From Chromatiales bacterium (GTDB lineage Bacteria > Pseudomonadota > Gammaproteobacteria > RBG-16-57-12): a DNA stretch of 64,000 bases. The notes beneath the pieces were generated by a model, which was not told the origin of the DNA, did no database searches, and saw nothing but the letters and a program-made list of their open reading frames with translations. The position numbers and the translations under genes were made by a program. The stretch spans positions 695 to 64,694 of the forward strand of contig JALSJH010000060.1 of the NCBI GenBank assembly GCA_026989455.1, read 5' to 3'. Shown here piece after piece: positions 1 to 64,000 of the stretch; the first letter of the stretch is position 1; the number at the start of each line of letters is the position of its first letter.

Positions 1-705
1 GGGGAACTGTAGGTCCAGACCACCGCCATGGATGTCGAAATGGTTTCCTAGGCAGCAGGTAGACATGGCTGAACACTCAATATGCCAGCCGGGGCGGCCT
101 GCACCCCAGGGTGATTCCCAGCTTGGCTCACCTGGCTTGGCTGATTTCCACAATACAAAATCCATCGGGTCATTTTTTGACTCATCCACGGCAACCCGTT
201 CACCGGCTCGCAAATCTTCCAGCTGCTTGCCGGAGAGCTGTCCATACCCCTCAAATTTTGAGATGTCGTAGTAGACATCGCCATTTTTTGCGGCATAAGC
301 GACCCCTTTATCAACTAGAACCTGGATCATATCCAGAATCTCTTGCATGTAGTGGGTTGCCCGTGGCTCTTGGTCGGGCGGTAAGATGCCCAGCGCGGCT
401 TCATCTGCCTTCATCTCGGTGATAAAACGCTCGGTCAGTGATGTATAGCGCTCACTATTTTCATTTGCCCGCTTGATTATTTTGTCGTCAATATCCGTCA
501 CATTACGCACATAGGTGACCGCCTCTTTTCCGTAGAGTTGAGAGAGGTAGCGGTAGACTACATCAAACACCACCATCACCCGGGCATGCCCTACATGGCA
601 GTAGTCATACACGGTCATACCACAGACATAGAGCCTGACATTGTTGGGGTCGATGGGTTGAAAGGGCTCTTTTTTACGACTCAAGTTGTTGTGTATTTGC
701 AGCAT
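1..705 (-). CDS. cysS: Cysteinyl-tRNA synthetase, N-terminal 235 codons. The gene runs off the left edge and is absent from the ORF track because it has no stop inside the window.
   Basis: My own reverse-strand translation from ATG 705-703 reads [43 protein letters not shown]...[38 protein letters not shown]...[10 protein letters not shown]. It has a class I HIGH-type motif (CHVGHAR) and the CysS-typical [12 protein letters not shown] segment, and the frame is open to position 1. It is divergent from ppiA/ppiB/lpxH. Confidence 0.9.
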
Positions 706-800
706 CGGGAAGCGGTTCCGTTAGTTGGCTTGGATGAGCGGCTTTTGTATCAAGCCGAAAAGCTTTATATTATGCCCTACTTATTAATTAGGATGTAGCG

Positions 801-1373
801 ATGAAACTATTAATTTCAGCCATTCTGGCATCATGCCTGTTCATTTCTGGCTCGGTACTGGCTGCCGAGAACCCTCGGGTTAAAATAGAGACCAATCTCG
901 GTGATATTGTGTTGGAGCTCAATGCAGAAAAGGCTCCCAAAACAGTTGAGAACTTTTTACGTTATGTTGATGAGGGGCACTATCAGGGCACCATTTTTCA
1001 CCGAGTGATCGCTAATTTTATGATTCAGGGCGGTGGATTTACCACTGACTACAGTAAAAAACCGACCCATGCGCCAATTGAAAACGAAGCCTATAACGGT
1101 CTGCGCAATGAACGAGGTTCGATTGCTATGGCGCGTACTGGCGAGCCTCACTCGGCAACGGCTCAGTTTTTTATTAATGTGCTCGATAACGGATCGCTTA
1201 ACTACCGCAGCAAAACAGCTCGCGGCTGGGGCTATACTGTCTTTGGTAAAGTGGTTGAAGGGATGAACACTGTGGATAAAATCCGCGATGTACGGACCGG
1301 TAGCGGCGGCCCATTCCGCAGCGATGCGCCACAAGATAAAGTAATTATCGAAAACGTCACGCTCATTAATTAA
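801..1373 (+). CDS. ppiA: Periplasmic peptidyl-prolyl cis-trans isomerase (cyclophilin type)
   Basis: 190 aa with signal peptide [21 protein letters not shown] and cyclophilin core [15 protein letters not shown]...[20 protein letters not shown] start with AGGA upstream. Confidence 0.9.
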
Positions 1374-1387
1374 TACAGGTAGAAATA

Positions 1388-1891
1388 ATGATTAAGATCA
1401 ATACTAATAAAGGCAGCTTCACACTGGAGCTGGATGCAGAAAAAGCCCCTAAAACCGTTGAAAACTTCATTCAATACGCCAAAGATGGCTTCTACGATGG
1501 CACCATCTTCCACCGTGTTATCAAGGGATTTATGGTTCAGGGCGGCGGCATGGAGCCGGGTATGCAGCAGAAAAAAACCAACGCCACCATCGAAAATGAA
1601 GCGGACAATGGTCTGACCAATGAGATCGGCACCGTTGCCATGGCGCGCACCCCCGACCCACACTCTGCTAGCTCACAGTTTTTCATTAATGTTGCCAACA
1701 ACAGCTTTCTTAACTTTAGCTCGGCAACCGCCGAGGGATATGGCTACTGTGTGTTTGGCAAAATAGTGGATGGCATGGATATTATCTCTGAGATTGAGGG
1801 TGTTGAAACAGGAACCGTTGCAGGGCATCAAAATGTACCTGTTGACGATGTTATTATCGAAAGTATCGATATTATTGAGTCTGCTGACTAA
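1388..1891 (+). CDS. ppiB: Cytoplasmic peptidyl-prolyl cis-trans isomerase (cyclophilin type)
   Basis: 167 aa, no signal peptide. Cyclophilin core FHRVIKGFMVQGGG...MARTPDPHSASSQFFIN. Paralogous to the preceding gene. Confidence 0.9.
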   Translation: MIKINTNKGSFTLELDAEKAPKTVENFIQYAKDGFYDGTIFHRVIKGFMVQGGGMEPGMQQKKTNATIENEADNGLTNEIGTVAMARTPDPHSASSQFFINVANNSFLNFSSATAEGYGYCVFGKIVDGMDIISEIEGVETGTVAGHQNVPVDDVIIESIDIIESAD

Positions 1892-2607
1892 TGGCCGACT
1901 ATTTCGTCTCTGATCTGCATTTGGGGCCGCAACAGCCCCATCTTACAGCGCTCTTCGTGCGTTTCCTGAATAGCCGCGCCCGTGATGCTAAGCGGCTCTT
2001 TATTTTGGGTGACCTTTTTGAGTATTGGCTGGGTGATGATGCCATACACCCCCACTACCAGCCGGTTCTTAACGCACTGAAAGCGCTTAGCTCCAGCGGC
2101 GTTGAGGTTCTCTTTATGCGAGGTAATCGTGACTTTTTGGTGGGGCAACAGTTTGCTGAGCTGACGGGGGCCACGCTGCTGGATGACCCCTGTGTATTTG
2201 AAGTAGCGGGTGAGGCGACACTACTTAGTCACGGTGATATTTTTTGTAGTGATGATACAACCTATCAACAATTTCGTGCCTTGGTCAGAAGCCCGCAATG
2301 GCAGGCTGATTTTCTCTCAAAATCGATTGAAGAGCGGATGCAGGTCGCAGAGCAGGCGCGCAACGCCAGCCGCGAAGCGACCCAAGAGAAGAGTGATGCC
2401 ATAATGGATGTCAATCTACAGGATGTCAGTGAGTGCATGCAAAAACACCAAGTCTCACGCTTAATTCACGGCCATACCCACCGGCCCGCCCAACACACAC
2501 TTGAGATAGATGGCCAGCGCTGCCAGCGGATCGTATTGGCCGACTGGGGAGATCATGGACATCTGCTTATCTGTGATGAGCAATGCACCACCGAGACGTT
2601 AAATTAA
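1891..2607 (+). CDS. lpxH: UDP-2,3-diacylglucosamine diphosphatase (lipid A biosynthesis)
   Basis: 238 aa with metallophosphoesterase motifs SDLHLG, GDLFEYW, GNRDF, HGHTHRP. TAATG stop/start overlap with ppiB, and ppiB-lpxH synteny. Confidence 0.9.
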   Translation: MADYFVSDLHLGPQQPHLTALFVRFLNSRARDAKRLFILGDLFEYWLGDDAIHPHYQPVLNALKALSSSGVEVLFMRGNRDFLVGQQFAELTGATLLDDPCVFEVAGEATLLSHGDIFCSDDTTYQQFRALVRSPQWQADFLSKSIEERMQVAEQARNASREATQEKSDAIMDVNLQDVSECMQKHQVSRLIHGHTHRPAQHTLEIDGQRCQRIVLADWGDHGHLLICDEQCTTETLN

Positions 2608-2619
2608 CCCACTGCGCCG

Positions 2620-5367
2620 TTATGAATTGTCCGGGTTAGCCCGGATATTTCTCGGTAAGCCATAGCGCCACCACTTCTCAATGCCCACCACGGTATAGAT
2701 CAACACCCCGCCCCCCAGCACCCACAGCCATTCGGTAATGCCGATAGGCGCACTGCCAAACAGCTTATTTAGAATGGGCGAGTAGGTAAATAGAAGTTGT
2801 AACAGCACCATCAGCACCACACCAGCCACCAGCCAACGATTGGAGAAAACCCCCAGTTTAAACATTGAATAACGCAGTGAGCGGCAGTTGAATAGATAGA
2901 AAGTCTGGCCAAATATAAACATATTAACCGCAACGGTACGCGCTGTTTCGATGCTACCACCTTGTCGCAGGGTTAATTCAAACAATCCAAAAGCCCCCAG
3001 CAATAGCATCAGACCCACGATGCCAATGCGCACCCCTAGCTCTCGAGTGAGCACCGGGGTATTGGGTCGTCGCGGTGGGCGCGCCATAATGCCCGGCTCC
3101 TTGTTTTCAAAGGCTAGCATCATCCCTAACAGCAGTGCGGTGGTCATGTTGATCCAGAGAATCTGCACCGGTGTCACCGGCAGGGAGATACCGGCAATAA
3201 TCGCCACCAGAATTACTGAGCCCTGACCGACATTGGTGGGTAGCGTCCAGGTGATAAATTTAACCAGGTTATCAAATACCGCCCGACCCTCCTCCACCGC
3301 CGCCTCGATGGTGGAGAAGTTATCATCCGTTAACACCATATCCGCCGCCTCTTTTGCCACCTCGGTACCCGCCACCCCCATGGCGATACCGATATCAGCC
3401 TGTTTAAGTGCCGGTGCATCATTAACACCATCACCCGTCATGGCCACCACATGGCCACTGGCTTGTAGCGCCTCTACCAAGCGAAGTTTCTGCTCCGGGG
3501 AGACTCTGGCAAAGACTGAGACCCGCTCGGCAACCGCCAACAACTCGTGATCCGGCAATTCTGAGAGCATATGGCCGCTCATGGCAAAGTGCTCATGCTC
3601 GCCCTCCGTCACACCCTGCAAACCAATCTGCTGGGCAATCGCGGCGGCGGTTGCCACATGGTCACCGGTAATCATTTTGACCTGAATCCCTGCTCGCTGA
3701 CAGGCTTGCACCGCGCTGATCGCCTCTACTCTGGGAGGATCCATCATCGCCTGTAGCCCCAAAAAGGTGAGTCCTTCTGCCACATCAGCGTGACTTACCG
3801 AGACGGTTGAGGCGTTAACACGCTTGCTGGCAAAGGCTAATATACGCAGTCCGCTGGCGGCCATCATCTCCATCTCATGGTGAATGGCAGCCTGATCAAG
3901 GGGTAGCTCTTCACCATGAGAGCCGGCGTAACAAGCACAACCGGCCACTACCTTTTCTACCGACCCTTTCAGATAGATGATCGCGCCGTCATCATCCAGA
4001 TCATGCAGTGTCGCCATATATTGATGCTGCGACTCAAACGGCAGGGTGTCACGGCGCGGTAGTTGCTGCTCTACCGTTTCACGAACCAGCCCCGCTTTTG
4101 CGGCCGCAACAATCAAAGCCGCCTCGGTGGGGTCGCCCTCAATCTGCCATTCACCTTCGCTATTAAATATCCGTGAATCATTGCAGAGCAGTCCCGCTAT
4201 CAAGCACTGCTCTAGGGCGGGTTGTCTCTTCAGGTTAATCGCCACCCCATTGAGCAACAGCTCCCCTTGCGGGGCATACCCTACCCCGGAGAGGTGAAAA
4301 CCCCGTCCCGCCGCAAAGAGCTGCTGCACTGTCATCTGATTTTGTGTCAGGGTGCCGGTTTTATCAGAGCAGATCACCGTGGTACTACCCAGGGTTTCCA
4401 CTGCGGGCATCTTGCGAATGATGGCATGACTGCGCGCCATTTTGTTCACACCAATCGCCAGCATAATGGTCATCGCCGCTGGCAATCCTTCGGGTATCGC
4501 CGCCACGGCAAGTGCCACCGCCGCCATAAAAGTATCCAGCAACGACTCACCACGTAACCAGCCGGCCAGTAGCGTAAAAGTGGCCAGAATTAAAATAACC
4601 CGCAGTAGAATGCTGCTGAAATGGGTTATTTTTTTGGTCAACGGTGTCGCCAACGTGTCGGCACTGGCAATCAGTGTATTGATGTAGCCTATTTCAGTAT
4701 CATCACCGGTGGCGACCACAATACCCGTTGCGGTGCCGTAACTAACCAGCGTTGATGAATAGGCGATGTTGATGCGATCCGCCAGCGGTGTCTCCCGAGC
4801 CAGTTGCCGGGGCTGCTTCTGCGCCGGAACCGACTCCCCAGTTAGCGCCGACTCATCAATTTGCAACTCGCGGGTCGATAATAGCCGCAGGTCGGCAGGC
4901 ACTCGATCCCCCGATTGCAAAAAGACCACATCCCCTGGCACCAGCTCGGCGGCGGCGATTTGCACTCTCTCCCCCGCTCTTAGCACCGTGGCACTCCCCT
5001 CCAAGGTGCAGGTGAGCGCTTCAATCGCTTTTAACGCTTTTGACTCTTGAACATAGCCAATAACTGCATTGATCAGCACCACCCCAAAAATCACACCGCT
5101 ATCTACCCACGCTTGCAGTAAAAAAGTGATCAGTGCCGCACCCAGCAGGATGTAGACCAGTGGTTGGTTAAACTGCAACAGGAATAGAATGAAGGGGGAT
5201 TTACCCTTTTTAAGGGTCAGGCGATTCTCACCATAATGGGCTTGCCGGTGCGCTACCTCAAAGATATCTAACCCTTTGCTTGCATCCACCTCCAGCAGGG
5301 TCGTTACCTCATCATCAGGCAGGTGGTGCCAATGTTTTGAAAGTAAACTCTCCACCTTCTTCCTCAT
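2620..5367 (-). CDS. P2-type cation-translocating P-type ATPase (Ca2+/Na+-type; ion not assignable from sequence alone)
   Basis: 915 aa with LTGES actuator motif, DKTGTLT phosphorylation site, PEGLP in TM4, TGDGVNDAPALK hinge and a Cation_ATPase_N-like N-terminus. The ATG at 5367 lies 3 nt after the stop of the upstream Mrp-like gene. Confidence 0.9.
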   Translation of the reverse strand: MRKKVESLLSKHWHHLPDDEVTTLLEVDASKGLDIFEVAHRQAHYGENRLTLKKGKSPFILFLLQFNQPLVYILLGAALITFLLQAWVDSGVIFGVVLINAVIGYVQESKALKAIEALTCTLEGSATVLRAGERVQIAAAELVPGDVVFLQSGDRVPADLRLLSTRELQIDESALTGESVPAQKQPRQLARETPLADRINIAYSSTLVSYGTATGIVVATGDDTEIGYINTLIASADTLATPLTKKITHFSSILLRVILILATFTLLAGWLRGESLLDTFMAAVALAVAAIPEGLPAAMTIMLAIGVNKMARSHAIIRKMPAVETLGSTTVICSDKTGTLTQNQMTVQQLFAAGRGFHLSGVGYAPQGELLLNGVAINLKRQPALEQCLIAGLLCNDSRIFNSEGEWQIEGDPTEAALIVAAAKAGLVRETVEQQLPRRDTLPFESQHQYMATLHDLDDDGAIIYLKGSVEKVVAGCACYAGSHGEELPLDQAAIHHEMEMMAASGLRILAFASKRVNASTVSVSHADVAEGLTFLGLQAMMDPPRVEAISAVQACQRAGIQVKMITGDHVATAAAIAQQIGLQGVTEGEHEHFAMSGHMLSELPDHELLAVAERVSVFARVSPEQKLRLVEALQASGHVVAMTGDGVNDAPALKQADIGIAMGVAGTEVAKEAADMVLTDDNFSTIEAAVEEGRAVFDNLVKFITWTLPTNVGQGSVILVAIIAGISLPVTPVQILWINMTTALLLGMMLAFENKEPGIMARPPRRPNTPVLTRELGVRIGIVGLMLLLGAFGLFELTLRQGGSIETARTVAVNMFIFGQTFYLFNCRSLRYSMFKLGVFSNRWLVAGVVLMVLLQLLFTYSPILNKLFGSAPIGITEWLWVLGGGVLIYTVVGIEKWWRYGLPRNIRANPDNS

Positions 5368-5370
5368 TAA

Positions 5371-6597
5371 TTAATTAACCAGCCAGGCCAGGGCAATACC
5401 CAGCAATACAAATAGTGTGGTCGCGTTACGCCAATTACTAAGCAACCCGATTAAATCCCGCCGCTCTAACCCGTTCTGTAGCTGTTTTGCTCTCTGCAAT
5501 CCCGCTTTATAACAAAGAGAATACCCGGCAAACAGCTTGCAGGATAAAGAGCTGCAACCGATCCACATTCTACCCATCCAGAGGGCAGAGTCGCCCGATT
5601 GCGATGGTGATGCAGGCGGTGGCCGCAGTAGGGCCACCATTAATAAAATAACAGCGACTGCCGCAATCAGGGGGTAGATGAGCGTGCCGTATTGCAACCA
5701 CCACAGCGGCTCGATCAAACCCACGCCTACCGAGGCGATTACCCATCCACTGGCAAACAGGCTTAGCCAAGCGAGACGCTCACCCTGCACCGGGCGCTGC
5801 ACAAATCGCCACCCTGCATACAGTATAGAAGCTCCTGCGGTGATCAAAATCAGCAGCCCCGCCACCCCATCATCAACATGACCCAGTGGCAACCAACGCA
5901 GCAGTGCAAACAGTGCCATCACAACCGGCAGCACCAGCAGCAGCGCAGAGAGTGGGCTAGCCGCTCGATAACTGGCATTGAGCCAAAAATGGGCAGGCCA
6001 GATGCCTGCTTTTAGAACAACTGCACCACACACCATCAATAGATAGAGCCTGCTCACCTCCATCTGCGGGTTAAACGCCGAGAGTAACAGCGCCTCAAAC
6101 AGCAGCAGATCGGCAATAATCAGGCAGATTAGATAGCTGCGCGCCCCCCGCCGAACGGCTTCAAGCGGTTTACTCTGACCCCAGAGTAATAGCCCGTAAA
6201 AGCTATATCCCATTAAGGTCGCAAAGCTGAAAAACCCGACCCTGTCGCTGGCCATAACCATCCCCAGAGTGCCTGCCAGGGTGAGTAGATAGAAGGTATT
6301 TTGCCCATGGGGTGTTGTGTGTGGCGTGGCACGGCGCTTCATCGCGACCAGTGCCCAGATGAGAACTACCGTTGCCAATATCCAGCGACGCTCGCCATCA
6401 ATACTCACCCCCGTGCCCAACAGCAACCAGGAGAGTGTTGAACTGAAATCCATGGGTAACAACAGCAATAACAACGCGGGCAGTATCGCAAAGTAATCAG
6501 CCATGGGCAGGCAACGCCGCACAGCGGGTATCGCCAGCAACAGCGGCCAGCCCACAACAATCCACAACAGAGCACCATAAGGATCACTGTTCATCAT
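5371..6597 (-). CDS. Divergent/degenerate antiporter-like (NuoL/M/N-MrpA/D superfamily) membrane subunit
   Basis: 408 aa from ATG 6597, which makes an ATGA overlap with the upstream stop. Polytopic. VLKAGIWPAHFWLNASYRAASPLSALL is a degraded copy of the K..L.P.H.WLP.A....P.SALL motif that is intact in the two upstream paralogs. Confidence 0.55.
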   Translation of the reverse strand: MMNSDPYGALLWIVVGWPLLLAIPAVRRCLPMADYFAILPALLLLLLPMDFSSTLSWLLLGTGVSIDGERRWILATVVLIWALVAMKRRATPHTTPHGQNTFYLLTLAGTLGMVMASDRVGFFSFATLMGYSFYGLLLWGQSKPLEAVRRGARSYLICLIIADLLLFEALLLSAFNPQMEVSRLYLLMVCGAVVLKAGIWPAHFWLNASYRAASPLSALLLVLPVVMALFALLRWLPLGHVDDGVAGLLILITAGASILYAGWRFVQRPVQGERLAWLSLFASGWVIASVGVGLIEPLWWLQYGTLIYPLIAAVAVILLMVALLRPPPASPSQSGDSALWMGRMWIGCSSLSCKLFAGYSLCYKAGLQRAKQLQNGLERRDLIGLLSNWRNATTLFVLLGIALAWLVN

Positions 6598-8090
6598 GGT
6601 ACAAACTCCCGCTGCACCACAAACTCTACCCACGCCAAAGGGGTGAAAGGAGCCAGTGCCAATAGCCCAACAGCCAGCGCCAGCAGCGCCGTCACCACAG
6701 GTGGCAACAGCAGTGCCCAGGCGGTCTCTTTACGCCCGAAATTACGCTCCTCTGGCCATGGGCCAGAGGGTTCACAAAACCAAGCGGCGTACAAGATGGG
6801 AAGAAAATAGGCGGCATTAAGCAGACTGCTGGCGGCCAATACCAGAATCAGCCAGCCCTGATCCATCTCCAACGCTCCCATGCCCAGATACCACTTACTG
6901 ATAAAACCGGCCACGGGTGGTGCGCCAATCATGCCAAAAACACCCACCGTGAACGCCGCCATGGTCCACGGCATACGCCGCCCCACGCCGTTCATCTCAC
7001 TCACCTTGTGAATACCCAGGGTCTCTGCCAAGTTACCGGCACAGAAAAACAGCGTAATTTTCATCAACCCCTGATGTACCAGATGCACCATGCCACCCAC
7101 TGCGGCAATCGGCCCGGCAATGGCCACACCCAGCGTGATATAGGCCACTTGACTGACGGTGGAGTACGCCAGCCGACGCTTCAGATCATCCTGAAACAGT
7201 GCCCGCAGTGAGCCGTAAACAATGGTGATTGCAGCCACTATCACCAGCGGCCCGGTTACCCCCAGCAGGGTCGCAAAGTCGACACCGAAAACATCATAAA
7301 CCACGCGAATAATGCCAAATGCACCCGCCTTCACCACCGCCACCGCGTGCAATAAGGCACTCACCGGTGCCGGTGCCACCATCGCCTCGGGCAACCAGCC
7401 GTGCAGCGGCACCAGTGCTGCTTTGACACCTAAGCCCGCAATCAACAGTACAAAAATAATAATAAGTGCCGGATGGTGTTGCTCATCGATGCCATCCAGA
7501 AAGCCCTGCGGGGTGAACTCCAGAGTGCCACTCAAGGTATAGAGCCAGATGATGGCGACCAATAGCAGCGCGCCGCCTGCCATGGTGTAGCGCAGATAGA
7601 TCTTACCCGCACGCCGTGACGCTTCCGTGCCACGGTGCATAATCAACGGGTAAGTCGCTAAGGTCAGAAGCTCGTAGAAGATCAAGAAAGTGATCAAATT
7701 CCCCGCCAGAGCCAGCCCCACCGTGGCGGTAACGCAAAGACTGAAAAAGCCGAAAAAACGACTTCGATTGGGCGAACCTTCCAGGTAACCGATGGCATAG
7801 ACGGTAGTCACCAGCCACAGCACCGAAGAGAGCGTTACAAACAGCAGTGATAGCGCATCCGCCCGCAATACCAACTCAAGTTGCGGTAGCAGCGCCAAGC
7901 GTACTTCATAGTGCTGGCCGTGATATACACCCCACAACATCGCCCCGACCAGCGCCATTTTCAACAGTGCACCACACAGGTTAAGTGTGGTTCGCAACTT
8001 CACCCGCCGCTCGGCCAGCGCAAAAATAATCACGCCCGGTATTAGCGAGCTGGCAATCACCAATAGCGGTAACCAGACACTCTCATTCAT
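6594..8090 (-). CDS. Mrp/Mnh antiporter-like subunit (MrpD/MrpA-N, NuoL/M/N family)
   Basis: 498 aa from internal ATG 8090 (MNESVWLPLL...), giving an ATGA overlap with the upstream stop. The track ORF extends to 8195 inside the upstream gene. Motif GVKAALVPLHGWLPEAMVAPAPVSALLHA. Confidence 0.8.
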   Translation of the reverse strand: MNESVWLPLLVIASSLIPGVIIFALAERRVKLRTTLNLCGALLKMALVGAMLWGVYHGQHYEVRLALLPQLELVLRADALSLLFVTLSSVLWLVTTVYAIGYLEGSPNRSRFFGFFSLCVTATVGLALAGNLITFLIFYELLTLATYPLIMHRGTEASRRAGKIYLRYTMAGGALLLVAIIWLYTLSGTLEFTPQGFLDGIDEQHHPALIIIFVLLIAGLGVKAALVPLHGWLPEAMVAPAPVSALLHAVAVVKAGAFGIIRVVYDVFGVDFATLLGVTGPLVIVAAITIVYGSLRALFQDDLKRRLAYSTVSQVAYITLGVAIAGPIAAVGGMVHLVHQGLMKITLFFCAGNLAETLGIHKVSEMNGVGRRMPWTMAAFTVGVFGMIGAPPVAGFISKWYLGMGALEMDQGWLILVLAASSLLNAAYFLPILYAAWFCEPSGPWPEERNFGRKETAWALLLPPVVTALLALAVGLLALAPFTPLAWVEFVVQREFVP

Positions 8091-9538
8091 GGAGCACCCC
8101 CACCAAAAGGATCGCCAATGCCCAGCAGTGCAAACACCCAGGGGGCGGTAAAGCCCAGCAAGATTGAAGCGATAGCCAGCAGCAGTGCGGCCCACTCCAT
8201 GCCCATGGGGATCGATTGTGGCTCAGGTGTAGCGGTCGATCGGGTAAAGGCGTAACCCACTACCTTAAAGATATAAGCGGATGCCAGCAGGCCACCCACT
8301 ACCATCACCGCCGCCAGCAGCCAATACCCCTGCTCTATTGCCGCCTCTAACAGTAGCCACTTGCCAATAAAGCCACCACTGGGTGGCACCCCCATAATAC
8401 TTACGCCAGCCAAGGCAAAAGCGGCGGTGCTTATGGGAAGGCGCTGCACTGCCCGATCTAGCTCAGCAATTCGATCATGGCCACCAAACAGCAAAAGGTT
8501 ACCCGCCGCCAGAAACATCGCCGCTTTGGCCAATGCGTGGGAGAGCATCAAATAAGAGACTCCGTTCCATAACATCGCTCCAGCTGCCGCTGCCAGTGGA
8601 AATGCCACGAAGAGATAACCAATCTGTGCCACCGTCGAGTAGGCTACCAGTAGTTTAAGACGCGTCTGGCGTAGCGCCTGCCAGGAGCCCCAGAGTATCG
8701 CCACCGCACCAAGTAGCCCCAGCAGCAGTGCCACATCACCACCCAACGGTGCGAACAGCACCAGCCACAAGCGTAAAAAGATATAGAACGAAGCCTTTAC
8801 CAGCAGTGCTGAAAGCAGTGCGCTGATCGGTGCAGGTGCACTGGCGTGGGCGGCTGGCAACCAGAAGTGTAAGGGGAATAGCGCGGTCTTCAGCAGTAAC
8901 CCGGCCCCCATCAAACCCAGCGCCGCCCAAACCACCGGGCTGTTATCAATACGCTCAGCCAGCAGTACAAGATCCACGGTGCCATAGCTGTGGTAGAGCA
9001 GCGCCACGCCCAACAGGTAGGTCAATGAACCCAGCAGTGTGGCCAACAGGTAGCGCATTGCACCATTCAATGCATCACGCCCACCCTTTAAGGCCACCAG
9101 CGCGACCGCCGCCAAGCCCACCATCTCTAGGGTGATATAGAGGTTGAAAATATCAGCGGATAAAAACAGCGCATTTAATGCCGCCAACAGCAGCAGCCAC
9201 AGCGGCCAAAACACCCGCGCCTGTTTTTGGTTGAAGTAGCTCCGCGCATAGAGGGTGATCGCTAACCCCACCAGCACGGTCATTGCCAACATCAACAAGC
9301 TCAGGCCATCACCATAGAGACCGATCCCCAGCGGCGTTTCCCACCCTCCTACTGCATGCTGGTAGAGACCTTCACGCTGTAGTTGCCAAGCAAAACCCCC
9401 TACCGCTAGCGTCAGTAGCAGCATCGTTACCACACCCGTCACCACCGCCAGTTTGGGCCAAACAAAACAGAGTATGGCGGCGGCTAATGGCAATAGAATC
9501 AACAGCGCACCCCAGGGAATCTCACTGCTCGGCACCAC
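8087..9538 (-). CDS. Mrp/Mnh antiporter-like subunit (MrpD/MrpA-N, NuoL/M/N family)
   Basis: 483 aa with a GTG start at 9538, 5 nt after the mrpC stop. Motif LLKTALFPLHFWLPAAHASAPAPISALLSA. Confidence 0.8.
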   Translation of the reverse strand: MVPSSEIPWGALLILLPLAAAILCFVWPKLAVVTGVVTMLLLTLAVGGFAWQLQREGLYQHAVGGWETPLGIGLYGDGLSLLMLAMTVLVGLAITLYARSYFNQKQARVFWPLWLLLLAALNALFLSADIFNLYITLEMVGLAAVALVALKGGRDALNGAMRYLLATLLGSLTYLLGVALLYHSYGTVDLVLLAERIDNSPVVWAALGLMGAGLLLKTALFPLHFWLPAAHASAPAPISALLSALLVKASFYIFLRLWLVLFAPLGGDVALLLGLLGAVAILWGSWQALRQTRLKLLVAYSTVAQIGYLFVAFPLAAAAGAMLWNGVSYLMLSHALAKAAMFLAAGNLLLFGGHDRIAELDRAVQRLPISTAAFALAGVSIMGVPPSGGFIGKWLLLEAAIEQGYWLLAAVMVVGGLLASAYIFKVVGYAFTRSTATPEPQSIPMGMEWAALLLAIASILLGFTAPWVFALLGIGDPFGGGAP

Positions 9539-9543
9539 TATCG

Positions 9544-9852
9544 CTACTCCTGTGATTGGTCAGACAACTCGGCGCGGTGGTTTTCCATGGCTACCCGCAC
9601 CATCAAAGTGAGCGCCAAAGCCGTCGCAGCAACGGTAACCACAATTCCGGTAATCACCATGGCGTGGGGAACCGCATCGGGTAGCGGTGTAGCGGTGCGT
9701 TTTGCCAGTGCAATCAACAGCAGAAACACCCCGCTGCCCATCACATTAATTGCCAGAATTTTTCGCAACAGGTGGGCGTGCACAATCAGCGCGTACAACC
9801 CGAGAGAGAAGAGCCCGATACCCACCAGGGAATAGAGGAGAGCGGTATTCAT
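9544..9852 (-). CDS. mrpC: Mrp/Mnh subunit C (NuoK-like)
   Basis: 102 aa with three TM helices, MNTALLYSLVGIGLFSLGLYALI...INVMGSGVFLLLIALA. ATGA overlap with the mrpB stop. Confidence 0.8.
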   Translation of the reverse strand: MNTALLYSLVGIGLFSLGLYALIVHAHLLRKILAINVMGSGVFLLLIALAKRTATPLPDAVPHAMVITGIVVTVAATALALTLMVRVAMENHRAELSDQSQE

Positions 9853-10775
9853 CCTGGCTCCTTATTGGTGCGGGGACGATAGCCCAAAAATAGCGCCGCA
9901 AGGGTAACCGCGATAGAGAGCGTGGCGGCCACCTCTAACAGAAGAATCAATTTACCGGCGTGTTGTGGCGGATAGGCCAGCAGTTGGGCATCCAGCAGGG
10001 TTAGCCCGGCAAGGGCAACAAAAGTGGCAGGGCCCGCCACTAGCATCAGCCTTAGTGCCACGCCGGTTAATAGACCTTGAAGTGGCCAACCGGCCAATAA
10101 CAGCAGTACCATCGCTGCCGCCAGCACTGCGCCTGCCTGAAAAGCACCACCCGGCGCATCGGCACCTGCCCAGAGAAGATAGGCGGCCACCAGAATCAAT
10201 AGCGGGGTTAAAAACTGCACCAGCGTGGTGAGCACCGGACCAACTGGCTCCTCTCGCGTGGATCTCTCTATACCCAGTGACCAGACCCCCAGCAGTGCCA
10301 GCATCAATACCATTAATTCAAGCAGGGTATCGTAACCGCGAAAATTGAGCAGCACCGCAGTAACTGGGTTATTCACGCCGCTACTGGCAAGATTATTGGC
10401 AATTTCTGCACTCAACCCTGGTGCACTCTCTGGCAATGAGTGCACCACATAACCCAACCCGGCAGCAACCAATAGCAGTGCTAGGCGCAACAGCCAGTGC
10501 CCTTTTTCATCGGCAAGAGGTTCTGACTTATCCCGCGATGGTAATTTCGCCAGCGCTGCCATTAAGAGTGCGCCGGTTAACCCCGCGCCAATCGCCGCCT
10601 CTGCCAGCGCCACATCGGGTGCATCTAAGCGTACCCAAGCGAGTGCCATTAACAGGCCAAAGGCGACAAACAGCACTACCGCCTTGAATAGATTCCGACT
10701 CTCAAGCAGCTGCCAAGCCAGCCAAAGCAGACCAAGCCCTAGCAGCAGATCAAACAGCATGATTAGCAGAGTCAC
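9849..10775 (-). CDS. mrpB: Mrp/Mnh subunit B fused to an MbhD/MrpA-C-terminal-like (DUF4040-type) N-terminal domain
   Basis: MnhB signature NPVTAVLLNFRGYDTLLELMVL in the C-terminal half and an extra 4-TM N-terminal half. Start uncertain: GTG 10775 gives a GTGA overlap with the mrpG stop, and ATG 10760 is the alternative. The track start at 10862 lies inside mrpG. Confidence 0.7.
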   Translation of the reverse strand: MTLLIMLFDLLLGLGLLWLAWQLLESRNLFKAVVLFVAFGLLMALAWVRLDAPDVALAEAAIGAGLTGALLMAALAKLPSRDKSEPLADEKGHWLLRLALLLVAAGLGYVVHSLPESAPGLSAEIANNLASSGVNNPVTAVLLNFRGYDTLLELMVLMLALLGVWSLGIERSTREEPVGPVLTTLVQFLTPLLILVAAYLLWAGADAPGGAFQAGAVLAAAMVLLLLAGWPLQGLLTGVALRLMLVAGPATFVALAGLTLLDAQLLAYPPQHAGKLILLLEVAATLSIAVTLAALFLGYRPRTNKEPG

Positions 10776-11071
10776 TTTTTCCACGGGCGAACCCCCTGCT
10801 TCAAGGCACCGCTGGCGATCAGATGTGCAACACCGGCACCCGCCAGTAGCACTAACCCCCAAATTAGCAACAATTTCCCCACCACTGCCCAGGATTCTGC
10901 CTGTAGCGCTAACCCCGCAATCATCAGACCCAAGCCGACATTATCTGCTTTAGTAAGGGCATGTAGGCGAGTGTAGAGGTCAGGAAAACGCAACAACCCA
11001 ACGGTGCCAGCCAGGAAGAAAACCGCTCCGGTTATTAACAGGGCGACAGAGAGATAATCACTGGCGCTCAT
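10772..11071 (-). CDS. mrpG: Mrp/Mnh subunit G
   Basis: 99 aa from ATG 11071 (MSASDYLSVALLITGAVFFLAGTVGLLRFPDLYTRLHALTKADNVGLGL), with the typical MnhG LRFPD..R.HA motif. Confidence 0.8.
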   Translation of the reverse strand: MSASDYLSVALLITGAVFFLAGTVGLLRFPDLYTRLHALTKADNVGLGLMIAGLALQAESWAVVGKLLLIWGLVLLAGAGVAHLIASGALKQGVRPWKK

Positions 11072-11324
11072 GGCTCGACCCGATACGCCGCACAAAAGCC
11101 ACTGCGGTTACTGCTGCCAACAGGGCAAACAGCAGTGCCACATCCCGCAACGCAGGCGTGGCAAAGCGCTCTGCCAGTAAAAGTAAAATGGCCACCGCAG
11201 TGGTGCCAAACAGCTGACTGGCCAGCATCCGATCTGCGGCACTCGGCCCGCGCAAAACTCGCCATAGACCCGCCAACAGGTTCAACAGCAGAAAAAAAGC
11301 AACCCCAAGATACAGCATATCCAT
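11058..11324 (-). CDS. mrpF: Mrp/Mnh subunit F
   Basis: 88 aa with three TM helices, MDMLYLGVAFFLLLNLLAGLWRVLRGPSAADRMLA. Position directly upstream of mrpG fits. Confidence 0.75.
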   Translation of the reverse strand: MDMLYLGVAFFLLLNLLAGLWRVLRGPSAADRMLASQLFGTTAVAILLLLAERFATPALRDVALLFALLAAVTAVAFVRRIGSSHERQ

Positions 11325-11333
11325 AAAGTATTA

Positions 11334-11501
11334 CCTAGGAACCTGTCCGAGAATAGAAGCCGTAGCGAGGAGAAGCCGTTTTGAGTCCATTTTTTCGTCA
11401 TTTAAGGCAAATAGTTGTTCATATTTAACGAAAATGAGCGGAAAAATGAGCCAAAAGGGCTTTTTCGCAGTAGGTTCTCTATTCTCGGACAGGCTCCTAG
11501 G
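11334..11501. repeat. Inverted-repeat-bounded element 1 (MITE-like or structured spacer), about 168 bp
   Basis: Left arm cctaggaacctgtccgagaatagaa (11334-11358). Right arm tctattctcggacaggctcctagg (11478-11501) is its reverse complement with one mismatch. AT-rich interior with a short direct repeat agaagccgt. Confidence 0.6.
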
Positions 11502-11656
11502 TCCTGCAAGTGATCGTGCTTGCACGGTGCAACAGATTGATTTGTAGCGGAATTTAAAAATTGAGTGTAATCCTTGTTGTGATTGTCGAAAATTTTAAAT
11601 TTCGATATGGATCAAGAGTTTGTACTGAGTAAGTATGAGCACTTGCAGGATCTAGG
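11496..11656. repeat. Inverted-repeat-bounded element 2, about 161 bp, sharing the CCTAGG junction with element 1
   Basis: cctaggtcctgcaagtg (11496-11512) against cacttgcaggatctagg (11640-11656) is a 17-nt inverted repeat with one mismatch. It ends 2 nt from the usp stop codon. Confidence 0.55.
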
Positions 11657-11658
11657 TA

Positions 11659-12633
11659 CTACTCCACTGGCGAGACAAATCCTTCTGGTTTTATCGCCAT
11701 CACCGAGCACTCAATTTGATTGAGTATCGACTCCGCCGTATTACCCATAATAAAGCCTGGCACACCGGTACGTGCCACCGTGCCCATGACCAGCAGATCA
11801 GCATCGATCTGCTTCGCCAGTCGAGGAACCTCCTTACGCACCCCCCCCTTGATCAGGTGAATTTCGGGTTTGAGCTGATCCAGCGTATCCTGCCCCACTC
11901 TCTCTGCCAGATCACTCATCAGCTGATCAACACTGGCCTGATGTTGCTGGCGCACCTGCTCCACATAAGTGTTAATTTTCTCTTCCGTACTACTCATAAA
12001 TCCGGCACGCATAACCCCTTCACCAATCGCCGCCCAAACATGCACAATATGCAGCTCGGCAGAATTAGAGAGTGCCAATGAACTGGCCATTTCAAGGATT
12101 TGCCGACTGGCGTTGCGCTGCCGGTCGGCTTCTGCCGCAGAATCAGTATCCATATCGACAACATCAACCGCCGCCAGAATACGTTGGTGGTTGGGTGACG
12201 AGTGTGCTTTAACCAGCCAAACCGGACAGGGGCATTTGCGCAGCAAGTGCATATCATCACTACCAAATACCCGGGTCAGCCAATCCTCAGTTTCAGTCAC
12301 CTTAATCACTAGGTCATAGTTGTGACATAACACGGCGCGAATAATCGCCAGAAAAGGCGTTCCCTGCAATACGCTAGTGTGAAGATCAATTCGTTCACGA
12401 TAAGGAGCAACCAACGCCTCTAATTTTTTAGTGTGGAAATTGGTCATCGCCTGCTGCAACTCCTCTCCACTCAGCCCTTCACAGGGCAGATTAGTGCCCA
12501 GTGAAGCCTGCTCAACCACATCAACAACCGTCAGCCTGGCCTGATTATTTTCAGCCAGCAAAACAGCACGCTCTAGCGCGGGTTCGCTCTGCCCCGACGC
12601 TACAACACAAAGGATATTTTTAAATCTTTTCAT
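11659..12633 (-). CDS. Tandem-domain universal stress protein (UspE-like, two USP domains)
   Basis: 324 aa with two USP-like halves (MKRFKNILCVVASG... and HQRILAAVDVVD...LLVMGTVARTGVPGFIMGNTAE). ATGA overlap with the mrpE stop. Confidence 0.8.
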   Translation of the reverse strand: MKRFKNILCVVASGQSEPALERAVLLAENNQARLTVVDVVEQASLGTNLPCEGLSGEELQQAMTNFHTKKLEALVAPYRERIDLHTSVLQGTPFLAIIRAVLCHNYDLVIKVTETEDWLTRVFGSDDMHLLRKCPCPVWLVKAHSSPNHQRILAAVDVVDMDTDSAAEADRQRNASRQILEMASSLALSNSAELHIVHVWAAIGEGVMRAGFMSSTEEKINTYVEQVRQQHQASVDQLMSDLAERVGQDTLDQLKPEIHLIKGGVRKEVPRLAKQIDADLLVMGTVARTGVPGFIMGNTAESILNQIECSVMAIKPEGFVSPVE

Positions 12634-13133
12634 CTTATTCCACTCCGTAATGAAGCATCAAATATATGCGCCACTCGCACTTCCAACTGTCGCAACTCTG
12701 CCAAACAACTCTCCCGCCCGCTTAGCAGGTGCACTTGCAATATATTCTCATCGAGCGCTGCACTCAGTGTACCCGGCAGTAGCGTGACACAATTGAGCAT
12801 CACCACCCGTGATAACCCCGCAGGTAACCGCAACCGGTAGGAGATCAGTGCCGGGGTAATCGGCCGTTGCGGATGAAAAGCACGCCACGCCACATCGACC
12901 CCGCCCAGCAGTGAGCGCAGCAGGAAAAAGGGGATAAACCGAAGCAGTGCGTGCCACACCAGACGCTGTGGCGGTAGTAATAGAGTGCTCACAAACAATG
13001 CCAACGCTATTGCTGGAACCCCAAACCACCAAGAAGCGGCCACACCGCCACTAAGCGACCACCAGATAAATGCTAAAAACAGGCCGCGCAGCAGAAGGGA
13101 TGAGAGCCACGCTTGCTGTCCTCTATCACTCAT
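12630..13133 (-). CDS. mrpE: Mrp/Mnh subunit E
   Basis: 167 aa from ATG 13133, overlapping the kef-type gene stop by 8 nt. MnhE-like segment VMLNCVTLLPGTLSAALDENILQVHLL. Confidence 0.7.
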   Translation of the reverse strand: MSDRGQQAWLSSLLLRGLFLAFIWWSLSGGVAASWWFGVPAIALALFVSTLLLPPQRLVWHALLRFIPFFLLRSLLGGVDVAWRAFHPQRPITPALISYRLRLPAGLSRVVMLNCVTLLPGTLSAALDENILQVHLLSGRESCLAELRQLEVRVAHIFDASLRSGIR

Positions 13134-14790
13134 CACGAGCCTCCTTCTCGGCTGGCTGCAAAAGTCGATCGACTGCCTCACTGGCGGCATCGGCATAAGG
13201 CACCATCACCCGATCAGCACCCGCCTGCTCCAGTCGAGCCGCCTCAATTGCACTGTTTGCAGTCACCGCAATGCGCCCTTGGTAACCGAGATCCTGCAAG
13301 GTATGAATCAGTGAGTGGCTGACATGACGCTCCCGTGCCGTACAGATCACCCATTCAACATTATCCAGCGAGAGAGAAGCGACAAACTCAGGATCCTCCG
13401 CATCGCCAAATAGCACCGGGTGACCCATATCATCCCCGGAGCGAATCAATTCAGGGTTATAATCGATACTCTGCACACGACAGCCGCGCTCCCGCAGCAC
13501 CTGAGTAATACTCGCCCCGTAGCGCCCCATACCAAAAAGGATAATATCACGATCACCACCCCCCGATTCACCCGCCGGCTCCCCCTCCCGAGAGGGGTGC
13601 TTGCGCTCAAAGAGCGATAGCCAGGGAGCCAGGCGCTCATAAATGGGGTGGGAGAAGATAATCATATAGGTCGATACACTGATGGTGATCAACCCCACCA
13701 GCGTAATCAGCCCCATGGTTTCGACATTGATGTGGCCCAGGCTTAAACCCAGCGCCCCTAAGATCAGTGAGAATTCACTGATCTGTGCCACCGTTAATCC
13801 AGCTAAAAAACCGGTTCGTTTTCGATACCCCAAAAACCCCATAATAACCATTACAATCAATGGATTACCGATCAATACAAATAGGGAGAAGATGATCGCT
13901 TCGGGAATTTGTTTCCCCAGCAGAGTAAGATCTAGGCTCGCACCCAAACCGATAAAGAAAAACAGCAGCAAGAAATCCCGCAGGCTCACTAGCCGTGCGC
14001 CCAGCGCATCACGATAAGGGGTGGATGCCAGCGAGACACCGGCCACAAAGGCACCCACCTCTTTACTGAAGCCTAAGGTATCGCCCAACATCGCCAGACT
14101 CACCGCCCAGGCAATACCAAACAGCACCAACAACTCTTGGGAGCTAGCGAGCAGCCCCAGCAGACGCGGCAACAGGTAACGGGTGATCAGAGCCACCACC
14201 ACCAGAAAAGCCACACCCTTTAACAACACCGATAACGCGGCTAGGGAGATCGGCATATCATCGGTCTGCGCTAACGCATTAAGGCCGATCATCACCAACA
14301 CCACAATCAGATCCTGAACAATCAGAAAGCCCAGTGCGATACGCCCGTGCAGGGTATCCACCTCGCGTTTATCCGAGAGCAATTTAACAATGATGATGGT
14401 ACTGGAGAAGGTTAAAGCAACCGCCACATAGAGCGCTGCAACCAGTGACATACCCATCCAGATTGCAATGAGATAACCAAACACACTGGTGAAAACAACC
14501 TGCCCCAGTCCCGTCGCCAGCGCCACCGGACCCATGGTGCGGATAATGTGTAGATCCAGCTTAAGACCCACCACAAACAACAATAGCGTAATACCAAATT
14601 TTGCCAGCAGGTCAATCTGGTCATTAGCACTGACCAGACCCAGCACCGAAGGCCCTACCAATATACCCACGGCAATGAAGGAGACAATCAGCGGCTGCCG
14701 CAAACGCACTCCCACAGCACCCACTGCAGCAGCGATCAATAACAACACCGCCATTTCAGTGAAAATATCAGGAAAAACGCCAACGCTCAC
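13126..14790 (-). CDS. Kef-type (CPA2) monovalent cation:proton antiporter with C-terminal TrkA-N/RCK domain
   Basis: 554 aa with about 12 TM helices of Na_H_Exchanger type, then a Rossmann-like DIILFGMGRYGASI. GTG start at 14790 preceded by a GGGGGGTG SD-like run; ATG 14754 is the alternative. Confidence 0.85.
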   Translation of the reverse strand: MSVGVFPDIFTEMAVLLLIAAAVGAVGVRLRQPLIVSFIAVGILVGPSVLGLVSANDQIDLLAKFGITLLLFVVGLKLDLHIIRTMGPVALATGLGQVVFTSVFGYLIAIWMGMSLVAALYVAVALTFSSTIIIVKLLSDKREVDTLHGRIALGFLIVQDLIVVLVMIGLNALAQTDDMPISLAALSVLLKGVAFLVVVALITRYLLPRLLGLLASSQELLVLFGIAWAVSLAMLGDTLGFSKEVGAFVAGVSLASTPYRDALGARLVSLRDFLLLFFFIGLGASLDLTLLGKQIPEAIIFSLFVLIGNPLIVMVIMGFLGYRKRTGFLAGLTVAQISEFSLILGALGLSLGHINVETMGLITLVGLITISVSTYMIIFSHPIYERLAPWLSLFERKHPSREGEPAGESGGGDRDIILFGMGRYGASITQVLRERGCRVQSIDYNPELIRSGDDMGHPVLFGDAEDPEFVASLSLDNVEWVICTARERHVSHSLIHTLQDLGYQGRIAVTANSAIEAARLEQAGADRVMVPYADAASEAVDRLLQPAEKEARDE

Positions 14791-14981
14791 TGCTTTACAC
14801 CCCCCAATGGGTTAACCCATCAGTGTAATCGTTAAACCAAACAATACGGATAAGACCGTCTACTTTAAAGATAGTTTAGAAACACTTAATTTTCCTCACA
14901 TTTTTAGCCTGTTACACAGAAAAAATCACACCGACTCACTCCATACGAAAACCCTCAACCAAATTAAAAAACCAATCTGAA

Positions 14982-15010
14982 TTGATGTTGAAATATCAAT
15001 TAGTTATAAT
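14982..15010 (+). promoter_or_regulatory. Candidate sigma70 promoter for mscS
   Basis: TTGATG (14982-14987), a 17-nt spacer, then a perfect TATAAT (15005-15010) in the AT-rich kef/mscS divergent intergenic region, about 100 nt upstream of the mscS start. Confidence 0.5.
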
Positions 15011-15113
15011 TTTTTAACAAAATAATCTATCAAACAGGAAAGATAAAAAGAAAGATTGATAGATTTAACTGAAATAAAACTACCTTAACCAACAAAAACA
15101 AGGAGATATGCTA

Positions 15114-15962
15114 ATGGACGCTTTAACCGGCCAACCAGCATCGGATATTTTAAATGTGTACTTGATTCCCTGGGGAATCAAAATTGTTACCGCCATTGCA
15201 ATCTTCATTATTGGTCGTTGGATTGCGCGCGCCGTCACCAAAACTGCCGGGCGCGTTATGGGGAAAAGTGGTGTTGATGAGACCCTGAGCGACTTTCTTT
15301 GCAAGATCATCTACGCCCTATTGCTGATTGCAATCATTATTGCGGCCCTCGAGCAGCTTGGAGTCAACACCACCTCGGCGATTGCCATCTTTGCCGCTGC
15401 CGGTTTAGCCATCGGCATGGCACTTAAGGATACCCTCTCCAACTTCTCTGCCGGCGTGATGCTGATTCTGTTTAAGCCTTTTCAAAATGGCGATTTCATC
15501 GAAGCGGGCGGTGTAACCGGTGTGGTTGAAAAAATCTCTGTCTTCAGCACCATCATGCGCACTGGTGACAACAAAGAGATTATCGTGCCTAACTCTGGCA
15601 TTTATGGCGGCACCATCACCAACTACTCCGCCAAAGAGACTCGCCGTGTTGATATGGTTTTTGGTATCGGTTATGACGACAACATCAAGCAAGCCAAACA
15701 GCTGATTGAACAGATATTGAATGCCGATGAGCGCGTACTTAAAGATCCTGCCCCCACCATTGCAGTGGGAGAGTTGGCCGATAGTAGCGTTAACATCAAC
15801 GTGCGCCCCTGGGTGAAATCAGCCGACTACTGGGGAGTCTACGCCGATACGCTGGAGAACGTAAAAGAGATCTTTGATGCCAACGGCATCAGCATCCCCT
15901 ACCCACAGATGGATGTACACAATCCCGCTGTTCAAACAGAGACCCCTGAAAAGGCGGCCTAG
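15114..15962 (+). CDS. mscS: Small-conductance mechanosensitive channel (MscS family)
   Basis: 282 aa with three N-terminal TM helices and an MscS beta-domain (GDFIEAGGVTGVVEKISVFSTIMRTGDNKEIIVPNS). AGGAGA at 15101-15106 is 7 nt from ATG 15114 and only 1 nt from the track start at 15108, so 15114 is preferred. Confidence 0.85.
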   Translation: MDALTGQPASDILNVYLIPWGIKIVTAIAIFIIGRWIARAVTKTAGRVMGKSGVDETLSDFLCKIIYALLLIAIIIAALEQLGVNTTSAIAIFAAAGLAIGMALKDTLSNFSAGVMLILFKPFQNGDFIEAGGVTGVVEKISVFSTIMRTGDNKEIIVPNSGIYGGTITNYSAKETRRVDMVFGIGYDDNIKQAKQLIEQILNADERVLKDPAPTIAVGELADSSVNINVRPWVKSADYWGVYADTLENVKEIFDANGISIPYPQMDVHNPAVQTETPEKAA

Positions 15963-15990
15963 ACTACCTCACCGATACAGCGATACAACA

Positions 15991-16020
15991 AAGGCCGGGC
16001 GCGTGACTACCCGGCCTTTT
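15991..16020. terminator. Hairpin terminator between convergent mscS and murI (possibly bidirectional)
   Basis: aaggccggg (15991-15999) pairs with cccggcctt (16010-16018): a 9-bp GC-rich stem and 10-nt loop. A T-run follows on the plus strand and tttgttgt on the minus strand. Confidence 0.55.
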
Positions 16021-16106
16021 CACTTCAATCACCCCATCACACAACTTCAAAGCCAGACAGCTTATTCAGATCGAGGAATCTTTGAGGGCACTCTTCTGAG
16101 TAGACG

Positions 16107-16913
16107 TTAAGAATAGCTAAAAGTAGGCAAAGCATGAAGCAGCAAAGGAGCACCCCAGACGCTTTGCAACAGCGACTGCTGTGTTTGCAACTCACCACTA
16201 CTCCAGCAACGCAAAGGTGAGGGCTTAGCCTGTAGGTTGAGTAAATCTCGCTCGGCTAACTGCTGCTGCAAACGCCGTGCAACCGCTGAACCACTCTCCA
16301 CCACCGCGACCCCTTCCCCCGCCCGCTCGGTAATTAATGAACGAATTAACGGGTAGTGAGTACAACCCAAAATCAAGGTATCAATTTGAGCTTGGCGTAA
16401 CGGCGCAAGATATTGATCCAATAACTCACGCAGTGCAACGGAGGAAAAATCACCCGACTCAATCACCTCTACCAAGCCGGGGCAAGCTTGGCTGATAACC
16501 GAAATATGGCGGGCATGTTGACGTAATAAAGATTCATATTTTTTGCTACTCAGGGTACCGGCGGTTGCCAACACGCCCACTCGGCCGGTACGGGTGATCT
16601 CTCCCGCCGGTTTTATAGCAGGCTCCATGGCGATAATAGGTAGGGTATATCGGGCACGCAACGGGCCGATGGCGGCGGCAGTGGCGGTATTGCAGGCCAC
16701 CACAATCGCCTTGGCACCCTGTTCAATCAACCAATCAACACAGACGATACTGCGCTGGCAGATCAGAGTGTGTGGCTTTTCGCCGTAGGGGGCATAGTGT
16801 GAATCGGCAATATAGCAGAGCGATTCGTGGGGCATTAGCTGACGGATTTCGTGCAATACCGATAGACCGCCTAACCCTGAGTCAAAAACACCAATCGGTG
16901 CAGAGGGTGACAT
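16107..16913 (-). CDS. murI: Glutamate racemase
   Basis: 268 aa with IGVFDSGLGGLSVL, catalytic VVACNTA and LGCTHYP motifs. Confidence 0.9.
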   Translation of the reverse strand: MSPSAPIGVFDSGLGGLSVLHEIRQLMPHESLCYIADSHYAPYGEKPHTLICQRSIVCVDWLIEQGAKAIVVACNTATAAAIGPLRARYTLPIIAMEPAIKPAGEITRTGRVGVLATAGTLSSKKYESLLRQHARHISVISQACPGLVEVIESGDFSSVALRELLDQYLAPLRQAQIDTLILGCTHYPLIRSLITERAGEGVAVVESGSAVARRLQQQLAERDLLNLQAKPSPLRCWSSGELQTQQSLLQSVWGAPLLLHALPTFSYS

Positions 16914-16919
16914 CGCCCT

Positions 16920-17387
16920 CTATTCACTCTCAGTGATTTCAGCCGCAGGTTGCTTGGGTTTGTGACGAAAGGCAATGCCACCCACCACCAGCGCACTGGC
17001 CAAGATCGCACCGGTAATAAAAAACTTCACAAAAATAAACGGTAAAAATATCAGCCCAGCACAAATAAGTATCCCGTTATCTGTTAAACCACTACGCCCT
17101 GCAAGCCAGAATATAAGCGGCACCATCAGCAGAAAAAAAACTACATTTTTGGCCAGATACCCCAGCTGATCCGCAACAATATTATCCTTTTTGTTTAACT
17201 CCAAAAGCAGCGCATCCAGTCGCTCTTTTTTCTCAAGATCAACCTCAGGCTCTGCCAGCATCTCTGTATACAGCGCCTGATACTCCAGCATGGTTGATGC
17301 TGAGGTGGGCAAAAGGTAATTGCTCACCAGTAACGCGCCAATCACCGAAAGCCATAACACCAGAAAAATTTTTAAAAACTGCTTCAT
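16920..17387 (-). CDS. Hypothetical membrane protein, probably co-transcribed with murI
   Basis: 155 aa with an N-terminal TM or signal (MKQFLKIFLVLWLSVIGALLV) and three C-terminal TM helices. There is a 6-nt gap to the murI start. No family recognised. Confidence 0.5.
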   Translation of the reverse strand: MKQFLKIFLVLWLSVIGALLVSNYLLPTSASTMLEYQALYTEMLAEPEVDLEKKERLDALLLELNKKDNIVADQLGYLAKNVVFFLLMVPLIFWLAGRSGLTDNGILICAGLIFLPFIFVKFFITGAILASALVVGGIAFRHKPKQPAAEITESE

Positions 17388-17606
17388 GTTGCCACCGCCA
17401 TAAAATTACGCAAAATGTGTGGGCATAATACCTAGGCTTTGGTCAAAAACATAGCCAAAAAAATTCACCTGAGTTGCTATTGAGCCTGAAATTAACCTGT
17501 TTACTGAAAAATCACTCAAAACTAAAAAACAGATAGTCCAGATATTTCATGAAGCGACACAAAGGTCGCACAGAGGTTTAACCCGAATGATTCATAAATT
17601 ATCGGG

Positions 17607-18962
17607 TCAGCTGTGACAGGTTTTAAAGAGAACATTAATGCCTAGCCCGGTGCCATCCAGCCCACAGCTCAGTTGAATAGTGGCTTGGTGAAGCTCTGCA
17701 ATTCTCAATACAATCGATAAGCCCAGCCCACTACCCGCAATCTGCTGATGCTCGCCGCGCTTAAAACGGTCAAATACCTCTTTTTTTAGTGCCTCGGGGA
17801 TGCCTGGCCCGCTGTCTCTCACCTCGAGCACGGCACCCTGCGCATTGTGCGCCACATGCACGATGATGCGCCCTCCCTCTGGGGTGTAACGAATGGCGTT
17901 ATTCAGCAGGTTAGCAATTAAAATCTCTATCAACTCTTTGTTACCGCAGAGTCTGCTCGTCGGCTCGCCACTCAAGCTAACCTCTATCTGCTTATCCAGC
18001 GCCGATGTAATTTGCTCGCTAATCACATGGGCACACAGTGGCTTTAGGTTGAGTTCAGTTTTTTCAAGCTGCTGTTCAGCATCGACTCTCGCCAACACCA
18101 GCAGTTGATTTACCAGTTTAGTGGTACGTTCAACCCCCGTAATGACTTGTGCTATCGCTTTTTGTCGCTGTGCGGTCTCTGTTGATCGCAGTGCCACTTG
18201 TGCCTGGGTTTTTATACCAGCTAAAGGTGTGCGCAGCTCATGTGCGGCATCGGCGGTAAAGCGACACTCTTTTTCAAAAGCCTGTCCGAGGCGATTAAAA
18301 AGTGCGTTGAGTGCCTGAACCATGGGGCGTGTTTCGCTGGGCACCCCTTCGAGCGGGATCGCCTTCAGTTGATAGATTGAACGCTCAGATATGTTGTCGG
18401 CCAGTTTGACCAATGGGCGCAAGCCACGCCCAATGCTGATCCAGATCAGAATGGCGATAAAGGGCAGGGAGAGCAACATAACACCCGACACGCTGTAGCT
18501 GATGTAGAGAATCAACTCCTGACGAACCTCGTAGCGTTGCGCAGTTTGAATAAGCAGACCTGTTTGCGGGTCGTGAAGGCTGTAGGTGTACCAGGTGACC
18601 CCATCAACCTGCATCTGTTTGAAACCGTTGAATGAGTCAGCTACCGGTAAGACCGGGGCCGACGATGAACGCGCCATCAGCTGACCATCTGGGTGATAGA
18701 CAGTAAAAGAGATTTTGGATTCGTATTTGTGGGTGTCGGCTAAAAACTCTTCGGTATCGACTGGCAGCTGTTTACCCTCTTCTACCTTATACCTGAGCAG
18801 CGAGGCCAGCAGCTTGGCATTTTGTGCTAGCTGGGCATCGTACACCTCTTCCACTTCATGTTGTGTGCTGTGATAGACAAACAGGCTGACAATCAACCAG
18901 GTAATAAAGACAGAACCTAACAGTAAAAGCAGTAAATTTCGATAGATGGAGTGTCGCTTCAT
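17607..18962 (-). CDS. Sensor histidine kinase (QseC/PmrB-like, two TM helices, HisKA + HATPase_c)
   Basis: 451 aa from ATG 18962, making a TGATG overlap with the regulator stop. H-box AAHELRTPLAG, N/G boxes LLNNAIRYTP and GSGLGLSIV. Confidence 0.85.
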   Translation of the reverse strand: MKRHSIYRNLLLLLLGSVFITWLIVSLFVYHSTQHEVEEVYDAQLAQNAKLLASLLRYKVEEGKQLPVDTEEFLADTHKYESKISFTVYHPDGQLMARSSSAPVLPVADSFNGFKQMQVDGVTWYTYSLHDPQTGLLIQTAQRYEVRQELILYISYSVSGVMLLSLPFIAILIWISIGRGLRPLVKLADNISERSIYQLKAIPLEGVPSETRPMVQALNALFNRLGQAFEKECRFTADAAHELRTPLAGIKTQAQVALRSTETAQRQKAIAQVITGVERTTKLVNQLLVLARVDAEQQLEKTELNLKPLCAHVISEQITSALDKQIEVSLSGEPTSRLCGNKELIEILIANLLNNAIRYTPEGGRIIVHVAHNAQGAVLEVRDSGPGIPEALKKEVFDRFKRGEHQQIAGSGLGLSIVLRIAELHQATIQLSCGLDGTGLGINVLFKTCHS

Positions 18963-19624
18963 CACTCTGCTTTTGGAATCATGTAACCCACGCCACGAAT
19001 CGTAACAATCAACGCTTTACCTAATTTTTTGCGTAGATGGTGAATGTGGACCTCCGTGGCATTGCTCTCAAGGCCATCACCCCAGCCAAACAGGCTCTCT
19101 TCAATGCGTTCGCGGGAGAGCACCCGGCCACTATTCTCCAGTAAAATCTGTAGAATCTTAAACTCCCGGGTTGAGAGGTTAACCTCCTCGTCCGCTTTTT
19201 CAAGGCGGTAGGCCATGGGATCCAACACAATGTCACGGTATTTAATCAGCGGTGAGGCTCGCCCCTTATGGCGACGTGTTAAGGCTCTTATCCGCGCACA
19301 CAACTCATCTAGGTCAAACGGTTTTGCCAAGTAGTCATCCGCGCCACTGTCTAAGCCGTCAACCCGATCAGTGACGGTATCTCTAGCGGTCAAAATCAGT
19401 ACTGGAATCGAGTTACCCAAGCCTCGAATTTTTTCCAGTACTGCCAGACCACTCATCTGCGGCAGCCCCAAATCAAGCACCACCAAATCAAAGTAATCTA
19501 CTTGCAGACTGTGCAGTGCACTCAGGCCATCACGCAGCCAGTCGACAGCATAGCCGGCTTGTTGCAAGCCGACACGGACACCGTCACCCAGTTGCGGGTC
19601 ATCTTCAACCAAAAGTATTCGCAT
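18962..19624 (-). CDS. OmpR-family response regulator
   Basis: 220 aa, MRILLVEDD...DLVVLDLGLP receiver plus a winged-helix C-terminus (TIRGVGYM). Confidence 0.9.
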   Translation of the reverse strand: MRILLVEDDPQLGDGVRVGLQQAGYAVDWLRDGLSALHSLQVDYFDLVVLDLGLPQMSGLAVLEKIRGLGNSIPVLILTARDTVTDRVDGLDSGADDYLAKPFDLDELCARIRALTRRHKGRASPLIKYRDIVLDPMAYRLEKADEEVNLSTREFKILQILLENSGRVLSRERIEESLFGWGDGLESNATEVHIHHLRKKLGKALIVTIRGVGYMIPKAE

Positions 19625-19657
19625 TATCCAACCCGCAGTAAATTTTGTTGATTCAAG

Positions 19658-20224
19658 CTACCAAGTCCAGTTGCCGTGTCCGGGAATAACCACCGTATCA
19701 TCATCGTAGATCCCCTCATCCGCTTTTTGATGACAAGCATCACAGTAGCTTAGTGACTTCACTTTCTCATTACCAGCGATAAGATCCTCTGGAATATCAT
19801 GGTGCTTACGCTTAATGTAAGGGATATCTATAATGCGCAGTGGCGCTTCATTTTCACCCAGTGAAGCGATGATTTTTTTAGATCGTTTGTAGTGGGACTT
19901 ATCAGCCGAATCAGCAATTAAAGCTGTTAGCAGCTCAATCCTGGTCTCATCATCCAACTCGGCATTATCACCAAAGTGATCCTCCAGGGCCGCCGGTTCA
20001 AACAGTTTGCGCCATGATGCCTCTGGCAATAGTCCCGCCTGGTAAGGAAAGTGACAATCACTACACTCCTCATTGTATAACTCATTATGCATCGGCTTGA
20101 TTTCGTTACGGGGTTCCAGCGAAAACAACCAATCGAAAAAGCTTTCATCCTCCGCAAAAGCAGCGCTATTTATACCCAGCCCAATCATCGCCACCATTAA
20201 CAATACTATCCATTTTTTCATCAT
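19658..20224 (-). CDS. Diheme cytochrome c (DHC family)
   Basis: 188 aa with signal peptide MMKKWIVLLMVAMIGLGINSAAFA and two CxxCH sites (CSDCH, CDACH). Gene context matches the SHP/DHC/cytochrome b clusters of Rhodobacter and Shewanella. Confidence 0.7.
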   Translation of the reverse strand: MMKKWIVLLMVAMIGLGINSAAFAEDESFFDWLFSLEPRNEIKPMHNELYNEECSDCHFPYQAGLLPEASWRKLFEPAALEDHFGDNAELDDETRIELLTALIADSADKSHYKRSKKIIASLGENEAPLRIIDIPYIKRKHHDIPEDLIAGNEKVKSLSYCDACHQKADEGIYDDDTVVIPGHGNWTW

Positions 20225-20251
20225 GATCTTTTAGCCTTTCTTTAGTTACGT

Positions 20252-20644
20252 TTAGTATTGAGATAAATACTTAAGCAGATCACCCTTCTCCTGAGTGGTG
20301 CACTCGCGCCCATAAGTCCATTTACAATTACGTTTGAACCACTTTTTAACTTTTTTCAGTTTAGTAAATCGCTCTTTATTGGCTGAATAAGCCATCGGCT
20401 CAATCACTTTCCCTGTTTTGACGTGCTTGCCTGCTTGTGTCAAATCCTTACCATGACAGGTGTTGCAATCACGTTGCTTGCCATCGACCATACGCTGCTG
20501 ATGCCATAACGCTTCACCACGTTTAGCATCAAAGGTTAAATTACCATCCGGATTATAGTCCGCCATTCGCTGCTCGATAGGTGTAGCCGCTACTGCCACG
20601 GGTGAAAGTAACAGCGCAATAATAAACAGTGTTAATTTATTCAT
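20252..20644 (-). CDS. Monoheme c-type cytochrome, SHP-like (DUF1924-type)
   Basis: 130 aa from ATG 20644, preceded by a GGGGGAGGAAA SD. Signal peptide MNKLTLFIIALLLSPVAVA and a single CNTCH heme site. Adjacent to DHC and cytochrome b. Confidence 0.6.
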   Translation of the reverse strand: MNKLTLFIIALLLSPVAVAATPIEQRMADYNPDGNLTFDAKRGEALWHQQRMVDGKQRDCNTCHGKDLTQAGKHVKTGKVIEPMAYSANKERFTKLKKVKKWFKRNCKWTYGRECTTQEKGDLLKYLSQY

Positions 20645-20654
20645 TTTCCTCCCC

Positions 20655-21200
20655 CTACCAAGTGAGTTTAATGGCAATGGCCATCGCCAGCGCACCTAAA
20701 GCGCCGGGAGCGGCATGGCCACCATCCGCACCGCTGCTGACTGCGGCGGCATAGCCCAAGGTACCTAAAACACCCAGCATCATATGCAGGTTATCCGGGT
20801 CATCAAAGCCACCCGCCAAGCTAATATCTTCATAATGAAAAGCGAAGCCTGTCGCCACAGCCGCCGCACCCAATGCAGCGGCGGCAGTACCAAACAGCTC
20901 GTGAGGCCCATCTGTTGTTTTGGGTGATATTACGGTCAATATGGCACTCGCCATGGAGGCATAGCCTAGATATTTGTGTGTTTTATTTAGGGTAAGTGCG
21001 CGTGATTTAAACAGTGGAGCCGACTCTTCAGCTGCCGTTGCTTGAGGGTTATTTTGATGATCAACATCCAGCTGAGCCAGCTGTAAGTAGGGTTGCGCTT
21101 TAATGGATAAGTCCAGATCCGTGTTGGGTAACGGCTCACCTGCTTGGGCTGAACAGACCCAGCCAAACAGTATGCAGTAGATCAATAAATATTTTTTCAT
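20655..21200 (-). CDS. Hypothetical exported Gly/Ala-rich membrane protein
   Basis: 181 aa with signal peptide MKKYLLIYCILFGWVCSAQA. The C-terminal half has Gly/Ala-rich hydrophobic segments (FGTAAAALGAAAVATGFAF, GALGALAMAIAI). ATGA overlap with the cytochrome b stop. Confidence 0.5.
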   Translation of the reverse strand: MKKYLLIYCILFGWVCSAQAGEPLPNTDLDLSIKAQPYLQLAQLDVDHQNNPQATAAEESAPLFKSRALTLNKTHKYLGYASMASAILTVISPKTTDGPHELFGTAAAALGAAAVATGFAFHYEDISLAGGFDDPDNLHMMLGVLGTLGYAAAVSSGADGGHAAPGALGALAMAIAIKLTW

Positions 21201-21793
21201 TGCTTTCCCTTATCTTTATTTATCGTTTTATACCCGGTAACCATGGCATGCGGAAGATTCTCTTTGTGCTGAATAGAGGCCACCACTACGCCGAGCAGAT
21301 GCCCGGCAATCAGTAACCATAAAAGATCCAGCACCCACTCATGTAACTCTGAAAAGCGATACGCCCATTGATCGCTCATACCCGATAACAGACCAAGCAG
21401 CGGCCCTTCAAACTCAATTACCGCAACAAGAATCACCCCACTTATCGCCATCAGCAACAGTGCCCCCATCAATACCAGCACCATCCAGCCTCCCGCCGGA
21501 TTATGGCCAAGATAATGTGGTGGATCATTTCTGAAACTGGCTTTCAGGTAACGCCAAACCGCAGCTGGTGTGGCGATAAAATCGGAGAAACGCGCATGCT
21601 GGCTACCCACAAAGCCCCAAGTGATACGCACAATCAACAACAGTGTGATCAGATAACCAATTAGAATGTGTGTCTGCTGCATTCCAAACTGACTCGTCAA
21701 GTAGGCAGCCACAAAGGCGAGCAGCATCAACCAGTGAAAGCCCCGCACCAGGCCATCCCAGACTTTAACTTGTGTTGTAGTGTGCTCGGTCAC
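21197..21793 (-). CDS. Membrane b-type cytochrome (cytochrome b561 / Ni-Fe hydrogenase b-subunit family)
   Basis: 198 aa with a GTG start and four TM helices. N-terminal VWDGLVRGFHWLMLLAF and conserved His residues are typical of this family. Confidence 0.8.
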   Translation of the reverse strand: MTEHTTTQVKVWDGLVRGFHWLMLLAFVAAYLTSQFGMQQTHILIGYLITLLLIVRITWGFVGSQHARFSDFIATPAAVWRYLKASFRNDPPHYLGHNPAGGWMVLVLMGALLLMAISGVILVAVIEFEGPLLGLLSGMSDQWAYRFSELHEWVLDLLWLLIAGHLLGVVVASIQHKENLPHAMVTGYKTINKDKGKQ

Positions 21794-21919
21794 CGCTGAT
21801 TACTCGTTATTCACAGGCTTATAATGAATAGCACTGTAACGATGCAAACTTAAAGAAGACTTAATTTTCGGTGTTTTTTACGAGGGGGTTAGACTATAGA
21901 GTTTCAAGTTTCGAGAGTC

Positions 21920-23605
21920 TCAATTTTCACGTTTACCACTGCGCCAGATTGAAAACAGCAGCCAGACAGCGCCGACCACTGCACCCACGAAACCCAGTAG
22001 ACCAAATAGTGGCAGCCCCAACAGCGTTGGCCCACCTTTTATGGTCATTACAATGGATGAGCCAATAATCAGCGCGGCAATCACATTACCCACGGCAATA
22101 CGGCTGGCGGCTCGATCCAGTTGATTGCCAAAGATTTTAAGCCGTGTCACATCGACATGTAGTTGCAGTCGACCACTACGCGCCGAGCGGAGTAATTGCC
22201 GCAGGTCTTGCGGTAACCCAATCAGAAGATCGGCGGTGCTTGCCACCGCTCGCCACCCTCTTTTCGCCAAAGCGTCAGGGGCATAGCGCGCCAGCATGGC
22301 ACGGTGCAGGAAGGGTGCGGCCACGGTCACCATATCAAACTCAGGATCCAGCTGTCGACCCACCCCTTCTAGGGTTACAAAAACTTTAATCAGCAAAGTA
22401 AGGTCTGGCGGTAGGCTAAGGGCGTAGTCACGCAGTAAGCTGGTTAGCTCGTTCAGCAGAGCAACCAAATTAAGATCTTTTAGCGGCACACCGTGGTATT
22501 GGTCAACAAACCCTTCAACATCTAAGCTCAGGCGCTCTGTGTCAACCGCAACATCAGAGGACCAATCCAGCAGCACCTCAACCACCGCTTGTGCATCTTG
22601 CTCTACCAGCCCGTGCAGAAGCGTTATAACCTGATCGCGCCGATGCTCGGAGAGGCGGCCAACCATACCAAAATCGATGAAAGCAATGCGATTGTCTGGC
22701 AGATAGAAGAGGTTACCCGGATGGGGATCCGCATGAAAAAAGCCATCTACCAGCACCATTTTCAGTACTGCCTGAGCACCCTGCCGTGCCAATATTTTTC
22801 GATCAAGCACCGCTTCATCAACGGCTTTAAGGTCATTTCCGGGGAGGCCATCAATATATTGCTGCACATTGACGCGTTCACTGCACCACTTCCAATAGAC
22901 CTTTGGAATCACCACTTCCGGATGCTGTGAGAAATTATCGGCGACCCGTTCCGCATTGCGGCACTCGGTCGCTAAATCCAGCTCTCGACGTAGCGACAAC
23001 CGAAATTGGCGCACCACTTCACGGGGTTTATAGCGACGAAAATCAGTAATTTCAGACTCAATAATTTCCGCCACACGACTGAGCAGGCGCAGGTCGGCCT
23101 CCACAATCGAGCGAATTCCGGGGCGACGTACCTTAATCACCACCTCCGTGCCATCCTCCAGTTGCGCCCGATGCACCTGTGCTATGGAGGCAGCAGCCAG
23201 TGGTTCAGGATTTACTGTTTTGAAGAGTGCTTGCGGAGCACAACCAAAATCCTCTTCCAATTGCTGGCAGATCGCCTCAAAAGGCACTGTAACGGCGTGA
23301 TCCTGAAGCTTTTCAAACTCCTCAATCCACTCGGGTGAGAACAGATCTACCCGGGTGGCGAGAATCTGACCCAACTTAATATAGGTCGGCCCCATCTCCT
23401 CCAAGGCACGGCGAAATCGAGCGGGTGGTTCGAGCCGAGCCAGCTCAGATGCTCTATTCCAGTGCAGCACCTTACCCGCACTCTCCAGCACACCGGCCAT
23501 ACCCAATCGACGCACCACGTCACCAAAGCCATAGCGGATCAAAATTGAAGCGATCTCATGCAGTCGACCCAGATCTCGAGCAGCACTTAAGGTTTCCCAG
23601 AGCAT
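21920..23605 (-). CDS. ABC1/UbiB-family atypical protein kinase (paralog outside a ubiE-ubiJ-ubiB context)
   Basis: 561 aa with AASIAQVHRAQLEDGTEVVIKVRRPGI, HADPHPGNL, IDFGMVG and two C-terminal TM helices. Confidence 0.9.
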   Translation of the reverse strand: MLWETLSAARDLGRLHEIASILIRYGFGDVVRRLGMAGVLESAGKVLHWNRASELARLEPPARFRRALEEMGPTYIKLGQILATRVDLFSPEWIEEFEKLQDHAVTVPFEAICQQLEEDFGCAPQALFKTVNPEPLAAASIAQVHRAQLEDGTEVVIKVRRPGIRSIVEADLRLLSRVAEIIESEITDFRRYKPREVVRQFRLSLRRELDLATECRNAERVADNFSQHPEVVIPKVYWKWCSERVNVQQYIDGLPGNDLKAVDEAVLDRKILARQGAQAVLKMVLVDGFFHADPHPGNLFYLPDNRIAFIDFGMVGRLSEHRRDQVITLLHGLVEQDAQAVVEVLLDWSSDVAVDTERLSLDVEGFVDQYHGVPLKDLNLVALLNELTSLLRDYALSLPPDLTLLIKVFVTLEGVGRQLDPEFDMVTVAAPFLHRAMLARYAPDALAKRGWRAVASTADLLIGLPQDLRQLLRSARSGRLQLHVDVTRLKIFGNQLDRAASRIAVGNVIAALIIGSSIVMTIKGGPTLLGLPLFGLLGFVGAVVGAVWLLFSIWRSGKREN

Positions 23606-23614
23606 AGTGAGCCG

Positions 23615-24277
23615 CTAACCTTTTTTAGGGTGACGATGATTAGCCACTTTGGCATCCAATGTTTCGGCAAAACCCTCAAGAAACCCGGCAGCCGCCTGAG
23701 AGAGATGAGCGGTTACTTTCAACACCGCATCACCACGGGCAGATACAGTTTCACGCAAGCTCTCCGTTAACTCTCGGTTCAGTGTTTCAACAATTTCACG
23801 CGACTTTTGACCCACCGCCGTACCGCTATTACCCGCATGGGCGATCAACTCATTCAGCGTCGTGCTAATCACCTCACCCGACTCTTTTGCAACCGTCCGG
23901 CTCACCTCTAAAAACAGCTCTTCCAGTGCGATAACATCATCCAGCGCCCGTTTCAGATCCTCTTTACCAAACTCTTTAAGGTGGCCCGCCGCCTCTTCCA
24001 GCGCCAGCTTGGATGCTTCTGCCGATTTTGCGATCGCCTCATCCACACCCACCATCGACTCCGACAAGGTCTCCTTAATATGAGTACCTCTCATCTCAGC
24101 CCCAATACTGGCCCCCTCCAAAACGGCGCTGACAACCTGCTTTATCTTCTCTAGGTTCAGCCCTCCCTGGCTTAGCGCCTCCACGGTCAGGTTGCGAACA
24201 TCATCACGAATGGAGCCACTCTGCTCAGCTGCTTCACGGGCTGCCTCTTTCACACTTTGATAATCAACTTCACTCAT
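23615..24277 (-). CDS. Hypothetical all-helical acidic protein (apolipoprotein/phasin-like by composition)
   Basis: 220 aa from ATG 24277 (MSEVDYQSVKEAAREAAE...), preceded by a GAGAGGG SD. Rich in E/A/L/S with no TM helix. It ends 9 nt before the ABC1 kinase start. The track start at 24349 is a non-SD extension. Confidence 0.5.
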   Translation of the reverse strand: MSEVDYQSVKEAAREAAEQSGSIRDDVRNLTVEALSQGGLNLEKIKQVVSAVLEGASIGAEMRGTHIKETLSESMVGVDEAIAKSAEASKLALEEAAGHLKEFGKEDLKRALDDVIALEELFLEVSRTVAKESGEVISTTLNELIAHAGNSGTAVGQKSREIVETLNRELTESLRETVSARGDAVLKVTAHLSQAAAGFLEGFAETLDAKVANHRHPKKG

Positions 24278-24349
24278 ACTCGCACCCTCTCTGCCACTGT
24301 GAAATAACCTGCCATGATTTTTATAGATCAACAGCAACTCAATCATCAA

Positions 24350-24844
24350 CTAGTCACTTTTAATATCAACCTGATGGCGACCTGAAGTCGTTTTTGGTAA
24401 CTCAATATGTAGTACACCTCGACTATATTTTGCCTTGGCTCGACGACCATCCACATTATCAGGTAGTGGAATAGCCCGCTCAAACACCCCGTAGGCACAT
24501 TCTGAAATATGGTACCCTCCTTGTTTACGCTGTTCTTGGTAGCGCTTTTCACCATATATCAACAACATATCATCGACGACACTGACATCAAAGTCTTTAC
24601 GCTCCATGCCCGGCGCTTCCAGCCGCACAATCACACTGTCACCATCGTCATAGAGTTCGGCCGCCAATAACCCCCAACCGACCCCCTTATGTACCGGAAC
24701 CAATAGACCATCTTTATCTTTTTTCTTTGAAGGCTTAAACCGAGTCAGCGCACCTGATGCACGATTTGCCAAGTGGTGCCAACCCTCAGCCACAGAACCC
24801 AAAAAACGGTTCAACCCACCGCGAATCTCTTCTAGAGTAGACAT
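24350..24844 (-). CDS. Small heat-shock protein (Hsp20/alpha-crystallin)
   Basis: 164 aa with an alpha-crystallin domain (VIVRLEAPGMERKDFDVSVVDDMLLIYGEKR...AKYSRGVLHIELPK). GGGAGGG SD. Confidence 0.9.
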   Translation of the reverse strand: MSTLEEIRGGLNRFLGSVAEGWHHLANRASGALTRFKPSKKKDKDGLLVPVHKGVGWGLLAAELYDDGDSVIVRLEAPGMERKDFDVSVVDDMLLIYGEKRYQEQRKQGGYHISECAYGVFERAIPLPDNVDGRRAKAKYSRGVLHIELPKTTSGRHQVDIKSD

Positions 24845-24914
24845 AATACCCTCCCATTTTCACTTAGTTTGAAACAATATTAATATCGGTGCCGTAACCG
24901 CACCCCAGCAAACG

Positions 24915-25439
24915 TCAATCAACCTTAATACGATGCCGCTGAGTCGGAGCCGCCTTGGGTAATCTCAGCTCCAGCACACCATCTTTGAAGCTTGCCTTGG
25001 CCTTTTTACTCTGCACTGATGCTGGCAAAATCACGGTACGGACAAACGAGCCCTGTGATATTTCGCGGCGGTGGTAATCCCCCTTCTCCTCTTTACGCTC
25101 CTGCCGAGTAGAGGCTTTGATGGTAACGCTATCTGCGGTCACAGAGAGATCCAGGTTTTTTTTGTCAACCCCTGGCAACTCAGCACGCACCACAATCTCA
25201 TTATCTCGCGCCACCACATCCACTTTTGGCTCATGCCCATCAAAAGGCGCTTCCAGATTTGCCCAAGCTGGCCACTCCTGACGCAGTGGCTGCATCCAAC
25301 CACGAGGAAAAAATCCCTCAAACATCCGATCCATCTCCTCAAATGGGCTGACTTCCCGCTGGTGCGGATGCTGAAGCTCCCCACCCTTTGCAGCCGACGA
25401 AAGTTCACCTCTATTTTTAATCTTCTCTTTTTTGGCCAT
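24915..25439 (-). CDS. Small heat-shock protein (Hsp20/alpha-crystallin)
   Basis: 174 aa from ATG 25439, with an AAGGAGA SD 8 nt upstream; the track's first codon is GTG at 25442. IVVRAELPGVDKKNLDLSVTADSVTIKAS...ASFKDGVLELRLPK. Confidence 0.9.
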   Translation of the reverse strand: MAKKEKIKNRGELSSAAKGGELQHPHQREVSPFEEMDRMFEGFFPRGWMQPLRQEWPAWANLEAPFDGHEPKVDVVARDNEIVVRAELPGVDKKNLDLSVTADSVTIKASTRQERKEEKGDYHRREISQGSFVRTVILPASVQSKKAKASFKDGVLELRLPKAAPTQRHRIKVD

Positions 25440-25800
25440 CACCCTTTCTCCTTATAAATATCTAACCATACAACAATCTGAATAATACCCCCTCCAAAAC
25501 TGCTTGGAGAGCATCAGACTCTCACAACAAGAAGTTATTTTCTGCTACTTAAGTTACACATACTTTGCTACTGGTCATGGGGGAAAAAGAAAAGGTGATT
25601 AGATGGAGGGTGCAAAAGGGTAAACCAAGCCAATATAGTCTGCTATTGCGGCTTAGGTGGTAGTGCACTTAGAGGTTGAGTCTGCCTCGCACCCAGATCA
25701 TGCAGGCGTTCGGTTTTACAGGGGAATTTACGAAGAGGCTCCTATCTGTAATTACGGGAGATGGGGGATTATCTTAAAATCAACGTAATTATTCAGCGAC

Positions 25801-27966
25801 TTAAAGCTGCCATCTATTTTCAAATGAGTAGGGCGCACCCAAACTAAAGTCCAACATCACCGAATGGCTCGATTCATTCAAACTCGTATCTAGGCGATCA
25901 ACAGTACGGTGTTGAGTCCAGGAAATACTAAAACGAGGGTTCACCCAGTCTAGTGATTTAATCGTGACGATATCCTGCAGTGTCCAAGAGGCACGTAGAC
26001 TTCCCCCGAAAATGGTATTGTCCTGAGAGTAATCACTGGCGCTATTTTCTTGCCCTGAAAACTGCAAATTCAAGATCACATTATCAGAAAATAACGGTAG
26101 GCTAAGCCCCAAATTCACCAATGATGCGACCGTCTCGATTTGTGTCGATGAGGTCTGCTGTGACAGATTTAAATTCATAGCTATTTTTTTGAGTTGATAG
26201 CTCAATCCAAAGGAGTGGTTTTCTGTTTCGCTGTCATTGTCACGATCAAGCTTATTGGTTAGCTCACCCAATTGCGACTGCCAAGACAGTGCAAACATCC
26301 CCATATTTCCACTCATACCCAACTGTATCTCTTGCCCCTGGTTGTCAACGCTATCATCAACGCTGGGCTCATCACTTGAGCGCTGTTGATTAATGCTGTA
26401 CCCAAGATTAAGGCTTGCCTTTGCCATTATGGGGAAATCAAACATCAGACCTGCCGTATCTGAGACCACCACGGCGCGGGTAATCTCTTTGTCAACATTA
26501 TCTTCCATTCTGGCCATATTCAAAGACCAACTCAGCTTGTGCCACTGACTTCCCAGTGAAGCGTTCACCCCTTGCCGGTCACCCGAGAAGTTGGGGTTAG
26601 TAATCGTCGCATAATCAGCACCATAGTGAAGATAAGCTAACTGCGTTGCCAAGCCTGAAAAATCTTTTGATAGACTAAGCTCATAGGCACTATCTGAAAC
26701 GGCTTCCACATTATCCAAGGTGTCATTATCAAAGTTTGTCTGCGCCATTCGAACACTCAGTCCCAAGCCGCCCCACTGCGATGAAAACTCCACCCCCACC
26801 GCATCACCCGCCTGTGGTGATGTCTGACTACTCCCAACACTCGCGGTCACCGGCTGAGGTAGTTCACCACTCACTGCCGTTAGTTGTAACGAGCTATTAC
26901 CGATCTCCACAAAGCTTTTTTCGACCGTCACACCATAGGTTTGTCTTTCGTCAAAAGAGATACCGCTGTTATTGCCATCCACCATGGCGGTACGTACATT
27001 AAATACAGACCCTTTCCAAGTTTGACCTTCGCTACTAGCGACAATGCCACGACGCGAAAAACTGGAAAGAACCAGTGGCATACCACTGATACTGACATCG
27101 CCAATATCCAACGTATGGTTTTTATAGGTATTGCGTAGAAGATAGCCCGCTGAAAGTGTCACTCTAGGCTCACCCTCTTGATCATAATTAATATTGGCAC
27201 TGGGTAACTCTGAGCGAAAATCACCATTCAGGTATTCGGTGTTAAGATTTAGGTTGCCTGTGAATACCCAGCCGCCCTGATCACCATCACTTTTCACCTG
27301 TCGACCACCCATGTTAATACCCGCATTACCTCGCAGCACCAACTCGCCATCTCTGGCCGCCTGCACTGCCTCTTCCTCAGCAAGATCAACAATGGCATCC
27401 ACCATCACCGTGCCCTGTCCATCGACTAAGGTGATTATTTGCGAACCTTCAAACAGGCTTGCAGATTCTGTAATGGTCCACTCGTCGCCATCACGCTGAA
27501 TCAGATCGGTGACATCAATATCGTCAATCAACAGCCGCGTATCATCCGCGACAACGCCCTGAATCAACAGGCGAATATCCTCACCCTCAGCACCACTATC
27601 AACGCGCTTTAAACTAATCACTGCGGGAGGTTCAATTCGTAGACGAGAAGGGTTGTATTCAGGATAATTGGCTGGCTCAGTACGCACGGTGCCATCTCTT
27701 AGCCTCAGTGCCACGTAATACTCAATGCCAGGAGTCTGCACCTGGTGCGCCGCCAAACCGGCAATCCATAGATAACCCTTGCGCTGCATGGGCAGTGCAA
27801 AAAATTGCCGACCACCCTCAATACGATAAAACAGCGTACCGGCTTGAATAGCCTCATCTTCCGTTTCATACAGTGTGACCGCTTGCCCGGAAAAGCTAGG
27901 CTCTTGCGCCTGTACCGATGCCCCAAAAATAGTTAAGCCGACTAACAAACAATGCAAATATCTCAT
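25801..27966 (-). CDS. Predicted outer-membrane beta-barrel protein with an approx. 200-aa N-terminal periplasmic beta-rich region; last gene of the giant-protein operon
   Basis: 721 aa with signal peptide MRYLHCLLVGLTIFGASVQA. From about residue 210 to the end there are many short alternating hydrophobic/polar strands separated by G/N/D/S-rich turns (LSLSKDF, LNLGYSINQ, FGLSYQLKK, LRASWTLQD, VMLDFSLG). ATGA overlap with the upstream stop. Confidence 0.65.
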   Translation of the reverse strand: MRYLHCLLVGLTIFGASVQAQEPSFSGQAVTLYETEDEAIQAGTLFYRIEGGRQFFALPMQRKGYLWIAGLAAHQVQTPGIEYYVALRLRDGTVRTEPANYPEYNPSRLRIEPPAVISLKRVDSGAEGEDIRLLIQGVVADDTRLLIDDIDVTDLIQRDGDEWTITESASLFEGSQIITLVDGQGTVMVDAIVDLAEEEAVQAARDGELVLRGNAGINMGGRQVKSDGDQGGWVFTGNLNLNTEYLNGDFRSELPSANINYDQEGEPRVTLSAGYLLRNTYKNHTLDIGDVSISGMPLVLSSFSRRGIVASSEGQTWKGSVFNVRTAMVDGNNSGISFDERQTYGVTVEKSFVEIGNSSLQLTAVSGELPQPVTASVGSSQTSPQAGDAVGVEFSSQWGGLGLSVRMAQTNFDNDTLDNVEAVSDSAYELSLSKDFSGLATQLAYLHYGADYATITNPNFSGDRQGVNASLGSQWHKLSWSLNMARMEDNVDKEITRAVVVSDTAGLMFDFPIMAKASLNLGYSINQQRSSDEPSVDDSVDNQGQEIQLGMSGNMGMFALSWQSQLGELTNKLDRDNDSETENHSFGLSYQLKKIAMNLNLSQQTSSTQIETVASLVNLGLSLPLFSDNVILNLQFSGQENSASDYSQDNTIFGGSLRASWTLQDIVTIKSLDWVNPRFSISWTQHRTVDRLDTSLNESSHSVMLDFSLGAPYSFENRWQL

Positions 27967-28997
27967 TGGTTTAAACCTTCAACATCAATCCCCTCGAAAG
28001 ACTTCATGCCTTCTAGGTTCAGGTTTTCGAACTCCACCTCCAGCTCCACACCAGAACCCAACGTTGCATCTAAAGTACGCAGTGCACCACCAGCCCCTTC
28101 ATTGGTCGGATTATCGGCAGCACTGCCGAGCGCACCATTGATCGCCGAGTTTCCTCTCAAAGAACCCGGATTAACCGTCACCCCCATACCAACAAGTTCA
28201 GCACTGACCCCGCTGCTGGTTTCATTACCTACGGTGACATCTGCACCTCCACAAATTATCGCGTTGTCATTAAACCGATCACTCAACACATACTCAGTCA
28301 CTGCCACAGCATTACTGCGCTGGCCTGCTTGTTGATAAAACAGGGAGACCCTGTTTTGCTGTACGTCACCATCACCCCAATCGAGTGGTTGAAAGCGGAG
28401 CAAAGTATCGGTGCGTTGATCAAACTCACTGATCTCAATCACATCACGATCATACTCAGGCGGTAATATCTCACCACATCGATCCATACTTTCATAAAAC
28501 ACCACCCGCACACGACCACTACAACCAAAGCCTTGGCCACGCAGTGTCAGCGTTACCGTGTCGTGTCGATTAAATTCAGACTGCGAAATCGAATCAATAC
28601 GAATGTTTTTTTGTTGAATCGATTCGAGCCGTTTAATGCGGTCACCATCAATCAACACCTGCCAAGCAGCAGGCAGGTAAGCGGCACTGCCGCAAGCCTC
28701 ACCAGACCATAAGCCCGGCCCCAATTCGATATCATAACGACCCTGCTGATCTGTCTTAGTGGTAATAAATTTATAGGGTGTATCGGGTTGCCAAAAGCGT
28801 ATCGTTACCCCAGCCGCTTGGTCACCCCCGACTTGGCGTACTTGCCCCGTCACAGTCACTGGGCTTTCACCCGGATCATAGGAGGTCAATTGATTGATCG
28901 CTCTCGCTGCATCAGAGTTGAGTTGAAGTGCCTGCGCCGCCATGGACAACGCCATAAAACAGCCGAGAGATAAACAGCCGATAAATAATCGCTTCAT
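27963..28997 (-). CDS. Secreted protein with CarboxypepD_reg-like and IPT/TIG-like beta-sandwich domains
   Basis: 344 aa from ATG 28997 (GTG 29000 is the alternative). Signal peptide MKRLFIGCLSLGCFMALSMAAQA. GQVRQVGGDQAAGVTIRFW...TKTDQQGRYDIELGPG is carboxypeptidase-regulatory-like, and DTVTLTLRGQGFGCSGRVRVVFYE is IPT-like. It overlaps both the upstream stop and the downstream start. Confidence 0.6.
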   Translation of the reverse strand: MKRLFIGCLSLGCFMALSMAAQALQLNSDAARAINQLTSYDPGESPVTVTGQVRQVGGDQAAGVTIRFWQPDTPYKFITTKTDQQGRYDIELGPGLWSGEACGSAAYLPAAWQVLIDGDRIKRLESIQQKNIRIDSISQSEFNRHDTVTLTLRGQGFGCSGRVRVVFYESMDRCGEILPPEYDRDVIEISEFDQRTDTLLRFQPLDWGDGDVQQNRVSLFYQQAGQRSNAVAVTEYVLSDRFNDNAIICGGADVTVGNETSSGVSAELVGMGVTVNPGSLRGNSAINGALGSAADNPTNEGAGGALRTLDATLGSGVELEVEFENLNLEGMKSFEGIDVEGLNQ

Positions 28998-29965
28998 CAC
29001 TTTGCCCTACCTGGGCGCAACACCCAACTGGATGGCTGCGATCGCTGCCCCACCTTAGACACCGCCAGCACTTGGTAGCGGTAGTGCCATTGTGGTTCAG
29101 CAGAGTAATCAACAAAGTGCATCTCATGCAGTACGCCGGAAATTACTTCAAACCCCTGCCCTTGATCGCGCATCACGATGACTCCTGACTGCTGGTCATC
29201 TGGCAATTGCCATTTTAAATAGGGCTGTTGAGTCTCGCTCACACTCAATTTCAAGTTAACGGGTGCAGCTATTTCACCATAACGTGGTTTGAACAACACC
29301 CCACGGGTCGCGGCACTTTCATTGCCATAAACATCCACCGCCGCAACGCGATAGCGGTAGGCCTGCCCCCCCACCGTGTCACTATCAACAAACGCTGTTT
29401 TTTCAATCAGGGTTCGATTTATTTTTGTAAAACCTTGTTCAGAGCCCACAGTAAGTCGATAGACCTGGTAACCAGCCAGATCGAGATCACGATTGGGCAA
29501 CCACTGCAAAGCCACCCCAAGCTCGCCATCGGCAACACGCAGTTGCAACGGCAAATGAGGCGCACGGCTATCGGGTAAGCGCATTGCTAATCGATTGGAC
29601 AGCGCCGATACATTGCCTGCCGCATCCACCGCTGCTAACTGATAAAAGTATTCAATTTCGGTGTTGGCGGTCTCTTTCACCTGGGTACTCATGTCACCCT
29701 TCTGTGCATCCACCAATGAGACAGTTTTTACAACACGAGGCGTTCCTTTGGCGCGTGAGCGGTAGACCCGATAAGCGGTCACATCGGTCGCTGGGCTGGC
29801 CTGCCATTGCAGTCGCAATTCACTTTTACTCAGTGCTTCCACTTGGTTTAATACCACCGGAGGGGGCGCTTCACGGTCGGCCTTAATATCCGCCACCTGT
29901 GGCTGCGCCAGCACCGCAGGCAGCCAGAAAAACAGCACACTACTGAGCATTATTTTTTTTATCAT
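28997..29965 (-). CDS. Secreted protein made of three fibronectin type III-like domains
   Basis: 322 aa with signal peptide MIKKIMLSSVLFFWLPAVLA. Three repeats each carry W-x-(n)-Y-x-V-Y-R and Y-x-Y-x-(V/L)-x-A-V-(D/S)-x-x-G-(N/Q)-x-S motifs: LQWQ..AYRVYRS..YFYQLAAVDAAGNVS; LQWL..GYQVYRL..YRYRVAAVDVYGNES; LKWQ..YRYQVLAVSKVGQRS. ATGA overlap with the giant gene stop. Confidence 0.75.
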   Translation of the reverse strand: MIKKIMLSSVLFFWLPAVLAQPQVADIKADREAPPPVVLNQVEALSKSELRLQWQASPATDVTAYRVYRSRAKGTPRVVKTVSLVDAQKGDMSTQVKETANTEIEYFYQLAAVDAAGNVSALSNRLAMRLPDSRAPHLPLQLRVADGELGVALQWLPNRDLDLAGYQVYRLTVGSEQGFTKINRTLIEKTAFVDSDTVGGQAYRYRVAAVDVYGNESAATRGVLFKPRYGEIAAPVNLKLSVSETQQPYLKWQLPDDQQSGVIVMRDQGQGFEVISGVLHEMHFVDYSAEPQWHYRYQVLAVSKVGQRSQPSSWVLRPGRAK

Positions 29966-32900
29966 TGCCCTGCCTCATACATCGGTAGATCGCACAGATC
30001 GATATTACAAATACGGATGTTTTGTGAAGCAGGAAGACCGCCCCACTCACCCGATTGATTAGATATGAATGGCACACCCACGTCACCATTAATGAAGGTT
30101 GCACCTAAGAACGGTGATACCGCTGCACTCTTGGCAGGAAATTCACCAAAACCAAACATCATTTGCTGACGCATTGCACCGTCATCAATCCCATTTCGCA
30201 ATACCAGCCACAACTCGGTTTTACTCACTGCACTCAAAGCGGTACAAACAGCATTATTCAGCACTGTTTCCCCGGCATTGTTCATAAACTCACTGGCCAT
30301 TACGAAAGGATTAAACTCCCCAGTTGGACAGGCCAGCTCTTTCTTAATAGCCGCCACCACCGGGCTTCCCAGCATAACTCTCATCTTCAACCCAAAAGCT
30401 GCACTCTGATCACTCACATCACCTTCAACAAAAGAAGCTACCTGAGCTTCCAACCCTTGTAGAGGTATCTTATGCCCCGCCAGCGTTAAGGTGATGTTGG
30501 GATTAACACACGCGCCATACGAAAACTGAACCGCATCATCGATCAGTTCGCCTCGACTTTCCTCCGTCATATCACCCGCCAATGTCACACCTAGCAAGCT
30601 ATTTAATAGCGGAAATTTGAGACTGCCGCTTAAACCCGTTCGGGTGCCGAAGCTCAATGTGGTATTAGTTTTATCGTAAAACGCACCAACGTTTACCGAG
30701 CCACTCACCGCCAACGACAGAGGAAATGGCATCACCCCCACTTCCAGCTGACCACACTGCACTACATCAACATTTTGAACGAGATCAAGTGCGTAGTTGG
30801 CCAAAGGTTGGTCAATAGTGGTAGGAAAGTCACTCACCAAACCACTAACCTGAACCTCACCCATGGTATTACTAAGAATCTCCAGCCCGGTTTTACCCTG
30901 ATAGGAGAGCGACAGGCCATCGCTTTCAGAGTGGCTAAAATAGGCTTCAAAATCAGTATTCACCCCACCAACATAACTACCTATGCAAGTGAAATCGCCC
31001 TCCTCACAGCCACTCGCTGCACTAAAGGCCAGTATCTGCCGCCCCCCTTCAGTTGCCTGTTGCAATAAACCCATATGACTCCCTATAAATGGAAGAGCCA
31101 GCTTTCCATACAACTCCAACATGAACGACTCTGTCTCTAGGGTGCTAAGGTTCCACTGCTGCTGCAAACCGCCACTGACTCCGCTAAAGCCCATACCATC
31201 GCCCGCCAGCTCATCAAAGAGTGAACGCTGTTGAATACGGCCAATCGCCGAGGGTGACTGATTCACCGCGATCAGCGAAGCAATACCATTGATGGCCAAG
31301 CGACCTAAATCCACCCCTGTCACCACCGCTTTTTGTGCGATTTCTGCACTGCCATTGACAACAGCTATCGCGTTATAGGCCATTGCATCTGCAAGCAGAC
31401 TGTCCATATCCCCCACATAGTCACTCGCTGGACTCAGTTGAGGTTGCCCCCCCACTATATCGATAAAGGGAACGGTTTCCAGATAGGCCCATTGCGTTTG
31501 TAATGGCATGGTTTTGCGCATCTCGGCAAACAAGGCAAGCAAGGAATAAGGAATCGCATAGGCCCGGTCAGCACCACGCCAAGTGTCGCCATCTGACAGG
31601 TCAGTTTCCAAAGCGTTACCCGAGACAATTCGCAGCAGCTTGGCGGTTGGATCGTTAGGGTTTTTGCTCATGGCAATTACGATTGCTTGGCTGGTATTGG
31701 GCACACCTTCAATCAAGCTTAATGCGTCGGAAACAACCTGAATTTCATCCATCCCGGCACTTTTTATTCCAAGACTGAGGAAGTCACTAATCCCCGACCC
31801 CTTACTTGGCTCGGCACTGCCGTTCCAACTAATGTTCATCACCTCACGCAGAGCACTCCCTTGAGGTAACAGTGTATTAATTGCACCAATGCCCATATTC
31901 CCCATCAGACTAACGGAAGCAAAAGTCGCCCCTTTGCTTAAATCTGTTTCGGCGATTTGGCGTAACAACGTGGCGACGGGAAGGTCGTCTTCCATGTCAG
32001 CTACGGTGACCGCATCACAATTGCTGGCATGAATCTCGGCAAACCAGAGATTACTTAAATCGGCACCCAGATGAGCCAGTACTTTAGGTGAGTGCTCTGT
32101 TTTGCCCAGCCAGCCCTTGTCATGACTAGTCAGTAGGCTTTTGATGGTCATAAAGGGAGTCATTGATAAGGCTGGAGGTAGGGCAATACCCAAGCCCTCA
32201 TTCACCCGACAATGCAGTGCCGCAATGCCATAACTCCCTAGGTAGGCATCTAACACTGTTTCTCCCTCTAACTGACCCGTGGCTGCTTGCTCTAGCAGGT
32301 TCCAGTTGTTATCAATAAAAGTGAGTTGCCAGTCACCCAAAGCATCGGCGGTATTCACCAAATCAGGCTGTAAACCTTGCTCACGGAAAAAGTCCAATAT
32401 CACCCCTTGAGTAAGGCGCGCAATGACGATGGGCAGATGCTCTCCTTCAGACACTGATAACTGTGAAGCCAGCATTTCACTACTCTCACGCATCATCGTA
32501 AATGCCACCGGTAGCGGCTGTGGTAGCGGTGTGATCATGTTATTAACCACAGGCAAACCTAGCAGGCGATTCCCCAGCCTCAAACCATCCACCGCCAGCT
32601 GGGTCTCTATCGATCCTGGCTCTTTAGCCACTGTTACGGTCATAGCCAGACCCTGTCCAATAATCGAAAACCACACCGTTTCTTCGGTCGTCTCGTTACT
32701 CGTTTGTAAATTGCCAGCCAGTGTTTCTAAAAAGTCGAGTGCGGTGAAATTTTCACCACTACTAATCAAGCTATCGATAAACACGCCACTCAGTTGCAGA
32801 CCACTGCTCAACAGGCACGCTTCGATACTCTCAGTGCAATCGAATTTTTCTCCTCCATTTAATAGGGGTTCGATCAGTTGACTTTTCAGTTCACTGGCCA

Positions 32901-35900
32901 AAAATTGGGCGGGCTGATCTTTACCCGGCAAATGCAACAAGCTACCCAGCAGTTGAAGCTCAGGTCGACCAGAAAAATCAGCATTGCTAACCCCTGCTAC
33001 CACCGCCGTGACCATCGACTCACCCCGCTCTGCCATGAACAAAATTAGTTGACCGATACCGGCCAAACGATAATCACCTTCCGCTGTGATGGCGGGATCG
33101 GGTATCTCACTCAGTAGATGGTAAGCGAGGCGTAGGTTGGCTTCGTTATTTGTATCCAACTCGGCCTCGGCCAATGCCTCTGCGGCGAGTCGATATTTAT
33201 TGCCGGGTTCTATGCGGGTTAAGTCTGGCGTACCATTAATATGAGGCAGGAGAAACTGCTCCAACTCCGCCATACTCACGTCACCTAGGTCTATCGAAGC
33301 GATTGAGTCCAGCGCACCACTCACCATTGAAGCAATTTGTGCGGCGGCATCGTTAAGCCAATTGTCAATTTTTGCTTGTAGATCATCCGCCGCGTTGAAT
33401 AGGGGGGCATTGAGCTGTACATGGGTACCTTTCATGGCAGCCAAGCGGCGCAACTCACCAATAACGACCCGCAGAGCTTGACGTGCTGTGGCATCGGCCA
33501 TGTCGAAACTTTCACCCATGGCCCTAAGCATCTGCGCTATCGCCTCCCGCAAGGCGGCGCTGTTATTGCCCTCCAATGATTCACTAAATTTAGGTAAGTC
33601 ATGCGGCCCCTTGATTGAGGCCGGAAAGGTCGCGGGGGAGCTGCTAATCATCTCTTCCAATACGCTTAAATCAGCATCACCTCCCAGTCCGTGCAGCGAG
33701 GCCGAGAGATCGAGATAATCCCGCACATCCTCTATAGTGCAATCATGATCTTTGGCACAGGCTGAGAGCTGGTCTGCCTTGACTTCTAACGCGCCAGCTT
33801 CTGCCCCAAGGTTATAAAAAATCATATCCTCCGCGCCCAATCCTTGGGCGGTGTTTTTCATCTCAAGCGAGGCTTTAATGAGTCGATAAACCGTCTCTAA
33901 GTCTTGATTAACCGCATCATCCAGAAGAGACTCTTGTGCGGTGATGTAGGGTGAAATTCCTTCAATAATGTCGTCCATAGAGGTGCTTTCTTCACCACCC
34001 AGTCGCACCATCAAGCTATCAATATTTATCAACCGCTCTGCTTTAGCCTTAAACTCCGACCAATCACGACCATCGTCATTGTTCACCGCCTGATTCGCGG
34101 ATGCCAGTGCCGTCTCCAGTGCGGCCATAACATTCGCATTTTCTGACAGAGACTCCCACCCACTCGCCTCGCTATCCCCTTGAGCAAGTGAGGTGATAAG
34201 AATGATTTTTTTGATCTCTAGTTCAAGGTCATCGGGGTGATCCTGCAACCACTCAACCCGGCTATCCAGCAAGCGTTGAATACGCTCCCTGAAACGTGCA
34301 TCGGCCTGCGGCTGAGCCACACGAGCCAGCACTTCACGGATTTCAGTAATGGGGTGGAACAGATGCTCCAAAATATCATCGACATCAGGTCGGGCAGCGG
34401 CACTCTCCAGTGCATTTAGATCTTCGTCTAACTCCTCTATGACTCGCGCATCAAGGCGGCGTAGTCCCGCCAGTTGTTCATTGGGCAGTGTTGATTTTAA
34501 ATAGACAATGAGCCTATTCTGACCGACCAAAGAGTCGAGTGACGCGGCGACTTCAACTTCGGGTCTACCTGTTCGCCAGACGACATTTTCCAGCCAATCG
34601 GTTTGACGATCACTCATCAGTGCCAGCGGGTTACGCCATTGACCATCGATTTTGGCTCGCAGGTAGCTATTGTTATCAACCTCAATCAGCGATTCACCAA
34701 CTTGGGCATTAAGACCCCGCCCTTTTTCAAAGTGGCTGGCAAGGGCTTTTAGCTTTTCCAACTCTTGAAAATCACCGCCTGATAATTCGTTATAACGAAG
34801 TTCCCATTCAGCTTCCCAAGCTGCTTTAAGTTTAGTTTTCACCGCATCACGATAAGCCACTAATTGATCGTCACGATAATAGACTAGCTGCCCATCACTG
34901 TGGCGTTGCTCCGCTGTGCTGTTCACTAAGTCAATCAGTCGTGAGAGGGTTTGAAGATGACGTACCCAGCCCGGATAGTCTTTTGATGCGGGTAACGCCA
35001 CCTCATCAAATGAACCTGCACGAAAGTAAAAATTAGTGTAGTAAGCCACTAGATCATTCGAGTCAAAATTGCCATTTTGATCAAAATCGTGAGCGGACTC
35101 TGGGGTGGCAGCGGTGATGCGTTGCTCCATATCCATCGCGGCGACACGCTGCGCCAAGCTGATGCCCCTACCCTCAGCAAGCCGTAAACCCAAGCTAGTG
35201 ACCGATGCCACTCTGCTGTCATCCTCGCACATCAAACGGCCCTCTAGCGCTATAAGGTTCAGTGCAAGTTGTATATCGCTTTCAATCACCACTCTATTTT
35301 CATTATTGATAATAGGGTTTATAATACGATTCCAAGCCCGATCCGTGGCCTCACACATTAGGCTGTACGTCTCCTCCAGCTGTGTACCCTCACCCAACGA
35401 GGCAATTACCTTCAGCAGTATGCTGACCTTGCTTTTCAGTGCCGCTTCACTGCACTGCTCAAGAGCCGTACAGACCTCACTCAAGGCTTGGCTATGGTGG
35501 TAATAATCGAGGTAAAACATCTCGCTAGAGTGTTGGCGAAAATTGTGGCTACCTCTCCACACGGCCAATCCTAATGCTTCACCTCTCTCCTGCAAATGAG
35601 CAATGCGTCCTGCCGGTGAGGCCGAAGGATTAGCCGCCCACTCAGCCACAGCTTGGGGGCTTAACGCCGTATCATAACGCTTGAACTCTGCCATCATCAG
35701 GCTAGTCAAGGCTTCAGCAGCGATCTGTTTGTGCTGATCATTCAATTCATTTATCGGTAGGCCTAAGTCACGGGCCTCTACCATCAGACTATCGAGCTGC
35801 AGTAACAGATAGTCACTCGGCTCGATTTTTAGCTGGCGTTCCAACTCAAAAATATCCAGCCACATCTGATGTTTCAGTGCTTGGTTAACACCACTGGCTG

Positions 35901-38900
35901 GAGTGATTGCTGGCCGCTCATCCGGCAGGTAAAACACCTGATAGCGCTCCACTGGGGAGTAACTCACGGAAAATTCCATTGCCGTATTATCAAATTTAAT
36001 GGTGGTGGTGCGCACACCATCTGCACTCTCTTTACGATGAATTGTCAAGTCACTATCAGTACTTTGCATCACCTGCTGGCGGCTGCCATCACTCTGACTC
36101 ACGACCACACCACCGTCATCAAGTTGCGCTACGGTCAGGCTACTGGTAGCGGAACCGCTATTCGTGACAAGGTTGATATGTTCGACTGGCACACCACCGA
36201 CACTGGCCTGACCTGTTGCGATATCAATCGACCAGAGGTCATTGCTATTTTCTCCTGCCAAATTCAGTTGGCCATTTTCCAGACTCACACCATCCGGTAA
36301 GCTATTCTGGTCATTTTGTGCGGCTGCCAGTTGGCTACTGCTGAGTTGCAAGGTAAGAAGTTCGGTTGGGATCACCCCTGAAGGATCAGGAATAGCGACA
36401 CCTGGCGGGAGGGCCTCCGGCATAGCGTAAATTTCCCACTGGCCATTGCCAAAGGTGTGTAGTGCTTGCTGTTCGTTGGGTTGATAATTCCAAGTCTCGG
36501 TGCCTTGAATGACCACGCGGTGCATCAAACTATCTTCTGATTGAATGATCGTCGTTGCCAAATCCTGCAAAGAGTAGATACCCTCCTCTTCAGACATCCT
36601 TAAAAGAAGCGTTTCACTGCTGTCACCCGCCCTTAAAACAACAATACCACCGCTATAAGCCACTTCCCAAGTAGGATCCCAGCCCTGAACCGTGTCAGCT
36701 ATGCGGCCGAAATATTCAACCAACAAGTCGGGATCAAGCATATCCATCCCCACCGACCAAGTGGCTCGATCTCTTGGATCACTGAGTGACTGAACTTGGA
36801 TAAAAGCCCCTTCACTATTGTTTGTGTCGACAATGCAGCCGTGACCTGGAAATGGACATAGCCCACCATCAGCGTCACGGAAAACCTTGGTTACTACAAC
36901 ATCCCCCACGGATTGTGCCGCGATGCTCTCAGCCGTGTCTGACAGTGTCGGCATCTGATCTGCCATGTACACGGTATAGGGTGTATGTGTACCGTAACTC
37001 AGCGCACTAGTAACTTTTATCAGGGGTTGTCCAGCCTCCAGTGTCCCCATAATGAGATTCCCAGCCTCATCTTTATATTCCAATATAGAGGGTTCAGCAC
37101 TGGCAAACTGACCATTCCAAAATGACATAAACAAGTCTTGCTCTTTCTCCTCGTCTGTTCGCTTACGCCACTGGTGGAAGGAAAAAAATTGTTTGATACC
37201 ACCGCCGTATTCCTGATGTCCTTCTGGATAATATTGGCTAATGATGCCAAGCGTTAAGTCCACCTCACGCCAACTGCCATCGGCACGGGTCTGCCGTAAG
37301 CGAATGACATCGCCATTATCATCCACTGTTTTAACCAAACCAATCAGATTAAAATCAGCATGGGCGATGATTGATTTTGCTTTTTGTATGGCGGTTTTTC
37401 CGGCGGATGTCGGCTCTTGCTGCCCGGCCTCGTTGAGCAGTTTAATCAAACTGTCATCTAACACGACACTGAGATTATCTTGAGTAAAATCGATAATGGG
37501 TAAGGCACGGGCCAAGGCGGGAATCGCCTCTAACAAAGGCTGGCTTGCTGCGAACAGTATGGGCAACAGCTCAGGCAGTTGTTGCTGTACAACAGCGGCG
37601 ACATTTTGGCTATTCTCTGTATCCAACACAGCGAGCAACCCCATTAAGGCCATTAATTTTTCTAGCTCAGGACGTGCTGCAATACCGCTTGGATCACAGA
37701 CCTTAATATTATTGTAGAGCTGTTGTGAATGAGCCGTCATGACACTCATCGATGGCTTTTGCGCCCCAACTTCGCGCACCATTTTAAGCAGGTAGCCCAT
37801 ATTGGCCAGACCATATTGCTGGCACTGATTAAGCATGCTCAGATCTTGCACTTCATCGATCAAGGCCAGTGGCAGTTGCACCAGATCCACCTGACTGAAG
37901 TCATTGTCTGCTATTTGCGGCGCATGAACTAACAGTTGATCCAGCTCTTGCAGTAGCACGCGGTAGATATCCAGCAATTGCGCCGCTTGCGGTGAGCCGG
38001 TCTCAATCAACTGTTGAAACGCCAGTGGTATGGCTTGGGCGATGCGCAGCACTCGCTGTGCATCGGCAGTGGCAGCATCACTACTGAGGCTTTGATCGAG
38101 CTCGTAAAAGCTGAACTCTAATGCGTTTAATACCCCCTGAAGTTGAGTGATAATTTGTGAATCGACATCAATACCGACATCAATACCGAGTGACTGCAAG
38201 GCACTTAATGTTTGGTTTACCCCTTGCAGTGCCCAAGCAATTTGCCGCGCCTCGGTCTTCAACTGCCCCGCGAGAGGCTCTAACGTATGTGCCGCAATGC
38301 CCAGCATGGCTTGCACACTGGCAGGCAAGGCCAAACCGGTATTACCGCAGTGGCTATTCGAAAAATCGCCTTGCGCGAACTCATTGATGAGGGTCTGTAG
38401 ATAGCGAACCCCGATGGCTTCTGTGCGGCCCGACGGCACGTTTTGCAACGCCGAGACGGTTAAACCCAGCATCGGTTTGATCTGCGCTGTCTGGATCGGC
38501 AAACCGGCTTGTGTGAACAGGGGTTGCAAGCTGTCGGCTTGTTGGCACATCACCCCCACTAGATCAGCCACCGCATCGCCTAGGCGACGGGGGTTGATAG
38601 TGCCGCCCTGATTTAACTCTTTCACTAAGTTTAAGGATTCGTCGGCCAAACTCACCGCCAGCGAGGCGAGGCGTTTCTCATGCCCTTCGGGAATGATGGT
38701 TTCCACCGCATGAGCGGCATCGACCGCACGCTGTGAGATATTGACGACATCCTGATATGAAAGCCGCCAGTTTTGGTCCACTAAAGTACGCGCGGCACCC
38801 ACCACCACATGGGCGGTTGCCAGCCCGGCATCGGTCAGGTCATCAATAGAGACTGGCAGGGCTTGCAGCCCGGTTTGGCTGTAGGCTTGGTCAAGGTCCA

Positions 38901-41900
38901 CCCCTTGCAACAGGGGAATAGCGACATCAAGACTATGCAGGCCAATACTGGCGACCTCTTCAGGAGTCAGCTCATCGAAGTTGGCCACTGCGCCTAAGGC
39001 TCGCACCGGCAAGGAGGCTAAGTCGATGTAGAGCAGGGTCTCACCTGTACGGCACTCGGGCTTCTCTTGGCAGATTGCTTTGAGTAGATTCAGCGCCGAC
39101 TCGACAGTTATTAAGCCATTACCGACCGCATTGCGGATCTCCTCGGGACTAGGGAGACCACCAGCGGCAACTGCCATGCCCGTAGCCAGTGCAACCGATT
39201 GAACAAATACCGTCGCATCTACCGCCGTTTCAACCATCGCTTCGCCGGTACCTTCAACTCCCATGGCGCCAGCAAAACCGCCGCCTAACCGGGTAACCGT
39301 CTCCATGCCTCGTGCACCCGCCAGAACAGCTTTGAGTATATCGACCCCGGCACCCAAGCCCAGCCGCTCGTAACCCACATCACCCCTACCCGTGCTGCGC
39401 CACACAGCATAACCATCCTCACCTTGGATAATCTCTTGATCGGGGTGTATGCCCGCTTCGGCCAGTCCTTTAATCGATACCGCTTTGAGCAACGTCAGTT
39501 CAGCTTCACCCACAAAGGCTTTAAAGGCTTTTGGGTTTGTAACAGTCTCATCACCCGCAGAGACCTCTGCAACATAAATACTCAGTGCATCAGGATCTCG
39601 ACCATAGGTATTCACAAACTGTAAATCTGCCTTTACTTTAAGCGCATCATCATCGCCAAAACTGCCGTTTTCAATATTGATGCCCATGCGAATTTCTGGC
39701 ACCTGCGCGCCCAATGCGGTGTGGTGCACTTTCACCTGGCGGGGGCCGAAAATGCTGAAATTCACATCACCTTTGATCTCAATAAGGGGCTGGGCTGTGG
39801 CGATGTCATCTCTATCAGGTGGCTGCTGGTTGCCGGTATAGGGTAGAAAACGGATGGCATTAACCTCAAATGCTTGGCCGATAAACTGAATATCGCCAAC
39901 GGGGGTTATTTGGGTCTCTGATAGCTGGCCATTGGGGAGAATATAAGTGTCGATCTGAAAAGGGACTTCATTGTTTAGGGCGACAAATTCATCACCGCCA
40001 AAATCACTGTGTACAGGGAGAGAAAGCCCCATGCCGGTCAGCACTAGGCGCTGGTTTTCCGCATCAAACAGTAGGTTATTTGGGGTAGATCCCGGCCTAT
40101 ACAATCTCATGTCCGCTGCAAAAGATAGTTGCCTCGAATCACTCGCCTGCACAGGACTATGTAGTTTGGCCTGCCAATAGGCCAGCTCCCAGCTCATTTC
40201 TGATGGCATGGTCAGGCCATCTGCTGCAATATTCAGTTGGGCTTCTTGGTCAAAGTCACCTTGGAAGGGGAAGTTCTGTGCCACCGGGTAAGGCACATGG
40301 AGCTGCCCATTGGCAAAGGAGTCTGTTAATGCGGCCTCGGTAAATTTAAACCAGCGGGTATTCATGATGGTGGAGAAGCCTTGCACGACATAGTGGCGTT
40401 GGTCTTCTACCTCCACCCATTGGCCATCGATCCCCTGCCCGGTGACTAAAAAAGCACCACGATGAAAACCTGAAGGCCGATCAGCATGGGCACCATGCAA
40501 AGACCAGCCCTTGTTAAGCTCACCATCCTGCAACAACAAACCAGCGCGTTCCGTCATGGTTCTAGTCAGTGCTTCTCGCCACAGCGTCGCGGCATCATGC
40601 CCCATCTTGGCCAATGTTTCTGAGCTAGCATTGGGGAATTCATGGTAGCCCTCTTGAACCTCCTCGCCGATATACAAACGCGCTTGCCGCGGCTGATAAT
40701 TAAAGTTGCCAAAACGTAGGTTCATGCTGGAATCGATCAACGGCTCGGTCTTAAACAGATCCACGCCATTATTAGAGTCACGACGATGCAGATGTTGAAA
40801 TACCAACGTATCATTAGAGACAACCGCACTGTTTTCGGCGTTTGGCAGTTGCACATTACCGGCTAAATCAACACCACTCACTTTGGAGTTATCGAGGCCA
40901 AACTGGCCACTGGTTAACTGAAGAGTAAAGCCATAGGGCTGCAATAAACTGAGTCGCTCTGCGGGGGCTTGATTAAAAAAATCTGTCACCCGTTGCACGG
41001 GCTGCAGTTCGATATCATCACCACTTACCCCTTGGGGTGAATAGTTCAGCCAGTTCGCCCGACCATAGATAAATGCGGTGTTGGGGTGGGTGGTACTAAA
41101 CAGAGCATTGGCCGCACTCACCTTTAGCCGTAACAAGGCATCATGAAAACCGATCCCAACAAAGCCTTCCTGATCAGAATAGTCACTGTAATTAAGGTGT
41201 TGTGAGGCATCGATCACCAGCGTACTGCCTGCGAGGCGCAGGGCGAGATCATCTTGTTTAAGGCGAATATCGGGCCACTCATTATTAAACTCATAACGAG
41301 CAACGAACTCACCACCATTGAGGATTTCCAATTGCGGGAACTGAATTTTACCCGTATGTGCTACGTTGATAACCTCGGCTGCTTTTTTTCCAATAGAGGC
41401 CGTGGGGGTGACCACTCTTTGGCGGGTACTAAGCTCGGGTAATTGGTAGGCTAGGTCGATGGCTACACCCGTCACATTTTGTCCGAGCTGAACTCCCCCC
41501 GTATTAACTGGGTTGGCAACCCCAGCTGCTTTTTTTCCGATAACGGAGCCGTGGGTAATCTCCCTTTGGCGGATATTAAACCCGGGTAATTGGTAGGCTA
41601 AATCAGCGAACGCACCGGTAGTGTTAATCATCAAACTTTTGAGTTCAATCAGCTGCCCCTGAATATCCAGGGGGTACTGTTTGTCGCCCTCTAGGGTGAT
41701 CTGTCCACCGTCGAGTCGTGCGTTAAGCGGGTTGTTCGGCATACTCACGACAACATTATTCATCTGCATTTTTAGCGACTGTTCGCGACCATCACCCCGC
41801 CAAGTGGTTGTAGCCTGCGCCGTAAGCTCTGCTTGGCGTGGGGTATTGTTGTTAATGATGGCCGAACCTGAATCTGCCTGATTCATCTCCAACACAAAAC

Positions 41901-43656
41901 CGGCGGCATGCACATATTTGGGAAGGCCACCCGGCAGTGTGGCGTAAAGGTTAGCCGGATCACTGAGGTCATTAAGCGTAATGAGGTAATGCCCTGCGGT
42001 GGGTATTTTCCATTTTGGGCTTAATAGTGTCCCCTCATGGCCTGACTCAACCAGTACTTTACCAATGATGATCGGAGCGCCATTAGGTTGTCCATTGTGA
42101 TCCAAGGGGTGGGCGACAAATTTGAGCGGAAAGGTTGGACTTTGATTGATTCCCTTTCCCTTATCGTATTGCGGGTTACAGGTGGGATATTGAGCAAACC
42201 AACCCCCTAGACCTTGGTCTTTAACATAAGCGGCAAACTGCACCGTTTGTTTTTCATCAAACACAAACTGGCCCCGCTCTAGTAAGGGCTGGGGATTAAT
42301 CGGCACTACTCCCGTCGTCAACTGCCACGCGCCCATGAGACGTGCAAACAGTAACTCTTTGGGAGGTGAGCGATTTTCACATCTATTTTCGATGCCGAAC
42401 TGCGGCACAAAACCATCACTCCACTCATCAAAATCAAGGGCATCCAAGCGGGCTTTTGGCTCGACCAGTAGATTAATATTTGCCTGATCAATGGGCTTTA
42501 CGCCATCGAATAGCACAACCTGTAAGTTTTCTAGCAACGGTGTAGAGGATTGAGTTGCGGTCATTGGAATACGCAGCTCCCCCGCTGTACCCGACAATGT
42601 TTCGATAGGAAATCGCCCTATGCTCACTCCATCTTGACGCACCTCAGCGTAAACAGAGCGGCTGGTGGCGTTGCCACTGTTTTGCACTTTGATACTCAGT
42701 TCATAACCTTGGCCTGCTGCTAGCTCTGCTGTGCGCAGGAGTGACTTTGACTCAAATAAAAAGTCATCTTCTAGCAATTTTGTTTGGAGTTGACGAACGC
42801 TAGCTACTGCTGTGGGGCTGGTCTGACGAGAGCTGGTGGCTTGGATATCCTGAATGAAAACCCCTTGAGCTATTGCGCGACCAGAGACACTAAAGGTGCC
42901 CCAGCGGGACTGCAAAGGTTCGGCATTTTTATCGGTTGGATAAGCCAGCACCTGCCAGCGGTATTGACCTGCAGTCAGTGATTTTCGCTGCGTGGAGGTA
43001 AGTGTGTAAACATCACCCTTGCTGATCGCTTTGATGACTGTTTGATAACGCTTTTTTTCTATCTGGCGTTGCACTTCAATTTTGTATAACCGAAAGCTGG
43101 CATCACCCTGCCAGCGAAAATAAACCTTATTCGGGTTCACTTCAATATTAAGGGGAAGCTTCAGCTCTAGCGGTGCCCCAGTTGCTGTACTTTTAGCTCC
43201 ATCGGCAACAAAATAGATGATGGTCGGTATGTTCGCTAGAACGGGCCCTTCGGAATTAGATAGCTCTAGCGTGACCTCATGACGACCCGGCATAATCGTA
43301 GGGAGGTCTACCCCTTGTTGGTTCGAACGAATTTCAACCTCTTTGCCAAAACTTAGCATCTGACTGGTTTGAGCAATCACCTGACCATTCACTCGCCATC
43401 TCGCGGTGAGATTGCCATTACCCAGATATTTAAACCGCGCCTTGGCATACAACCCTTTGGTAGAAGGGGCAACAGTGATGCTGCTGCGCTCATTAGCAAA
43501 ACTGAGGGCTACGCGCTCAATATATACTCGGTCAGAACCGGTTGAGGGCGCTGACTGCGTACCTACAATGTCGATATTCACCTCAATGGCTGCCTGCACC
43601 GGCCCGGTACATACAACCATCAGCAAAAATAAACTTAAGGCTTTGGATAAAGTCAT
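29962..43656 (-). CDS. Giant (4,564-aa) Sec-exported protein of unknown family
   Basis: Uninterrupted 13.7-kb ORF. The track start at 43713 is a TTG. ATG 43656 gives a canonical signal peptide, MTLSKALSLFLLMVVCTGPVQA|AIE. N-terminal Ig/FN3/CARDB-like beta domains, long Leu/Ala/Glu/Gln-rich tracts and a beta-rich C-terminus. I found no RTX (GGxGxD), TPS (NPNL/NPNGI), cadherin/VCBS or YD repeats. Confidence 0.85.
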   Translation of the reverse strand: MTLSKALSLFLLMVVCTGPVQAAIEVNIDIVGTQSAPSTGSDRVYIERVALSFANERSSITVAPSTKGLYAKARFKYLGNGNLTARWRVNGQVIAQTSQMLSFGKEVEIRSNQQGVDLPTIMPGRHEVTLELSNSEGPVLANIPTIIYFVADGAKSTATGAPLELKLPLNIEVNPNKVYFRWQGDASFRLYKIEVQRQIEKKRYQTVIKAISKGDVYTLTSTQRKSLTAGQYRWQVLAYPTDKNAEPLQSRWGTFSVSGRAIAQGVFIQDIQATSSRQTSPTAVASVRQLQTKLLEDDFLFESKSLLRTAELAAGQGYELSIKVQNSGNATSRSVYAEVRQDGVSIGRFPIETLSGTAGELRIPMTATQSSTPLLENLQVVLFDGVKPIDQANINLLVEPKARLDALDFDEWSDGFVPQFGIENRCENRSPPKELLFARLMGAWQLTTGVVPINPQPLLERGQFVFDEKQTVQFAAYVKDQGLGGWFAQYPTCNPQYDKGKGINQSPTFPLKFVAHPLDHNGQPNGAPIIIGKVLVESGHEGTLLSPKWKIPTAGHYLITLNDLSDPANLYATLPGGLPKYVHAAGFVLEMNQADSGSAIINNNTPRQAELTAQATTTWRGDGREQSLKMQMNNVVVSMPNNPLNARLDGGQITLEGDKQYPLDIQGQLIELKSLMINTTGAFADLAYQLPGFNIRQREITHGSVIGKKAAGVANPVNTGGVQLGQNVTGVAIDLAYQLPELSTRQRVVTPTASIGKKAAEVINVAHTGKIQFPQLEILNGGEFVARYEFNNEWPDIRLKQDDLALRLAGSTLVIDASQHLNYSDYSDQEGFVGIGFHDALLRLKVSAANALFSTTHPNTAFIYGRANWLNYSPQGVSGDDIELQPVQRVTDFFNQAPAERLSLLQPYGFTLQLTSGQFGLDNSKVSGVDLAGNVQLPNAENSAVVSNDTLVFQHLHRRDSNNGVDLFKTEPLIDSSMNLRFGNFNYQPRQARLYIGEEVQEGYHEFPNASSETLAKMGHDAATLWREALTRTMTERAGLLLQDGELNKGWSLHGAHADRPSGFHRGAFLVTGQGIDGQWVEVEDQRHYVVQGFSTIMNTRWFKFTEAALTDSFANGQLHVPYPVAQNFPFQGDFDQEAQLNIAADGLTMPSEMSWELAYWQAKLHSPVQASDSRQLSFAADMRLYRPGSTPNNLLFDAENQRLVLTGMGLSLPVHSDFGGDEFVALNNEVPFQIDTYILPNGQLSETQITPVGDIQFIGQAFEVNAIRFLPYTGNQQPPDRDDIATAQPLIEIKGDVNFSIFGPRQVKVHHTALGAQVPEIRMGINIENGSFGDDDALKVKADLQFVNTYGRDPDALSIYVAEVSAGDETVTNPKAFKAFVGEAELTLLKAVSIKGLAEAGIHPDQEIIQGEDGYAVWRSTGRGDVGYERLGLGAGVDILKAVLAGARGMETVTRLGGGFAGAMGVEGTGEAMVETAVDATVFVQSVALATGMAVAAGGLPSPEEIRNAVGNGLITVESALNLLKAICQEKPECRTGETLLYIDLASLPVRALGAVANFDELTPEEVASIGLHSLDVAIPLLQGVDLDQAYSQTGLQALPVSIDDLTDAGLATAHVVVGAARTLVDQNWRLSYQDVVNISQRAVDAAHAVETIIPEGHEKRLASLAVSLADESLNLVKELNQGGTINPRRLGDAVADLVGVMCQQADSLQPLFTQAGLPIQTAQIKPMLGLTVSALQNVPSGRTEAIGVRYLQTLINEFAQGDFSNSHCGNTGLALPASVQAMLGIAAHTLEPLAGQLKTEARQIAWALQGVNQTLSALQSLGIDVGIDVDSQIITQLQGVLNALEFSFYELDQSLSSDAATADAQRVLRIAQAIPLAFQQLIETGSPQAAQLLDIYRVLLQELDQLLVHAPQIADNDFSQVDLVQLPLALIDEVQDLSMLNQCQQYGLANMGYLLKMVREVGAQKPSMSVMTAHSQQLYNNIKVCDPSGIAARPELEKLMALMGLLAVLDTENSQNVAAVVQQQLPELLPILFAASQPLLEAIPALARALPIIDFTQDNLSVVLDDSLIKLLNEAGQQEPTSAGKTAIQKAKSIIAHADFNLIGLVKTVDDNGDVIRLRQTRADGSWREVDLTLGIISQYYPEGHQEYGGGIKQFFSFHQWRKRTDEEKEQDLFMSFWNGQFASAEPSILEYKDEAGNLIMGTLEAGQPLIKVTSALSYGTHTPYTVYMADQMPTLSDTAESIAAQSVGDVVVTKVFRDADGGLCPFPGHGCIVDTNNSEGAFIQVQSLSDPRDRATWSVGMDMLDPDLLVEYFGRIADTVQGWDPTWEVAYSGGIVVLRAGDSSETLLLRMSEEEGIYSLQDLATTIIQSEDSLMHRVVIQGTETWNYQPNEQQALHTFGNGQWEIYAMPEALPPGVAIPDPSGVIPTELLTLQLSSSQLAAAQNDQNSLPDGVSLENGQLNLAGENSNDLWSIDIATGQASVGGVPVEHINLVTNSGSATSSLTVAQLDDGGVVVSQSDGSRQQVMQSTDSDLTIHRKESADGVRTTTIKFDNTAMEFSVSYSPVERYQVFYLPDERPAITPASGVNQALKHQMWLDIFELERQLKIEPSDYLLLQLDSLMVEARDLGLPINELNDQHKQIAAEALTSLMMAEFKRYDTALSPQAVAEWAANPSASPAGRIAHLQERGEALGLAVWRGSHNFRQHSSEMFYLDYYHHSQALSEVCTALEQCSEAALKSKVSILLKVIASLGEGTQLEETYSLMCEATDRAWNRIINPIINNENRVVIESDIQLALNLIALEGRLMCEDDSRVASVTSLGLRLAEGRGISLAQRVAAMDMEQRITAATPESAHDFDQNGNFDSNDLVAYYTNFYFRAGSFDEVALPASKDYPGWVRHLQTLSRLIDLVNSTAEQRHSDGQLVYYRDDQLVAYRDAVKTKLKAAWEAEWELRYNELSGGDFQELEKLKALASHFEKGRGLNAQVGESLIEVDNNSYLRAKIDGQWRNPLALMSDRQTDWLENVVWRTGRPEVEVAASLDSLVGQNRLIVYLKSTLPNEQLAGLRRLDARVIEELDEDLNALESAAARPDVDDILEHLFHPITEIREVLARVAQPQADARFRERIQRLLDSRVEWLQDHPDDLELEIKKIILITSLAQGDSEASGWESLSENANVMAALETALASANQAVNNDDGRDWSEFKAKAERLINIDSLMVRLGGEESTSMDDIIEGISPYITAQESLLDDAVNQDLETVYRLIKASLEMKNTAQGLGAEDMIFYNLGAEAGALEVKADQLSACAKDHDCTIEDVRDYLDLSASLHGLGGDADLSVLEEMISSSPATFPASIKGPHDLPKFSESLEGNNSAALREAIAQMLRAMGESFDMADATARQALRVVIGELRRLAAMKGTHVQLNAPLFNAADDLQAKIDNWLNDAAAQIASMVSGALDSIASIDLGDVSMAELEQFLLPHINGTPDLTRIEPGNKYRLAAEALAEAELDTNNEANLRLAYHLLSEIPDPAITAEGDYRLAGIGQLILFMAERGESMVTAVVAGVSNADFSGRPELQLLGSLLHLPGKDQPAQFLASELKSQLIEPLLNGGEKFDCTESIEACLLSSGLQLSGVFIDSLISSGENFTALDFLETLAGNLQTSNETTEETVWFSIIGQGLAMTVTVAKEPGSIETQLAVDGLRLGNRLLGLPVVNNMITPLPQPLPVAFTMMRESSEMLASQLSVSEGEHLPIVIARLTQGVILDFFREQGLQPDLVNTADALGDWQLTFIDNNWNLLEQAATGQLEGETVLDAYLGSYGIAALHCRVNEGLGIALPPALSMTPFMTIKSLLTSHDKGWLGKTEHSPKVLAHLGADLSNLWFAEIHASNCDAVTVADMEDDLPVATLLRQIAETDLSKGATFASVSLMGNMGIGAINTLLPQGSALREVMNISWNGSAEPSKGSGISDFLSLGIKSAGMDEIQVVSDALSLIEGVPNTSQAIVIAMSKNPNDPTAKLLRIVSGNALETDLSDGDTWRGADRAYAIPYSLLALFAEMRKTMPLQTQWAYLETVPFIDIVGGQPQLSPASDYVGDMDSLLADAMAYNAIAVVNGSAEIAQKAVVTGVDLGRLAINGIASLIAVNQSPSAIGRIQQRSLFDELAGDGMGFSGVSGGLQQQWNLSTLETESFMLELYGKLALPFIGSHMGLLQQATEGGRQILAFSAASGCEEGDFTCIGSYVGGVNTDFEAYFSHSESDGLSLSYQGKTGLEILSNTMGEVQVSGLVSDFPTTIDQPLANYALDLVQNVDVVQCGQLEVGVMPFPLSLAVSGSVNVGAFYDKTNTTLSFGTRTGLSGSLKFPLLNSLLGVTLAGDMTEESRGELIDDAVQFSYGACVNPNITLTLAGHKIPLQGLEAQVASFVEGDVSDQSAAFGLKMRVMLGSPVVAAIKKELACPTGEFNPFVMASEFMNNAGETVLNNAVCTALSAVSKTELWLVLRNGIDDGAMRQQMMFGFGEFPAKSAAVSPFLGATFINGDVGVPFISNQSGEWGGLPASQNIRICNIDLCDLPMYEAGQ
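41320..41615 (-). repeat. Tandem 147-nt (49-aa) internal duplication inside the giant gene
   Basis: The peptide units ..DLAYQLPGFNIRQREITHGSVIGKKAAGVANPVNTGG.. and ..DLAYQLPELSTRQRVVTPTASIGKKAAEVINVAHTGK.. lie exactly 147 nt apart (D codons at 41604 and 41457). The DNA aligns by eye (gctgctttttttcc..ccgtggg..ctttggcgg..gggtaattggtaggcta). Confidence 0.8.
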
Positions 43657-43863
43657 GTCGCTACACTCATCTGTAAAATTTCCATGGCTGAGCAACCCTG
43701 TTTTCAGGATCAATACAGCTCTGCCTTGTTATTTTCTCACTTCAATTTCAGGAGTGAATGCTAAACACTATTCAACTGCGGGGACATACCCAATCCTTGG
43801 TATTCCTTTACCCAGTGACCGAGATATATACTTCCACAATATTTGCTATGAGAGCTAATCACC

Positions 43864-46485
43864 ATGTCACGCCCTTTCATTATTTCCACACCGATGTTGA
43901 GTTTGATTGCGGCGCTAGTTTTAAGCGGCTGCTCTAGCGAACCCGCTCCTCAGGAGAACCCTGACAATCAAATGGCTCAAGTACATGTTCAGATCGGAGG
44001 TGAGCCGCAAGCCTCACCCCGTGTATTAAAACAGCACTCCGCAAGCAACGGCATTCCTGCTGAGGTAAGTAAAATTGTCATCGAGGTGCTGGACAGCAGA
44101 GGACGGCACCTAGATTCGGCAGACTTACTACTAACGGGTAGCGTCACGCTCACTATTCCGGCGGGTAAAAACTATACAATTAATGGCCGAGCCATGGCGG
44201 GAAGTGAGCTGCTGTTTTCAGCCTCTACCTTGTTGGCGACTATTGGTGCTGGGAGCCAAGTATCGGTTAGTTTGAGTTTGGAAGAGCAAGTCGCCTTGAG
44301 TATCTCTTCTTTTGGCGATCAGAATATCGGCGCGACATCAGTCGAGGTCAGCTACAGTGTTGATGGCTTAAACAATACAAATATGACTTGGCTCGTCAAT
44401 AATATTGAAGGAGGTAATGCAGAAATTGGTACTATTAATACCAACGGCCACTACACCCCTCCAACCACACTGCCAAGCAACCCTATAATCACCTTAACTG
44501 CCGTGCCGATTGTTGCGCCTTCGTTTGCTCAGTCGATATCCTTCACGTTATTACCACCCGCCAATCAAGCCCCTATCGCTATTGCTGGGAGTGATCAAAC
44601 CGTCACAGCCAATGCCACAGTCAATCTGGACGGTAGCGCCAGCAGTGATGCCGATGATGGCATCGCGAGCTATCAATGGCAGCTTGTCGGGGGCGATTTT
44701 TCGCCAACCTTGTTAAATGCCAATAGTGCTATCGCCTTCTTCACCGCCCCCACCAGCCAATATGGGGGCAGCGTGACATTACAATTAAACGTGACCGATA
44801 ACAGTGGGGATTCTCATTCAGATAATGTAATCATTACGATCACTGGCACGGACCAGCCCTTAAGTGCCGATGCGGGTGCCGATCAAGTGGTTGATGAAAA
44901 TACACTCGTCACCCTCGATGGCTCTGCCAGTACCGACCCAGACAACACCATCGTTCAATACCGATGGGAAGAGCTCTCTGACAGCGGTGTTGTTTTATCT
45001 AATGCGAATACACAACAAGCCACCTTTACCGCGCCCGCAATCACAGTCAGCACAGCACTGCAGTTTCGCCTTACGATTACAAATGATCATGGTGAAGAGG
45101 CACAAGCAGTTGTTAATATCTCGATAAGTAGTGTTGCACTGATAACCGATAAAATTTTCTTCGCCGCCTCTACCAATCTCAGTTCATATTCACTCTGGGT
45201 AACCGATGGCACCGAGGCCAATACACAGCAGGTCTCTACAGTGAATGTCAGTAACTTCGATTTCCCTCAATTTATTAACTACAATGGATTTCTCTATTTT
45301 GAAGGCTCTGAAGCATCAACCGGGCGTGAGTTGTGGCGTAGCGATGGCACACTCAGTGGCACCCAGCTTATTCCAACCGCTGACGACACCGCCTATAGTG
45401 CGTTAGGTGCCAGTGCCTCCGTATACCCGAGTAGCCTGACGCTGATAGGTGATCATATTTTGTATGGTGCCAACACCTCATATAACACTTTTTACAGTTC
45501 TGAGTTTATCTCACTCGATACGAACAATTTAAGTCTCAGCAGCGTATTTCCCAATGGTCGTCCAACAACCGGAAATGGGGCGATCAACCACACCGGGGTG
45601 ATGGCTGGCTACACCTATTTCCACCATGTGGTATATACACCCAGCATCTCATCCAGCTTATACCGAACTGATGGTCTCAATCCGGCTCAGCTGGTTAAAT
45701 CTAGCGATGTACTTTATTCACACGTGCATGATTTTGTAGAGATGAACGGCCAACTCTATTTTTCCTGGGGCTTCAATGAGCTATGGAAAACCGACGGTAC
45801 TGAGGCGGGAACTGTGTTAATCAAAGCATTCAGTGGCCACATTGGGCACTCCTCATCCTATTCTGGCCAACGAAATATGGTCGCCTTAGGTAATCAACTG
45901 ATTTTTGTTGCTGATGATGGTCAAGGCCGGGAGCTGTGGCGTAGTGACGGTACCACCGCAGGAACAGTGTTAGTAAAAGACCTCGATAACACGATAGCCT
46001 CAACAAACCCAACCGAATTCACACTGATGAATAACGAGCTATTTTTCATTAGTGCCGCCGGTAATGCCAGTACCGATGGACTATGGAAAACCGATGGTAC
46101 AAGCTCAGGCACCACCCGATTATCTGCTGTTCGCCCTGCTTTTGATGGCTATTATACCGGCATAGGAAGCGCCCAACCTGTGGTAGTTAGTGCGCTGAAC
46201 CGACTCTTTTTTGCGGCGGATAATGGCAGCTCTGGCATGGAGCTTTGGACCTCAGATGGTACTATCTCAGGCACGGTTCAGGTCTTAGATATCCGCACCG
46301 GTGCCGCTAGCAGCTCGCCTGCTATGTTTCATGCGGGCAGTCAGTTTCTTCTCTTTATCGCCGAAGACGATGATGGCCGAGCCAAACTGTGGCGCTCAGA
46401 CGGTACACCCGGCGGCACCACGCTGATTAAAGATATTAATCCCAACGGCTTTGGCAGAGGCGCATTTTTCCCTTTCGCGGGCTAA
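43864..46485 (+). CDS. Surface lipoprotein with two PKD-like domains and eight ELWxxDGT repeats
   Basis: 873 aa with lipobox LVLSGC|SS. Two approx. 95-aa PKD-like units (..AGSDQTVTANATVNLDGSASSDADDGIASYQWQ.. and ..AGADQVVDENTLVTLDGSASTDPDNTIVQYRWE..). Then SLWVTDGT, ELWRSDGT, SLYRTDGL, ELWKTDGT, ELWRSDGT, GLWKTDGT, ELWTSDGT, KLWRSDGT. Confidence 0.8.
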   Translation: MSRPFIISTPMLSLIAALVLSGCSSEPAPQENPDNQMAQVHVQIGGEPQASPRVLKQHSASNGIPAEVSKIVIEVLDSRGRHLDSADLLLTGSVTLTIPAGKNYTINGRAMAGSELLFSASTLLATIGAGSQVSVSLSLEEQVALSISSFGDQNIGATSVEVSYSVDGLNNTNMTWLVNNIEGGNAEIGTINTNGHYTPPTTLPSNPIITLTAVPIVAPSFAQSISFTLLPPANQAPIAIAGSDQTVTANATVNLDGSASSDADDGIASYQWQLVGGDFSPTLLNANSAIAFFTAPTSQYGGSVTLQLNVTDNSGDSHSDNVIITITGTDQPLSADAGADQVVDENTLVTLDGSASTDPDNTIVQYRWEELSDSGVVLSNANTQQATFTAPAITVSTALQFRLTITNDHGEEAQAVVNISISSVALITDKIFFAASTNLSSYSLWVTDGTEANTQQVSTVNVSNFDFPQFINYNGFLYFEGSEASTGRELWRSDGTLSGTQLIPTADDTAYSALGASASVYPSSLTLIGDHILYGANTSYNTFYSSEFISLDTNNLSLSSVFPNGRPTTGNGAINHTGVMAGYTYFHHVVYTPSISSSLYRTDGLNPAQLVKSSDVLYSHVHDFVEMNGQLYFSWGFNELWKTDGTEAGTVLIKAFSGHIGHSSSYSGQRNMVALGNQLIFVADDGQGRELWRSDGTTAGTVLVKDLDNTIASTNPTEFTLMNNELFFISAAGNASTDGLWKTDGTSSGTTRLSAVRPAFDGYYTGIGSAQPVVVSALNRLFFAADNGSSGMELWTSDGTISGTVQVLDIRTGAASSSPAMFHAGSQFLLFIAEDDDGRAKLWRSDGTPGGTTLIKDINPNGFGRGAFFPFAG

Positions 46486-46746
46486 TGAAGCTCTGATCAA
46501 GCCTTGAGTGTTTTATGCTGACAGAAGGGCAAACTCGACTCGTGACACCTCTTATCCCAGATATTTTATAAATTATCCGCGATAAGAACTGTGTCGAAAA
46601 ACATTACACTCAACCATCCCCCCAAAAACAGATCTATTCATTTTCATATATTTCAATCAGTTATAATCTGGCCTGATAAATGCCTCACTAATTTAAGTGT
46701 AAAAGATAATCAAATTAGTTGGTTTAACTTGGGGGAGATCACTCGA

Positions 46747-47385
46747 ATGAAAAAATTATTACAAAATATTGCACTATTTTCAGCATTAGCTATCGGCGGT
46801 ACTGCCAATGTACTCGCAATGCCCATCGTTGATCAGTCACAAGCGACAACCAATGGGGGGGTTGCTTTCTGGAGTGACCTGCAACAGGCACAAACCTTCA
46901 CCGCTGGCATTACAGGCCAACTGACACAGCTTGATGTGCCACTGGGTCTCAATCGGGGTACTGGCTTCACGGGCAATGAAACCGCATATATCTCACTGGT
47001 AGAGTGGGGCACTAATGCACCCGGCACTGTTCTGGGAAATACCAGCATTCTACTCAGCAGTGCATCCACACTGCAATCTCTGGATCTTACCTCTGAAAAT
47101 ATATTTCTAACTGCCGGTTCGATGTACGCCTTCGTACTCAGTAATGATTTGACCTATATCAGCCTGCCCGACCCATACCGAAATACTGGCATTCGAGTTC
47201 AGTGGGATGCGGATTCATACACCGGTGGCAGCTTATGGACCCATTACAGCAGTGGCTGGGCAGAGCGCTCCGGGGTAGATACTGTGTTCACAACCTATGT
47301 TAATGCCGTCCCTGCGCCCTCTGTTCTATTCCTTCTGGCGGGCGGTTTGGCAGGGCTTACCTACTTTAGAAGGAAGCTGGCTTAA
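46747..47385 (+). CDS. PEP-CTERM-anchored secreted protein
   Basis: 212 aa from ATG 46747, with a GGGGGAG SD upstream; the track start at 46591 adds 52 non-signal residues. Signal peptide MKKLLQNIALFSALAIGGTANVLA. C-terminal VPAPSVLFLLAGGLAGLTYFRRKLA matches a PEP-CTERM sorting signal (VPxP + TM + RRK). Confidence 0.75.
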   Translation: MKKLLQNIALFSALAIGGTANVLAMPIVDQSQATTNGGVAFWSDLQQAQTFTAGITGQLTQLDVPLGLNRGTGFTGNETAYISLVEWGTNAPGTVLGNTSILLSSASTLQSLDLTSENIFLTAGSMYAFVLSNDLTYISLPDPYRNTGIRVQWDADSYTGGSLWTHYSSGWAERSGVDTVFTTYVNAVPAPSVLFLLAGGLAGLTYFRRKLA

Positions 47386-47407
47386 GCTCTTCAGTTTTCG
47401 GCTATTC

Positions 47408-47441
47408 AACCCTCAAGGCTTATCGCCTTGAGGGTTTTTTT
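47408..47441 (+). terminator. Rho-independent terminator after the PEP-CTERM gene
   Basis: aaccctcaaggc (47408-47419) pairs with gccttgagggtt (47425-47436): a 12-bp stem and 5-nt loop, followed by a T-run up to 47441. Confidence 0.8.
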
Positions 47442-47502
47442 GTGGGTGACAAACCCGCGCAAAATCTCTCCATTTATCCATTAAACAGGGTAAAATGGCT
47501 GA

Positions 47503-48201
47503 ATGAATTCACCCCACCGCTATAATCAAACCGAGCGCAACGCCATCGACAAAGTGATTCAGGAGCGGCGTGACATGCGCCACTTCAATCGTAACCCTGT
47601 TGATGCTCAGCAACTTATCCATATTCTCGATGCGGCACATCACGCGCCCAGCGTTGGTTTGATGCAGCCGTGGCGTTTTCTGCGCATCACTAATACGGCA
47701 CTGCGCCAACAGATTCAGCAACTGGTGGAAGAGGAGAGACAGCAGACCGCCGCCGCTCTTGGTGAGCGTCAGGAGGAGTTTTTACGTCTTAAAGTGGAGG
47801 GTATTATAGATGCCGCAGAGCTGTTAGTGGTATCACTCATGCCCGAACGTGAACAACATATTTTTGGCCGCCGCACCCTGCCCGAGATGGATCTTGCCTC
47901 GGTCGCCTGTGCCATTCAAAACATGTGGCTTACCGCACGCGCCGAAGGGCTGGGGCTTGGCTGGGTCTCACTGTTTGACCCACACACCTTGGCCGAGTTA
48001 CTGAAAATACCGGAGGGTGGCAAGCCAATCGCCATTCTCTGTATTGGCCATGTAGATACCTTTTATGAGCGGCCCATGCTTGAGCAACTCAACTGGCGGC
48101 AAGGTGAGCCGTTACAACAACACCTGTTTGAAAATAGCTGGGGCAGCCCCTCGCCACTACTGAACAAACAGCATGAAGAGTCTGAACCTCCATCATGCTG
48201 A
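47503..48201 (+). CDS. bluB: 5,6-dimethylbenzimidazole synthase (nitroreductase-fold BluB)
   Basis: 232 aa with a nitroreductase-family core (RRDMRHF...APSVGLMQPWRF...GLGLGWVS). Leads a cobalamin lower-ligand/nucleotide-loop operon. Confidence 0.75.
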   Translation: MNSPHRYNQTERNAIDKVIQERRDMRHFNRNPVDAQQLIHILDAAHHAPSVGLMQPWRFLRITNTALRQQIQQLVEEERQQTAAALGERQEEFLRLKVEGIIDAAELLVVSLMPEREQHIFGRRTLPEMDLASVACAIQNMWLTARAEGLGLGWVSLFDPHTLAELLKIPEGGKPIAILCIGHVDTFYERPMLEQLNWRQGEPLQQHLFENSWGSPSPLLNKQHEESEPPSC

Positions 48202-49124
48202 CCACGCTGCTGGTCATCTTTGCTGCCCTGTTAATGGATCGTCAACTGGGTGAACCCAAGCGTTTTCACCCCTTGGTCGGTTTTGGTTCGCTGGCAACCG
48301 TGCTAGAGAAAATCGGCAACAAAAAACAGCACACCCCCCGCCAGCAAGTTGGCCTAGGTCTGCTTGCCCTGATACTCCTGTGCGGCGGAGTGGCTGCCTT
48401 GTTCAGCACCACCTACTTGAGCCCCTATGCTGTTATATTTGAAATAGTCATTCTCTACCTCGCCATTGCCCCGCGTAGCCTCAATGAACATGCGCTGGCG
48501 GTGCACACTGCACTCCAGGATAACAACATTGAGTTGGCCCGCAGTCGGGTCGGTTACATGGTCAGCCGTCACACCCAACAGATGGATGAGCAGCAGATCA
48601 GCCGGGCGGCCATTGAATCCACACTGGAGAATGGTAACGATGCCATTTTCGGCGCACTGTTCTGGTTTATCGTCGCGGGCATCCCCGGCGTGGTAGTCTA
48701 TCGACTGGTAAATACCCTGGATGCCATGTGGGGCTACCGTACAGCGCGCTATGAATATTTTGGAAAAAGCGCTGCTCACTTGGATGACCTTCTTAACTAC
48801 ATTCCTGCCCGCCTCACCGCCTTCAGCTATGCACTCTGCGGCCACTTTTCAAAAGCGATACAGTGCTGGAAAAAACAGGCACACCAACTCGCAAGCCCCA
48901 ACGGTGGCCCAGTGATGAGCGCCGGTGCCGGTGCATTGCAATGCAGACTGGGAGGGGCGGTTATTTATCACGGCCAACTCACTGAACGCCCCCAGTTTGG
49001 CTGCGACAGAGCACCTCAGGGAGTCGATATTCAACGGGCAACCGCACTGATAGAGCGCACCCTTTGCCTCTGGCTGGCTCTGCTAACCCTGGCCGCAATG
49101 ATTGGAACCCTGAGCCATGCTTGA
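48195..49124 (+). CDS. cbiB: Adenosylcobinamide-phosphate synthase (CbiB; CobD in Pseudomonas nomenclature)
   Basis: 309-aa membrane protein with DR.LGEP..FHPL near the N-terminus and NTLDAMWGY. Confidence 0.85.
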   Translation: MLTTLLVIFAALLMDRQLGEPKRFHPLVGFGSLATVLEKIGNKKQHTPRQQVGLGLLALILLCGGVAALFSTTYLSPYAVIFEIVILYLAIAPRSLNEHALAVHTALQDNNIELARSRVGYMVSRHTQQMDEQQISRAAIESTLENGNDAIFGALFWFIVAGIPGVVVYRLVNTLDAMWGYRTARYEYFGKSAAHLDDLLNYIPARLTAFSYALCGHFSKAIQCWKKQAHQLASPNGGPVMSAGAGALQCRLGGAVIYHGQLTERPQFGCDRAPQGVDIQRATALIERTLCLWLALLTLAAMIGTLSHA

Positions 49125-50130
49125 ACATGGAGGCAAGCTGCGCGCTGCCGCACAACAGTACAATATTCCACTACCACAGTGGCTGGATCTCTCCACCGGC
49201 ATTAATCCTAACCCGTGGCCGATCCCAGCCATTCCCGAATCAGCCTGGTCACGGCTACCCGAAGATGATGATGGCCTGCTAGAGACTGCAAAACACTATT
49301 ATGGAGCACCTAATCTGTTAGCCGTCGCTGGTTCACAAATGGCGATTCAGGCGCTACCTCGACTACGAAAAACAAGCCAAGTGGCGATGCTGCACCCCAG
49401 CTACAATGAGCACCACCATGCGTGGCAAAACAATGGCCACCAGGTGATGTCGATTGAGGCGGATCAAATTAATACTCACATTGATCAACTCGAGGTATTG
49501 CTGCTGGTCAACCCGAACAACCCCACCGCACAGCGCTTCGATGAGCAGCAGTTACTCACCTGGCACCAGCGACTACAACAGCGTGGCGGCTGGTTGATTG
49601 TGGATGAAGCCTTCCTCGACTGCACACCACAGCACTCCATCGCCCGGCACAGCCATCTACCGGGGTTAATTGTACTGCGTTCGGTGGGTAAGTTTTTTGC
49701 TCTGGCCGGTGCACGCATCGGTTTCGTCTGCGCCACTGAGGAGATCCTACAGCCACTGGCAGAGCTGATTGGCCCCTGGGTACTTTCCGGCCCGGCCCGC
49801 CACGTTGCCAAAGCTGTTTTGTCCGATCACCCACAACAGCAACAGGTTCGCCAACAGTTGAAGTTGCAAGGCGAACGACTCACGCAACTACTTAGCCAGC
49901 ACCACCTGACACCCACTGGCTCTACCCCACTCTTTAGCTGGATTAAAACCACACACGCCGAAAAACTGCACCAGCAACTGGCAGCCGAGGGCATTCTCAC
50001 CCGACTCTTCAATGACCCGCCGAGCATTCGTTTTGGCCTGCCCAAAAGCGAACCACAGTGGCAACGGTTAGCAGAAGCACTCAGCAAACTCACTATAAAG
50101 ACAGCCCGACAACCTAGGCAACCATCATGA
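49117..50130 (+). CDS. cobD: L-threonine-O-3-phosphate decarboxylase (class I/II aminotransferase fold; CobD in Salmonella, CobC in Pseudomonas)
   Basis: 337 aa, HGG near the N-terminus (MLEHGGKL), NPNNPT, and the PLP-lysine context [15 protein letters not shown]. Sits between cbiB and cobQ with 8-nt and 4-nt overlaps. Confidence 0.75.
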
Positions 50131-51569
50131 GTACCTTAATGGTGCAAGGCACCACCTCCGATGCCGGTAAAAGCGCCCTGGTCACCGGCATCTGCCGGGT
50201 GCTGCATCGCCGTGGTATCAAGGTTGCTCCATTTAAGCCGCAAAATATGGCGCTTAACAGTGCTGTCACCGCTGAGGGTGGTGAAATTGGACGCGCCCAA
50301 GCCCTACAGGCACAAGCTTGTGGCCTGCAACCACACACCGACATGAACCCGGTACTGCTAAAACCCAATAGCGATACCGGCTGTCAGGTGATCATCCATG
50401 GCAAAGCACTCAACAACATGAAAGCGCAGGAGTATCACCACTACAAAAGCAGCGCAATGCGCGCCGTATTGGCCTCCCACCAACGGCTTAAACAGCAATA
50501 TGAGAGGGTGATCGTCGAAGGCGCTGGTAGCCCTGCTGAAATCAACTTGCGGGAGAATGATATTGCCAACATGGGGTTTGCAGAAGCGGTAGATTGCCCG
50601 GTGATTATTGTTGCCGATATCGACCGGGGGGGTGTTTTTGCCCACTTGGTCGGCACCTTGGCGCTGCTCAGCGAATCAGAACAAAACCGAGTAAAGGGCT
50701 TTGTCATTAATCGTTTTCGGGGCGACATCTCGCTGCTACAGCCCGGACTCGACTGGCTGGAAAAGCGGACCGGAAAACCAGTACTCGGCACCCTGCCCTA
50801 CCTGCACGGCCTGCACCTGGAAGCTGAAGATGCCATCAACACCCAAAGTAGCAGTCGCGTGGCAACACCCCTAAAAGTAGTCATCCCCACACTGCCACGC
50901 ATCAGCAACCATACCGACTTTGACCCACTGCGCTTGCATCCTCAAGTTGCATTGCACTTCGTCGCCCCCGGCGAAACGCCACCTCCTGCCGACTTGGTGA
51001 TTCTTCCCGGCTCAAAAAATGTGGCAGCAGACCTCGAGTGGCTACGCCAGCAAGGGTGGGAGAAACATCTGCAACAACACCTGCGCTATGGGGGGAAACT
51101 ACTGGGTATCTGTGGTGGTTATCAGATGCTCGGCACCCATATAGATGACCCGGATGGCATCGAAAGCAAACAACAACAGAGCTTAGGGCTGGGGTTATTA
51201 GACTTCTCCACCACCCTAAAACCCCATAAAAAACTGCTGCGTAGCACTGGCAGGCTCAACTTTGGCAACACCCACATCAGCGGCTACCAGATTCACGCAG
51301 GAGAAAGCCAAGGCCCGGCGCTACAACGGCCACTGATGATCCTGGATGGAGAAGAGGAGGGTGTGATTTCCGACGACAAGCAGATTATCGGCAGTTATCT
51401 ACACGGGCTATTTGAACAGAGCGAAGCGTGCCAGGCGCTCCTACAGTGGGCCGGGCTATCGAATGCAGAACCGATCGATTATATCGCCCTGCGTGAAGCG
51501 GGCATTGAGCGTATGGCAGATAGTGTAGAAAAACATATGAACATTGAAGAGCTGATGAAGCTACTCTAA
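50127..51569 (+). CDS. cobQ: Cobyric acid synthase
   Basis: 480 aa with P-loop-like GTTSDAGKS and a GATase-3 C-terminal domain ([10 protein letters not shown] near the C-terminus). Confidence 0.9.
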
Positions 51570-51653
51570 ACCTTATGATATTTTTGCGGAGATTTCAGTA
51601 CACACTCACGATTTCAGCCAGAATAAGGCATTTATGACTTAATCAGAGCTTCC

Positions 51654-52079
51654 CTAAGGAACCTTCCAGAAACGCTGCATTTCAACGTACATAAATGAAG
51701 CGGTCCATGCAATCAGTACTAACCCCAACAGGGCTTCAACCCCGGCAACATAACGGAGTGTTCCCATGGGGATAATATCGCCAAAACCGAGAGAAGTGTA
51801 GCTTGAAAAGGAGAAGTAGATGCAGTCGCTGAGGGTGCCTGAAACAGAACCCACCAATTCACCATACTGCTCACTTTTACCTAAAAAATAGTAGGCAAAA
51901 GCGAACACTAATACTTCCAGAACATGGGCTGTTAGTGCGCCCACTAAGCCGATTACGATGCGTAGTCTTGGTAGTATGTGAATGTGTTTCATTACCATGG
52001 AGAGACGCAGCAGCGCTTCGTAATGAATCAGTATGGAGAGTGTTACTAGGCCAAGAATAATAAAGGTGGAGATTAACAA
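51654..52079 (-). CDS. Mini potassium-channel-family protein (Ion_trans_2; pore loop TSLGFGD)
   Basis: 141 aa if the TTG at 52079 is used, which overlaps the upstream stop by 7 nt, or 114 aa from ATG 51998. TM - pore helix - YTSLGFGDI filter - TM. Confidence 0.7.
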   Translation of the reverse strand: MLISTFIILGLVTLSILIHYEALLRLSMVMKHIHILPRLRIVIGLVGALTAHVLEVLVFAFAYYFLGKSEQYGELVGSVSGTLSDCIYFSFSSYTSLGFGDIIPMGTLRYVAGVEALLGLVLIAWTASFMYVEMQRFWKVP

Positions 52080-54583
52080 GGAACCACCGGCAACGGTGCC
52101 TTAGAGAGCTTCAATTCATCTAATGGTGCAGGCCGTCCATTCACATAGCCCTGAATAAAATCAAGCCCAATCCGGCGCATCTCTTCCCTAATCTCTTCAT
52201 TTTCAACGTATTCAGCAATGGTTTTCAGGCCAAAAATATGGCCGATTTCATTGATCGATTTAACCATTGCCCGGTCAATAGGGTCGTGTAGGACATCGCG
52301 CACAAACAAGCCATCTACCTTCAGAAAGTCCACATCAAGGCGCTTGAGATAGGCATATGACGACATGCCGCTACCAAAGTCATCCAATGCAAACAGACAA
52401 CCGTGTCGGCGCATCGCTTTTACAAATGCGTTCGCCTGGGCAAGGTTGCTGATGGCCGCTGTCTCTGTAATTTCAAAACAGAGCTTCTCTGTGGGTATTT
52501 TGTAGTGCTCGATCATCTGCTCAACATAGGGGATAAATTGATCGTCGCCGAGCGAAAGTCCGGAAAGATTTATAGAGCACATTGAGAGATTATCCAGCTC
52601 ATCTTTATGTGCACTCAGCCACTCCATGACATGCTTAACAACCCAGCGGTCAATTTTTGAGACAATGTTATAACGCTCAGCGGCGGGCAGGAAAAAACCG
52701 GGGGCGACCCAGCCACCCCGGCCATCCTGCATGCGCAACAACACCTCGAAATGAAGCCCCTCTTCGTTATCTTTGAGTGGTTGTATCTCTTGATAGTAGA
52801 GTGCAAATTGGTCCTCTTCACAGGCCTGATTTATCTGTGAAATAACATGCATTTCGCCATAACGATGCATCATCTCTTCATCGTCAGGTCGGTAGATATG
52901 GATCCGGTTACGCCCCTTCTCTTTTGCCATATAACAGGCGCTATCAGCTCGGGCCAGTGCATTGTGCAGGTCGCGGGCATCAGGCGCTATGGGTGCGACA
53001 CCAATGCTGGCACCAATACTAAATGTTTTGCTCTCATAGATAAATCGATACTCTTGGATCGATTCACAAATATCACTGGCAATACGGGATGCCTGTTCAA
53101 TATCACAATCTTCGAGCAGCAGAATAAATTCATCGCCACCAAAACGGGCCAGTGTGTCACTGTGTTTGCGTATTTTATGCAACATAATACCCGCAATTGA
53201 GCGCAGCAGCTGATCACCCGCGATGTGACCACAGGTATCGTTGATCACCTTAAACTGATCAAGATCGATGTAACAGATCGAGTAGGGAACCTCCTGGTGA
53301 TGCTCTTCATCAAGTACCGTTTTAAGGCGCTCTTCAAAGGCGGCACGATTGGTAAGGCCGGTTAACGAGTCATGATTTGCCTGATACTCAAGCTTTTGTT
53401 CCAGCATGTAGGGTTCAGTAACATCGCGGAATACTTTAACCGCACCCACCACCGAACCAAGGCGGTTACGGATTGGCGAGACAATGCAATCCAGTCGTAA
53501 AACAAGCCCTTCATGGTTACGGTAGATTGAGCCACGCTGTCCTTTTACAACTTCACCCTGCTCAATGCAGTGATCAACAGGGTGTATTTCTGCGGCGGTA
53601 CCCTCTTCTGAAAAAGGGGAGAGAACATCCGCAGCCAGCTTCCCTTTTGCCTGTTCCAGACTCCACCCAGAGAGGCGTTCAGCCACCGGGTTCATGTAAT
53701 CAATGCGGCTATCAACATCAGTGGTAATGACACCATCTGCAATCGATTGGAGTGTAATCTCTGCACGCTCTTTTTCCTGATGCAACGCTTCTTGTCGATG
53801 GGCAAACTCTTGATTACTAATAATAAAATCTTCACGATGCACTGCAATCTCACAAACCTGGCGTAGTTGGTCTGCGCGAAAGGGCTTGGAGATAAAGTCA
53901 ACCGCACCTTCCAGAATTAATGAACCCGCACGCTCAGCAGTCGCATAAGCGGTCATCATGACAACCGATTGGCTGGGGGAAAACGCCAGTATCTCTTTCA
54001 GTACATCCTTGCCTGATTTTTCAGGTAACATCACATCCAGTAAAACCAGATCATGTCGGCGCTCTTTCCACGCCTCCAAGCCACTCTCACCATCCGTCGC
54101 CACTTCTATATCGAAGCGCGTGTTCAGTATGCGTTCGATCAATTTAACGGTGTCCGCATAATCTTCAATAACTAACAGCGTTGATTTGGGTGGGCCAACA
54201 TGGTCTTCGGTAATAATTTCACGCAACACCGCCGGCAGCTGATCAGCTTTGCTGAAAGGAATAAAACGGTTAACCTGATACTCTTTTGAAGTGACCTCTG
54301 CAATACGTTCACTATAAGTGGTAGAGACAATGACAATCGGGATATCCGCTTTAACGCGCAACGCACCGGAGCGAATCAAGCGTGTCAAACGCCAACCATC
54401 CAGCGCCCCTAAATCCACATCGGTTACCACCACGTCAACAGCTTGCTCACTGAGCATTTCAATCGCATCGACACTGTTGGTCACTCTGCTGACATGGCTA
54501 AACCCGGCATCCTCGAGAGTGGTGCAGATCTGCTTGCAGTGACTTTCATCCAGATTAAATACCAATACGTGTAAGTCACTCAT
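52073..54583 (-). CDS. Dual-receiver c-di-GMP turnover protein: REC-REC-PAS-GGDEF-EAL
   Basis: 836 aa from ATG 54583, with a GGGGGGAG SD. The first receiver is atypical (VLVFNLDES...VVTDVDLG) and the second canonical (LLVIEDY...LVLLDVMLP). PAS (ADGVITTDVDSRIDYMNP), RFGGDEFILL, and an EAL domain with an EVLLR variant motif plus DDFGSG. Confidence 0.9.
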   Translation of the reverse strand: MSDLHVLVFNLDESHCKQICTTLEDAGFSHVSRVTNSVDAIEMLSEQAVDVVVTDVDLGALDGWRLTRLIRSGALRVKADIPIVIVSTTYSERIAEVTSKEYQVNRFIPFSKADQLPAVLREIITEDHVGPPKSTLLVIEDYADTVKLIERILNTRFDIEVATDGESGLEAWKERRHDLVLLDVMLPEKSGKDVLKEILAFSPSQSVVMMTAYATAERAGSLILEGAVDFISKPFRADQLRQVCEIAVHREDFIISNQEFAHRQEALHQEKERAEITLQSIADGVITTDVDSRIDYMNPVAERLSGWSLEQAKGKLAADVLSPFSEEGTAAEIHPVDHCIEQGEVVKGQRGSIYRNHEGLVLRLDCIVSPIRNRLGSVVGAVKVFRDVTEPYMLEQKLEYQANHDSLTGLTNRAAFEERLKTVLDEEHHQEVPYSICYIDLDQFKVINDTCGHIAGDQLLRSIAGIMLHKIRKHSDTLARFGGDEFILLLEDCDIEQASRIASDICESIQEYRFIYESKTFSIGASIGVAPIAPDARDLHNALARADSACYMAKEKGRNRIHIYRPDDEEMMHRYGEMHVISQINQACEEDQFALYYQEIQPLKDNEEGLHFEVLLRMQDGRGGWVAPGFFLPAAERYNIVSKIDRWVVKHVMEWLSAHKDELDNLSMCSINLSGLSLGDDQFIPYVEQMIEHYKIPTEKLCFEITETAAISNLAQANAFVKAMRRHGCLFALDDFGSGMSSYAYLKRLDVDFLKVDGLFVRDVLHDPIDRAMVKSINEIGHIFGLKTIAEYVENEEIREEMRRIGLDFIQGYVNGRPAPLDELKLSKAPLPVVPC

Positions 54584-54664
54584 CACTCACTCCCCCCATC
54601 ACTCTTTTCAAATATGAACAGCTCATAAAATATCGCAGTAACCATTCAGTGTATTTATTTCTGC

Positions 54665-54715
54665 GGGGTCAGAGTAAAACAAGAGCAATATTAGCTCTTG
54701 TTTTACTCTGACCCC
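54665..54715. other. Perfect 22-bp-stem hairpin between the histidine kinase and REC-GGDEF-EAL genes
   Basis: ggggtcagagtaaaacaagagc (54665-54686), loop aatatta, gctcttgttttactctgacccc (54694-54715). No U-tract follows on the transcribed (minus) strand. Confidence 0.8.
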
Positions 54716-54725
54716 AGGATGTTAA

Positions 54726-56273
54726 TCAGAGATTCCCTAAGGGAATTGTCAGACTGAATTTTGAGCCTTTGTTTACCGTGCTCTCAATAACAATCTCCCC
54801 TCCCATCAATTTACTGAATTTTTGACTAATCGCCAATCCCAAGCCCGTTCCCTGATAACGGCGAGTGTAGCTACCGTCCACTTGTTTAAAGACATCAAAA
54901 ATCGCCTCCCAGTGCTCTTCCGCAACACCAATACCGGTATCTTCAACTGAGATAGTCAAACTCTCACCATCGCACTTGGAAAACACTGTTATCCGCCCCT
55001 CTTCGGTAAACTTAACCGCATTGCTCAACAGGTTAAGTAAAATCTGCCGAATTTTAACCCCATCAATCGCAACTTTTTCCGCAGGAAAGTTCAAATCAAC
55101 AACAATCTCATTGCCATTCGCATCGGCAATTGGCCTTACGGTGTCGACCGCCTGTTCAAATAGTTTTTGAAGATTTTCAGGGTGAAGTGATAGCTCCATT
55201 TTCCCCGATTCATCTTTGGAGAAGTCTAACAAGCCGTTGATCAGCGCGAGCAGGTTTTCGGCATTAACCAATATACTCTCCAGATCGTTACGAATATCCT
55301 CGCTATCATCCGGAAGAGTCTCATTGATTAAGTCACTAAAGCCGATAATCGCTTGCAGAGGCGTTCGCAACTCATGGGTAACATTGGCTAAAAACTCTGA
55401 TTTATTTTGATTCGCTTCAATCGCCAAATCTCGCGCATGTACAAGCTCCTGGGTGCGCAGTTCAACCTCACTTTCAAGGTGTTCATTCTGGTCACGCAAC
55501 TGTTGGTCACGCAATACCAGCACCTCCATCATGTTGTTATATGAATGGGCAATTTGCACGACCTCCCTGGGCCCTTCCAGCTTGGCAAAAGGGTGGGCAT
55601 CTGCCCCCTCTTTTTGCGCCTCCTGCATAACGGCTGAGAGCTCGTAAAGTGGATCAGTCAGGCGCTTGAAGCGCTTTCTTAGTATATAGACCAGTATCAT
55701 CGAAAACAGCAGTCCGATCAGTAAATTATTAACGACCGTCACCGTCTGAATATCGCGCAATCTCTGCTTGCTTTTACACACCACCACGTAACCGATCAGT
55801 TCGCGCTCACCTTGTTGCTGCAATAACAACAGATCATCATCAATTGCCCCACCTTCAGTATAAACAGGAGCCATCAACACCCACTGATTAATATCATCGC
55901 TAATCACCGTCGCTTCAGTTTGCGGCCATTGCGAGGTAGGAATTGAGAATGCAGCGCCACCTTCAGAAAGAATGATGTTACCCCTCTCCGATAAGATCAT
56001 CACCTGGCTAACAGAAGGGAAAGAGAGTGCAGCCTGTACCGCATCTTCTGCATTTTCGCCACTATCATATAGCAGTGCTAAAACCGATTGCTCTGCAAGT
56101 GACTGGGTGACTTGGAGACCTTCACTCACCAGAACATCATAAAGATTTTTTGAGGTCATCCACGCCGTAGAGAGCGATGCGGTAATTGACAGAGCCAATA
56201 TCCCGATCGTAACGACCGTGGTGAGGTGAGCACGGAAGCTAGGGTGATTTGTATGTGTATCCGTTGATTCCAT
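54726..56273 (-). CDS. Sensor histidine kinase (two TM helices, periplasmic sensor region, coiled coil, HisKA + HATPase_c; no receiver)
   Basis: 515 aa with H-box THELRTPLQAI, N box LLNLLSNAVKFT and G boxes DTGIGV / GTGLGLAIS. Confidence 0.85.
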   Translation of the reverse strand: MESTDTHTNHPSFRAHLTTVVTIGILALSITASLSTAWMTSKNLYDVLVSEGLQVTQSLAEQSVLALLYDSGENAEDAVQAALSFPSVSQVMILSERGNIILSEGGAAFSIPTSQWPQTEATVISDDINQWVLMAPVYTEGGAIDDDLLLLQQQGERELIGYVVVCKSKQRLRDIQTVTVVNNLLIGLLFSMILVYILRKRFKRLTDPLYELSAVMQEAQKEGADAHPFAKLEGPREVVQIAHSYNNMMEVLVLRDQQLRDQNEHLESEVELRTQELVHARDLAIEANQNKSEFLANVTHELRTPLQAIIGFSDLINETLPDDSEDIRNDLESILVNAENLLALINGLLDFSKDESGKMELSLHPENLQKLFEQAVDTVRPIADANGNEIVVDLNFPAEKVAIDGVKIRQILLNLLSNAVKFTEEGRITVFSKCDGESLTISVEDTGIGVAEEHWEAIFDVFKQVDGSYTRRYQGTGLGLAISQKFSKLMGGEIVIESTVNKGSKFSLTIPLGNL

Positions 56274-56285
56274 GATTATCGATTA

Positions 56286-57224
56286 CTATTGAACGGGGTA
56301 AATCAGGTCAAACTCCATACGCTGACGCTGGCTAAAGTTAATACCTAAGTGTGAAGCGGTACGCTCATTAACGGATACCTTGAGGTCTTTGGCAGGTAAC
56401 ACCAAGGGGACTCCATTTGTCTGACGCTGTCTAAGCACTAGTTTCCCAAGACTCTCCCCCGTACCAGAATTATCAGGAAAAAGTGCAAACAGTGCGCCGC
56501 GGCGCGCATGGGATGGGTTATTGGAAAAAATCACGATATGTGAGTCCCATGCCTTTGCCAGCACAACCGGGAGTGCCGCCTTATCGGGCATCATTTTATC
56601 CAGCAACAGCCACACCGCATCCTGCCCATCATTCACCTCATGCAGTAGCTGGCGAAGCTTGTACATCCCCTCTCGGAGAGACTCCGCTTCAAATGCATTT
56701 AGTTCAATATCGTATTTATCCGCAACCTCTTTGGCCATACGAATCAGCCAACCATTGCTCGATTCACTGTAGACCGTGTAGACACGTTTTACGCTGGGCG
56801 CAAGGCGCTTAAGTTGAGAAAAAAACTGTTCAGGATCCGTCACCAAGCTAATGCCACTGTGGCCATTTGGCTCAATCATCACGCCACCATGGACAACCGG
56901 ATAATACTCTCTCAGCGCCTTGCCGATTGGGTAATTTCTCTCTCCAATGGCAATCACCGCTTCAATTTCATCATGCTTAAACCGTTTTTTGATCGATTCA
57001 ATATCATCCCCGTCCGTCAACGTATAGAGCATCACATCGAGTTCAGAGTTGAGCTTTATACCATCGACTATCTCATCAAAAACATGGGAAAAAAGAGAGT
57101 TTGTAGTTGATGGGTATAGCACTGCAACCCGAACGGACTCTGCGGCCACGAGAGATGATGACAGGGCCATTAATACCGTAACAACAAGAGAGAGCAACAT
57201 CGTTGGCAAGCTATCAAACTTCAA
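56286..57224 (-). CDS. Periplasmic substrate-binding-fold protein (ABC-type, PF04392-like), likely co-sensor for the downstream kinase
   Basis: 312 aa with a TTG start at 57224 preceded by a GGGAGGG SD; ATG 57200 is the alternative. Signal peptide ..MLLSLVVTVLMALSSSLVAAES. Alternating beta-alpha pattern. 12-nt gap to the kinase start. Confidence 0.55.
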   Translation of the reverse strand: MKFDSLPTMLLSLVVTVLMALSSSLVAAESVRVAVLYPSTTNSLFSHVFDEIVDGIKLNSELDVMLYTLTDGDDIESIKKRFKHDEIEAVIAIGERNYPIGKALREYYPVVHGGVMIEPNGHSGISLVTDPEQFFSQLKRLAPSVKRVYTVYSESSNGWLIRMAKEVADKYDIELNAFEAESLREGMYKLRQLLHEVNDGQDAVWLLLDKMMPDKAALPVVLAKAWDSHIVIFSNNPSHARRGALFALFPDNSGTGESLGKLVLRQRQTNGVPLVLPAKDLKVSVNERTASHLGINFSQRQRMEFDLIYPVQ

Positions 57225-57467
57225 AAATCGCCCTCCCTGATGCTCATCAAATCACTACTCCTGGTCTGCTTTAAACCACTAAAAATAAAAATTGAGGGTA
57301 AATATTATTCATGTAGAAAAATACCATTCGCTCTACCACAGCAGAGTGGAGATACTATTAGGGTGTGTATCGTCAAGTGGGGCTATTTATTTAGTGAAAG
57401 AGTATACACATAGAGGAGATACGAAGGGTGAGCCACGGGCTGTTCACAAAAAGCACAGAACCTAGAG

Positions 57468-58496
57468 TTAATAGCGAATCACTTCTCGCAAAAGTGAGGT
57501 GGCATATGCGCCCACAGGCAGTCTGAATTTTAGAATCAGCGTCTTGTCATCACCCCAGCTCCAGTTCAAGTCGGGCACACAAAGACGCAGAGTACGCCTC
57601 GATTGCTCAAGGCCGATATGTTCCATTTTTTCCAGTATCTCTTGATAGGGTGCCAGCGCCGCTTGCTCATATTCATGGGCAACCAATGCGGTTGCCGTTC
57701 GACCGCGCCCCCACAGGGGTGCCGAAGGGTGAATATCCCCTTCGGCAAGGCGCTTAGTTAACTCATCATCAACAGTTTCAGCTAGAAAGTGGCTATTGCT
57801 ACCGGATAGCATCACCGCTTCACCCAGCAGGATTTTTTGCCAACTGCCATCAGCAACACGCTGGGAGAGAATTTTATTAAAGAGGTAGGAGCGTACCGCT
57901 GAGAGATAGAGACCGCGCTTATGACGATCTTTAACTTTGATCTCGCCTTTTAAGAGTGCCACGCCGTTGCTGACATTTCGTCCACCATGGCCAAAGCGTT
58001 GCTCGCCAAAATAGTTAGCAACACCCTTTGCTTTTATTATCGAGAGTCGCTGCTCAATAAGATCGCGATCTCCTTCCAGCTGTCGCAGTGTAATAATAAA
58101 AGCGTTGCCGTTGTGCGCGCCTCGGCGCAATTTAGCCCGATGTCTACCAAAAGAGAGTAGCTTGATATTATTGTTTTCAATACTCCGCCAGTCAGGTTCC
58201 ATCTTTCCAGGCAGGCGAACTGAAAACCACTGAGTAGTCACAGCAATGCGATCTTTTAGCCCCGCATAGCTAACATCTCGTGCGGGCACACCGGCCAAGC
58301 GAGCCAACTGACGAGCCAACCACTCAGTATTGGTATCTCTTTTCTGAATATGTAGCCAGTGATGCTCGCCACAGCCGCTTAGTGGAATATCCAGCAGCTC
58401 CTCCACCTGAAAGTCATCAGCACTGCTTCGCAACAGAGCATCTCCACAGGGCGCGCCATGAGCATAATTAAAAGAGAGATCGAATGGATCACTCAT
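57468..58496 (-). CDS. truD: tRNA pseudouridine(13) synthase
   Basis: 342 aa from ATG 58496, overlapping the ispF stop by 8 nt; the track start at 58520 is a TTG. TruD motifs [14 protein letters not shown]. ispD-ispF-truD synteny. Confidence 0.9.
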
Positions 58497-58995
58497 TACA
58501 GCAAGTCGAATTAGTTTCAACCTGTGACTCCTTAATCAGAGCCACCGCGTGGGCAGCAATCCCCTCTTTCTGCCCGACAAACCCCATCCCCTCGGTGGTG
58601 GTTGCTTTTACATTGACACGATCCGGTGGCACCCCCAAATCTGCCGATAAATTTTCAACCATCGCCAATATATGCGGTGCCATTTTAGGCGCTTGAGCCA
58701 AAATCGTCACATCAACATTGTGAACAGTTAAACCACGCGCCAGCAACTGCTCCACTACATTTCGCAATAGAATACGGCTGTCGATATTTTTAAACTCTTT
58801 ATTTGAGTCTGGAAAATGACGGCCAATATCACCTAGACCCGCCGCACCCAGCAGTGCATCACACAGCGCATGTATCATCACATCGCCATCGGAATGAGCC
58901 TCCATACCCAACTTATAAGGAATGGTCTCGCCGCCAATAATCAGCGGCCGACCAGCACTAAAGCGGTGCGCATCATAGCCGTGTCCAATTCTCAT
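58489..58995 (-). CDS. ispF: 2-C-methyl-D-erythritol 2,4-cyclodiphosphate synthase
   Basis: 168 aa from ATG 58995 ([12 protein letters not shown]..., the canonical IspF N-terminus), giving an ATGA overlap with the ispD stop. SDGDV and [10 protein letters not shown] motifs. Confidence 0.9.
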
Positions 58996-59705
58996 ACTAG
59001 GCACTCCTTTTGTTGCTGTAAATAGAGCGCGGCAAGTGAGAGGTCGTGGGGTTGGGTAATCTTGATATTATCCCCATGCCCCTCCACCATGCGAGGTGAA
59101 AAGCCAGTCCACTCAATGGCAGAGGCTTCATCTGTGATGAGTACATCTGAGTCACGGGCCCGTGATAGCGCGTGGTAGAGCATACCGAAACGAAACATTT
59201 GCGGTGTCAATGCTCGCCAGAGCCGTGCACGTGATACAGTTTCAATGATTGTTCCCGCCACATCACTGCGCTTCATGGTGTCCGCAACTGGTAGGCCGAG
59301 AACGCCGCCCACAGGGTGCTCTTTTAGGGTGGCCATCAGTTTTTCAATATCGGCAATACGCAAACAGGGGCGCGCAGCGTCATGCACCAGCACCCAATCA
59401 TCCGCCGCCGCCTCGCCTCGCAACGCTTGCAAACCATTAAAGACAGAGTCACAACGCTCCGCCCCCCCCGTGACCGACACCACTTCAGCCGCAGTAGGGT
59501 GTAAAACATCTTTCCAGTAGTGATCATCTGCACCGATTGAGACAACAATCTTATTGATCTTTGGGTGAGACGCCAGACGAGCGAGGGTATGTTCGATGAC
59601 CATGCGACCACCCAACGGCAGATACTGTTTAGGTATTTCACTACCCATTCGCTTGCCAATACCCGCCGCCGGGACTACAGCCCAGAAAGAGGGTTTGCTA
59701 CTCAT
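58992..59705 (-). CDS. ispD: 2-C-methyl-D-erythritol 4-phosphate cytidylyltransferase
   Basis: 237 aa with [18 protein letters not shown] and VLVHDAARP. Confidence 0.9.
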
Positions 59706-59994
59706 GGAGTAGAGCTCTATTATCCCGCTCGACCACCTGAATAAAAGTCTCTCCCTTGCGAATCATACCCAGTTCACTACGTGCACGCTCTTCAATAGCC
59801 GCCAGGCCATCATTCAAATCCTTCACCTCAGCCTCAAGCTTGGTATTGCGTGCATGGCGTTGCTGACTCTCTTCGAGTTGTAACGCTAGCTCATCGCTAT
59901 GCCGCCACACCTCTTTCAAGCCACCATCATTCGACCAGAGCTTGGTCTGTAGCATGATGAAAATAGTTAACAATATAATTGCGATTAGTTTCAT
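59698..59994 (-). CDS. ftsB: Cell division protein FtsB
   Basis: 98 aa with an N-terminal TM (MKLIAIILLTIFIMLQ) and a coiled coil ending in ARSELGMIRKGETF. eno-ftsB-ispD synteny. Confidence 0.85.
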   Translation of the reverse strand: MKLIAIILLTIFIMLQTKLWSNDGGLKEVWRHSDELALQLEESQQRHARNTKLEAEVKDLNDGLAAIEERARSELGMIRKGETFIQVVERDNRALLHE

Positions 59995-60059
59995 TTCACG
60001 GCCATAATTTTCAAGGGCACAGAAGTAGATTATATATCAATTAAGCACACAGAAGAGCT

Positions 60060-60100
60060 AAAAAAAAGGGCAAGGTCAACGCTCGCTGACTTCACCCTTT
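60060..60100 (-). terminator. Rho-independent terminator after eno
   Basis: The minus strand reads aaagggtgaagtca-gcgagcg-ttgaccttgcccttttttttt: an approx. 11-bp stem (one mismatch, two G-U pairs) followed by eight U, about 20 nt past the eno stop. Confidence 0.6.
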
Positions 60101-60121
60101 TTCCGTGTAACACCTGAATGT

Positions 60122-61486
<1,365 letters not shown>

Positions 61487-61508
61487 TTAATACCGTAGCA
61501 AATCTCTG

Positions 61509-62342
61509 TTACAGAGAGGTTTCGATAAAACCTTTTTCCTTAACCACATGGTCGATCGCCAGCAGCTGTTCCAGCAGCGCCTCCATCTTATCCAGTGGCC
61601 AAGAGTTGGGGCCATCACTCAACGCCTTTTCAGGGTCTGGGTGTGTCTCCATAAATAGACCTGAAATGCCCGCTGCAACCGCCGCACGCGCCAAGACCGG
61701 CACATGCTCACGCTGACCACCCGAAGTACCGCCTTGGCCACCAGGTTGTTGTACCGAGTGAGTCGCATCAAAAACCACCGGGCAACCTGTTTCACGCATC
61801 ACCGCCAGACCACGCATGTCGGATATCAAAGTATTATAGCCAAACGAAGCGCCGCGTTCGCAGACCATGATCTGATCATTGCCTACCTCTTTTGCCTTGG
61901 CGACCACATTAACCATATCCCAAGGCGCTAAAAACTGCCCTTTTTTGATATTTACCGGAATACCCTGACGCGCCACACTCTGAATAAAGTTGGTTTGACG
62001 ACATAAAAATGCCGGGGTCTGCATCACATCAACTACCGCTGCCACTTCATCCAATGGCGTATCTTCATGCACGTCGGTAATCACTGGCAAACCCAGATCA
62101 TCCTTCACCTTTTGCAGAATCCGCAGCCCCTCATCAATGCCCGGCCCACGATAGCTGGTGCTAGAGGTGCGGTTTGCCTTATCGAATGAGGCCTTAAAAA
62201 TATAGTGGATACCCAGCTGGTCAGTAATCTCTTTCATGCGACCCGCAATATCCATTACGATCTGCTCACCCTCAATCACACAAGGGCCAGCCATCAAAAA
62301 TAGCGGTTGATCCAGACCCACTTCAAAATTACACAATTTCAT
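61509..62342 (-). CDS. kdsA: 3-deoxy-8-phosphooctulonate synthase
   Basis: 277 aa with [26 protein letters not shown]. Confidence 0.95.
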
Positions 62343-62356
62343 AGACTGGTTATCTC

Positions 62357-64000
<1,644 letters not shown>

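Follow-up and report, generated by a model that had tools for sequence, protein, structure and literature searches.

What becomes of an exported protein of more than 4,500 residues that is encoded beside an outer-membrane barrel, when neither of the two bears the mark of a familiar export route? This question is raised by a locus in the genome of a Chromatiales bacterium, contained in the 64,000-nucleotide stretch analysed here (contig JALSJH010000060.1, hereafter the window).

Gene structure of the module

Four consecutive genes on the minus strand encode proteins of 4,564, 322, 344 and 721 aa, as the original prediction had it; the ORFs and the public gene calls on the same contig agree. The giant exported protein (29962..43656, minus strand) starts from an ATG at 43656, the mechanical ORF being counted from a TTG at 43713. 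It is followed by a secreted FN3 protein of 322 aa (28997..29965, minus strand), a secreted protein with two β-sandwiches (27963..29000, minus strand; 345 aa from a GTG, or 344 aa from an ATG at 28997) and the 721-aa barrel protein (25801..27966, minus strand). Stop/start overlaps had been claimed for every junction, and all three were found when read directly: ATGA at 29962-29965 (CAATGA) between the giant and FN3 genes, AAGTGATGAAG at 28995-29000, giving a GTGA or TGATG overlap, between the FN3 and 344-aa genes, and CCAATGAGA at 27963-27966, an ATGA overlap, between the 344-aa and barrel genes. Such overlaps within an operon suggest that the proteins are co-translated in a fixed proportion. 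In relatives, the junctions are likewise tight or overlapping. The Sec-type signal peptides ascribed to all four proteins also hold up: read by eye from the translations, every N-terminus shows the n-region, hydrophobic core and small-x-small cleavage site of such peptides (VQA/A, VLA/Q, AQA/L and VQA/Q, in gene order).

A fifth member lies on the plus strand: an 873-aa PKD-domain lipoprotein (43864..46485; K319L-like_PKD, E 9e-34) with the lipobox LVLSG/C at Cys23. The divergent intergenic region between its gene and that of the giant, 207 bp by direct reading (43657..43863), is presumably a promoter region shared by the two. A consensus scan of 43500-44000 found no promoter-like site within 43657..43863; its sole match, at 43542-43569 on the plus strand, belongs to the coding sequence of the giant, and shuffled sequences gave at least as many matches. 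In six related loci (L001-L004, L006 and L007), the gene right after that of the barrel encodes a homologue of the PKD lipoprotein (40-50% identity, each with a lipobox), in the place taken by a small lipoprotein in other lineages. The view of the locus as a self-contained four-gene module thus stands as far as the four overlapping genes go, while in Gammaproteobacteria the module has five genes, the PKD lipoprotein being always present.

The ORFs are kept as proteins across phyla and are therefore no gene-calling artefact. An origin in a mobile element or phage was likewise rejected, since the genes on either side of the module in the window are not of that kind.

The outer-membrane barrel

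The last gene had been proposed to encode an outer-membrane barrel of a non-Omp85 kind, and both parts of the proposal are borne out. In an AF2 model of moderate confidence (pLDDT 72.7, pTM 0.50), the 721-aa protein consists of a signal peptide, two N-terminal β-sandwich (Ig-like) domains (residues 30-194, nt 27385-27879, minus strand) and a barrel of ~26-28 strands (residues 208-721, nt 25804-27345, minus strand), of which the model itself shows 27-28. The C-terminal ...RWQ(L/F) end is kept in 10 homologues. The protein matches no Omp85 or POTRA family, and Omp85, FhaC and TamA are absent among the top 50 fold matches of the model.

At the level of sequence, the barrel gave no match to Pfam or NCBIfam at E <= 0.1, to PDB sequences, whether searched as a single sequence or as a profile, or by tblastn to 72,556 plasmids. 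A search of 1.84 billion representatives nevertheless recovered relatives in 878 representative clusters at E <= 1e-3, and by this sequence evidence the barrel is a member of a large unannotated superfamily and not an orphan. Large PKD/β-helix surface proteins contain as many as 18 copies of its N-terminal domain.

At the level of fold, the best Foldseek match of the model is MtrB (PDB 6r2q; E 4.6e-10, TM 0.42/0.46), with modest TM-scores comparable to those for smaller porins. The FimD/PapC ushers come second (E 5e-9 to 1e-7, TM 0.27-0.41), and LptD appears at ranks 30 and 33 (E ~4e-6). On this model, the superfamily has a fold-level likeness to MtrB and the ushers. A GfcD-type chain made of two barrels is also conceivable. 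The protein has no YjbH match, nor one to DUF560 of the T11SS (Slam) proteins.

With MtrB of the Shewanella MtrAB(C) complex as the top match, the module might be a haem-free relative of the MtrAB/PioAB conduits, in which the barrel sheathes a partner reaching from periplasm to surface for the transfer of electrons or signals. The logic is similar, since MtrB sheathes a periplasmic partner and has a lipoprotein partner outside, and the lipoprotein encoded beside the barrel recalls MtrC. In two distant loci, L008 and L010, the module even lies directly downstream of genes for MtrC-like multihaem cytochromes. However, no cytochrome genes adjoin it in the window or in the contexts of L001-L007, L012, L017 and L024, the giant has no CXXCH motif, no module protein matches a cytochrome family, and the barrel matches neither the MtrB_PioB family of Pfam nor any PDB sequence, even by profile. 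A conduit of this kind is very improbable.

An Ig-like companion domain of the barrel

The most consistent companion of the barrel is a domain of ~115 aa at the N-terminus of the giant (residues ~41-165; 43162..43536, minus strand), marked by the motifs ERVxLxFxN, GNGxxxxxWxV(D/N)G and LPTxxPGxHxVTL. An HMM of the domain has one match in the window, and it matches a protein encoded beside every barrel homologue examined (E 1e-35 to 1e-52). The domain accompanies the barrel in all five types of arrangement, comprising ~13 distinct modules. Elsewhere it occurs as a small lipoprotein or as part of a mid-sized protein whose gene directly follows that of the barrel. The core that is always present is therefore the barrel plus a protein carrying this Ig-like partner domain.

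The partner domain has few links to known proteins. Its only Pfam match is a weak, sub-threshold one to BiPBP_C, its profile matches nothing in the PDB, and profile comparison connected it with neither LptE nor MtrA nor any other plug protein. An hhalign comparison showed no relation to the N-terminal domains of the barrel or to the 344-aa protein; with the N-terminal portion of the PKD lipoprotein, the probability was 14%.

The giant protein

The giant is very acidic (net charge -247) and contains 29 cysteines, many of them in close pairs at i/i+6-7; together with the signal peptides, the paired cysteines fit an extracytoplasmic location. It has no tandem or internal repeats that could be found, and ends in a family-specific WGGW...C(x4)C motif. 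A Gly/Ala-rich stretch at ~1,430-1,500 is conserved, and the C-terminal 480 aa contain GFSGVSGG and WGGW motifs. The "largely helical" of the original prediction has composition as its basis, by which the giant is probably rich in helices. AF2 modelling of residues 1-1200, with P0159 as the only additional sequence, gave a pLDDT of 30, and in this low-confidence model only the partner domain, modelled as all-β, reached a pLDDT of ~60.

Apart from a sub-threshold CARDB hit, the giant matches nothing in Pfam, NCBIfam or the PDB. Its C-terminal half gave no match in a profile search of the PDB, and its homologues at six gammaproteobacterial and five distant loci gave none in Pfam. Homologues of 4,514-4,743 aa occupy the same position in relatives, and full-length ones are present in L015, L016 and the contigs to which L002-L004 belong. 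In a word-indexed homologue search, the N-terminal 1,500 aa retrieved a single match, P0159, and the C-terminal 800 aa none, although the collection contains the giant itself; a metagenome scan with a C-terminal profile added two further loci only. For more than 4,000 residues, then, no relative of known fold could be detected, which makes the giant a considerable tract of unexplored protein space.

Accessory proteins

The other proteins of the module vary more. The 322-aa protein had been described as carrying three FN3 domains, and three W..Y.VYR units are indeed visible in its sequence; one FN3 domain passes the Pfam threshold (E 1.2e-8). Its relatives are 437-454 aa long, and beyond Gammaproteobacteria it was found in one distant arrangement, L024, where its gene precedes that of the barrel. 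The 344-aa protein has four conserved cysteines, conserved RFWQP, EACGS and GFGCxG motifs and a variable Gly/Ala/Asn-rich tail. Its earlier label as a CarboxypepD_reg/IPT protein has partial backing at most: CarboxypepD_reg stays below threshold (17.4 bits vs 32.3), and IPT/TIG was not detected in the Pfam scan. A profile search of the PDB gave no match for it, and tblastn did not find it outside Gammaproteobacteria. On these sequence searches, the FN3 and 344-aa proteins are not part of the module core, a point on which the original prediction needs correction.

Many carbohydrate-active and surface-binding proteins contain PKD, FN3 and CarboxypepD_reg-like domains. The barrel could then be a channel whose substrate is a nutrient, a polysaccharide or a lipid, and the giant, together with the β-sandwich proteins, would bind or process this substrate at the surface or in the periplasm, in a SusCD- or GfcBCD/YjbFGH-like manner, without itself being cargo. 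The multiple copies of the barrel's N-terminal domain in large surface proteins would suit such a role, as would the gene for a PEP-CTERM protein that adjoins the module in the window and the TonB-dependent receptor with an ABC/TonB set downstream of it in L024. Yet no catalytic or carbohydrate-binding family was detected anywhere along the >4,000 residues of the giant, whichever lineage was examined, the barrel lacks any signature of YjbH/GfcD, of the Plug domain of TonB-dependent receptors or of Wza, and the module has neither glycosyltransferase nor export genes as neighbours in the window. A substrate channel is quite unlikely.

Comparison with known systems

The signatures of RTX, TPS, Omp85/POTRA, autotransporter and T9SS proteins had been reported absent, a statement upheld by Pfam and NCBIfam scans, the fold search and a motif scan. 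Profile searches with both proteins and a fold search with the barrel, proposed earlier as a check, linked neither the giant nor the barrel to a characterised pair, and no description of such a system was found in the literature searched.

A parallel in gene organisation is two-partner secretion (for example FHA/FhaC), in which TpsB is an Omp85-type 16-strand barrel with POTRA domains and TpsA has an N-terminal TPS domain with an NPNL or NPNG(I) motif. Here, too, a Sec-dependent exoprotein of giant size is encoded together with an outer-membrane barrel of its own, and a domain of ~115 aa is conserved at the very N-terminus of the large protein. However, the barrel of the module has no Omp85/POTRA family match and ~26-28 strands rather than 16, and the giant has no TPS domain, no NPNL/NPNG motif and no repetitive β-helix.

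A rival reading is a new form of secretion, two-partner-like in logic, with the barrel as a dedicated translocon: it would recognise the giant by its N-terminal Ig-like domain and carry the entire 4,564-aa chain over the outer membrane for release or display. Every lineage encodes a giant exoprotein beside a dedicated barrel, the recognition-type domain directly follows the signal peptide, as in TpsA, and the barrel resembles ushers, which pass folded Ig-like subunits. The contig breaks and the divergence of the modules, described below, fit as well. On the other hand, the partner domain is also found as a stand-alone lipoprotein, which suggests a stable subunit or plug rather than cargo. Neither an energy source nor a folding ratchet (β-helix, repeats) is apparent, and the giant, being non-repetitive and probably helix-rich by composition, is unlike known passengers that cross the outer membrane. 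Translocation of the entire chain is rather unlikely.

Other routes for large proteins differ more. RTX/LapA adhesins of the T1SS have GGxGxD repeats, repetitive Big/BIg domains, no Sec signal and adjacent ABC, MFP and TolC genes. The giant has a Sec signal peptide and lacks GGxGxD, a TAAG site and repeats, and no ABC, MFP or TolC genes occur among the scanned ORFs of the window (~150 aa or more). Autotransporters (T5a/T5e) carry a 12-strand barrel on the passenger polypeptide itself, whereas the ~26-28-strand barrel of the module is a separate gene product and none of the four proteins matches an Autotransporter or intimin family. Unlike T9SS cargo, the module contains no Por secretion-tail CTD family in Pfam or NCBIfam.

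Among systems with large barrels, ushers have a periplasmic N-terminal domain and pass folded Ig-like proteins. The module shares with chaperone-usher systems the fold likeness already noted and the co-encoded small secreted proteins of Ig/FN3 type, but contains no Usher, PapD or fimbrial families; its barrel has no inserted plug domain, and its partner is one giant chain rather than a set of polymerising pilins. LptD of the LPS translocon combines a barrel of 26 strands with an N-terminal β domain in the periplasm and is plugged by the small lipoprotein LptE. The barrel of the module is also very large and preceded by periplasmic β-sandwich domains, and in most lineages a gene for a ~150-aa lipoprotein comes right after it. 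The resemblance is architectural only, as there are no matches to the LptD, LptD_N or LptE families. The putative plug domain is Ig-like and also heads giants of 1,500 to >4,500 aa, and the module is accessory and patchy, whereas LptD-LptE is essential and universal.

TamA/TamB and AsmA-like systems pair an Omp85 barrel with a DUF490/AsmA β-taco protein that has an N-terminal membrane anchor; no such families are found in the module, and the giant has a cleavable signal peptide instead. Bacterial α-2-macroglobulin systems are marked by MG domains, a CxEQ thioester and an adjacent PbpC. There are no A2M families in the module, no CxEQ in the giant and no pbpC nearby in the window, and the sub-threshold BiPBP_C likeness of the partner domain is the sole link. 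Going by family matches and the modelled fold, the module appears to belong to no described secretion or envelope system.

Distribution and diversification

The arrangement recurs in other genomes, a point that the original prediction had left to a neighbourhood search; with this result and the lack of known export signatures, the prediction withstood the refuting tests set for it. The order giant-FN3-~350 aa-barrel-PKD lipoprotein is kept in six distinct relatives (gammaproteobacterial MAGs or unlabelled assemblies of the same module type) at a protein identity of only 31-47%. Variants are found in distant lineages. In L008-L013 and L017, from MAGs labelled Deltaproteobacteria, Krumholzibacteriia or "bacterium" and from unlabelled metagenome contigs, the gene after that of the barrel encodes a partner-domain lipoprotein of 147-166 aa, and the next one a giant that is likewise headed by the partner domain. 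In L019, the barrel gene is directly followed by such a giant, and in L024 and L014, by a partner-domain protein of 354 and 544 aa, respectively. The carriers of the module are uncultured marine bacteria.

In distant lineages, the giant gene is where the contigs break off. Within one genus, modules differ by ~60-70% in sequence, while enolase, the one housekeeping protein compared, is 99% identical. This difference points to strong pressure to diversify, of the sort that a structure would experience when it faces phages, predators or neighbouring cells. Both the breaks and the divergence fit a surface-exposed, diversifying protein.

A possible mechanism

The current thinking is that the locus encodes a conserved envelope module in which docking between the two core components tethers the giant to the outer membrane, perhaps with some exposure at the surface. 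This reading is tentative, falling somewhat short of an even chance. The core pair would consist of a BAM-type barrel of ~26-28 strands with two periplasmic Ig-like domains and the ~115-aa partner domain, which may dock in or at the barrel by analogy with LptE in LptD and MtrA in MtrB. The best fold matches, MtrB and FimD/PapC and, lower down, LptD, all enclose or pass folded protein, in support of docking, although the co-occurrence of barrel and partner domain is by itself no proof of contact. For MtrA-MtrB, a preprint reports partner-assisted folding of the barrel (bioRxiv 10.1101/2025.06.06.657845).

Docking would tether the Sec-exported, presumably disulfide-stabilised and highly acidic giant to the outer membrane, and the large lumen of the barrel could let part of it reach the cell surface. 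The FN3, 344-aa and PKD proteins would be lineage-specific β-sandwich accessory subunits of the same assembly. As to its role, a regulated surface or envelope scaffold or an adhesin that diversifies quickly would be a reasonable guess.

A bolder proposal is that the barrel superfamily and the partner domain make up an unrecognised outer-membrane route for exporting or anchoring very large proteins, a new secretion "type" present in several phyla, with the barrel recognising the N-terminal Ig-like domain and threading or displaying non-repetitive proteins of several thousand residues. Such a generalisation is doubtful at present. If the pairing is functional, it would add a new outer-membrane machine to the short list of those with which diderms insert proteins into the outer membrane or bring them past it, and would offer a first handle on a barrel superfamily of hundreds of unannotated representative clusters.

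Gene organization of the module

The ORF listing places the giant gene on the minus strand at 29962-43713, followed on the same strand by the genes for the 322-aa FN3 protein (28997-29965), a 344-aa protein (27963-29000) and the 721-aa barrel (25801-27966). The first in-frame ATG of the giant ORF with a signal peptide after it is at 43656 (MTLSKALSLFLLMVVCTGPVQA, followed by AIE), which gives 4,564 aa; this and the lengths of the other three proteins are also those of the public gene calls for the contig. The original prediction held that all three junctions are stop/start overlaps and that all four proteins carry Sec signal peptides. The overlaps were confirmed by reading the sequence, and a typical signal peptide was recognized by eye at each N-terminus. 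Tight junctions are likewise seen in relatives of the module, and the overlaps imply that translation of the four genes would be coupled. Within the 360 bp 3' of the barrel gene there is one terminator-like site (25511-25490), a count not above chance expectation.

Divergent from the giant gene, on the plus strand at 43864-46485, is a gene for a PKD-domain lipoprotein that is 40-50% identical to the PKD proteins of related loci. Since it is homologous to the gene that follows the barrel gene in those relatives, the module in the window comprises five genes.

Directly after the PKD gene, 46591-47385 (plus strand) encodes a protein of 264 aa whose C-terminus bears a PEP-CTERM sorting motif (E = 3.6e-4, just above the Pfam cutoff). 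Read from its GTG start, it has no exact match in the public protein collection, where a different start may have been called. The module is followed directly downstream, past a 358-bp spacer, by a tandem HSP20 pair with a DUF6781 gene (23615-25442, minus strand), then by an ABC1/UbiB-type kinase gene (21920-23605); these are not kept beside the module in other genomes. Farther along the minus strand are genes for cytochrome b561, a 181-aa protein of no assignment, a DUF1924 protein, a dihaem cytochrome c, and an OmpR-type regulator with its sensor kinase (17607-21793), and a P-type cation ATPase gene with an Mrp/Mnh-type multisubunit cation/proton antiporter cluster, unrelated to the module (2620-10862).

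Conservation in Gammaproteobacteria

A gene-neighbourhood comparison showed that the predicted four-gene order is kept in other genomes. In gammaproteobacterial MAGs and their metagenome counterparts (L001-L007, L015 and L016), a giant of 4,514-4,743 aa, an FN3 protein of 437-454 aa, a protein of about 340-360 aa and a barrel of 725-730 aa recur in this order at 31-47% identity. A PKD-domain protein of 878-1,187 aa is encoded directly after the barrel gene in all of them except L015, a close relative in which the sequence upstream of the giant lies outside the part compared. All PKD proteins of the module, in the window and in relatives, have a lipobox.

The regulators after the module vary by lineage, with a NarL-type response regulator and a 7-TM sensor kinase in L003, L004 and L006 and a hybrid kinase in L002 and L007. 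The former pair, a NarL/LuxR-type regulator and a 621-633-aa histidine kinase, lies behind the PKD gene (L003, 15172-17805; L004, 14860-18359; L006, 15800-18625). The regulator is 70-75% identical between these loci, far better conserved than the module; the window has no such pair.

The giant and the small β-sandwich proteins

The giant has a net charge of -247 and 29 cysteines, many spaced as i/i+6-7 pairs, a pairing that would suit an oxidising extracytoplasmic compartment. The earlier description of it as largely helical is putative and reflects its Leu/Ala/Glu-rich composition between about residues 1,300-2,100 and 2,600-4,100. The only Pfam/NCBIfam match is a sub-threshold CARDB (residues 307-356), PDB sequence searches with the single sequence and with a profile gave no match, and word-indexed homologue searches did not retrieve its relatives. 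RTX, NPNL/NPNG, CxEQ, HExxH and CXXCH motifs were sought in the giant and are absent.

A Gly/Ala-rich hydrophobic stretch (about residues 1,430-1,500) is conserved across phyla. The surrounding segment (about residues 1,341-1,560; 38977-39636, minus strand) is likewise Gly/Ala-rich, moderately hydrophobic and glycine-zipper-like in appearance (YERLGLGAGVD...LGGG...ALATGMAVAAGG), and its conservation extends from Gammaproteobacteria to the distant lineages. No tandem repeats were found in the giant gene, and BLASTP self-comparison reported no internal repeats. By eye, a short local duplication, its unit some 38-50 residues long (AYQLPGFNIRQREITHGSVIGKKAAGVANPVNTGG / AYQLPELSTRQRVVTPTASIGKKAAEVINVAHTGK), can be seen at about residues 686-790 (41287-41601, minus strand); it is absent from the BLASTP output.

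Three FN3 domains had been predicted for the 322-aa protein; one gave a significant match, and three W..Y.VYR units can be seen in the sequence. The CarboxypepD_reg domain predicted for the 344-aa protein is its sole Pfam/NCBIfam match, at a sub-threshold score, and a PDB search with its profile gave no match. The FN3 protein reappears in one distant arrangement (L024), while tblastn did not find the 344-aa protein beyond Gammaproteobacteria.

The outer-membrane barrel

Neither a Pfam and NCBIfam scan nor PDB searches with the single barrel sequence and its profile gave a match. A word-indexed search retrieved only ten 90%-identity clusters, none of them named or with a Pfam domain. An AlphaFold2 model built on the alignment of these homologues (mean pLDDT 72.7, pTM 0.50) has β-sandwich domains at residues 30-110 and 118-194, followed by 27-28 long antiparallel strands that take up the rest of the chain from residue 208. 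The homologues in the alignment all terminate in RWQ(F/L), as is typical of outer-membrane proteins; together with the model this upholds the predicted barrel.

Foldseek against the PDB ranked MtrB of the Mtr complex first (6r2q_B, E = 4.6e-10, TM-scores of a modest 0.42/0.46), then FimD/PapC ushers and Deinococcus SlpA, with LptD further down and no Omp85-family protein among the top 50 matches. Because the TM-scores are modest, a single barrel of 26-28 strands is likely rather than proven; the protein may instead be a two-barrel chain like that described for GfcD (PMC11494523). The likeness to MtrB is one of fold, with no sequence-level match. We consider a haem-free Mtr-like conduit very improbable.

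A HMMER profile search of 1.84 billion representatives gave 878 proteins at E ≤ 1e-3, 64 of them at E ≤ 1e-30. One group consists of barrel relatives of 640-850 aa, ten of which were scanned against Pfam and matched no family. Another consists of surface-type proteins of 1,000-4,000 aa that share the first N-terminal domain alone, in up to 18 copies, and also carry PKD, β-helix and Big_7/GlgE_N-like segments. The barrel-superfamily members looked up are all unnamed or "hypothetical protein" and all from uncultured organisms.

The barrel and its partner domain in distant lineages

In MAGs labelled Deltaproteobacteria, Krumholzibacteriia or "bacterium", and in several metagenome contigs without a taxon label, the barrel is 21-31% identical to that of the window and the gene order is altered. 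The barrel gene, in some cases after a BTAD/TPR regulator, is followed by genes for a 147-166-aa lipoprotein and a giant in L008-L013 and L017, by a giant gene in L019 and by one for a 544-aa protein in L014; in L024/L025 the order is a 1,935-aa protein, a 662-aa FN3 protein, the barrel and a 354-aa protein. An Ig-like domain of about 115 aa is common to these loci: it constitutes the small lipoprotein, heads each giant and forms part of the two proteins of 544 and 354 aa (partner-domain HMM, E = 1e-35 to 1e-52). It is found once in the window, at about residues 41-165 of the giant. Pfam BiPBP_C resembles it weakly, in 8 of 11 members and below threshold (best E = 4e-4). One feature never varies across the five arrangement types and their roughly 13 distinct modules: a barrel accompanied by a partner-domain-bearing protein.

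In L008 (1518-9755) and L010 (574-5890) the barrel gene comes after genes for MtrC-like multihaem cytochromes of about 1,011 aa and for a BTAD/TPR regulator. The BTAD regulator occurs again in L017; the cytochrome genes do not, nor are they present in the other contexts compared.

Divergence of the module

At the DNA level, the window from 51654 to 64000 matches a contig of MAG GCA_024278815.1 with 86.8% identity, and the enolases are 99% identical. This MAG holds its module (L002) elsewhere in the genome, with a barrel 41% and a giant 31% identical to those of the window, so that one genus holds strongly divergent module versions, which may be either paralogues or replacements. Contigs of the distant lineages consistently end inside the giant gene (3' ends of L008, L010-L013, L017 and L019), as does that of L001 (5' end), which suggests assembly breaks from strain-level variation or hidden repeats. 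Divergence and breaks together fit divergent paralogous or exchanged modules with strain-level heterogeneity, as would be expected of an exposed structure.

Synteny with this relative ends at about 51654, past which it has an ion-channel gene and a glycogen synthase gene where the window has cob genes and the module. The shared stretch, which likewise matches a GCA_021647245.1 contig (L021/L022/L023 comparison), contains pyrG, kdsA, eno, ftsB, ispD, ispF, truD, a two-component system and a GGDEF/EAL gene.

Proposed function and relation to known systems

Starting from the observed co-encoding, overlapping junctions, extracytoplasmic location and barrel fold, we tentatively propose, with somewhat less than even confidence, that the module forms a barrel-plus-docking-domain complex. 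Docking would place the partner domain in or at the large barrel, as LptE or MtrA fill 26-strand barrels, and would tether the giant to the outer membrane, with the remaining β-sandwich proteins as accessory subunits. Barrel-and-plug complexes come nearest to this working logic. An improbable alternative is a channel for a substrate, with partners that bind or process it.

The chief alternative reading makes the barrel a true translocon for the entire giant, and hence part of a new secretion pathway; we regard it as rather unlikely. As originally predicted, the sequences carry no signature of TPS, T1SS/RTX, autotransporter, T9SS or chaperone-usher export, and the module proteins have none of the sequence features that define Mtr, LptDE, TamAB, α-2-macroglobulin, T11SS or GfcD systems. 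A literature search found no description of such a giant/barrel system. In our view the module, with its putative function, falls into no kind of system described so far.

Follow-up and report, generated by a model that had tools for sequence, protein, structure and literature searches.

A locus in the window (the whole 64,000-nucleotide stretch of Chromatiales DNA analysed here) raises the question of what a bacterium would do with an exported protein of 4,564 residues, about half of which look helical. The open reading frame runs on the minus strand from a TTG at 43713 to 29962, and its listing and translation place the giant gene at 29962–43656, with the likely ATG start at 43656; residue r thus corresponds to window bases 43656-3r+1 to 43656-3(r-1). 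By this conversion, the two helix-like tracts proposed in a preliminary description of the sequence are residues 1504–2103 and 2593–4149. Two independent metagenome assemblies yield the identical giant protein.

That the protein is exported, as had been supposed, is supported by a Sec-type signal peptide and by paired cysteines. The signal peptide, read from the sequence (residues 1–22, MTLSKALSLFLLMVVCTGPVQA followed by A; 43591–43656, minus strand), holds the strongest hydrophobic 19-mer of the giant (KD 1.99), and two homologues with full-length N-termini, L005 and L006, carry comparable hydrophobic leaders. Outside the signal peptide, the giant has no hydrophobic segment at KD 1.7 or above and no transmembrane segments. 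The mature protein, of about 492 kDa and acidic (pI 4.6), contains 28 cysteines that fall into 14 sequential pairs, many of them 5–7 residues apart, and 17 of the 28 are invariant in an alignment of six giants.

After the signal peptide, the family follows a fixed mosaic plan of beta, alpha, mixed, alpha and beta regions, with ~1,400 beta, ~670 helical, ~490 mixed, ~1,560 helical and ~400 beta residues, an architecture that sets it apart from beta-repeat adhesins, as had been noted. The N-terminal region (residues 23 to about 1430; 39367–43590, minus strand) is mainly beta, with Ig/CARDB-like modules, beta-type hydrophobic periodicity and a classifier P(helical) of 0.28–0.39; the CARDB match at residues 307–356 is marginal (E = 0.0028, below Pfam's cutoff). 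The preliminary description had allotted about 1,450 residues to this region, but helical sequence already begins at about residue 1431. Within the region lies a tandem 49-residue duplication (residues 681–729 and 730–778; 41323–41616, minus strand; 24 of 49 positions identical), whose second copy is missing from all five homologues and is lineage-specific.

Helical tract 1 (residues about 1431–2103; 37348–39366, minus strand) is followed by a middle insert of mixed or beta character (residues 2104–2592; 35881–37347, minus strand), similar in composition to the N-terminal region. This segment had been called beta-rich, a label that suits residues 2401–2592, which are beta-like, but not residues 2104–2400, which periodicity and the classifier leave ambiguous to helix-like. 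The insert is the least conserved region of the giant, sharing 72% identity with the close homologue and 29–35% with the four distant ones. Helical tract 2 (residues 2593–4150; 31207–35880, minus strand) then leads into a C-terminal beta domain (residues 4151–4564; 29965–31206, minus strand) of about 16 long strands with conserved cysteine pairs. Correcting the layout given earlier, this stretch of roughly 414 residues at the end of the protein is a domain of its own. AlphaFold2 (AF2) models residues 4179–4522 as strands of 10–18 residues at pLDDT 50–65, and six cysteines in the domain are invariant (C4301, C4383, C4443, C4471, C4550 and C4555). Foldseek, which had been proposed as a check, gave only weak matches of this domain to BamA and TonB-receptor barrels (E 0.017–0.5, TM below 0.25). 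The domain might itself be membrane-embedded.

The composition of the two tracts agrees with the earlier description: they are rich in L, A, E, Q and D (a share of 0.48 for tract 1 and 0.44 for tract 2, compared with 0.36 for both the N-terminal 1,400 residues and the insert) and poor in G and P (0.10 in each, against 0.14) and in F, W and Y (0.037 and 0.058, against 0.087), and they are not low-complexity. An AF2 model of residues 1440–2110, built with a six-sequence alignment, contains about 30 helices, with 73% helix and 0% strand over residues 1504–2103, and in a second model residues 3365–4149 are 70% helical with 1% strand; the 66 helices of the two models have a median length of 15.5 residues. 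The confidence of both models is low (pLDDT 49 for tract 1 and 46 for tract 2, pTM 0.29–0.36), so that their secondary structure can be used but not their fold or tertiary arrangement.

Helicity is also visible in the family alignment of six sequences, where alpha-type hydrophobic periodicity covers residues 1400–2100 and most of 2600–4200, while beta-type periodicity covers most of 1–1400, where there is one helix-like patch at about 1001–1100, and 4200–4400. Across four distant homologues, predicted loops hold 3.8 times the indels and 2.1 times the Gly/Pro of predicted helices, a test that is partly circular because AF2 was given the same alignment. Residues 2593–3364 are probably helical as well, as propensity, periodicity and a crude classifier (76% training accuracy) suggest, the last scoring them at 0.60 against 0.63 for the modelled helical part. 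Both tracts are under purifying selection (dN/dS 0.11 for tract 1 and 0.15 for tract 2), and alignment with a 76%-identical homologue leaves one gapped codon in tract 1 and six in tract 2.

Repeats were sought in several ways, and the search returned nothing beyond the 49-residue duplication. Self-BLAST of the giant found nothing significant, an all-against-all hhalign comparison of 44 tiles of 200 residues reached a maximum probability of 10%, and BLOSUM autocorrelation at offsets 8–300 stayed at z of at most 4 away from the duplication, which served as a positive control and was recovered with z = 6.7 at offset 49. Autocorrelation revealed no 11-mer or 22-mer periodicity, and Pfam gave no match to TPR, HEAT or Sel1. 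The earlier figure of more than 2,000 non-repetitive helical residues is in line with these results (~2,200), but its suggestion of a solenoid or helical-repeat scaffold survives in part: the helical-repeat version finds no support, and an irregular solenoid or multi-helix assembly is possible. The modelled pattern of many short amphipathic helices with short loops between them is one that an irregular alpha-solenoid or a shell of many helices would give; coiled coils, repeat arrays and disordered sequence do not fit it. The earlier observation holds: the tracts are genuine, helix-forming and non-repetitive, and in the overall reading given below they are folded alpha-helical regions.

The giant has few relatives. 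A HMMER search with part of tract 2 (residues 2593–3792) against 1.84 billion representative proteins returned five, all colinear giants of 4,537–4,705 residues, and the three that could be located in genome assemblies come from metagenome-assembled genomes of uncultured Gammaproteobacteria. Identity in tract 2 among the six giants falls to 26–38%. Nothing was matched significantly in Pfam, NCBIfam, PDB (by sequence or by profile), PADLOC or PHROGs. Judged by sequence, this is an orphan family of ~0.5 MDa giants.

At all six loci (the window, L004, L005, L006, L007 and L011), the giant gene belongs to a common five-gene module, while the flanking genes differ. In the window, the four minus-strand genes, from the giant through an fn3 protein and a beta-sandwich protein to a putative barrel, overlap at their stop and start codons. 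The second gene (28997–29965, minus strand), whose start overlaps the stop codon of the giant, encodes a secreted 322-residue fn3 protein with a signal peptide (Pfam fn3, E = 1.2e-8); its orthologues occupy the same position, at 36–38% identity in L004, L005, L006 and L011 and 76% in L007. The third (27963–29000, minus strand), kept in six of six loci, encodes a secreted beta-sandwich-like protein of 345 residues with a signal peptide, a weak CarboxypepD_reg match (E = 0.006) and no PDB relative. The fourth (25801–27966, minus strand) encodes a putative outer-membrane beta-barrel of 721 residues, as suggested by its signal peptide, its beta periodicity and a conserved C-terminus, ...SFExxWQ[F/L], which resembles the beta-signal of outer-membrane proteins; the mature protein is cysteine-free and rich in S, N, G, D and T, is 40–46% identical between loci (84% for L007) and has no relative in Pfam, NCBIfam or PDB. 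The fifth (43864–46485, plus strand) encodes an 873-residue lipoprotein (lipobox LSGC) with PKD domains (K319L-like PKD, E = 9e-34) and ELWxxDGT repeats in seven stretches (TIGR04534, E = 1e-76). Its gene is divergent in the window and immediately follows the barrel gene in the distant loci, and its orthologues (39–48% identity) adjoin the module in all loci.

The tiny orphan family and its dedicated outer-membrane gene module are the most informative facts about this locus, neither of which was visible to the preliminary description, and the lack of detectable relatives together with the constant neighbouring barrel and helper genes makes it look like an undescribed cell-envelope assembly. 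The reading that we favour, at slightly better than even confidence, is that the giant is an orphan extracytoplasmic mosaic protein whose irregular helical mass serves as a scaffold or shell handled by the outer-membrane module. Sec would export the giant, which would become oxidised in the periplasm and act outside the cytoplasm. Its partners would be the remaining four products of the module, of which two would be periplasmic beta-sandwich proteins, one the novel outer-membrane beta-barrel and one a PKD/propeller lipoprotein of the outer membrane. Judged by gene neighbourhood and sequence features, the barrel would most likely anchor or translocate the giant at the outer membrane, and a surface location is suggested by evidence of the same kinds. 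The helical mass would form a large structural scaffold or shell, and contacts would be made by the beta modules, namely the Ig-like domains at the N-terminus, the insert and the sheet at the C-terminus; a surface coat, an adhesion platform and a cargo-binding shell are candidate roles.

It is also conceivable, though we think it unlikely, that the giant stays inside the outer membrane as a periplasmic or trans-envelope scaffold whose helical mass takes up the periplasm or reaches across it, with the barrel and the lipoprotein acting as docking partners and not as a translocon. It would then resemble the scaffolds of polysaccharide export described below. Such a location would agree with a Sec signal in a neighbourhood without recognised secretion-system genes, with the passage of tract 2 straight into a long-strand domain with weak BamA-like matches, and with disulfide pairs, which would be as fitting in the periplasm as on the surface. 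However, 492 kDa is very large for a periplasmic resident, TPR and Sel1 matches and periodicity are absent, none of the loci examined contains a glycosyltransferase or synthase gene, and the C-terminus of the giant lacks an aromatic outer-membrane beta-signal and carries conserved cysteine pairs.

We regard as improbable the toxin-like shell put forward in the preliminary description, that is, a secreted toxin of TcA, large-clostridial-toxin (LCT) or MCF type in which the helical tracts form a shell or delivery domain, beta inserts bind receptors and a part inserts into a target membrane. With beta inserts set between long helical regions, the giant does resemble TcA, the protein is acidic and large, and a Gly/Ala-rich, moderately hydrophobic stretch at residues 1429–1501 (KD 1.68 at 1483) is conserved; but none of the six giants matches a Pfam toxin family, the PDB is unmatched by sequence or profile, and the giant shows neither a conserved catalytic motif nor HExxH, Walker A or CxxC, and lacks a hydrophobic hairpin for pore formation. 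Genes for TcB/TcC, Rhs or effectors are absent from the loci, and the hosts, uncultured Gammaproteobacteria, are represented by metagenome assemblies only. TcA, MCF and LCT toxins are not known to carry a classical Sec signal such as the one found here, nor Tc toxins and LCTs to come with a dedicated outer-membrane barrel. Vitellogenin and apoB alternate beta and amphipathic alpha regions, and a size of about 4,500 residues with beta/alpha alternation could recall such large lipid transfer proteins; vitellogenin, apoB-100 and lipovitellin even appear in the Foldseek list of the second model (ranks 6, 7 and 26). With probabilities of 0.06–0.23 and TM below 0.1 for a low-confidence model, these matches are not evidence, and, as Vitellogenin_N and related Pfam families are unmatched and 11-mer and 22-mer periodicity is missing, we consider a giant that binds lipid or other hydrophobic cargo very improbable. 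We give least credence of all to an adhesin with hidden repeats or to an artefact (misassembly, a non-coding frame, low-complexity or disordered sequence), which only size and missing annotation would suggest, against an identical protein in independent assemblies, colinear orthologues at five other loci, strong purifying selection, a composition that is not low-complexity, and a repeat search that detects the real duplication and nothing else.

The giant and its module share features with several known systems. Like two-partner and autotransporter (type V) secretion, the locus pairs a giant Sec-dependent protein with an adjoining dedicated outer-membrane barrel gene, but TPS-domain, POTRA/ShlB, Autotransporter and beta-helix signatures are all missing, the giant is mostly helical where type V passengers form beta-helices, and its module has three further conserved partners. 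Synthase-dependent polysaccharide export employs helical scaffolds in the periplasm that are either fused to a barrel or coupled to one (BcsC, PgaA, AlgK-AlgE); with these and PelB, the giant shares Sec export and a long helical region followed by C-terminal long strands, working with an outer-membrane barrel, but it is 3–5 times larger, and their Pfam-recognisable TPR repeats and synthase genes have no counterpart here. TcA proteins (e.g. TcdA1) are likewise very large, with a long alpha-helical shell interrupted by beta domains and no tandem repeat array; the giant is nearly twice their size, has no sequence or profile similarity to them, combines a Sec signal and paired cysteines with a dedicated outer-membrane barrel and lipoprotein module, and has no TcB/TcC partner genes. 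The LCT-like proteins LifA/Efa1 (lymphostatin) and Mcf1, from Gram-negative bacteria, also run to several thousand residues without repeats and include both helical and beta-sandwich parts, and LifA even has an alpha-helical 'vertex' domain without known relatives (PMC12198386), but its recognisable GT44, C58 protease, ART and DUF3491 domains (PMC12198386) are undetected in the giant, as is any catalytic motif. The earlier statement that known bacterial giants are mostly beta-repeat arrays is broadly right, but alpha-helical-repeat giants exist: Giant1-3 of Apilactobacillus kunkeei are exported, are predicted to consist mainly of alpha-helix and not of beta-sandwiches, have internal repeats arrayed into a rod in their helical part, and come from a Gram-positive host, where their anchoring is SH3b-like (PMC12863079). 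The unusual feature of the giant described here is its lack of repeats rather than its helicity; both are exported, mostly helical bacterial giants, but this one is repeat-free, belongs to Gram-negative hosts and comes with an outer-membrane module.

The giant protein is encoded by a single open reading frame on the minus strand (window 43713-29962), in which the ATG at 43656 is the likely start and gives a product of 4,564 residues, residue r occupying window bases 43656-3r+1 to 43656-3(r-1). Public gene predictions for two metagenome assemblies, made independently, contain exactly the same protein. Its N-terminus (MTLSKALSLFLLMVVCTGPVQA followed by AIEV) reads as a classical Sec signal, which contains the only strongly hydrophobic 19-mer of the chain, and the mature protein has a computed mass of ~492 kDa and a pI of 4.6. 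In this numbering, the two helix-like tracts of the preliminary description correspond to residues 1504-2103 (tract 1) and 2593-4149 (tract 2), separated by an insert at residues 2104-2592.

The enrichment of these tracts in Leu, Ala, Glu, Gln and Asp claimed in that description is real, yet moderate, the five residues together accounting for a fraction of 0.48 in tract 1 and 0.44 in tract 2, versus 0.36 in both the N-terminal 1,400 residues and the insert. Phe, Trp and Tyr make up 0.037 of tract 1, 0.058 of tract 2, 0.087 of the N-terminal 1,400 residues and 0.078 of the insert, and Gly plus Pro ~0.10 of the tracts versus ~0.14 of the remaining protein. AlphaFold2 models of two tiles (residues 1440-2110 and 3365-4564), computed from a six-sequence family alignment, show ~30 helices and no strands in the first, with 73% helix over residues 1504-2103, and 70% helix with 1% strand in the second as far as residue 4149. 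Both models are of low confidence (pLDDT 49 and 46, pTM 0.36 and 0.29, respectively), owing to the small number of sequences in the alignment, and we therefore use their secondary structure alone and claim no fold. Family-averaged hydrophobic periodicity is alpha-type over residues 1400-2100 and most of 2600-4200, and beta-type over most of 1-1400 and over 4200-4400; Chou-Fasman propensities agree with both methods on the helical tracts, bearing out their helix-like character. Compared across four distant homologues, indels are 3.8-fold and Gly/Pro 2.1-fold more frequent in predicted loops than in predicted helices, a contrast that is partly circular because AlphaFold2 used the same alignment. 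With a crude classifier fitted to those parts of the protein that were modelled, residues 2593-3364 scored 0.60, versus 0.63 for the modelled helical part and 0.28 for the N-terminal region. The start of tract 1 has to be moved, since helical sequence extends from ~residue 1431 on, and the beta-rich insert shrinks to residues 2401-2592, which are clearly beta-like, residues 2104-2400 being ambiguous in both periodicity and classifier. A coiled-coil assignment of the tracts was rejected because the 66 helices predicted in the two tiles have a median length of only 15.5 residues.

Self-BLAST of the giant protein returned no significant internal match, profile-profile comparison of 44 overlapping 200-residue family-alignment tiles with hhalign (903 pairs) reached a maximum probability of 10%, and in BLOSUM autocorrelation at offsets of 8-300 neither tract exceeded z ~4. 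Autocorrelation did recover, at z = 6.7, the 49-residue tandem duplication noted earlier (residues 681-778, window 41323-41616, minus strand, 24 of 49 positions identical), which doubles as a positive control, and all three methods concur with the earlier view that no tandem array exists beyond it. This duplication falls within a linker of variable length in the N-terminal region, and its second copy is missing in all five homologues, including one that is 76-78% identical, indicating a recent, lineage-specific event. Pfam matches to TPR, Sel1, HEAT or ARM repeats were absent from all six family members and no autocorrelation offset was significant in the tracts, so the suggested 'solenoid or helical-repeat scaffold' loses its repeat component; Foldseek matches of a low-confidence model to TPR and designed repeat proteins all had E >0.1 and TM <0.2. 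The tracts may still form an irregular solenoid.

Relative to its closest homologue (locus L007, 76% identity), the giant protein has dN/dS values of 0.11 (tract 1) and 0.15 (tract 2), with only one and six gapped codons, respectively. Colinearity extends over the full length of all six family members, and identity to the four distant members is 36-45% in tract 1 and 26-38% in tract 2. Taken together, the low dN/dS, the few gaps and the colinear family rule out disorder, junk sequence and misassembly. Reading frames of 132-152 codons on the opposite, plus strand (window 32423-32881, 35105-35503 and 35869-36300) are most likely spurious, since the minus strand is under strong coding constraint. 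For a half-megadalton exported protein that includes ~2,200 unique helical residues and keeps its length and order at 26-45% identity in every region, the data argue for one very large, specific fold.

The family is small. A HMMER search with residues 2593-3792 against 1.84 billion representative proteins returned five relatives and no more, all 4,537-4,705 residues long and aligned end to end. Scanning genomes and metagenomes with the family alignment placed three homologous loci (L004, L005 and L006) in metagenome-assembled genomes of uncultured Gammaproteobacteria, and L007 and two short fragments (L009 and L010) on metagenome contigs, a further hit (L008) falling on the same contig as L004; the sixth locus, L011, was found by exact look-up. 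A genome-contig scan with tract 1 alone gave no match, although the family-alignment scan did find relatives. In Pfam-A, hmmscan of the six giant proteins at E up to 0.05 gave a single marginal, sub-threshold CARDB match at residues 307-356, and NCBIfam gave none. Sequence and family-profile searches of the PDB matched the giant protein once, marginally, between the tract-1 profile and 8es4 chain A 'Gp35' (E = 0.004, 18.9 bits) over ~100 helical residues (residues ~1849-1950, window 37807-38112, minus strand), which most likely reflects compositional or helical chance. The Foldseek comparison proposed earlier, run with both low-confidence tile models, produced nothing at E <0.01, and in view of that low confidence we draw no conclusion from the BamA-, TPR- or vitellogenin-like matches. 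PADLOC gave no match, PHROGs gave fn3-type matches to the 322-residue partner only, Rfam matched nowhere in the window, and the protein is unnamed in every source searched. No relatives were present among plasmids, phages or viral contigs, and a mobile-element or phage origin was rejected on these grounds. HExxH, Walker A and C-terminal KDEL motifs are absent from all six giant proteins, and CxxC, GGxGxD, LPxTG, RGD, GxSxG and DxDxDG occur sporadically at unaligned positions, none being conserved across the six.

The mature giant protein contains 28 cysteines that can be read as 14 sequential pairs (426/493, 1529/1535, 1704/1770, 1945/1987, 2267/2274, 2729/2735, 2768/2810, 3300/3306, 3607/3614, 3816/3880, 4217/4224, 4301/4383, 4443/4471 and 4550/4555), and 17 of them do not vary among the six family members. 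Many pairs are spaced by only 5-7 residues, among them 1529/1535, 2729/2735, 3300/3306 and 3607/3614 in the helical tracts, and a C-x4-C loop lies 10 residues from the C-terminus. A Sec signal and an even number of locally pairable cysteines, both read from the sequence, would suit an extracytoplasmic disulfide protein, and together with the lack of transmembrane helices they lead us to infer that the giant protein resides in an oxidising, extracytoplasmic compartment. Its last ~414 residues (window 29965-31206, minus strand) form a separate beta domain, in which the second AlphaFold2 tile places ~16 long strands of 10-18 residues at 4179-4522. This domain has conserved cysteine pairs and no aromatic C-terminal signal, and its low-confidence model gives weak Foldseek matches to BamA and TonB-receptor barrels (E 0.017-0.5, TM <0.25).

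Downstream of the giant gene in the window, and joined to it by overlapping stop and start codons, are three genes for a 322-residue secreted fn3 protein, a 345-residue secreted beta-sandwich-like protein and a 721-residue secreted, putative outer-membrane barrel; upstream and divergent lies the gene for an 873-residue lipoprotein containing PKD domains as well as seven ELWxxDGT repeats (43864-46485, plus strand). A literature search on 'ELWxxDGT' returned no match. Each of the six loci has these five module genes side by side, the lipoprotein gene being last in the operon, directly downstream of the 721-residue gene, in L004, L005, L006 and L011, and inverted upstream of the giant gene in the window and L007. 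Identity to the window's counterpart across the four distant loci is 40-46% for the barrel and 39-48% for the lipoprotein, and outside the module these loci share no neighbouring gene with the window. Comparison of the giant-protein tiles with the four accessory proteins by hhalign reached a maximum probability of 2.3%, so these are neither fragments nor paralogues of it. The 721-residue protein has a signal peptide, a cysteine-free mature part rich in Ser, Asn, Gly, Asp and Thr, beta periodicity and a C-terminus (SFExxWQ(F/L), conserved in four orthologues) that resembles the beta-signal of outer-membrane proteins. By these features it looks like an outer-membrane beta-barrel, and searches of Pfam, NCBIfam and the PDB matched it to no named family of such proteins.

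Around the module, L004, L005, L007 and L011 share a NarL/FixJ-type response regulator (68-76% identical among them) and a multi-pass membrane protein with an extracytoplasmic domain (55-70% identical), which may be its sensor (L004 22399-24153, L005 31045-33632, L007 783-2592 and L011 32488-34118). L006 carries a GerE regulator of another kind together with a hybrid kinase; in the window, which lacks the NarL/FixJ pair, the corresponding position is taken by a gene for a PEP-CTERM protein (46591-47385). Immediately upstream of the giant gene, L005 (9323-9826) and L011 (9492-9956) encode small lipoproteins with the lipobox LSAC that are paralogues of the first N-terminal beta domain of the giant protein (residues ~23-160); the window has none. 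Elsewhere, the window holds ordinary chromosomal content (2620-10862 and 23615-25442, both minus strand). Examples are a multisubunit antiporter cluster of Mrp/Mbh-like type with a P-type cation ATPase beside it, and a tandem pair of HSP20 genes, after which come DUF6781 and UbiB.

On balance, we consider it somewhat probable that the giant protein is exported by Sec, would fold in the periplasm with local disulfide staples, and makes up an envelope assembly with its four partners. The most plausible role of the novel barrel would be to anchor it at the outer membrane or translocate it across. In this view the ~2,200-residue helical mass would provide an irregular scaffold or shell of large size, with contacts made by the beta modules. 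We give considerably less weight to the idea that the barrel specifically is a new translocon, which we regard as doubtful. Equally tentative is a pathway in which the module is an undescribed outer-membrane export or anchoring route, where the large novel barrel, with the help of the two periplasmic beta-sandwich proteins and the PKD/beta-propeller lipoprotein, would move or dock the giant protein, and this 0.5-MDa, mostly helical, disulfide-stapled chain would build on the cell surface a helical shell of a new, non-repetitive type.

Giant envelope proteins known from bacteria mostly consist of a small module repeated. Here, the giant gene goes together with an outer-membrane barrel that is just as much an orphan and with three further exported partners; if the module is an export or anchoring device, it would give Gram-negative bacteria a new route for bringing very large helical proteins into or onto the envelope. 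The finding also illustrates that, in uncultured Gammaproteobacteria, a family of this kind may comprise as few as 6 clusters among 1.84 billion representatives and still be well conserved. On present evidence both family and module are orphans, and a better model could reveal a known fold.

Among the alternatives to an envelope assembly with a barrel anchor or translocator, a BcsC/PgaA-type scaffold that resides in the periplasm or spans the envelope has its model in the TPR-plus-barrel exporters, which are among the nearest architectural analogies to the giant protein; TPR repeats and synthase genes are missing, however, and the C-terminus of the giant protein carries no beta-signal, making this explanation unlikely. 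A cryptic repeat adhesin or an artefact is scarcely credible: arrays of Big, cadherin, FN3 or CARDB domains were not found, the single 49-residue duplication being the only repeat, and about half of the protein is predicted to be helical, unlike beta-sandwich-array adhesins. RTX, MARTX and type I-secreted adhesins lack a Sec signal, whereas the giant protein has one, contains no GGxGxD motif in the window's version, and has no ABC or MFP genes in its module; Pfam and NCBIfam likewise matched neither it nor the 721-residue protein to type V autotransporter beta-domains, TPS or Omp85/POTRA. A lipid carrier analogous to vitellogenin or apoB is very improbable, Pfam giving no such match and its sole basis being uninformative Foldseek matches to lipid transfer proteins (probability 0.06-0.23) from the model with pLDDT 46.

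The earlier suggestion of a 'toxin-like shell' of TcA, MCF or LCT type fares little better, and we judge such a toxin improbable, even though the helical shell with beta inserts of TcA toxins is an architectural analogy and LifA and LCT-type toxins are likewise non-repetitive giants. Against it stand the Sec signal and the lack of a family match, a catalytic motif or a partner gene: Pfam-A found no VRP1, neuraminidase-like, receptor-binding or TcB-binding signature in the six members, no Rhs/YD matches mark TcB/TcC cocoon genes beside the giant gene, which is flanked by genes for fn3, beta-sandwich, barrel and PKD proteins instead, and Pfam, NCBIfam and PDB sequence and profile searches showed no GT44, C58/C80 protease or DUF3491. 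As the family signatures of these nearest known systems are absent, we do not file the giant protein under any of them, and no fold like its own is represented in Pfam, NCBIfam or the PDB. Helical sequence does occur in other giants, LifA having an orphan helical vertex domain (PMC12198386), and Giant1-3 of A. kunkeei being helical, but repeat-built (PMC12863079), so that the latter share helicity with the window's protein and differ from it in their repeats.
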